Position numbers and translations under genes: made by a program. A stretch of 30,674 bases of DNA from a virus (lineage: Duplodnaviria; Caudoviricetes), in IMG/VR virus record IMGVR_UViG_3300042510_000016, positions 1 through 30,674 of that record. One strand, written 5' to 3'. The stretch's first letter is position 1, and every line of letters begins with the position of its first letter. Shown piece by piece: positions 1 through 30,674 of the stretch. A model generated the notes under the pieces. That model was not told the origin of the DNA, made no database searches, and worked only from the letters and a program-made list of their open reading frames with translations.

Positions 1-2605
1 AAAACTTACCGATAACTTCAGAGAACTGAACACCAGTTGGGACAGCAACGAAGTTAAGCTGGATAAAGTTAATGCTTCTAGCAGGTTTAATATAGATGTC
101 TCCAACAAACTGATTGGTGTCAATAATTTGTGGAGTGTTATTAGTGTCGTCACATACAACATAGAAGTCCGTAATACCACGACGTCCCTTGATGGTGCGT
201 AGGTATGGTGTTACAAGATTTCTAAACTGTGCTCTAGTGAAAGCATCATTGAACTCGAATAGCTGATATTTAGCAGCAGTAGCAATTGCCTTCTCAAGAA
301 CAATAAACAATCTGCGAACGTTAATACGATCGAATGCAGATGGCTTATCCTGAAGTGTCTTATCTCCATAAAGAACAGTTCCCTGTCCTGGGAATGTTAC
401 AACAGGGTTGATGCCGTTGCTATAGAGAACGTCACGTTCAGCCTTGCGTGGGTTAAATGCTAGTTTCACAAGGTTCTTGATATGACCACGGTTGAAACCA
501 GCTGGTGACCACCAAGCGTCATTTGTAGTATCTGTTCTTGCGCAGATACCAGCAATGTCACCATTTAGTGGGACCCAACGATAAACGTCGTTGTAACGGT
601 CATACTGATACTTATAACCTGAATCCATGATAGCATAAGAAGAACTGTTTAGAGCGCCTCTCCATGCCTTTAGATCCACAGCTTCATCGCCGACGTTATT
701 AAGAACAGTTGATCTTTCTGGAGATACTAGAACAACACAATCTCTTCTAGTTTCTGCTAGATTATCAATCAAGTAATTAGCAAGCTGATAACCTGATACA
801 GTTCTACCTCCAACTGAAGTAGTTCCACCGACTGGCTTTCCTTGGATAACCAATGAGATGTCAATGTCTTCAGCTGACTGGAATAGGTCATATGCTGCAC
901 CTAGAATGCCAATTGTAGCTGTTGATTCATTTAAACCATCAGCACCAAGCGCAAAAGTGATATTTGCAGGGGCAGAAGAGGAGGCCGATACAACGTTTAG
1001 AGCAGTTGCCGATGGAGCGCTACTACGATCGTTTGCCCAACGGATATAATTAGAATTCTGGTTAATTATATCTTTGTAGTAGTTACCTGTACCGTCGTTG
1101 TTCTTACCATCAGTAGCACGTGATAGACCCTTATAAACTTCAAGAATTGTTCCTGGAGTTCCGGTAAACTTACCACCATCGTCAACAACTACAACGTGAA
1201 GTTCATCCTGTGCAGAAGTATTACCGTTATAAAGAACGTAATCTGACTGACCAGGAGCAACATCAACAACGTTAAAGAATTCCCAATAACGCTGAACAGT
1301 GTTAGTTGTGAAGTTAGTTCTTAGTCTATATGGATCTTCAAAATCAATCTCAACCACTGTAGTATTTGCAACTAGAGTTGCATTAGCTCCAGAAGTATAA
1401 GATATATCAATCTCTTCACCAAATGGTGTCAAAGATAGTTTTAGACCTGAAGAATTAGCCTGAATGACGTTATAGTTAATACCCTGAGTCAAACCAGTGA
1501 TCTGGCTATTACCAGCAGTGTTAGAATAGTTAACAATATCACCGTTTGAATAAGGATTATTGGCAATAGTGATAAAGTTAGTATTGCTAGAAACGTCTAG
1601 ACCGCTGAAACCAATAGTTGAAGTGTTAATGTAAGTTGAATTGCTACCTACAGAAACATTTTTAACCATCAAATACTGCTGATTAATTGAACTATTACCA
1701 GCTAGGATCTGATCGCCGGCAGCTACTTTAGCAGCAACAGCGTTTGCAGCAGCATTTGTAGTGCCAGCAAACTTAATTGTTGCAACGTTTGAACCGAGGC
1801 GGAATTCCAGTAGAGCGTTTGCGGAAACGCCACTACCAGCAACGTTTGCACCAACTAGAGCAACATTTGAATTGAAACTATCAGCGTTATCGCAGATACC
1901 AATTCTTAGAGAATTGCCCATTTCTCCAGGGAATCTTGCAACGTAAATAACGTCTGGATCGAAGTTTCCGTCCTTATCAGCATAGTCGTTATCATTCTTT
2001 ACAATCTGATTTACCAGATTAGCTACGAAAGAATTAGCCCCAAAAGCTGAAGAATTTGGTTCCATAGCTACAGAGGTATAAACTGAAACTGGATCAGCAA
2101 AATAGAAACTTACGCCGTTCTGAGTAGCAGTAACATTGCTTGAAAGAGTTACAGAGCTTGAGTTCTTTGAGACAACAGAAATAGTTGATAGAACGTTAGT
2201 GTTTACTGAACTGTTACCAAATGTAATGTTAGCGTTTGAACACTGAGTTAGATACATACCAACTGTGATTGCAGTTGTGCTAGAAAGCAATAGAACGTTG
2301 TTTGCGCCAGATGTATTACCTGAAACAACTGGAGTTGCACCAGTAACGTCAGCAGCACGTGAAACCCATAGACGGTTTGTATATGATAGAAAGTTTGCAG
2401 CTGTGAAAAATGTTTCTCCGTTGAAATTGGTTGGTTTACCAAATCTAGAAACCAGTGCATTTTCAGAGTCGATTAGAACTCTTTCTCCGATTGGACCCCA
2501 ACGGAATACGCCAGCAAAGGCGCCATCAGTTGTGGCGACTGAAGGAACGACTGTTGTAAGGTCGATCTCAGATACATTTACTCCAGGTGATAGTTGGAAA
2601 GCCAT
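1..2605 (-). CDS. gp18: Tail sheath protein (T4 gp18-like), 868 codons visible; stop codon falls just off the left edge
   Basis: Not in the ORF track; translated by hand from ATG at 2605. It begins MAFQLSPGVNVSEIDLTTVVPSVATTDGAFAGVFRWGP, contains WWSPAGFNRG and FDRINVRRLFI, and ends DIYIKPARSINFIQLNFVAVPTGVQFSEVIGKF. These are hallmark gp18 motifs. SD-like AAGGGAG upstream; follows gp17 as in T4. Confidence 0.97.
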   Translation of the reverse strand, partial: MAFQLSPGVNVSEIDLTTVVPSVATTDGAFAGVFRWGPIGERVLIDSENALVSRFGKPTNFNGETFFTAANFLSYTNRLWVSRAADVTGATPVVSGNTSGANNVLLLSSTTAITVGMYLTQCSNANITFGNSSVNTNVLSTISVVSKNSSSVTLSSNVTATQNGVSFYFADPVSVYTSVAMEPNSSAFGANSFVANLVNQIVKNDNDYADKDGNFDPDVIYVARFPGEMGNSLRIGICDNADSFNSNVALVGANVAGSGVSANALLEFRLGSNVATIKFAGTTNAAANAVAAKVAAGDQILAGNSSINQQYLMVKNVSVGSNSTYINTSTIGFSGLDVSSNTNFITIANNPYSNGDIVNYSNTAGNSQITGLTQGINYNVIQANSSGLKLSLTPFGEEIDISYTSGANATLVANTTVVEIDFEDPYRLRTNFTTNTVQRYWEFFNVVDVAPGQSDYVLYNGNTSAQDELHVVVVDDGGKFTGTPGTILEVYKGLSRATDGKNNDGTGNYYKDIINQNSNYIRWANDRSSAPSATALNVVSASSSAPANITFALGADGLNESTATIGILGAAYDLFQSAEDIDISLVIQGKPVGGTTSVGGRTVSGYQLANYLIDNLAETRRDCVVLVSPERSTVLNNVGDEAVDLKAWRGALNSSSYAIMDSGYKYQYDRYNDVYRWVPLNGDIAGICARTDTTNDAWWSPAGFNRGHIKNLVKLAFNPRKAERDVLYSNGINPVVTFPGQGTVLYGDKTLQDKPSAFDRINVRRLFIVLEKAIATAAKYQLFEFNDAFTRAQFRNLVTPYLRTIKGRRGITDFYVVCDDTNNTPQIIDTNQFVGDIYIKPARSINFIQLNFVAVPTGVQFSEVIGKF

Positions 2606-2650
2606 TTATTTTTCTCCCTTTTGCGAGAACTTACAATTATGAATTTTTTA

Positions 2651-2658
2651 TATTTATA
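2651..2658 (-). promoter_or_regulatory. T4-type late promoter box TATAAATA upstream of gp18
   Basis: The + strand reads TATTTATA in the gp17-gp18 intergenic gap, about 45 nt upstream of the ATG. Exact match to the gp55-dependent consensus. Confidence 0.85.
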
Positions 2659-2670
2659 AAATGAGCTTTT

Positions 2671-4311
2671 TTAGAAGTCCTGCGGTTGGTTCCACATCCA
2701 AGAATCACCTACAAATCTTTCATATTCTTCTTCTACAAAATCATCCCTTCCGGAATCCACAAACCCAAACGGAGCAAGATCCTGCTCAATGTCATCCTCA
2801 GTTTTATCTCTAAGAGACATAAGAGTATTGATATTGGTATAGTCTTTAAAGTATTGTTGATCTGATAGCCAAGCAAAGAGAACTAAACACATTACTAAGT
2901 CATCGTGTTTACCAGACTCTGCTTCGTATGAAGTTCCCTTTTTAGAAAAGGTGCCTAATTCACTGATAGTGTTCACATCGTTTACTATCAGCTGGTTTTG
3001 CTCGACCAGTAGTTTTAAAATAGAACACCCAATAGATTTTACAATTTTGGTGGTCCTAATACCCTTATCAACACTACCGCCACCAAATCCAGTAGTGATT
3101 CTCTTACCAGATCTACCAGCGTTTTCGGTAAAGAGAACATTTTCATAACCAAAATCATAATTAAGAGAAGTTGAAACCTGTTCACCTATATCGTTCACCT
3201 CAACAAGAACTGAAGCGTTGTTATAAGCCTTAGCAGTTCGGTGAATAATATCGGCATAATCTAACGGGGTAATGGCATTATTTCTATAAACACCCACTTG
3301 TTGATAAGGCATAGAAGTAACATCTATCAACTGAAATGCTGAATAGTCCAACCCCTTACCACGAGAAACGTCACATACCATCATATAAACATGATTAGGT
3401 TCTACGGCTTTAAATTGGGTCAACCCATCTTTTTGTAAGATTGGGTTTTCAGAAACTAACTCTTTAAGTTTCCAACCAGCAATCAAGGTACCAGAAGAAC
3501 CTAAGAATTCGCAATTATACTCCTGATCGAACTTCTCGAGATCAAAGTTCATACCAGCTAGAGTATCAGCCTTCCACTTTTCATCTCTGCCAGGAACCGC
3601 TTGCCAATTAACTAAAATCGGATGGTATCCATTAGTTCCCTTTTCGGCATTAGCCCAAGTAGCATGGAAATGGTTCAAACCGTTCGGAGTTGAAACCAGA
3701 ATAATCTTTGATTCCGAGCCTGACGAAATAGTAGGATAAACCGAGGTAAAGAATTCATCCCAGTTATCAATGAACGCCGCTTCGTCGATGAATAGAAGGT
3801 TGATGGTATAACCACGGATGGCGCTGGCGGAAGTAGCAGCAGCCAAAACACGGCTGTTATTTTCAAGGACGAATGAACCTTTGTTCCATTCAACAACACC
3901 CTGCTGAAGCCATTTTGGTAAGTGCTGGTAAGCCAACTGAACACGACCAAGAATTTCTCGAGCCGTATCGCCCTTGTTGGCTAGTAGGGCTACGGTCTTA
4001 TCAGGATGAAAAATTATATACCAAAGAATAAACGCACAGGTAGTAGTTGACTTACCTGCCTGACGAGCGGTGGTAACAATTGTATAACGGTTGTCTTTAA
4101 ATGATGTTACCATTTCTTTCTGGTAACCATACAAATTGAAACTTGTAAGACCCTCATTAATTGAGATGATCTTCATATAGTTTTCAGTAAAATATATGGG
4201 ATCGTTCTGACATCTAACATACTCCTGAACAAGATCTGGAGTCCATTCAATGTTCTGATTAGTTTTCTTTAGAAGAACGTTACCCTTATAACCACCCACC
4301 AACTCATTCAT
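2671..4311 (-). CDS. gp17: Terminase large subunit
   Basis: Walker A-like TARQAGKST, Walker B LLFIDEAAFI, coupling motif STPNG, RNase H-like nuclease motifs CDVSRGKGLDYS and HDDLVM; synteny with gp16 and gp18. Confidence 0.98.
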   Translation of the reverse strand: MNELVGGYKGNVLLKKTNQNIEWTPDLVQEYVRCQNDPIYFTENYMKIISINEGLTSFNLYGYQKEMVTSFKDNRYTIVTTARQAGKSTTTCAFILWYIIFHPDKTVALLANKGDTAREILGRVQLAYQHLPKWLQQGVVEWNKGSFVLENNSRVLAAATSASAIRGYTINLLFIDEAAFIDNWDEFFTSVYPTISSGSESKIILVSTPNGLNHFHATWANAEKGTNGYHPILVNWQAVPGRDEKWKADTLAGMNFDLEKFDQEYNCEFLGSSGTLIAGWKLKELVSENPILQKDGLTQFKAVEPNHVYMMVCDVSRGKGLDYSAFQLIDVTSMPYQQVGVYRNNAITPLDYADIIHRTAKAYNNASVLVEVNDIGEQVSTSLNYDFGYENVLFTENAGRSGKRITTGFGGGSVDKGIRTTKIVKSIGCSILKLLVEQNQLIVNDVNTISELGTFSKKGTSYEAESGKHDDLVMCLVLFAWLSDQQYFKDYTNINTLMSLRDKTEDDIEQDLAPFGFVDSGRDDFVEEEYERFVGDSWMWNQPQDF

Positions 4312-4711
4312 TATTCTTCATATCCTTAAGAACTTTTTGTAATTCTGCTGTAGAACCTACGAATAGATTGTTATTGATAGTTTGCGCTTTCTCGCTAATT
4401 GGTGAGTCTTTTGCATCAATTTCACGGATCTTAGACTGAAGTTCTAACAACTCTTTATTAGTGCTTACCACTGTATCCATGAGTTTAGCTAGAACTTCGA
4501 ATGCACGTGGGTGCTGCGATTGACCAGCTATTTCAGATAGCTTATCAATTGCTTCTTGACCTGTTTGGATAACTTCGTAAAGATTAGCTCGGGCTGCTTC
4601 AAAATCGTTTCTAGCAGAATCATCATGAGCTTTGGCTATCAAAGTATCAATTTGTTTTTCATATTGTAACGGAGTAAGAGACTTATCCGATTCATCATTT
4701 TTTTCTGTCAT
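4304..4711 (-). CDS. gp16: Terminase small subunit
   Basis: HPRAFEVLAKLM and NNNLFVGSTAELQK motifs typical of T4-like gp16; overlaps the gp17 start. Confidence 0.93.
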   Translation of the reverse strand: MTEKNDESDKSLTPLQYEKQIDTLIAKAHDDSARNDFEAARANLYEVIQTGQEAIDKLSEIAGQSQHPRAFEVLAKLMDTVVSTNKELLELQSKIREIDAKDSPISEKAQTINNNLFVGSTAELQKVLKDMKNNE

Positions 4712-5565
4712 TCTATCTCATCAGTGTTGTAGATTTGAGTTATGAAACCATAATCGTCATCAGAATTTACTTCAATATAAGGAACAGTTCCTGTATTGGC
4801 GTTTGGACCACCAAAGTAATTTATAGGGTTACCATTAGCGTCTAATCCAGGTTGAACTGTTATCTTTTCTGCCATTGGGGTAACACCCTTACCTTCAGCG
4901 GCAGTGTTTGTTGAAGGTATATAAAACTGTGTTCTAACAAATTTAATGATACCAGAAGATCTAATAGGACCATAAAGATAGCCTTTTAGAACAAAATCTA
5001 ATTGCCAAATTATAGCTCTTCTTTCACTATAAGCTCCATCATATGTGTCAGAATAGCTGATATTATTTAATATGATTGGAATATCCATTGTAACATTAAC
5101 TTCTGGTATTAAGTTACATGTTGTTGTCCAATCAGGAGTAAAATAAGGAAGTATTTGTTCAACAATTTTTGTTCCATCTTCAGCGTTTTTAGCGTAAATG
5201 TAAACTTTGAAATCTATATTATATGGAACAGGATTATACTGATATTTGAATTTATCAGCGTCAGTAGCATCCCTAACTGAAACTTTACCAACAGTGTTTA
5301 ATTTTCTAGAACCGTCATAAACCATTTTACCCATTTCAAAGGAAATCATAGGTAAAGGCGCAACTGCACTTGGTTTATCTAATGCTGGATCTTGGATAAT
5401 TCTAGCTAACATTTTATCTTTAGGAGCATATGTAATAGGAACTCTTACTAAAGATGTAACTGTGCCAGAAGAATCAGTTTTAGTTATACGAATCTGATTA
5501 AGTAAGGTTCCCATAAGAATTACATATTTTCTTATAAGACCAAAATAAAACGGTGAACCAAACAT
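4708..5565 (-). CDS. gp15: Tail sheath stabiliser / tail completion protein
   Basis: VPITYAPKDK, LPMISFEM, PVPYNIDF, IVEQILPYFTP and GYLYGP motifs; lies between gp14 and gp16. Confidence 0.95.
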   Translation of the reverse strand: MFGSPFYFGLIRKYVILMGTLLNQIRITKTDSSGTVTSLVRVPITYAPKDKMLARIIQDPALDKPSAVAPLPMISFEMGKMVYDGSRKLNTVGKVSVRDATDADKFKYQYNPVPYNIDFKVYIYAKNAEDGTKIVEQILPYFTPDWTTTCNLIPEVNVTMDIPIILNNISYSDTYDGAYSERRAIIWQLDFVLKGYLYGPIRSSGIIKFVRTQFYIPSTNTAAEGKGVTPMAEKITVQPGLDANGNPINYFGGPNANTGTVPYIEVNSDDDYGFITQIYNTDEIE

Positions 5566-6293
5566 TAAATGTTACCTTCGCTAAATGGATCTAAAGAACT
5601 GAAGTCAACAAACATGTCAGACTCTGTTTGAATTTCGTCATTGTCTGAAGCTGGAACTAAATCTTCCAATGAGAATTTTTCTAATACTAGATAATCGCCC
5701 TCTTCAGTCATAATAGAAATTTTATTAGAACTTTCTGTTCTTATTGTCCAATCCAGAATATTTGTATCGTTCTTTCTTTGAATAGAATCAATTTCTGGAA
5801 TACCTGTATTGAACAGTTCTCCGGAATATTCAAACACTTCACAAGTCATTTCCCATGTTTGAAGTGCACCTAGCTGATAAAACATTTCATATTTGTTAAC
5901 ATACTTAATCTGAAACGCTCTTTGATTCAAAGGAAAATAGATAATATCTCCTTCGTTTGGTCTTACCTGTGCGGTAAACTCACCAACTTCTTCATTAAAG
6001 ATTCTACGGGCAACAGAGAATACAACTTGATTGCGAATTTCAACGCCAAACTTAGATAGAAATTCTTGATCGCCACTAAACCCGTCAATGGATTTAATAT
6101 ACATTTCTATAGGATAAGCTACTTCATAAGAAGATTGATCGTCCGCTCCATACACATCATCGTAATTGTTTAATTTACGAGGAACGTAATATATGTCATG
6201 TCCGTATATTTTTATCGACTCAATTACCAAATTCTCAAGAAGTAGTTGTTCTTGAGATGCTTGGAAATTGTTGAAGAAAAAGTTAGTGGCCAT
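5565..6293 (-). CDS. gp14: Neck protein
   Basis: LVIESIKIYGHDIYYVPR, FLSKFGVEIR, RPNEGDIIYFP, FYQLG and C-terminal DPFSE motifs; synteny. Confidence 0.95.
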   Translation of the reverse strand: MATNFFFNNFQASQEQLLLENLVIESIKIYGHDIYYVPRKLNNYDDVYGADDQSSYEVAYPIEMYIKSIDGFSGDQEFLSKFGVEIRNQVVFSVARRIFNEEVGEFTAQVRPNEGDIIYFPLNQRAFQIKYVNKYEMFYQLGALQTWEMTCEVFEYSGELFNTGIPEIDSIQRKNDTNILDWTIRTESSNKISIMTEEGDYLVLEKFSLEDLVPASDNDEIQTESDMFVDFSSLDPFSEGNI

Positions 6294-6295
6294 GA

Positions 6296-7036
6296 TTATC
6301 CAATCATATCAGTTGCTGGCAAGCTGTATGTGTAAATCATTTCTCTTTCTAAGGCTTCTCTTTCTTGAGTGGCTTCATCGTATATTTTCTGACCATTGAA
6401 AGTTAAGCCTCCAGGCATTTTCATACCTTCAAACTTTTTAAGATTTTGACCCCACTGCTGTTTAATCAAACAAGAAGCATAACGCCCTAACCAACGATCG
6501 CCCCAAGCATCAGAATAAACTGCAGGGTCTACGATTTGATATGCTTCAACGATTAGATAATTACCAACAGCAACTTGATCCCAAGACATGTCAATGTAAA
6601 GTCTATTAATATGTCTATTATATCTAAGTGGTTGTTGTCCAACTAGCATTTGTTCTAGGAACTGAACATGATTCATGGCCATATAATATGGCACCATAGA
6701 AACTGATGTCAAAGTGTAAAGATCGTTTAGTGCAATCTGATAACGGATATTGAATAGGTTATTCAAACCAAGCGCAGAGCCAAGAGGGAAGATATTTACC
6801 GCTCCAATTATGTTCTCTGGGAGAGTAATATATTTGTTGGCAATATCAGTTGAGTCTATTTGTCTTTTATAATAGGTCTTTTCAGAACCATCAAAATGAT
6901 AATCCCAATAATATCTTAGAGCTTCGTCAATACGATCTGAAACCTGATCGTCGTCGACGTTGATTTCAACAACTGGTTTACCTAATTTTCTTAGGCAATA
7001 TTCAGTAAATTCTGCTCTTGTTGTTGGCACTGCCAT
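6296..7036 (-). CDS. gp13: Neck protein
   Basis: YCLRKLGKPVVEINVDDDQVSDRIDEAL and QWGQNLKKFEGMKMPGGLTFNG motifs; synteny. Confidence 0.95.
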   Translation of the reverse strand: MAVPTTRAEFTEYCLRKLGKPVVEINVDDDQVSDRIDEALRYYWDYHFDGSEKTYYKRQIDSTDIANKYITLPENIIGAVNIFPLGSALGLNNLFNIRYQIALNDLYTLTSVSMVPYYMAMNHVQFLEQMLVGQQPLRYNRHINRLYIDMSWDQVAVGNYLIVEAYQIVDPAVYSDAWGDRWLGRYASCLIKQQWGQNLKKFEGMKMPGGLTFNGQKIYDEATQEREALEREMIYTYSLPATDMIG

Positions 7037-7054
7037 TTAATTACCTTTGAATTA

Positions 7055-7072
7055 TGTTTATAATTATTTAGC
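7055..7072 (-). promoter_or_regulatory. Candidate late promoter variants (GCTAAATA, TATAAACA) upstream of gp13
   Basis: Two near-consensus boxes lie 19-36 nt upstream of the gp13 ATG. The region is AT-rich, so a chance match is possible. Confidence 0.45.
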
Positions 7073-7528
7073 GGATTGTTCTTGTGAAGATTGTTTAGCA
7101 AGTTCTAATAATTTTTGAAATTCTTCCTCTGTTATCCATTTAATATTATTGTTATCCCAAAAATATTTTTTACCATCATCTGGATAAGGGAATGGAGGAA
7201 TCCATTCAATTTTTGCTTCATCTAACGTCCATGTATCTTTAAATGGAAATATTTCTTTTGATATTCTAATTTTTTCTGCTTTTTCAGATGGAGTTAAATC
7301 TCTAATTATATGAACATCTCTCCAGATATTATCAATTTTTTCATAATGGGTGCTATCATGAGTTTTTGATTGATCATATATTGGTAAAGGAACTCTTATA
7401 AATTTTTCAAATCCTTGAGGCGGATTATCAACGTCTAAATCGGGATAAAACTGCCTCAGATTCCATTCTGCGATTGGATGTTCAAAAGGTTTTCCTTCTA
7501 CAACTCTAATAAAAAAATGTTCAGACAT
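7064..7528 (-). CDS. Hypothetical 154-aa protein, probable fibre/tip assembly chaperone (start revised to ATG 7528)
   Basis: The ATG at 7528 follows GGAG and abuts the upstream stop codon. Charged, aromatic composition with a WTLDE..EWIPPFPYPDDGKKYFWD motif; lies directly downstream of the Gly-rich protein. Confidence 0.65.
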   Translation of the reverse strand: MSEHFFIRVVEGKPFEHPIAEWNLRQFYPDLDVDNPPQGFEKFIRVPLPIYDQSKTHDSTHYEKIDNIWRDVHIIRDLTPSEKAEKIRISKEIFPFKDTWTLDEAKIEWIPPFPYPDDGKKYFWDNNNIKWITEEEFQKLLELAKQSSQEQSAK

Positions 7529-7529
7529 T

Positions 7530-8240
7530 TTAACTCCAATTAATTGTGACCCAACCGTTAGCTCCATTGCCTGGGGTGCCGGCGTTATAACCTCCAACAT
7601 TTACTCCGCCACCCCCTCCGACGGTTACAGGATAAGACCCTGCCCAGACAGGAAACCCAGAAGTTATTTGATGTGACCATTGTTGAGTAACTTTTCCTCC
7701 AGCGCCGCCATTACCACCGCTATATGCTGGTTGGAAGGCATAATTGAAATATCCGCTACCACCACCTCCACCAGCTCCTCCGCCTCCGGTTGTTACAGAT
7801 CCTCCTGATCCTCCACCATTAGTACCTGCACCACCGAAACTTGCAAATCCACCGCCACCACCACCTGTCCCAGCAGTAGCAGATAATCCATTAAAAGAAC
7901 TGTTGGCGCCACTGTTTCCTCCAGATCCGCCTTCGGCTATAGCAAAATAATATAAAAAAGCATAATAAGCGCCTTCACCACCACCACCGCCACCTGCCGC
8001 AACATTAGCAAAAACTGTCTGGTATGGATATACTAACCATGAATATGAACCAGGAGTGCTGTAAGTATTACTTCCTGCCGCTGGTTTCCCATAACCAGTA
8101 CTTATGGATATCGATCCAGAAGGAACACCAAAAAGATATCTAGTGTTAGCTTCTCCAATAGAAATTTCAGAAGTGGCATTTCCTTTTGTTATAGTTGCGA
8201 TATCTGAAAATGATATTTGTCCGCTAGATGGTAATGCCAT
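7530..8240 (-). CDS. Glycine-rich fibre-tip / adhesin-like protein (236 aa)
   Basis: N-terminus MALPSSGQISFSDI; several poly-Gly segments (AGGGGGGEG, GGGGGGF, GGGGAGGGGGSG) separated by aromatic-rich stretches; translationally coupled to the S74 fibre gene. The architecture recalls T-even gp38 adhesins (analogy only). Confidence 0.65.
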   Translation of the reverse strand: MALPSSGQISFSDIATITKGNATSEISIGEANTRYLFGVPSGSISISTGYGKPAAGSNTYSTPGSYSWLVYPYQTVFANVAAGGGGGGEGAYYAFLYYFAIAEGGSGGNSGANSSFNGLSATAGTGGGGGGFASFGGAGTNGGGSGGSVTTGGGGAGGGGGSGYFNYAFQPAYSGGNGGAGGKVTQQWSHQITSGFPVWAGSYPVTVGGGGGVNVGGYNAGTPGNGANGWVTINWS

Positions 8241-10573
8241 TATTTACCTCTTTTTAATTCGTCTACTTCATTTTTGAGGTCTTTGATTGCTTCAATTAAC
8301 AAAGCCACAATTCTATCATATTTAACCGCCTTAGTGCCGTCTTCTTTAGTTGCAACTACTTCAGGCAAAACCTTTTCAATGTTTTGAGCAATAACGCCGA
8401 CATCATGTCTACGGATAAAGTATCCATCTTCACCACCACGAGCATCCATGAATTCCTGGGTCCAATCAAATTCTACGCCGTCAACAGCCATAACTTTTTC
8501 AAGAGCGTTTTCAATTGGTTTTACATTTTCTTTGAAGATGGCGTCTGAAGTATAATAAGCTGTGATGTTATTATTTGCTCTAATTTCGCCAGCAGTTCCG
8601 GAAGCAGCAGTACCAACACCAATTGAATTAAATTGTGAGTTCTGCGAAGTAGAAGTGAATGTTGCAGCACTTCCATCAATCGAGACGCCTGTGAGAGTTT
8701 GAGACCCTGTTGTTCTATTAATTGTCAGTGAAGTAGTGCCAATAAACATTGTTTGGTTTGTTGCTGCAGCGCCGATCTCACCAAGAGTCCATGAAACAGC
8801 AGCAGATCCATCAACAGATTTACCAGTTGATCCGATAGTAATAGTTCTTGACGTACCCCATGTAGCAGTTGTAATAGCAGCAGAACCATTGAAGGCGGAA
8901 CCATTAATGTTTCTAGAAGTAGCCAATGTGGCTGCACTGTTGACGTTAAGATTTCCTTCAGTCTTACCATAAGCTGTAGTGGCATTATTGACGTTAAGAT
9001 TTCCTTCAGTCTTACCATAAGCTGTAGTGGCATTATTGACGTTTAGTGTAGCCTCAGTTTTACCATAAGGACCAGTACTATTACCAATTAAAGTCGTTCC
9101 TACGTAATATGATACTGCATTAACGACTGTAGCATTGGCAGTAAATGCAGTTCCAACGGTATGACTAGCAGCGTTCATAGTTCCAGTGTGATAAACACCA
9201 GTGGCATTGGCAATAAGAGATGTTCCAACAGTATGTGACGAACCGTTAACTACACCAGCGTAAACTGGTAGATAAGCAGCGACATTGGCGTTTAAGGTAG
9301 AATTAAGCTGATAGGAAGCAGCAGCTGTTCCTCCTAGATTTGTGGAGTTATTAGCTGTTAATGCGCTATTTACGTTTAGAGTGCCTTCAGTTTTACCGTA
9401 AGCTGTTGTGGCATTATTAACGTTCAGATTGCCTTCAGTTTTACCATAAGCTGTTGTGGCATTATTGACGTTTAGTGTAGCCTCAGTTTTACCATAAGCA
9501 TACGTAGCATTATTAACGTTAAGATTGCCTTCGGATTTACCGCTAACAAATGACGTATTATTAGCAGATAAAGTTCCAATATATGTTGCATTAACATGAA
9601 CGCCAGTGGCATTTACTACAGTACCAGTTCCTGGAGTAACAAACAATCCTAAAGAATTGGCAGTAATACCATTATTAGCTAGAACAGAAACCGTTCCGGA
9701 TGTCGTGAATGGACCGCCAGTTAGACCGTTACCAGTGCCAACAGAAGTTACAGTTCCTGCATTAACGTCATCAGCAGCCCAATAAGTGGCTGTACCATTA
9801 GAGTGAAGAACTTGGCCAGCGGTTCCGTAAGTGCCATTAGCAGAAAGGCCAGAACCTAATATTAGGTTAGCATTATACGTATAAACACCAGATATTGTAA
9901 ATGCCGCAGTGGTATTAACAACATTAGCTGGCATTCGAGCGTATGGAAGAACGCCTGTGGTTATATTAGTAGCATTGGTGTAAAAAGAACCAGGTTGGCT
10001 GTTTAAATTAGTGGCATTAGTTGCCTGCACAGCACTGTTAACATTTAGAGTAGCTTCTGTTTTACCATAAGGTCCAGTAGCATTACCGATTAATGTTGCG
10101 CCAACATAATATGAAACAGCATTAACTACTGTAGCATTAGCAGTAAAGGCAGTTCCAACAGTATGACTAGCAGCATTAACGATACCAGTGTAAACACCAG
10201 TAGCGTTAGCAACAGTAGAAGTGCCAACAGTATGACTAGCAGCATTAACGATACCAGTGTAAACACCAGTAGCGTTAGCAACAGTAGAAGTGCCAACTGT
10301 ATGACTAGCAGCGTTCATAGTTCCAGTATGATACACACCAGTAGTATTGGCGATAAAAGTTGTTCCGACAGAAACACTAGTGCTGGTATTAGCGAAACCA
10401 ACAATCGTTGTATTTCCGAGATAAACATCCCCTATAGTAGAAAGACGATGGGTGGGAGACGAATTATTGATGCCCACATTACCTGTAGCGGTAACAGTAA
10501 CTGCTGTTCCTAGTAAGGTGGTATTTGAGCCTGTTTCTAGACCGTTCTTTACGACGAAATTTTTATCTGCCAT
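8240..10573 (-). CDS. Tail fibre protein with C-terminal intramolecular chaperone (peptidase S74-like) domain, 777 aa
   Basis: C-terminus TSDAIFKENVKPIENALEKV..GVEFDW..DVGVIAQ..VLPEVV..VKYDRIVALLIEAIKDL is the S74 pattern. The shaft is repeat-rich and the N-terminus is MADKNFVVKNGL. Confidence 0.88.
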   Translation of the reverse strand: MADKNFVVKNGLETGSNTTLLGTAVTVTATGNVGINNSSPTHRLSTIGDVYLGNTTIVGFANTSTSVSVGTTFIANTTGVYHTGTMNAASHTVGTSTVANATGVYTGIVNAASHTVGTSTVANATGVYTGIVNAASHTVGTAFTANATVVNAVSYYVGATLIGNATGPYGKTEATLNVNSAVQATNATNLNSQPGSFYTNATNITTGVLPYARMPANVVNTTAAFTISGVYTYNANLILGSGLSANGTYGTAGQVLHSNGTATYWAADDVNAGTVTSVGTGNGLTGGPFTTSGTVSVLANNGITANSLGLFVTPGTGTVVNATGVHVNATYIGTLSANNTSFVSGKSEGNLNVNNATYAYGKTEATLNVNNATTAYGKTEGNLNVNNATTAYGKTEGTLNVNSALTANNSTNLGGTAAASYQLNSTLNANVAAYLPVYAGVVNGSSHTVGTSLIANATGVYHTGTMNAASHTVGTAFTANATVVNAVSYYVGTTLIGNSTGPYGKTEATLNVNNATTAYGKTEGNLNVNNATTAYGKTEGNLNVNSAATLATSRNINGSAFNGSAAITTATWGTSRTITIGSTGKSVDGSAAVSWTLGEIGAAATNQTMFIGTTSLTINRTTGSQTLTGVSIDGSAATFTSTSQNSQFNSIGVGTAASGTAGEIRANNNITAYYTSDAIFKENVKPIENALEKVMAVDGVEFDWTQEFMDARGGEDGYFIRRHDVGVIAQNIEKVLPEVVATKEDGTKAVKYDRIVALLIEAIKDLKNEVDELKRGK
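8940..9043. repeat. Perfect 48-nt tandem repeat (2 copies plus a partial) encoding GKTEGNLNVNNATTAY
   Basis: A unit starting ttgacgtt recurs at 8940, 8988 and 9036. A second, more diverged cluster lies at about 9370-9530. Confidence 0.9.
10155..10297. repeat. Perfect 69-nt tandem duplication encoding TSTVANATGVYTGIVNAASHTVG
   Basis: 10155-10223 is identical to 10224-10292 by eye. Confidence 0.9.
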
Positions 10574-10606
10574 GGTTCCCTGTCCCCTATGGTGTTGTTT
10601 TTTTAA

Positions 10607-10614
10607 TATTTAGT
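10607..10614 (-). promoter_or_regulatory. Candidate late promoter variant ACTAAATA upstream of the 777-aa fibre gene
   Basis: Lies 34 nt upstream of ATG 10573 and just downstream of a terminator, where a new promoter would be needed. Matches 6 of 8 positions of TATAAATA. Confidence 0.55.
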
Positions 10615-10659
10615 CATATCGAAGGTTAGATTGCTCGCTCTATGTTGTAAATAGATTTA

Positions 10660-10686
10660 TAAAATGCCGTTCTTCAAGAACGGCAT
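10660..10686 (-). terminator. Intrinsic terminator
   Basis: The minus strand reads ATGCCGTTCT-TGA-AGAACGGCAT followed by TTTATAAAT, a few nt after the stop of the 59-aa ORF. Perfect 10-bp stem with a short U-tract. Confidence 0.7.
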
Positions 10687-10693
10687 CACAGTA

Positions 10694-10873
10694 TTATTTA
10701 ATGACTTTATCTGCAAGAGGACCAGCTGGAGGTGACGCTCTTAATTGTGCGTCAGCCTGTTTCTGGACTTCTGTGAAAGTTATCAGAACAGTTTCTAATG
10801 GTAGTTTAGAAAGCCCAAGCATCACAATATTTAGCTGTTCAATCGTCAATTCAAGTTTAACATTCTTATCCAT
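10694..10873 (-). CDS. Small hypothetical protein, 59 aa (not in ORF track)
   Basis: MDKNVKLELTIEQLNIVMLGLSKLPLETVLITFTEVQKQADAQLRASPPAGPLADKVIK*. Strong SD TAAGGAG upstream; fills the gap between neighbouring genes and is followed by the terminator. Confidence 0.85.
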   Translation of the reverse strand: MDKNVKLELTIEQLNIVMLGLSKLPLETVLITFTEVQKQADAQLRASPPAGPLADKVIK

Positions 10874-10892
10874 AATTTACTGTCTCCTTATT

Positions 10893-11252
10893 TTAGGTAT
10901 TGCTAATCGCCGTATTTGGCGCTGGTGCCCATGGTAGAGTTGCATCTACTACAGGATTCTTCTTATCGTCGATTTGTTTCTGTATCTGTTCGTTAACATG
11001 TTCTTCGTATTGTCCAACAACCACTGCTTTGATCCAAGTAAGAACGTCGTCTTCAGTCAAATCTGAAAATGGAATGAAAGAAGTATTAGCTGGCATATTA
11101 TTGGAAGAAAATGGAGTTGCTCCAGAAAATTCTCCATCAAGATCGCCTTCAGTCCCTATTTTCTTCCAATATGTCTGCACGACAACATCGGAAGTATTAG
11201 CAACAGTTGTAGTTTTTAATCCGGTTACTTTCCAAGAATATGTTACCGCCAT
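10893..11252 (-). CDS. Conserved-looking phage protein (119 aa), fibre-cluster associated
   Basis: SD AAGGAGGA. Motifs MAVTYSWKVTGL, FIPFSDLTEDDVLTWI and LPWA resemble small proteins common next to fibre genes. Confidence 0.75.
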   Translation of the reverse strand: MAVTYSWKVTGLKTTTVANTSDVVVQTYWKKIGTEGDLDGEFSGATPFSSNNMPANTSFIPFSDLTEDDVLTWIKAVVVGQYEEHVNEQIQKQIDDKKNPVVDATLPWAPAPNTAISNT

Positions 11253-11279
11253 TTTATCCTCTTAGATTATGTTTTAAGT

Positions 11280-11287
11280 TATTTATT
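11280..11287 (-). promoter_or_regulatory. Candidate late promoter AATAAATA
   Basis: Matches 7 of 8 consensus positions, overlaps the stop codon of the 81-aa ORF, and lies 28 nt upstream of ATG 11252. Confidence 0.5.
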
Positions 11288-11528
11288 GTAATCCTAATGC
11301 TTGTTTCAATTCATCAATAGTTAGACCAACACGCTGCAGTTTTTCCTGAACTGTTGGTTCTGGTAATGGTTCTGGTAATGGTTCAGGCTCTTCTGGTTTG
11401 TTACCTTTTTTTAACCATGCCTGATATTCTGCCCATTCTTCTGGATTATTGGGACCTAATATCATACCATCTGTTAGTCTTACAACCGCATTTGTATGGA
11501 GCCTTGATTTATAATTAAGTTTTGTCAT
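11283..11528 (-). CDS. Small fibre-assembly chaperone-like protein (81 aa)
   Basis: EWAEYQAWLKKGNKPEEPEP and TVQEKLQRVGLTIDELKQALGL motifs; TAATG-coupled to the upstream gene. Confidence 0.65.
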   Translation of the reverse strand: MTKLNYKSRLHTNAVVRLTDGMILGPNNPEEWAEYQAWLKKGNKPEEPEPLPEPLPEPTVQEKLQRVGLTIDELKQALGLQ

Positions 11529-12112
11529 TAGTTATATCCATATGCTCTTACTGTCCCTGTGATGTTTCCTGATGATGCATACATTTGAAATCCGGTTATA
11601 GCAACCGTTGATGCTGTATACCATCCTCCACCAATATACAAAGCAGTATATCCTGTCGTGTATGTCGGACCATTAACCTTGTAATCCCAAGTTTTATAAG
11701 TAGAACCCGTCACATTATAAAGATACATAGTACCACATATACCAGATCCGCCAGTGGCTGTTGTAATGAAATATGACGGATAAGTCATTGATAATTGTGT
11801 TGCTGACACTGAATGGAATGCACCAGTATTATTATTGAATATACCATAACCCATACTTTGATATCCAGCCGCTGCGTTGAGATATGCGCCGCCACCATAT
11901 AACTGAAAATAAAGAGTCACCGACTGAGTTACAGGCAACAGATTTTCAAACACCAATTCGTAATTTCTATAACCAGAAAGAACAGTAGTAGCGAGAGAAG
12001 CGACATTCGTGCCGGTGATCGTAGTAACCAAGTTTCTTGATCCATTACCGGTTGCCACAATACTGTTATCCGGATATGTGATACCACTGGTGCCGTTTAT
12101 AGTGATCGCCAT
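11528..12112 (-). CDS. Small virion/tip-like beta-rich protein (194 aa)
   Basis: Short leader MAITINGTSGITYPD followed by a Tyr/Gly/Thr-rich domain ending AITGFQMYASSGNITGTVRAYG. Confidence 0.65.
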   Translation of the reverse strand: MAITINGTSGITYPDNSIVATGNGSRNLVTTITGTNVASLATTVLSGYRNYELVFENLLPVTQSVTLYFQLYGGGAYLNAAAGYQSMGYGIFNNNTGAFHSVSATQLSMTYPSYFITTATGGSGICGTMYLYNVTGSTYKTWDYKVNGPTYTTGYTALYIGGGWYTASTVAITGFQMYASSGNITGTVRAYGYN

Positions 12113-12116
12113 CTAG

Positions 12117-12527
12117 TTACTGCCCACAAGTAAGCGTTAAAAGTTCTTCAAGAGTAGTCGTAGAATCCACTACCTGAGTAATGTTACGAAGGCGGTTCTT
12201 TTCAGCAACAATAGCAGTTGTATCAGCACCAGTTTCCTGTGCCTTCATGAAAAGAACATCTTGTGCTGCTAGTAGAGGAGCACGTTCGTTTCTTAGGCGA
12301 ACCTTGGTGATCTCTCTTGCTTTATCAATATTGACAGTGATTGTATTAGCATCCATTTCCCAAGCATCAGAAAACTCTGGATGTTCTGGAAGATCAGAGG
12401 TATCAACAATACGAGCAAAGTTACCTAGGCCGCCTTTGTCTAAAATCTCTTGTGGTGTAAATTCTTTGGAAGGTGAGGTGATAGAAACACCGCCCTGTCC
12501 GTTTTGTGATATAATAACTTCAGCCAT
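12117..12527 (-). CDS. Fibre-assembly chaperone-like protein (136 aa)
   Basis: SD AGGAG. The segment FSDAW..VNIDKAREITKVRLRNERAPLL..D..KNRLRNIT aligns by eye with the C-terminal half of the 258-aa protein. Confidence 0.7.
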   Translation of the reverse strand: MAEVIISQNGQGGVSITSPSKEFTPQEILDKGGLGNFARIVDTSDLPEHPEFSDAWEMDANTITVNIDKAREITKVRLRNERAPLLAAQDVLFMKAQETGADTTAIVAEKNRLRNITQVVDSTTTLEELLTLTCGQ

Positions 12528-12552
12528 TATTTTGATTTCTCCTATTGAATTT

Positions 12553-12918
12553 TTACCGAACTACGTTACAATTGATGTTAGGTGCGTCGGAACTAGTTGA
12601 ATTGCCGGCGGAAGATTGTATTCTAACAACTGAGGCACTGACATAAGAAAATAGAGTAAGTGCTTCTGAGTTAACTCCCTTTGGACCAGTAATACCGGAA
12701 GCACAATAATTAACGTCTGTTAAAGCAGTAGTAAAATTCATGCTGTAGTCGCCGGAACCGTTATAAGTTACTGAAGACACATTAAATGAGGCACGAACAG
12801 AATATGGAGAATTTCCTTTATAATTCATCCATGCTTTTAAACTACCTCTGATAATATTAGTAGCACTAGTGCTATTTGTTTCATCTGATATTGTGCTTAC
12901 TGTTAATGTACCTGCCAT
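12553..12918 (-). CDS. Small tip-like virion protein, paralog B (121 aa)
   Basis: MAGTLTVSTI...KAWMNYKG..VRASFNVSSV..NGSGDYSMNF; clear paralog of 13787-14182. Confidence 0.75.
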   Translation of the reverse strand: MAGTLTVSTISDETNSTSATNIIRGSLKAWMNYKGNSPYSVRASFNVSSVTYNGSGDYSMNFTTALTDVNYCASGITGPKGVNSEALTLFSYVSASVVRIQSSAGNSTSSDAPNINCNVVR

Positions 12919-13694
12919 TATACTTCCTTAGTGAGATAGTCTGGCCAGACCTTTTCTAGTTCTTCTATGGTTCTGGCTGCTTCTAATTCTGGTAACTGTG
13001 TAACGTCTCTTAGTAATTGCTTACGATTAGCAATGGCCTTTTGATATTCTGGTGTTCCTCTTTCCAACGCTATAAAATACTGCGTGTCAAGTTTCGGAAA
13101 CAGTAGTTCTCTAGCCTGTCTCATTCTGTTCTTCCATATATCTTTCGCCTTGTCAATGTCTATAGAGATAAGTTGTTCTTCTGTATCTGATAGACGCCAC
13201 GCATTTCTATATGTCTGGTCTACCGGTATATCTTCCCTTGTAACAATTCTATACATTTGTCGGTTATACTTATAATCAGGATGCCATACTCTTGCCGGGA
13301 CATCCTTCTTTAGAATATACTCAATTGCCTCTTCTTCTGTCATAGGGCCGATTGGTTCTGGTAACAAGTATTCTTTATAATCTATAACTTTTTCGCCAGT
13401 GATTCTTTTCTCTAGTCTGATCTGTTGTGCTTCTAAGAATGTTGTTACAATCTTTTCACCATGATCAGTAGTCAATTCTAGTTTCATATTATGCTGGTGT
13501 TCTACTGCTGGTAGAATACCGCCAGCCAAGGCGCAAGTCATCCATTCTGGTGCTACACATACCTCACATACTGGATGATCTGGATATGCAGGGTCTTCAT
13601 AAACAATAACATATTTGGATTGATATGGTTCAAGGTTTTCAGACGCCCAATGTAACCTGGTAAACATATCTACATTACGAAAATCTGGTGTCAC
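12918..13694 (-). CDS. Fibre-assembly chaperone-like protein (258 aa), GTG start
   Basis: AAGGAG SD before the GTG. Charged composition with MTEEEAIEYILKKDVP and YRNAW..IDIDKAKDIWKNRMRQAR..KQLLRDVT motifs. Confidence 0.7.
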   Translation of the reverse strand: MTPDFRNVDMFTRLHWASENLEPYQSKYVIVYEDPAYPDHPVCEVCVAPEWMTCALAGGILPAVEHQHNMKLELTTDHGEKIVTTFLEAQQIRLEKRITGEKVIDYKEYLLPEPIGPMTEEEAIEYILKKDVPARVWHPDYKYNRQMYRIVTREDIPVDQTYRNAWRLSDTEEQLISIDIDKAKDIWKNRMRQARELLFPKLDTQYFIALERGTPEYQKAIANRKQLLRDVTQLPELEAARTIEELEKVWPDYLTKEV

Positions 13695-13786
13695 TTAGTT
13701 CTCCTTATCTATTAATTATTATATAAACTCTGAAAAAAACAGTTCAAGGGTCGCCAGAAAAATATATAAAGCATTTAATTATAATC

Positions 13787-14182
13787 CTATCTTACTAAAT
13801 TTGTAGAACAATATACAGGATCTCTAGCGCCGCCGCCGCCATCGGATACAAATACTCTAACAAGACTTACGGTGAGTCCCCAACATATAGCTTGTCCGTC
13901 ATTAGCACCGCCAGTAGCTGTATTGGTAAACGAATAGTTAGCAACCGCAGAATAATTTGCATCATTAATCGCATTCGAAATATTAACTGTGTAATCTCCA
14001 CCACCATTTCGAACAGCACTGGAAACATTAAAACTCGCTCTAATAACAGCCGAACCTGTTGATCCGTTAAAGTTGCACCAACTTCTACACAATCTTCCAA
14101 TCTCGACACCACTAGAGTTATTAAAAACCGTTGGTGTTGATACTTCCGATCTAATAGTATCTACCGTTACTGTACCTGCCAT
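13787..14182 (-). CDS. Small tip-like virion protein, paralog A (131 aa)
   Basis: MAGTVTVDTI...CRSWCNFNG..IRASFNVSSA..NGGGDYTVN; SD GAGGA. Confidence 0.75.
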   Translation of the reverse strand: MAGTVTVDTIRSEVSTPTVFNNSSGVEIGRLCRSWCNFNGSTGSAVIRASFNVSSAVRNGGGDYTVNISNAINDANYSAVANYSFTNTATGGANDGQAICWGLTVSLVRVFVSDGGGGARDPVYCSTNLVR

Positions 14183-14191
14183 ATTATCCTC

Positions 14192-17100
14192 TTATAGAAC
14201 TACCCAATTCGAGCCAGTTGGAATGGTGACTGACACACCTGTATTTATGGTGACTGGCCCAACAGTCACGGCATTGTAGTTTGTCGTGATAGTGTAGTTA
14301 GCAGCAATGGTTTTGGTCATTTCAAGGAATGGGTATGATACCTGTCTAACGACACCAGCTAATACGGCAGATGTTGCAGCATTGGGGTCAACATAGTAGT
14401 TAGTATCATTGTGATCATAAAAAATAGGCGCTCGCCACGAATTAGTTGATGTACCTATACCAAGAGTCCAGATACCTGTACCAACAGCGGATTGTGTAAC
14501 ACCATTGATCATAAACAAGGCTTGATGATTTAAACCAGCTTTGGACTGTGGATTGTTTCCTGCAGCGCCGTGATCTGGATTATAAGACCAACCAATACCA
14601 TAAAAAGCGCCATATGTATTTGAAGAGCCGCCATTGGTTAGTATATAAGATGAACCCATAGCAAATATTGCCTGAGTTTGAGCAGGATCGTAAACGCCAA
14701 TTAGACCTTTTCTACCATTATTGAATTGTATATTACCTAAAGTGTTTAAACCTGTTGCACCAGCAGGATCACAGTAATAAGCAGTGTTGTCAGAATCATA
14801 GAAGTATGGGGCTCTCATACTACCAGCTGCTTGTGTATACGCAGCGCTAAGATCGCATCTAGCATTTGTTCTACTATAAGAAATAATACCACCACCTGAT
14901 GCAGAATATAGACCCCATGCAGTGCCATTATTAAACAAATAGGCAGCACTTTGACCAGTAAAGTTAGCAAGCAACTGACCTTCTGACGCTGTTGTTGCGG
15001 TGGCAAATGAGGATCCTTGAGCGCCAGTAGCAGTTGTAGCATTACCAGCAATGTTCATCGTCTGGCCGCTGATAAATGTAGCAACCTTAGCAGCAGTAGC
15101 AGAACGATGATAGTTGTCACCAAACTTACCCATTAGATATGTTAGCGTACCAGTACTTACATCATCGCTTGAATTGTGATAAGAAGCGTTAATATAACGA
15201 CCGTTAAAATCACCATTGGCATCTCTTGTTACAACTGTTGAACCTGTTGCTGTTGTTGATGCTGCAGAAAGACCAAAAGCGAAAGTCGCATTGTTGGCTG
15301 TGATTGTTGCAATATAAGAAGCATTGACAGACAGAGTTCCCGTAGTGGTAATTGTACCGCCAGAAAGACCTGTACCCCCAGCAACAGAAGTTACTGTACC
15401 ACCAGAATTGTCATCAGCTGCCCAATAAACTGCTGAACCATTTGAATGTAATACTTGTCCTGCAGTTCCTAAACCACCATTAGCACTTATACCAGCAGTT
15501 GTTGAAATGACAAGATTACCGCCAAGAAAAGTTGTTCCATTGACTGATAGTTTATGAGCAGGTGCAGTATTACCAATACCAGTATTGCCATTACCATCTA
15601 TATTAAATACAGAATCACCGCCAGCCCTTGAAATCTGAAATGAGTTGGCTGCTGGAGAACCTAGATATACTGGATTAACACTAGTGCCGTAGAACAAACC
15701 AAGAGCATATGCTTCGTTTGATGGTCTTAATAGGGTTCTACCTCCAGTGACTGCTAGTCTACCGTCAGGAGTAGTAGTTCCAATACCAACGTTACCACTA
15801 TTTAATACAGTAATATATTCACTAAACGTATTCTGTGATGTATTAGATGCTGGATATGCACCTATTCTAACAGCTACAGTGTCTGATTTTCTACCATAGA
15901 GGGCTGTAGCCCAAGCGGTACTTTGTAAAGAACCAGTGTCTCCATAATGAAGTTCTGCACCAAAACCTCTATCTGTCCAAAATGTGATACCAGCATTTCT
16001 AGCAGTATTTGCTGTCAAAGCACCGCTTTGTACCTGAACACCAAAAGTTGAGTTAGCAATAAAGTTAGATCCAACTGTGTGACTAGCCGCATTAATAATA
16101 CCAGTGTAAACACCAGTTGAGTTGGCTATTGTAGAAGTTCCAACTGTATGACTGGCTGCGTTCATCGTTCCAGTATGATAAACACCAGTAGCATTAGCAA
16201 TGAACGATGTGCTAACAGTGTAAGACGATCCATTAACAACACCAGTATATACCGGTAAATAAGCAGCGATATTCGCATTCAACGTAGAATTTAACTGGTA
16301 TGAAGCTGCAGCGGTACCACCAAGGAATGAAGCGTTATTGGCTGATAATGTTCCAATATATGTTGCATTAACATGAACGCCAGTAGCATTTACTACAGTA
16401 CCAGTTCCTTGTGTTACGAATAAACCAGTAGTATTTGCTGTTATACCGCTGTTTGCTAAAACAGATACTGTGCCTGTTGTTGTAATAGCGCCGCCTGTTA
16501 GACCGTTGCCAGTTCCAACAGATGTAACAGTGCCAGAGTTATCATCAACCCCCCAATAAGTGGCTGTACCATTAGAGTGAAGAACTTGACCAGCAGTACC
16601 AAAACCGCCATTTGATGAAAGACCAGAAGAACCTAAAACAATATTAGCATTAAATGTTGTGACCCCTGTTATTGTTCCACCACCGGCATCAAAATTAGCA
16701 GCCCATACCATGGCAGTTGTACCAATAGTATCCGTGGTCTTGAAATCATTATCAAACAATCTACCACCATTGGTCGTTCCTTCATCAACAGCGACCAGAG
16801 CCGAAGCAATTTTACTTGATGTATTAGCGTCGTTTGCTCTTGTTAGAGTCCATGCATAGACTGCCGCAGAACCTGTATTTGAAACATAATATATACCATT
16901 TTGATTGGCTGAAGTTTGGTTTTTAACTAATAGTCTGTCATTTAACGCTAAAGTAATACCATCTTGTGCAGGTAATGCTACAAGCCCACCAGTCAAAACT
17001 TGTGTAGTAGCAGAAGCTGCTGATAAATCGGCAGTAGTAGCAGCACGACAAGATTTCTTGAAAGTGGCCTCTGGTAGATACGCCATATCTATCTGAGTAA

Positions 17101-17842
17101 ATGCAGGAACTGTACCGTTAGAAGCTAAAACAAAGGTGTTAGTTCCCGCCGATGTAATAGCCATGCCAGTAGCATTGGAATAAACAACGCCGCCAGAAAC
17201 CGGAGTTAATGAAGAATTTGTGCCGCCTCTGGCAGCAGAAAGAGTGCCAGTAGAAATGTTAGTAGCATTAGTGTAATATGCTGCTGCTTGTCCGCCGAGA
17301 TTAGTAGAGTTATTAGCTGTTAATGCGCTATTGACGTTCAGATTACTTTCTAATTTACCATAAGGGCCAGTGTTATTACCAATAAGCGTAAACCCAACGT
17401 AAAAAGATCCAGCATTAACAACAGTGGCGTTGGCAGTAAAAGCTGTTCCAACAGTGATAGATGAACCATTAACTACACCAGTATATACACCAGTAGAGTT
17501 GGCGATAGTTGATGTGCCTACGGTGTGAGATGAACCATTAACAACGCCAGTGTATGTTGGTAGATAAGAAGCTATATTGGCATTTAATGTAGAGTTTAAT
17601 TGATATGAAGCAGCTGCGGTACCGCCAAGATTGGTTGAGTTATTAGCAGTTAAAGCAGAATTAACATTAAGATTACCCTCAGTCTTACCATAAGGACCAG
17701 TAGAGTTAGCGACCAATGTAGAATTAGAATAAACGCCAGTGGCATTGGCTGTGAGTATGGTAAAAGTCGAATTCGCACCAATTCTGGCGTTTGTCGATTC
17801 AATATAACTATTGACTGTAGAATTACCTACAAATAAGGTCAT
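14192..17842 (-). CDS. Large tail fibre-like protein (1216 aa)
   Basis: Mosaic of fibre modules: KKSCRAATTA..DGITLALNDRLLVKNQT..NGIY, GQVLHSNG..YW, GTVTSV..G.GL.GG, GNVGIGTTTP, two RAP.FYD....YY.DP repeats. ATGA overlap with the upstream fibre gene. Confidence 0.85.
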   Translation of the reverse strand: MTLFVGNSTVNSYIESTNARIGANSTFTILTANATGVYSNSTLVANSTGPYGKTEGNLNVNSALTANNSTNLGGTAAASYQLNSTLNANIASYLPTYTGVVNGSSHTVGTSTIANSTGVYTGVVNGSSITVGTAFTANATVVNAGSFYVGFTLIGNNTGPYGKLESNLNVNSALTANNSTNLGGQAAAYYTNATNISTGTLSAARGGTNSSLTPVSGGVVYSNATGMAITSAGTNTFVLASNGTVPAFTQIDMAYLPEATFKKSCRAATTADLSAASATTQVLTGGLVALPAQDGITLALNDRLLVKNQTSANQNGIYYVSNTGSAAVYAWTLTRANDANTSSKIASALVAVDEGTTNGGRLFDNDFKTTDTIGTTAMVWAANFDAGGGTITGVTTFNANIVLGSSGLSSNGGFGTAGQVLHSNGTATYWGVDDNSGTVTSVGTGNGLTGGAITTTGTVSVLANSGITANTTGLFVTQGTGTVVNATGVHVNATYIGTLSANNASFLGGTAAASYQLNSTLNANIAAYLPVYTGVVNGSSYTVSTSFIANATGVYHTGTMNAASHTVGTSTIANSTGVYTGIINAASHTVGSNFIANSTFGVQVQSGALTANTARNAGITFWTDRGFGAELHYGDTGSLQSTAWATALYGRKSDTVAVRIGAYPASNTSQNTFSEYITVLNSGNVGIGTTTPDGRLAVTGGRTLLRPSNEAYALGLFYGTSVNPVYLGSPAANSFQISRAGGDSVFNIDGNGNTGIGNTAPAHKLSVNGTTFLGGNLVISTTAGISANGGLGTAGQVLHSNGSAVYWAADDNSGGTVTSVAGGTGLSGGTITTTGTLSVNASYIATITANNATFAFGLSAASTTATGSTVVTRDANGDFNGRYINASYHNSSDDVSTGTLTYLMGKFGDNYHRSATAAKVATFISGQTMNIAGNATTATGAQGSSFATATTASEGQLLANFTGQSAAYLFNNGTAWGLYSASGGGIISYSRTNARCDLSAAYTQAAGSMRAPYFYDSDNTAYYCDPAGATGLNTLGNIQFNNGRKGLIGVYDPAQTQAIFAMGSSYILTNGGSSNTYGAFYGIGWSYNPDHGAAGNNPQSKAGLNHQALFMINGVTQSAVGTGIWTLGIGTSTNSWRAPIFYDHNDTNYYVDPNAATSAVLAGVVRQVSYPFLEMTKTIAANYTITTNYNAVTVGPVTINTGVSVTIPTGSNWVVL

Positions 17843-20800
17843 TGCATTTCTTCCAATTTAAATTTGAATTTTTTACCATTTTTATTATTTATAATGTATA
17901 ACTCACTTTCGCCCTCTTGGATAGTCCAGTTACCAGTGGTTCCATCAATGTCATTGCCCCTAGTTCTTTCGTTAGATAAATGTAAGTCGCCTGTATATAC
18001 GTTGGCCCAACGGAGGGATGCAGAACCAAGATTATAAGAGTTGTCACCGGATGGCATGATATTACCAGCAACGACAAGTTTATCTGCTGGTGTTGTGTTA
18101 CCAACGCCTACGTTACCATTAGAGGCCAAATACGTAGAAGTAGAAGCACCTGGAGAAAAACTAATCGCATTAGCATGATAAAGATTTAATAAACTACTTG
18201 CTATCTGAAGATATCCACCGTATGTACCATCTGTTAGATACAAATATGGATTCGCTCCACCTGTGATATTCATCGCAGCACCAGAAGTACTAATAGCACC
18301 AGTAGCGTTTACAGTTCCGCCGAAATAACCAGTTCCGTTTACTGACAGTTTATGAACTGGAGAAGAATTACCAATACCAACATTACCATTAGAAACAAAA
18401 TAAGTTCCTGTTCCAATAGTAAATGTGTTACTAGAAGTATTAGTTGTAACAGTAACAGCGCTGTTAACATTTAGAGTGGCTTCAGTCTTACCATAAGGAC
18501 CAGTAGTGTTACCGATTAGAGTAGAACCAGAATATATAGAGCCAATAGTTCTAAAGTTACCAGTTGCAGAAGCTAACTCGGCAACAACCGAAGGAGTGGT
18601 TGATGTTGCTGTTCCGCTTTCCCAAGTCCAACCATAAAGCGCATTATTTTCAATAAATGATCTTCTTGCCCATGAGGTAACATAAGTTCCCGAAGGCGCT
18701 GTTACTGTTCCTGTCCAACCTTGGCTTGCTCCAGCAGGTGCCATGTAATCTTGCCAAGCTGTATATCCAGAGTTATACCAATTGATACCACGTGCTGCTG
18801 CAGCAGATCTATCTAAAAATAATACAGGGGTTTTTGTAGTAGTTGAGTTTGCAACAAAAGAAGAACCAACAGTGATAGATGAACCATTAACAACTCCGGT
18901 ATAAAGACCACTAGAATTAGCGATAGTTGATGTACCAACTGTATGACTAGCAGCATTAACCGTTCCGGTATGGTAAACGCCTGAAGTATTTGATACTAAC
19001 CAATTTGTAGAAGTATTACCAAGATACAGAGTATTAGCTTGGAAATTAGCTATTTGGAAAGTAGTATTTGTTGTATCAATGTTAACATTAGCATCTGGTT
19101 CTGGCTTATAACCATCAAAGACTTTCCATGTTCCATCTGAAGCATCTCGGAAAATACCAGTATGGGCATAACCCAAAGAATTGCCTGTGCTATTATAATT
19201 AGCTACTATACCGGTATCTTCGTTATCTATTGAATTATTAGAGTTTAGATAGATAAAGTTATCAACAACAGATAATGTGTTTGCGCCAACAACATTAACA
19301 TTACCAGAAATATTCAAACTACCAGTAAGCGTTAATGTGCTGAAAGTAGGACTATCTGTAGTTCTAACATTCTGATCCATACGGTATGGAAGTCTAGCTT
19401 CTGCTAAAGTTCCAGTGTTGATATTAGTGGCATTGGAAGCAAATACAGTAGCATTAGAATAAGCTGTCGCCGCATTACCGGTAATAGCCGCATTGGCTGT
19501 AAGTATCTTACCATCAACATAAGAAACAGCGTTAGTGTAAGCTGTCGCCGCATTACCGGTAATAGCCGCATTGGCTGTAAGTATCTTACCATCGGTGTAT
19601 GATACAGAGTTAGTATATGCTGTTGCTGCGTTACCTGTGATAGCTGCATTAGCGGTTAATATCTTACCATCAACATAAGACACTGCATTAGTGTAAGCAG
19701 TAGCAGCGTTACCTGTAATAGCTGCATTAGCGGTTAATATCTTACCATCAGTGTAAGATACTGCGTTAGAATAAGCAGAAATAGCAGCTGACTGTGCAGA
19801 TGCCGCTCTAGTGTTAGCGTCTATTGCTCTATCATAAGCATTTTTAACTGTATTGGCTACTGGAATGAATAATATAGAAGTATTAGTTACTGAATCTAAT
19901 CTTAGGCCATTAGTGTAAGATACTGCATTAGTGTAAGCAGTGGCGGCGTTACCGGTTATTGCCGAATTAGCAGTTAGTATCTTGCCATCAGTGTATGATA
20001 CAGCATTAGTATAAGCAGCCGCTGCAGCTGTTTGGGCTGAAGCAGCACGAGTGTTAGCGTCGATAGCTCTATCGTAAGCATTTTTGACGGTATTAGCTAC
20101 TGGAATAAAGGTAATAGAAGTATTTGTTACAGAATCTAATTTCAAACCATCAACATAAGACACTGCATTAGTGTATGCAGTGGCGGCATTACCTGTAATA
20201 GCAGAGTTAGCTGTTGCTATTTTTGAATCCGTATATGATACAGAGTTAGTATATGCTGTTGCTGCGTTACCTGTAATAGCCGCATTAGCAGTTAGTATCT
20301 TGCCATCAGTGTATGATACAGCATTAGTGTAAGCAGTAGCCGAATTGCCTGTAATCCAAGATACGAAGTTGGCCGTAGTTCCGGAAGAATTACCTAGATA
20401 CGATGCAGTATTTGAAGTTATAGAGTTATTAACATTTAAGTTAATTTCTGTCTTACCATAAGGTCCAGTGGTATTACCTATTAATGTTGATCCGGCATAA
20501 TAAGATACTGCATTAACTACTGTAGCATTAGCAGTAAACGCTGTTCCAACAGTAAACGAAGAAGCGTTAACGATTGATGCGTCTAGCTTACCGGTGCTTG
20601 GAACATAATACAACTTAGTTGTAGAAACAACAGCGTTTGTCCAAGCGCCAGAAGAACCGTTTGCTAGACCAATGTAATAAGTTTGAGTATCTGTATTGTT
20701 AGCGTTTAGTGTAGCGCCAGCAGTGGCCCAATAAGTAGATGAACCATTAGAAAGTAAAGATTGACCAAAAGACCCATAAGAACCATTTGCGGATAATCCA

Positions 20801-21981
20801 GAAGAACCTAGTGTAACATCGCCGCCTAAGAATGTTGTACCATTAACCGATAGTTTATCGGTGGGATCCGTATTACCAATACCAATATTACCACCAAGAG
20901 GGTTAAGGATAATTGAATAATATACAGCACCACTTGCTGAATAACCAGACTGAATCCATTGATGAAAATTTGATTGTTGACCAAATGCTAGATAATTTCC
21001 GCCAAAACCGCCCAAATAAGCATAAGCATTAGATTTAAAATCACCAGCAGAAGCATTCGTTTGACCGTTAATATTTGTAAAGGTTGCTGTATTAGGAGAA
21101 CTAATTGTTATACTATTTGTAATAATTGCTGATGAATTGATAGTAGCATTAGATGTAGAACTTCCAACAACTAATCTATTAGCAACATATGTTCCAAGAT
21201 AGCCAGTTTCGAAATAAGACGATTGACCATTTAGACCAATAGCAAACCCTTCGCCAGAAGTATTAGCTGTAAGAATATCAATGGTGTTACCAGTATAAAC
21301 CCATTTAGTAACATTATTGGTGTTTCTACCAATTCTCCAGTTAGCGTCCGCAACACCGTTGAAATAAAGAGAATTATTAGTAGCTAATCCGATTTCATCA
21401 GAGAATGAAACGTTGGCGCTAAATGTGTGCGTATTTGTCCAAACATATTGCGCTGCTGTGTTTGTAACTAGAGCAGCTAATGTTGACCAATATGTAGATG
21501 AACCATTAGATAATAGAGCTTGACCAGCAGTACCAGTAGTTCCGTTTGCTGTAAGAGCTCCAACATTAGCAGAGAAATTTACAGGTACAGAAAAGTTTAG
21601 ATTGCTCGTAATACTATTAGCAAATATACTCCAAACCGCTCTTGAACCGCCAGCAGTATTAGTTGTATAAAATACAAAATTATCATCGTTCTGTTGTATG
21701 AAAGATACAACATTTCCATTAAGTGTTGAGAAATTTAATTTGACGTTATTCTTGAAATGAACGCCTGAGTTGTTAGAAAATACAGTGTTAGCAACGCTAA
21801 GAGTGTTAGAAACATTTACATTTGTATTATTAGCGCCGATTTCCCAAGTATTAGAACCATCAGAAGAATAGAGTCTTCTATCAGTTAGGTTTAAAGCCAA
21901 TTCACCGATAGTTATGTCAGATGTAGTGGGAACTTTCCCTGCGACCGATGAACGGCGCAGTTTAAAAACTGTATTTGCCAT
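17839..21981 (-). CDS. Large tail fibre-like protein (1380 aa)
   Basis: N-terminal KLRRSSVAGKVP..GELALNLTDRRLY domain, GNVGIGN repeats, a central Ala-rich repeat stalk, and C-terminal RWANVYTGDLHLSNE..GNWTIQEG. Confidence 0.87.
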   Translation of the reverse strand: MANTVFKLRRSSVAGKVPTTSDITIGELALNLTDRRLYSSDGSNTWEIGANNTNVNVSNTLSVANTVFSNNSGVHFKNNVKLNFSTLNGNVVSFIQQNDDNFVFYTTNTAGGSRAVWSIFANSITSNLNFSVPVNFSANVGALTANGTTGTAGQALLSNGSSTYWSTLAALVTNTAAQYVWTNTHTFSANVSFSDEIGLATNNSLYFNGVADANWRIGRNTNNVTKWVYTGNTIDILTANTSGEGFAIGLNGQSSYFETGYLGTYVANRLVVGSSTSNATINSSAIITNSITISSPNTATFTNINGQTNASAGDFKSNAYAYLGGFGGNYLAFGQQSNFHQWIQSGYSASGAVYYSIILNPLGGNIGIGNTDPTDKLSVNGTTFLGGDVTLGSSGLSANGSYGSFGQSLLSNGSSTYWATAGATLNANNTDTQTYYIGLANGSSGAWTNAVVSTTKLYYVPSTGKLDASIVNASSFTVGTAFTANATVVNAVSYYAGSTLIGNTTGPYGKTEINLNVNNSITSNTASYLGNSSGTTANFVSWITGNSATAYTNAVSYTDGKILTANAAITGNAATAYTNSVSYTDSKIATANSAITGNAATAYTNAVSYVDGLKLDSVTNTSITFIPVANTVKNAYDRAIDANTRAASAQTAAAAAYTNAVSYTDGKILTANSAITGNAATAYTNAVSYTNGLRLDSVTNTSILFIPVANTVKNAYDRAIDANTRAASAQSAAISAYSNAVSYTDGKILTANAAITGNAATAYTNAVSYVDGKILTANAAITGNAATAYTNSVSYTDGKILTANAAITGNAATAYTNAVSYVDGKILTANAAITGNAATAYSNATVFASNATNINTGTLAEARLPYRMDQNVRTTDSPTFSTLTLTGSLNISGNVNVVGANTLSVVDNFIYLNSNNSIDNEDTGIVANYNSTGNSLGYAHTGIFRDASDGTWKVFDGYKPEPDANVNIDTTNTTFQIANFQANTLYLGNTSTNWLVSNTSGVYHTGTVNAASHTVGTSTIANSSGLYTGVVNGSSITVGSSFVANSTTTKTPVLFLDRSAAAARGINWYNSGYTAWQDYMAPAGASQGWTGTVTAPSGTYVTSWARRSFIENNALYGWTWESGTATSTTPSVVAELASATGNFRTIGSIYSGSTLIGNTTGPYGKTEATLNVNSAVTVTTNTSSNTFTIGTGTYFVSNGNVGIGNSSPVHKLSVNGTGYFGGTVNATGAISTSGAAMNITGGANPYLYLTDGTYGGYLQIASSLLNLYHANAISFSPGASTSTYLASNGNVGVGNTTPADKLVVAGNIMPSGDNSYNLGSASLRWANVYTGDLHLSNERTRGNDIDGTTGNWTIQEGESELYIINNKNGKKFKFKLEEMQ
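19455..20345. repeat. 26-aa (78-nt) coding tandem repeats YTDGKILTANAAITGNAATAYTNAVS, interrupted by two copies of a longer unit 240 nt apart
   Basis: The repeats are visible in both protein and DNA. The segments starting at 19801 and 20041 are near-identical. Boundaries are approximate. Confidence 0.88.
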
Positions 21982-21996
21982 ATGGCTCTCCTACAA

Positions 21997-22012
21997 CTCA
22001 GTATATACTGAG
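21997..22012. promoter_or_regulatory. Perfect 16-bp palindrome CTCAGTATATACTGAG in the leader of the 1380-aa fibre gene
   Basis: Intergenic, immediately upstream of the SD (AGGAG), with no U-tract. Function unknown. Confidence 0.55.
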
Positions 22013-22018
22013 GGTTAA

Positions 22019-22492
22019 CTACTTTTTAACAGACTTTTTATAGTTATCAAATTCTGTATTTAAAATATTTAGTTCTTCTCTTGTGTGTTCTAATTCTTTT
22101 CTAAAATCTTCTGAAGATTTTTTACAATCAACAAGATCGTCTTTTAATTTTTTGTTTTCGATGTCAGAATTGTTTCTTTCGTCAATAAATTCATTTAGCT
22201 TAGATTCAAGTTGTTTTATTTTCTGTTTTAGTTCTTCTTCTTTTTCATCGAACAATTCTCGTTCATATGTAAGAGCTTCAATACCAGATTTAGCTTCTTG
22301 GCTTATTTTTTCTAGAATCTCAACTTGAGAAGTTAGTTCTTCAATCTTTTTGTTTGCTTCTGTCAAAGAAGCAGAAAGAACCTGGGATCTAATTTCTAAA
22401 TCCAGGTTCTTCCTTATAAAATCAATTAATACAGATTCTTGTCTCTGTGTGTATAACTGAAAATATTTTGCTTGACCTTCTTCGTTTTCCAT
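22019..22492 (-). CDS. Coiled-coil protein (157 aa), possible fibre chaperone
   Basis: E/K/L-rich heptad pattern over most of its length; lies between two fibre genes. Confidence 0.75.
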   Translation of the reverse strand: MENEEGQAKYFQLYTQRQESVLIDFIRKNLDLEIRSQVLSASLTEANKKIEELTSQVEILEKISQEAKSGIEALTYERELFDEKEEELKQKIKQLESKLNEFIDERNNSDIENKKLKDDLVDCKKSSEDFRKELEHTREELNILNTEFDNYKKSVKK

Positions 22493-22519
22493 AGTATAAT
22501 TTCCTTGTCATGAATAATA

Positions 22520-24055
22520 TTAGAAAGATCCCCCATCAAGGATGTCGTAAAGTAATGCTGTTCCATTGGATTGAAGAACATAACCACTAGTACCAAGTCC
22601 TAGCTTACGGAATCCATTAGTAGAGTTAGCTACGATAATATCTTCCTGAGTATACGTATTCAATCCAGTACCACCAGAATTTCCTAATAGTGGACTTGAT
22701 AGAGTAAGAGTGTTAGCTGCTATAGCAACATTTAGACTGCTATTAGCGGTAATTGTAATACTAGTAGCGTTAGATGTGAAACCAGCAGACTGAATATAAG
22801 TCTGAAGGATAGCAAGAGTCCAACCGTTAGCAGAAGTATTAACGACGTTGTTACCAACTAGCTCTTGTTCTGAATTGGTAAAGAGTTTATATATACCGCC
22901 GTCAGATGCATCACGGAACAGACCAGTGTGTCTTGCGGTAACACCGTCAAAATAATTAGCAGCAAAACCAATATCCAGAAGATCACTAGCATAATTATTA
23001 CCAGCCAAATAAATCATTGGATCGGAAACAACCAATGAATTTACGTTAGTAGTTACAACGTTACCAGAAATTATAAGGTCGCCAGAGATTTCAACTTTAC
23101 CGTCGAAATAACCAGTTGTAGAATGCAAATTAGATGCGTGAATTTCGTTCCAACGTAGGGTGTTGTTACCTACGTTGTAAGTATTATTAGCAGATGGAAT
23201 TAGGTTGCTGCTGACTAGAGCACCAACATTAAGTCTATCTGAGGTACTATCACCGATAACTGTATTACCATTAAGAGTTGTATTGCTTGTTACAACTAGA
23301 TTGGTATTAACTGTCATATTATTGACAGTAGCCGAAGCGTTAACAGCGGTAATAGTTGGTCCGTTAAACACAATATGAGTAGTGTTTACGGTGAAATTAG
23401 CAGCCGTTCCAATAGTTGCTGATAGAGCGTTTACTGTTCCGGAAGTGTAGAAACCAGTATTGTTTGCAATAGACTGACCATTAACATTCAAACCAGCTGA
23501 TGTAATTCTGGTATTGATGGTGTTATTACCAACAGTGATTATTGTAGAGTTAGATAGAACACCACCTGTGCCGGTAGTTGTATTGCCAGTATTAATAGAA
23601 GTTGCATTAATATTGGTAACTAAAAGAGTGTTACCGATGAATAATGTATTAGTAGTCTTGTTAAATGTAAATCCAGCAACACCATTAGCAACGCCAGAAT
23701 CATTAAACTGAACGTAAGTGTTAGTTCCAGATGTACCTGTTCCCCAATATACTGCAGTACCATTGGTTACAAGAACTTGACCATTAGAACCAGGAGAACC
23801 ATTTGCGACAAGAGATGTTATTACTGCATTAGCGACAATAACTTTATCAATTTCACCAGTAGCATTAGCAACTAGAGCATGACTGTTGGTTAGAACACCT
23901 GGATACTGAGCGCCACCAATTCTAAGAACACCAGAACCGTCTGGGAGACCAATGTGAAGCGTATTAGAGGCTTGAGTAAAGGCTAATTCGCCGTTTGAAA
24001 GACCTGAAACTGTAGCATTAGCTACAGATCTTTTAATTTGAATCTTGTTGGCCAT
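22520..24055 (-). CDS. Fibre-like virion protein (511 aa)
   Basis: N-terminus KIQIKRS..GELAF; shares the HTG(L/I)FRDASDG module with the 1380-aa fibre; ends ILDGGSF. Confidence 0.82.
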   Translation of the reverse strand: MANKIQIKRSVANATVSGLSNGELAFTQASNTLHIGLPDGSGVLRIGGAQYPGVLTNSHALVANATGEIDKVIVANAVITSLVANGSPGSNGQVLVTNGTAVYWGTGTSGTNTYVQFNDSGVANGVAGFTFNKTTNTLFIGNTLLVTNINATSINTGNTTTGTGGVLSNSTIITVGNNTINTRITSAGLNVNGQSIANNTGFYTSGTVNALSATIGTAANFTVNTTHIVFNGPTITAVNASATVNNMTVNTNLVVTSNTTLNGNTVIGDSTSDRLNVGALVSSNLIPSANNTYNVGNNTLRWNEIHASNLHSTTGYFDGKVEISGDLIISGNVVTTNVNSLVVSDPMIYLAGNNYASDLLDIGFAANYFDGVTARHTGLFRDASDGGIYKLFTNSEQELVGNNVVNTSANGWTLAILQTYIQSAGFTSNATSITITANSSLNVAIAANTLTLSSPLLGNSGGTGLNTYTQEDIIVANSTNGFRKLGLGTSGYVLQSNGTALLYDILDGGSF

Positions 24056-24084
24056 ATTAAATGGTGCTCCTGTAAATTTTTATC

Positions 24085-24092
24085 TATTTATA
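24085..24092 (-). promoter_or_regulatory. T4-type late promoter box TATAAATA
   Basis: Exact consensus in an intergenic gap, 30 nt upstream of ATG 24055. Confidence 0.85.
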
Positions 24093-24094
24093 AA

Positions 24095-24373
24095 TTAAAA
24101 GTTCCCACCATCTAAATCGCCAACAACATCAGATCCGAGATCAACCTTTTTCACAATATATTTGTCTAATGAAGAATCATAAACTGGCACGGCTCCAGTT
24201 ATTTCGTTTGTTGCAGAAACATCCTGTAAACGATCTAATCTTTGTGCTGAACCAATATTACCCAAGGTAGGTGTATTTTTTATGGTAACGGGCACAGTTG
24301 TGTCGATGATACCGCCCGTTGCATTAGCGGAAATACGAATATCTCTTTTTCTGCCTACTATAACATTAACCAT
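24095..24373 (-). CDS. Small virion adaptor-like protein (92 aa)
   Basis: RLDRLQDV..GAVPVYDS..KY motif; ends DLDGGNF; tightly packed in the operon. Confidence 0.72.
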   Translation of the reverse strand: MVNVIVGRKRDIRISANATGGIIDTTVPVTIKNTPTLGNIGSAQRLDRLQDVSATNEITGAVPVYDSSLDKYIVKKVDLGSDVVGDLDGGNF

Positions 24374-24375
24374 TT

Positions 24376-24705
24376 TTATCTCGTAACTTGAGGCGTAACT
24401 GTAATGATACCTTCGACAATTCTAGAAATCACTGAACCGTCGTCAATTTCTACGTCATAAACATATCTACCAGCCACCAAGTTGCTTGTCTGGTTGGCAG
24501 TCAAAGATAAGGTCACAACCCCTGATGTAGTGTTTATAGAAGTTGAGAAAACTGCAGCTGCATTAGATGAGGTATACCACTTTCTTACTTGAGAATTCGC
24601 CGAATAACCTATTAGGTTCAAAATGTCTCCATTTTCGTCTGTTAAAGACAAATCCGTAGAGAAAGTAGTTCCTTGATCGATTACTAGATTAGCTTTTGTG
24701 GCCAT
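24376..24705 (-). CDS. Conserved T4-like structural protein (109 aa), Ig/BppU-N-like beta sandwich suspected
   Basis: ANLVIDQGTTF, AGRYVYDVEI and RIVEGIITVTPQVTR motifs, familiar from environmental T4-like phages. Confidence 0.75.
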   Translation of the reverse strand: MATKANLVIDQGTTFSTDLSLTDENGDILNLIGYSANSQVRKWYTSSNAAAVFSTSINTTSGVVTLSLTANQTSNLVAGRYVYDVEIDDGSVISRIVEGIITVTPQVTR

Positions 24706-27700
24706 TATCCTACAATTGTCCTAACGTATTTAACTGTGGTATTAGAAGAAACAGGTGTGAATCTCAACGCAACGTGAGAAACGTTTGGAGCAACGAAACT
24801 AAATGTTCCTACGTTTGTGTTTGTTGTAATAGTAGCAAATTCTGTCATATATCCTGTGGCACGATCATGTGTTGTTAGAATCTTTGACATATAACGGTTA
24901 TTAGCTACGTTGTCAACAACACTGACAATATATTCAGCTGCTGGATAGCTAACCATTGAGTAAGCATCAATTTCTTGAGTGGTTGTACCGGTAGTAGTAA
25001 TTGATGCATTTGTAGTAGCTGGAGCAATAATACCCCATTGACCGTTTGCGTTCAGATAATACTGACCAGAAGCGATAGCTGCTGAATTTGGAGTAGTTAT
25101 AGAAAGATTTACAGTTGAATTGGAAATCTTAATAGTTGAAGAATTCGCAACCAAATTAGCTGTAGCACTACCAATAAAAATATCGGTCAACACATCAATC
25201 GAAGCAGTGTTTATGCCGGTAGAATTAGCAGTAAACGAAGTTCCGATATTCAATGATGTGGCGTTAACAATACCAGTATAAACACCAGTAGAGTTAGCAA
25301 TGGTTGACGTTCCAACAGTATGGCTAGCTGCATTAATATTAGTAACATAAGCGCCGGAAGAATTGACAACCGAAGAACCGCCAACAGTTATTGTATTACC
25401 AAAAATGGCGCTCTGAGTTACGTTTGCATTAGTAACCCAAAGGACAGCCCATCTATATGATGTGTTACCTAGACTATAAGTGTCATTTGTTGCTGGGACA
25501 ACGTCAGCGGAAGATACACCAGCATATGTTAGATTACCAGAAACCTGTAGATCGCCAAGAACGTTTAGCTTACCAGCCACATTAGCATAAGTACCGTTGA
25601 ATTGAGCGTTTCCGCCAATAGTCATAACACCAGTGTGATTTATGGTAGTGGCGTTAGCGACAAAAGAAGAACCAACAGTATGAGAAGAACCATTGACAAC
25701 TCCGGTATAAACACCAGTGGAATTGGCTATTGTTGAGGTTCCGACAGTATGGCTAGCAGCGTTTACAGTTGTAGTATAAACGCCAGTAGCATTAGCAATT
25801 GTAGAAGTTCCAACTGTGTGTGCCGCTGCATTTACAGTTGTGGTATAAACACCAGTAGCATTAGCAACAGTGGAAGTTCCTACAGTGTGCGCAGCTGCGT
25901 TCATCAAACCAGTGTGATAAGCACCAGTAGTGTTAGCAATAAAAGAAGAACCAACAGTAACAGAAGAACCATTGACTATTCCAGTATAAACGCCAGTAGC
26001 ATTAGCAATTGTAGAAGTTCCAACAGTAATAGAAGAACCGTTTACAACGCTGGTGTAAACACCAGATGAATTTGCTATTGTAGAAGTTCCGACTGTGTGG
26101 CTAGCTGCATTAACAGTTGGTGTATAAACTCCGGATGAGTTAGCAACAGTTGCTGAACCGTTGACATTCAAACCAGCAGAAGTAACAACAGTATTGATTG
26201 TGTTGTTACCGATTAGGAGTGTTGTACCATTAAGTAGCGATGCGCCCGCACCAGTTGTTACAGTTCCGGTAGTAAACGAAGCAGCATTAGCAGTTCCGGT
26301 ATAAACACCAGTAGAGTTAGCTATTGTTGCAGAACCATTGACGTTCAAGCCAGCAGATGTGACAACGGTGTTAATAGTGTTATTACCTAGGAATACAGTA
26401 GTTACGTTCTGAACGCTACCACCAGTTCCTATTGTCACATTACCTGCAGTAAACGAAGAAGCGTTAACAGTTGTGGTATAAACGCCGCTAGAGTTAGCAA
26501 TTGTGCTAGTTCCAACACTGTGCACCGCAGCATTAACTGTTCCTGTTGTCCAGAAGCCAGAAGTATTTCCGATTGTTGAAGATGTAACTTGAAGCGCAGT
26601 TGTATTGGCAGTAAATCCACCAGCGCCTGTTGTGATTACAGTGCTATTAACTAATGAAGTTCCAACAGTTAGGCTGATTGGGTCTAGATTAGCTGAACCA
26701 GAATTATTAGCCATAATAAGGCGATTAATGCTCTGGTCTGAATAAACAGTGGTGTTACCAACGAAGTATGAAGATGTATTAATCTGAATATTAGCAGCAA
26801 CTTTAACAACGCTAGTGTTGGCAGTTATACCGTTAGCCCCAGTAGTAATTACAGTGCTATTGACAACCGAAGTTCCTACTGTTAAGCTAACAGGATCTAG
26901 ATGAATTGACCCAACGCTATTAGCGATAGTAACACTGTTTGCATCCAAGATAGAATTAGCAGTAGTGTTACCAACAAAATATGTTGTTGTGTTAATCTGG
27001 ATATTGGCAGCCACCTTAACAACACTGGTATTAGCAGTTATGCCATTAGCACCAGTAGTAATCACAGTGCTATTAACGACAGAAGTGCCAACAATCAAAC
27101 CAATTGGATCTAGGTTAGCTGATCCGGAATTATTAGCAATAGTGAATCGATTTATGCTTTGATCAGAATAAACGCTGGCGTTACCAACAAAGTATGAAGA
27201 GGTATTGATCTGAATATTGGCTGCAATTTTTACTGCACTGGTGTTGGCAGTTATACCGTTAGCCCCAGTAGTAATAATAGTGCTATTAACTAGTGAAGTT
27301 CCGATAGTTAAGCTGATTGGATTTAGGTTAGCTGAACCAGTAGAATTAGCAATTCTTATTAAAGTAGCATTAGACAACGCATTTACGGTGCTGTTACCAA
27401 CGTCAACAGCTATAGCGTTTACTACGACATTAGAAGTTGCAACTGCAACATAGAATTGAGAAGTGTTTGCTACAACGTTTGAACCAACTGTAATAGCAGA
27501 AGTATTAGCAACTAAACCACCAGCGCCAGTTGTAATAATTGTGCTGTTGACTAGGGAAGTCCCTACAGCAAAACTTACTGGGGTGATATTAGCTGAAATA
27601 GTAGAATTTGCAACCTTCACTAACGAAGAATTAGCAAAAGTGTTTATGGTTGTATTACCAACAAGAATTGAACTAGAATTAGATAATACGTTTGTTGTTG

Positions 27701-28355
27701 TATTACCGATAACAATAGTTGATGTGTTCATAAACACATTTGCACCAACGGTCACAGCCTGTGTATTAGCAAAAAGGCTGTTAGAACCGACCATTGAAAT
27801 AGAAGTGCTATTTACTAAAGAATTGCCAATTGAAAGAGAATTATAATTCATTACAGCTAATGCAGCGCCATTTGTAATCTGCAATAGAGTAGAATTGGCT
27901 ATTGTATTGACAGTAGTGTTAGATCTGAAAAGTAATGTAGTGCTGTTAGCTATTAGATTGGTTGTGGCGGCACCAGTATGAGTTATGTATAGTTGGTTGG
28001 TATTAACAACGACATTAGAACCGACATAAACAGCATAAGTGTTTAGAGATTCAGAGTCCAAATAAGAATTTACTGTAGAATTACCAATAGAAATCGCCGA
28101 AGTGTTAACATATGTAAAGTTGTAAATATCTACACTGTTATTACCAATCAATAAAGAATTATTAACATGTGCTGTGGTGTTAATAACCAAAGAATCAGCA
28201 GTAAATTTACCAGTAATAGCTGCATTACCAGCTGCCGCATTAGAACCATTTGCTGTAACGGCCAACACTGAGAAAGTGTAAGCCAGTTCATTGGTTCTAT
28301 TACGCCAGAAATCAAAAGTGTTATTTGTTCCTACATTGGAAATATTTACTGTCAT
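24705..28355 (-). CDS. Large fibre-like virion protein (1216 aa)
   Basis: N-terminal NTFDFWRNRTNEL motif; nested 71-, 59- and 23-aa repeats; C-terminal beta domain (EIDAY..AEYIVSV..THD..YMTEFA..LRFTP). Confidence 0.85.
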   Translation of the reverse strand: MTVNISNVGTNNTFDFWRNRTNELAYTFSVLAVTANGSNAAAGNAAITGKFTADSLVINTTAHVNNSLLIGNNSVDIYNFTYVNTSAISIGNSTVNSYLDSESLNTYAVYVGSNVVVNTNQLYITHTGAATTNLIANSTTLLFRSNTTVNTIANSTLLQITNGAALAVMNYNSLSIGNSLVNSTSISMVGSNSLFANTQAVTVGANVFMNTSTIVIGNTTTNVLSNSSSILVGNTTINTFANSSLVKVANSTISANITPVSFAVGTSLVNSTIITTGAGGLVANTSAITVGSNVVANTSQFYVAVATSNVVVNAIAVDVGNSTVNALSNATLIRIANSTGSANLNPISLTIGTSLVNSTIITTGANGITANTSAVKIAANIQINTSSYFVGNASVYSDQSINRFTIANNSGSANLDPIGLIVGTSVVNSTVITTGANGITANTSVVKVAANIQINTTTYFVGNTTANSILDANSVTIANSVGSIHLDPVSLTVGTSVVNSTVITTGANGITANTSVVKVAANIQINTSSYFVGNTTVYSDQSINRLIMANNSGSANLDPISLTVGTSLVNSTVITTGAGGFTANTTALQVTSSTIGNTSGFWTTGTVNAAVHSVGTSTIANSSGVYTTTVNASSFTAGNVTIGTGGSVQNVTTVFLGNNTINTVVTSAGLNVNGSATIANSTGVYTGTANAASFTTGTVTTGAGASLLNGTTLLIGNNTINTVVTSAGLNVNGSATVANSSGVYTPTVNAASHTVGTSTIANSSGVYTSVVNGSSITVGTSTIANATGVYTGIVNGSSVTVGSSFIANTTGAYHTGLMNAAAHTVGTSTVANATGVYTTTVNAAAHTVGTSTIANATGVYTTTVNAASHTVGTSTIANSTGVYTGVVNGSSHTVGSSFVANATTINHTGVMTIGGNAQFNGTYANVAGKLNVLGDLQVSGNLTYAGVSSADVVPATNDTYSLGNTSYRWAVLWVTNANVTQSAIFGNTITVGGSSVVNSSGAYVTNINAASHTVGTSTIANSTGVYTGIVNATSLNIGTSFTANSTGINTASIDVLTDIFIGSATANLVANSSTIKISNSTVNLSITTPNSAAIASGQYYLNANGQWGIIAPATTNASITTTGTTTQEIDAYSMVSYPAAEYIVSVVDNVANNRYMSKILTTHDRATGYMTEFATITTNTNVGTFSFVAPNVSHVALRFTPVSSNTTVKYVRTIVG
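26620..27330. repeat. 71-aa (213-nt) coding tandem repeat, about 3.3 copies
   Basis: The L(D/N)P(I/V) anchor recurs at about 26681, 26894, 27107 and 27320, a 213-nt period. Confidence 0.85.
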
Positions 28356-28358
28356 TTA

Positions 28359-28574
28359 TTAACTTCTTTTTAAGAGTTGGCCGAGCATATTCTTTATCTC
28401 TTCTAAATCTTGTTCCACCTTTTGAATTCTTTCTGAGTTCTTCATACCGTCTATAAACATCTGTTTTTGTTTTTTATACGCAGAAAGTTTTTGATTATCG
28501 ACATTAAGTATAGCCCCGCTGGTTGGGTCTTTAACGATTCCTTCGAAATCTGTTTTATAATATTTATTTTCCAT
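28359..28574 (-). CDS. Conserved small phage protein (71 aa)
   Basis: GIVKDPTSGAILN motif plus a C-terminal coiled-coil; directly follows the VrlC-like gene. Confidence 0.75.
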   Translation of the reverse strand: MENKYYKTDFEGIVKDPTSGAILNVDNQKLSAYKKQKQMFIDGMKNSERIQKVEQDLEEIKNMLGQLLKRS

Positions 28575-28577
28575 TTT

Positions 28578-30674
28578 TTACATCTGTAATGCTAGAGCTC
28601 TTAAATCATCGATAATAGGCACTTTTGAGCTATCATTTGATTTGAGAACGATTTTAATTTGGAATTGTTTGAACGAAGTATATGTCTTACCGTCCAAACT
28701 AGAATAAGTCAACCCTAAAGGACTCTCGAAATAAACATTAGCCCCAGAAGCGTTTGAACTCCATGGAGTTCCTACAGTCAAATATGTGTTATTAGCAACA
28801 GAAACAATTATCTGCGAATCGTTGGCGACTTGAACAATATTTCCAGGTCTAAAGTCTGTAATGAAAGTTGTTCCGTTTCCGATAACAGCGTTATTGGTTG
28901 TCGATACAGTAACATTACCTGTTAATTGAGTGACGTTTTGTCTAGACATGAAAGCTGTAGTCGGAGGGAAAGCCAAATAAGCAGTCTGCGCAGTAGCATT
29001 AGAACTAGGTGCTGATTCTAGAGTTAGATTAGTATTGCTAGTTATACTAATAATCTTTCTGCTGTAAATAGTGTTAATAGTAGTGTCATTTGGTATAGCA
29101 TACATAAACCAACCAGGACTCAACTCAGTTGTAAATAGAGTGCTTGTGCCAACGACTGTTGTGCAAGCAGTATTGCATGTTACTGTTCCTGTCATTTTAA
29201 GAGCAGGATAGTTTGAAGAGGTTGTAAATGTATATTCTTTAAAATCGCTTGGGTTACTTGGATCTGAATAATAATCCAAAGAACTATTGATCAAAGGAGT
29301 CCATGTTTTCTGAGAAATTGGTTCTGGATCTTCGCCATTAAGGAACTTGACCCAAACTTCTACTTCTGAACCAACTGGTCTGAACGCAGTTAGAACAACT
29401 TGAATGTCCTCTGCATCTTGACCTGCAGCAAGGCTGACAACCTTTGATACATATTTTGATTTCGCATCACCAGAATTAAAGAATTCGTCGTATTGGAAAT
29501 TGACCGGATCAATTTCATTTTTAATTACTAACTGCTGATCTCTGACAGTGTCAATAGCAGGAGAAAGGAAAGCACTATCACTGACCATTCTAGCTTTATA
29601 AGTGAACGATTTAGCGCCACTCATGCTAGTAATTTCGTTTGATCTACTAGCAACTATTCTTTCTCTGTCGTAGAATTCAGATTCATAACCAGGAGTTACT
29701 CTGTTGTCCAAAGTATCAACCGAGTATGTATTACTTGTACCTCTATAATAGAGGTCCAAAGTTGTTCCTGCAGGGGTAATAAATGCCAACTGTGGAACAA
29801 CAGCGTCTACTACTGGATTGTATAATGTGCCACTATTAGCGTATGCAATCAGAGTTGTGTTATTTGGGCTTGAAATCGTTGTGTTACTAAATCTATGAAT
29901 CTGAACATAAGAGTTACCGCTAAAATTACCAGTAGAAGAATCGCAATATAGAATGTTCTTAACAGCATCATAATAATTGATTGTAGCATAAACACTAGTA
30001 TTGACCGTTCCACCAGTAGCATTTGATGTTGAATTTGTTGATTTGAATACGACATCTCCGGAAATGATACTTGCACTAGTATTGACGTAACCTACGTTAT
30101 ATACCGAAACATATTCGTTATTACTGTTGTAGAATACAGCCTGACCTTCATTGGTCTTAAAATTTGCTCTATATAAATTGAACTTTACGTATTCTTCCTG
30201 AAGAGCAGTCCATTGTTTTTCGGTGGCGCCATAAAAAGCTGTCCCCACTACGGGCTGACTGTACACTTGATAACCAGTTTCAATATCAACGTCTCCGAGA
30301 TTACAAGTCCATACATGATAATCTGGGTCGTTTGCGTCAGGTCTTACCACGAAAGCATATGTTTTGCCATTCATCAAAAAAACTGGAGATTGAAAAGTAA
30401 ATGTAGTCGGATTTGTAGCATCTGCGCTAATGTTTATTTCATCGTAACTTTTATGAACTTTGGAAAATGGTAAGATCACATCGCCATTTGGGTATCCATT
30501 TTCAGTTTCACAAAGATATACTGTTACACCATTTTCTCTTATCTGTGATTTTTGTTTGAAGAAAAGTCTTAGAGCTGTGGCGTATATTCCTGCTTCTCCA
30601 TTTGGAGTATTAATTGTCAACGCCTGCGCTAACGGTTCTAAAAAGAACAACCAAATTGGAGGAGGTGGAGGTGG
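28578..30674 (-). CDS. C-terminal 698 aa of a large baseplate-associated structural protein (VrlC/DUF4815-like); 5' end lies outside the window
   Basis: The frame is open to the right edge (PPPPPPIWLFFLEPLAQAL...). Motifs EPLAQ (cf. DPLAQTF), T.FTFQSPVFL, KFNLYRANF, LSPAID, KYVSKVVSL and FKQFQIKIVL..VPIIDDLRALAL. Confidence 0.8.
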   Translation of the reverse strand, partial: PPPPPPIWLFFLEPLAQALTINTPNGEAGIYATALRLFFKQKSQIRENGVTVYLCETENGYPNGDVILPFSKVHKSYDEINISADATNPTTFTFQSPVFLMNGKTYAFVVRPDANDPDYHVWTCNLGDVDIETGYQVYSQPVVGTAFYGATEKQWTALQEEYVKFNLYRANFKTNEGQAVFYNSNNEYVSVYNVGYVNTSASIISGDVVFKSTNSTSNATGGTVNTSVYATINYYDAVKNILYCDSSTGNFSGNSYVQIHRFSNTTISSPNNTTLIAYANSGTLYNPVVDAVVPQLAFITPAGTTLDLYYRGTSNTYSVDTLDNRVTPGYESEFYDRERIVASRSNEITSMSGAKSFTYKARMVSDSAFLSPAIDTVRDQQLVIKNEIDPVNFQYDEFFNSGDAKSKYVSKVVSLAAGQDAEDIQVVLTAFRPVGSEVEVWVKFLNGEDPEPISQKTWTPLINSSLDYYSDPSNPSDFKEYTFTTSSNYPALKMTGTVTCNTACTTVVGTSTLFTTELSPGWFMYAIPNDTTINTIYSRKIISITSNTNLTLESAPSSNATAQTAYLAFPPTTAFMSRQNVTQLTGNVTVSTTNNAVIGNGTTFITDFRPGNIVQVANDSQIIVSVANNTYLTVGTPWSSNASGANVYFESPLGLTYSSLDGKTYTSFKQFQIKIVLKSNDSSKVPIIDDLRALALQM

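Follow-up and report, generated by a model that had tools for sequence, protein, structure and literature searches.

The outer particle proteins encoded in the window, a 30,674-nucleotide (30.7-kb) phage DNA record analysed over its whole length, are enriched for Asn preceded by a small residue ([A/G/S]-N-[T/S/V/A], in this phage usually followed by S/T), and in related T4-like phages this motif is found together with a phage gene of PHROG 1574, a predicted glycosyltransferase gene located outside the window. Since particle proteins show the motif excess and the motif is linked to a predicted sugar transferase, these phages are likely to coat their own particles with sugar on Asn, a putative function. 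A phage-encoded, chlorovirus-like N-glycosylation of the virion is the best reading, which we hold tentatively, with slightly less than even confidence.

All genes of the window lie on the minus strand (Table 1). The gp13-gp18 gene order is kept, and the nearest cultured matches belong to the phiM12/Cr30/DLP6 group of T4-like phages: gp13 matches DLP6 at 67% and Cr30 at 57%, and gp17 matches phiN3 and phiM12 at 55-57%. Relatives were found using gp17 as search anchor; one relative carries pmoC. The 1216-aa repeat protein had no match in PHROG and Pfam, nor, by tblastn, among cultured phages.

Table 1. Features of the window and their Asn motifs (small-N, Asn preceded by A, G or S)
Coordinates	Strand	Feature	Motif content and remarks
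2..2605	-	gp18 tail sheath, large Asn-rich insertion	22 [AGS]-N-[TVSAI] sites
2671..7036	-	gp17, gp16, gp15, gp14, gp13	Internal controls, motif-poor
8240..10573	-	777-aa tail fibre, Peptidase_S74 chaperone at C-terminal end	37 N-X-S/T
14192..17842	-	1216-aa putative fibre	44 N-X-S/T, 23 small-N among these
17839..21981	-	1380-aa putative fibre	47/166 N-X-S/T, about chance, yet 82 small-N, 36 A-N
22520..24055	-	511-aa putative fibre protein	23 N-X-S/T, 15 small-N among these
24705..28355	-	1216-aa Asn/Ser/Thr-rich repeat protein, probably fibre	Highest motif density; 81 N-X-S/T, 48 small-N among these; 48 A-N; Asp 1.6%
28578..30674	-	VrlC-like baseplate protein, C-terminal part (window end cuts gene)	phrog_358; 20 N-X-S/T, 22 small-N

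The first-pass annotation had proposed that the virion surface proteins are packed with N-X-S/T sequons, and its counts were reproduced when sites were scored with X other than P. For the 1216-aa repeat protein, credited with about 80 sites using roughly half of its Asn, 81 of 155 Asn were in the sequon (45 expected, z 6.9); the figures of about 23 for the 511-aa protein and about 19 for the VrlC-like fragment became 23 of 69 Asn (z 2.4) and 20 of 58 (z 2.9). The 777-aa fibre (37 of 88, z 4.2) and the 1216-aa putative fibre (44 of 120, z 3.4) were similarly dense, as claimed, but the 1380-aa fibre was not, its sites being accounted for by composition (z 1.2 raw, z 2.0 with repeats collapsed). 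The low counts of the controls were also confirmed (gp17 2/38, gp13 0/14, gp14 1/17, gp15 2/17, 258-aa protein 0/7), but these proteins say little because they are S/T-poor and only 0.5-5 sites are expected in them.

In a stricter test the seven large structural proteins were compared, with repeats collapsed, with local shuffles of 25 residues. S/T at N+2 was observed 228 times versus 151 in the shuffles (z 7.6), indicating a sequon excess beyond composition and repeats, and N-x-T and N-x-S ranked as the top two among the 400 i,i+2 residue pairs. The N+3 (153 versus 153) and D-x-S/T (39 versus 37) controls were flat, and N-x-V/I/A occurred 134 times versus 160. On the other hand, S/T at N+1, a control whose enrichment the annotation had named as refuting, was also in excess (205 versus 155, z 4.9), and N-[ST]-[ST] reached z 9 in the window.

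The excess in the window lies entirely within [AGS]-N-x-S/T (122 versus 52), the remaining N-x-S/T being at 107 versus 102.5. The annotation had taken canonical N-X-S/T as the selected sequon, with GT41 enzymes as the known example of its reader. HMW1C and ApNGT (GT41) are soluble enzymes of GT-B fold that glycosylate Asn within the cytoplasm of bacteria, and ApNGT recognises N-X-S/T. That such an enzyme, of phage or host, modifies the canonical sequon here is very unlikely. The +2 hydroxyl does matter in the window and its closest relatives, in which N-X-S/T is raised 1.3-1.5-fold and a small residue followed by N-x-[not S/T] is at chance (145 versus 144), and the GT41 profile PF13844 matched Caulobacter vibrioides, the host species of Cr30, which served as the positive control. 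However, PF13844 was found in none of 20 related records (three of them at least 90% complete), the N-X-S/T excess is gone where -1 is not a small residue, and motif-positive isolates from four host genera mostly lack it: the N-X-S/T ratio was 1.09 in DLP6, 0.94 in phiM12, 1.02 in RHph_I1_18 and 1.23 in Cr30. Neither the canonical sequon nor a phage-encoded GT41 enzyme was upheld. PF18071 (HMW1C_N) matched none of five related records, and its control was silent too. Pro stood at X 2 times versus 1.6 in the window and 57 times versus 66 in the motif-positive pool.

The word common to the relatives is A-N-T/V/S/G. In the same four cultured phages A-N-T is in 3.6-4.4-fold excess, and canonical N-X-S/T, mostly at about 1-fold in them, was rejected as a clade-wide marker. 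Among random T4-like loci, 20 of 79 passed the motif rule, whose definition and thresholds were picked after this survey had been seen. The excess is restricted to virion proteins: in the relative G005, A-N and A-N-T stand at 2.0 and 2.7 of expectation in structural proteins and at 0.93 and 0.98 in non-structural ones. The spread of the motif among phages is patchy, and folds are shared between phages that have it and phages that lack it; in one phage, MW202825, considered by itself, 2,041 residues give no excess.

One explanation for this pattern is structural. Hydrophobic–small–Asn–S/T–S/T would cap beta-turns in the Asn-rich repeats of fibres, the lineages with PHROG 1574 would have inherited or exchanged such modules, and the enzyme would have its substrate elsewhere, e.g. 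DNA or a host surface polymer. We consider this unlikely, although it deserves weight. The motif fits beta-turn geometry, and the window sites recur within strand-turn-strand repeats (IANSTGV, VGNSTVN). However, the motif is also raised in gp23 (7-10 sites in motif-positive versus 3-5 in motif-negative phages), gp8 and gp18, non-repeat orthologues with folds common to negative phages; gp18 of the window, which lies outside the range of the annotation, has 22 [AGS]-N-[TVSAI] sites, and six motif-negative orthologues have 3-7. The sites are scattered rather than conserved and mostly lineage-specific: singletons make up 43 of the 69 motif columns of gp18 and, in gp8, 55 of 74. In gp18 they fall in variable segments (conservation 0.29 versus 0.51), and the motif Asn may be surface exposed, as judged by alignment variability only. 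Asp is the usual substitute for Asn in turns, and the Asp counterparts of the motif are not enriched.

The partner gene emerged from a screen of about 220 G005 proteins, in which just two genes occurred in each of the three further long records with the motif and were absent from all five negative ones: the PHROG 1574 GT-A gene and a peptide-deformylase-like gene. The second of these was put aside solely because of its function. A GT4 gene (PHROG 2170, 'ANGGTE') was the earlier candidate, being present in 3/3 motif-positive and 0/7 negative random records with a length of 50 kb or more. It was dropped because it is missing from G072 and G076, both complete and motif-positive, and also from G078. 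Among T4-like records with testable gene status, 11 of the 15 gene-carrying ones satisfied the motif rule and none of the nine lacking the gene did (Fisher 6e-4; the records are not independent), a table that omits every record too short for the gp45 locus as well as G029 and G074, which are motif-negative and in which neither the gene nor gp45 was detected. The four gene-positive records that fail come from a single marine clade, in which pooled A-N-T nevertheless reaches 127 versus 60 (z 8.5); in a clade without the gene, where testable, it is 22 versus 25. HTVC008M, Melnitz and S-CAM9 have no copy of the gene. A loss of the motif in the marine clade around L154 was rejected, A-N-T being kept there at 2.1-fold with the gene present.

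When records were selected by the gene alone, 8 of 10 passed the rule (binomial 5e-4 versus 20/79). This prospective set comprised nine MAG contigs, eight of which passed, and the Ochrobactrum phage OspM_OC; the motif-positive L867 was excluded because it is on another contig than its gene. OspM_OC has an intact-looking gene (54% identity) with no motif excess over 5,730 residues, a gene without the motif that speaks for the turn cap. Phages with distant homologues were mixed: AG-345-L05 fails the rule, contrary to prediction, HTVC023P is weak, G120 reaches z 2.7 and G124 is not significant; the ACG-2014f cyanophages (26% homologue) were outside the scoring. The VrlC tree was poorly resolved, and the independent motif-gene contrasts number perhaps three to five, few enough to suit inheritance of modules.

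The pairing recurs, however, in an unrelated family of 35-kb phages, which argues against shared ancestry. All eight near-complete records of this family have the PHROG 1574 gene, and in their structural proteins [AGS]-N-x-S/T occurs 376 times versus 204 (z 12.7), led by ANV, ANA, GNT and GNV. In nine random small phages that are near-complete and lack the gene, no comparable excess is seen. The positives of a later small-phage scan are circular, because its pattern was chosen after this result. The annotation's broader proposal, selection of virion proteins as N-glycosyltransferase substrates, is retained in part: the excess is real, virion-limited, varies by lineage and tracks a glycosyltransferase-like gene, but the canonical sequon and a GT41 enzyme are not supported. 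Likewise, the co-occurrence with a glycosyltransferase gene that it had suggested looking for was found for the small-Asn motif with PHROG 1574, but not for GT41.

PHROG 1574 is predicted to be a GT-A glycosyltransferase with a DxD motif. Its structure model is weak (pLDDT 59), and its best Foldseek matches (E 1e-5 to 1e-3, TM about 0.3) are enzymes of the GT-A type or related ones that use nucleotide sugars. GtrB, STIV A197 and a PBCV-1 capsid glycosyltransferase are among the Foldseek matches; its look-alike in the ESM Atlas is a nucleotide-diphospho-sugar transferase, and a sequence search against the PDB gave no match. D82-x-D84, L-S-E-D and a C-terminal His are invariant among 42 sequences (40-72% identity to the first); we take D-x-D to be the metal-binding motif, and the C-terminal ED/H residues to have the roles they have in GT-A enzymes. 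According to a preprint (bioRxiv 10.1101/2023.12.21.572611), the phage GT-A enzymes for DNA glycosylation work together with a cytosine methyltransferase and 5mYOX; phiM12 and Cr30 are not named in it. Because these DNA-glycosylating enzymes, too, have a PBCV-1 capsid enzyme as best match (same preprint), the fold of PHROG 1574 is silent on its substrate.

The gene setting bears on both readings. PHROG 1574 resembles the DNA hypermodification enzymes in its GT-A fold, its similar structural neighbours and its location among DNA genes: in T4-like genomes the gene lies in the replication block next to the sliding clamp gene (gp45), often near hypermodification genes. This clamp adjacency, and the lack of a late-promoter-like TAAATA within 90 nt upstream in all 10 T4-like copies searched, would suit a substrate other than the virion, as the turn-cap explanation holds. 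Unlike those enzymes, PHROG 1574 keeps its gp45 neighbour while the others change, and in small phages it adjoins sugar-pathway-like genes (by eye); the GT-A copies inspected, also by eye, are without a polymerase-like C-terminal clamp tail, a further point against that explanation. Only distant homologues (HTVC023P, AG-345-L05) lie among structural genes.

In the N-glycosylation that we favour, PHROG 1574 would add sugar to the motif Asn in the host cytoplasm, the Asn-linked sugars would form a glycan coat on the virion, and the neighbouring GT4 and heptose-pathway genes may lengthen the glycan in some lineages. The window phage presumably carries the gene; its record is a fragment, and in relatives the gene is far from this region. 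The enzyme would act on protein, with Asn as acceptor. A-N words without a +1 hydroxyl are in excess (A-N-V 300 versus 84, A-N-G 217 versus 78, A-N-A 183 versus 88, and likewise A-N-N), which at the level of sequence would support Asn as acceptor. Somewhat more tentatively still, PHROG 1574 may be a new class of cytoplasmic GT-A-fold protein N-glycosyltransferase that modifies small-Asn sites by the hundreds across the entire virion. It would then be carried by a large part of the aquatic T4-like phages, to judge from the motif in about one in four sampled loci, as it is by the unrelated small-phage family.

The same enzyme might instead attach O-linked sugar, with heptose as a candidate where heptose genes are present, to Ser/Thr beside the Asn, the small-Asn serving for recognition or as a turn. 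Positions +1 and +2 favour S/T, and do so strongly in the window, G005 encodes GmhA-, GmhB- and HddA-like enzymes beside GT4, and to our knowledge phage virion glycosylation is O-linked where it is known. The A-N words just listed argue against this, as do the 1.33-fold level of small-N-x-[not S/T] in the motif-positive pool and the complete motif-positive genomes without GT4, and we regard it as distinctly improbable. Reading of the motif by another Asn-directed process is very unlikely, for example by a phage 2OG-Fe(II) oxygenase that hydroxylates Asn or a chaperone or decoration protein that binds to the motif: G005 encodes an Asp/Asn beta-hydroxylase-like protein (PF05118), but no such gene came through the strict presence/absence filter, and 2OG-Fe(II) oxygenases are annotated in the motif-negative HTVC008M.

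The proposed N-glycosylation has counterparts in known systems. Like HMW1C/ApNGT, the phage enzyme would be cytoplasmic and Asn-directed; it differs in its predicted GT-A rather than GT-B fold and in a motif that needs a small -1 residue, generally without need for +2 S/T. Freeman and co-workers reportedly found in 2023 that glycosyltransferases encoded among the structural genes of mycobacteriophages coat capsid and tail proteins with O-linked sugar. A phage-encoded transferase for particle proteins is proposed here too, but the motif centres on Asn, the hosts are mostly proteobacteria and the gene belongs to the replication block. In chloroviruses, a review (PMC9614988) lists capsid N-glycosylation at NTGT, NTET, NTAT (NTxT), NIPG and NVAT-type sites, and leaves open how the sugar is attached to Asn. 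Virus-directed Asn glycosylation at non-canonical sites with the same +1 T/V preference, together with the PBCV-1 match of the fold model, would make PBCV-1 a close parallel; it is, however, a eukaryotic virus, and in the phage the sugar would go to sheath, baseplate, fibres and capsid. Literature searches, mostly of journals open without subscription and of articles without supplements, brought up no paper describing Asn-linked sugar on bacteriophage particles or a function for the PHROG 1574 family, and this would be the first bacteriophage N-glycosylation system among those that such searches could find.

If the proposal is true, many abundant aquatic phages make glycoprotein particles by their own enzyme, which would bear on particle stability, adsorption, host range and the reading of phage structures and proteomes. 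It would also assign a function to a phage family that lacks annotation, and provide a soluble N-glycosyltransferase with another fold and sequon for glyco-engineering and a model for viral Asn glycosylation at non-canonical sites, the bacterial-virus counterpart of the unexplained chlorovirus attachment step. Cr30 (Caulobacter) and phiM12 (Sinorhizobium), both cultured on laboratory hosts, have the gene and the motif, and the reading is therefore directly testable in them.

The long genes of the window, all on the minus strand, make up the structural block of a T4-like phage. The nearest cultured phages are DLP6, Cr30 and the phiM12 group, and gp17 is 98% and 89% identical to that of the uncultured relatives G004 and G005, respectively. 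G005 carries pmoC, a gene also described in freshwater phages that are predicted to infect methanotrophs (PMC7674155). Near-identical blocks (e.g. ANATGVY, NSTGPYGKTEATLNVN) are common to the proteins of different fibre genes of the window, suggesting module shuffling among these genes.

Features of the window and of related records (L-numbers, stretches of fetched records)
Feature	Record	Coordinates	Strand
VrlC-like baseplate gene fragment	window		-
Five long Asn/Ser/Thr-rich putative fibres	window	8240-28355 region	-
Small accessory genes	window		-
gp13-gp18	window		-
Full-length PmoC/AmoC (Pfam E 5e-109), late-promoter-like site upstream; pmoC-phage-type genome	G005	L098:2301-3062	
gp23, major capsid protein	G005	L102:835-2223	
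328-aa protein outside structural block, with late-promoter-like site	G005	L099:5978-6964	
Variable sugar cluster	G005	37.2-43.3 kb (L099:18215-L100:5310)	
DNA hypermodification-type cassette	G005	L101:3726-10014	
Baseplate wedge protein, very long Thr-rich repeat C-terminal end, many ATNRST/T-type words	DLP6	L236:23408-27274	
PHROG 1574 matched in three pieces, stops between	G007	G007:C1:110409-111372	
GT-A gene, last in operon	35-kb phages	L484:7170-10735, L500, L530	
Distant GT4 and GT-A homologues, adjacent, among structural/fibre genes	HTVC023P	L239:40063-41863	
Same arrangement	AG-345-L05	L242:18865-21359	

The first-pass annotation described the virion proteins as packed with N-X-S/T, and its counts were reproduced on recount, except that the 1380-aa fibre was at chance level. 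With repeats collapsed and local shuffling, seven structural proteins contained 228 N-X-S/T against 151 expected (z 7.6), so that the excess survived correction for composition and repeats. The +3 and D-x-S/T control patterns were flat, whereas the +1 control was raised (z 4.9). In a local-window measure the window reached 1.47, exceeding all compared loci (0.74-1.38).

The excess requires A, G or S preceding Asn (122 vs 52; other contexts 107 vs 102.5). Cultured relatives showed little N-X-S/T excess but had A-N and A-N-T in common, A-N-T being enriched 4.1-fold in DLP6, 3.7-fold in Cr30 and 4.4-fold in phiM12. A VrlC pattern was used to sample T4-like loci, of which 80 were fetched with flanks and one was too short; the motif score was bimodal among the remaining 79, 20 passing a rule fixed after data inspection (A-N z ≥ 2.2 and [AGS]-N-[ST] z ≥ 2.3) and most others scoring about 1. 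The pooled motif-positives favoured ANT, ANV, ANG, ANS and SNT, with a mild S/T/A preference at +2, and Asp had no comparable sequence context. The +2 S/T preference is strong in the window's own subgroup, where the motif thus reads as a canonical sequon.

The non-virion proteins of G005 showed no A-N excess. Motif sites in gp18, VrlC, gp8 and gp6 were mostly private to single lineages, and gp23 had 7-10 sites in motif-positives vs 3-5 in negatives, a pattern that, judged from sequence, looks like selection for site density and not for fixed structural positions. Structure plus ancestry is in our judgement an unlikely source of the motif, although the motif suits a beta-turn; VrlC trees placed at least two motif-positive groups interleaved with negatives, with weak support. 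In G005 gp23 several ANT/SNT sites lie within the variable insertion region, and A-N-T also occurs in the otherwise conserved stretch preceding RALKAEY. The 328-aa protein of G005 has 10 small-residue-N-S/T sites among 31 Asn, and is on this basis likely to be an unannotated virion protein.

The first-pass annotation had proposed a GT41/HMW1C-type N-glycosyltransferase acting on these sites. No GT41 enzyme was found in 20 related records, and even with the sequon-like form in the window's subgroup this proposal is highly improbable. The phage record is limited to a 30.7-kb fragment that does not contain the candidate gene, which was read in relatives. Adjoining gp45, G005 has an unannotated gene of 288 aa; it also encodes two GT4 enzymes, the first of them in a heptose-like cluster. 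This first GT4 is found together with the 288-aa gene in DLP6, Cr30, the phiM12 group, RHph_I1_18, OspM_OC and HTVC023P/027P. As motif partner the GT4 was rejected, being absent from complete motif-positive genomes in which the 288-aa gene is present. The latter belongs to PHROG 1574, a mainly viral family of unknown function with invariant DxD and LSED motifs and, from a weak model, a predicted GT-A fold. It was present in G004, G005 and 6 of 8 close relatives searched, the two misses being 49% and 62% complete. A whole-proteome filter left only PHROG 1574 and a peptide-deformylase-like gene; that other Asn-directed processes read the motif is very unlikely.

Among T4-like records with judgeable gene status (gp45 locus covered or genome complete), the motif rule was passed by 11 of 15 with PHROG 1574 and 0 of 9 without it. 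Throughout these tests of the gene–motif association, p-values overstate the case because the records share ancestry. The four gene-bearing misses form a single marine clade, in which pooled A-N-T was still 2.1-fold. Advance predictions were correct for RHph_I1_18 (motif-positive) and for XG4, S-CAM9 and Mosig (motif-negative), and wrong for AG-345-L05, which has a 25% homologue and was predicted motif-positive. When contigs were selected by PHROG 1574 alone, 8 of 9 passed and the ninth missed narrowly (A-N z 4.5, A-N-T z 3.9); OspM_OC, likewise chosen by the gene, clearly failed. AG-345-L05 may have another sequon: its [AGS]-N-x-S/T was 1.67-fold (z 4.5), without A-N-T.

Outside the T4 group, a family of 35-kb phages had PHROG 1574 in 8/8 near-complete records and a small-residue-Asn excess in structural proteins. 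Of 11 random near-complete small or medium phages, the 9 without the gene showed no motif excess; the other two had a distant homologue (z 2.7 and 0.7). By eye, the GT-A operon of the 35-kb phages also holds a radical-SAM-like gene and genes for two subunits resembling dehydrogenase/transketolase, which suggests that an unusual sugar is made.

Virion glycosylation is known in mycobacteriophages and in chloroviruses. Our tentative reading, at somewhat below even probability, is virion N-glycosylation by the PHROG 1574 enzyme. Beyond the gene–motif co-occurrence we infer every step: the enzyme would most likely use a nucleotide sugar, with DxD binding a metal, and would modify Asn in exposed small-residue-Asn turns of the virion proteins, either during cytoplasmic assembly or ahead of it; in some lineages GT4 and sugar-pathway genes would extend the glycan. 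We favour Asn as the acceptor, since ANV, ANG and similar words that contain no hydroxyl are enriched; O-glycosylation of this motif by the enzyme is a rather doubtful alternative. Chlorovirus capsids offer a precedent for NT/NV/NI sites (PMC9614988, PMC4691112). On the other hand, OspM_OC carries the gene and clearly fails the motif rule, PHROG 1574 lies in the replication block, no late-promoter-like site was found near it, and phage DNA glycosyltransferases share similar fold neighbours (bioRxiv 10.1101/2023.12.21.572611). In the literature searched, as far as available and including PMC4621102, nothing was found on bacteriophage particles glycosylated at Asn, nor was any function given for PHROG 1574. 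Virion N-glycosylation would be surprising, and is cheap to test using cultured phages.

The best PHROG 1574 matches in cellular genomes were largely phage-like MAG contigs. Nine contigs of 130-200 kb in bacterial MAGs (L783, L791, L797, L800, L807, L808, L817, L818, L819) encode VrlC and GT-A, and seem to be mis-binned genomes of T4-like phages. Homologues of about 38-40% identity occur in some bacteria, including environmental Actinomycetota/Mycobacterium contigs with a conserved gene upstream and Rhodoblastus acidophilus (L843, L847, L856, with L855 and L860). The interruption of PHROG 1574 in G007 is perhaps an intron or other insertion. The sugar cluster of G005 encodes AdoMet decarboxylase, methyltransferases, cytidylyltransferase, GmhA- and GmhB-like proteins, transaldolase, GT4 and an HddA-like kinase, and only part of it is apparently retained in G004. 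The hypermodification-type cassette (TET/JBP, GATase, amidoligase, amino acid:DNA transferase, P-loop kinase) lies immediately upstream of GT-A and gp45.
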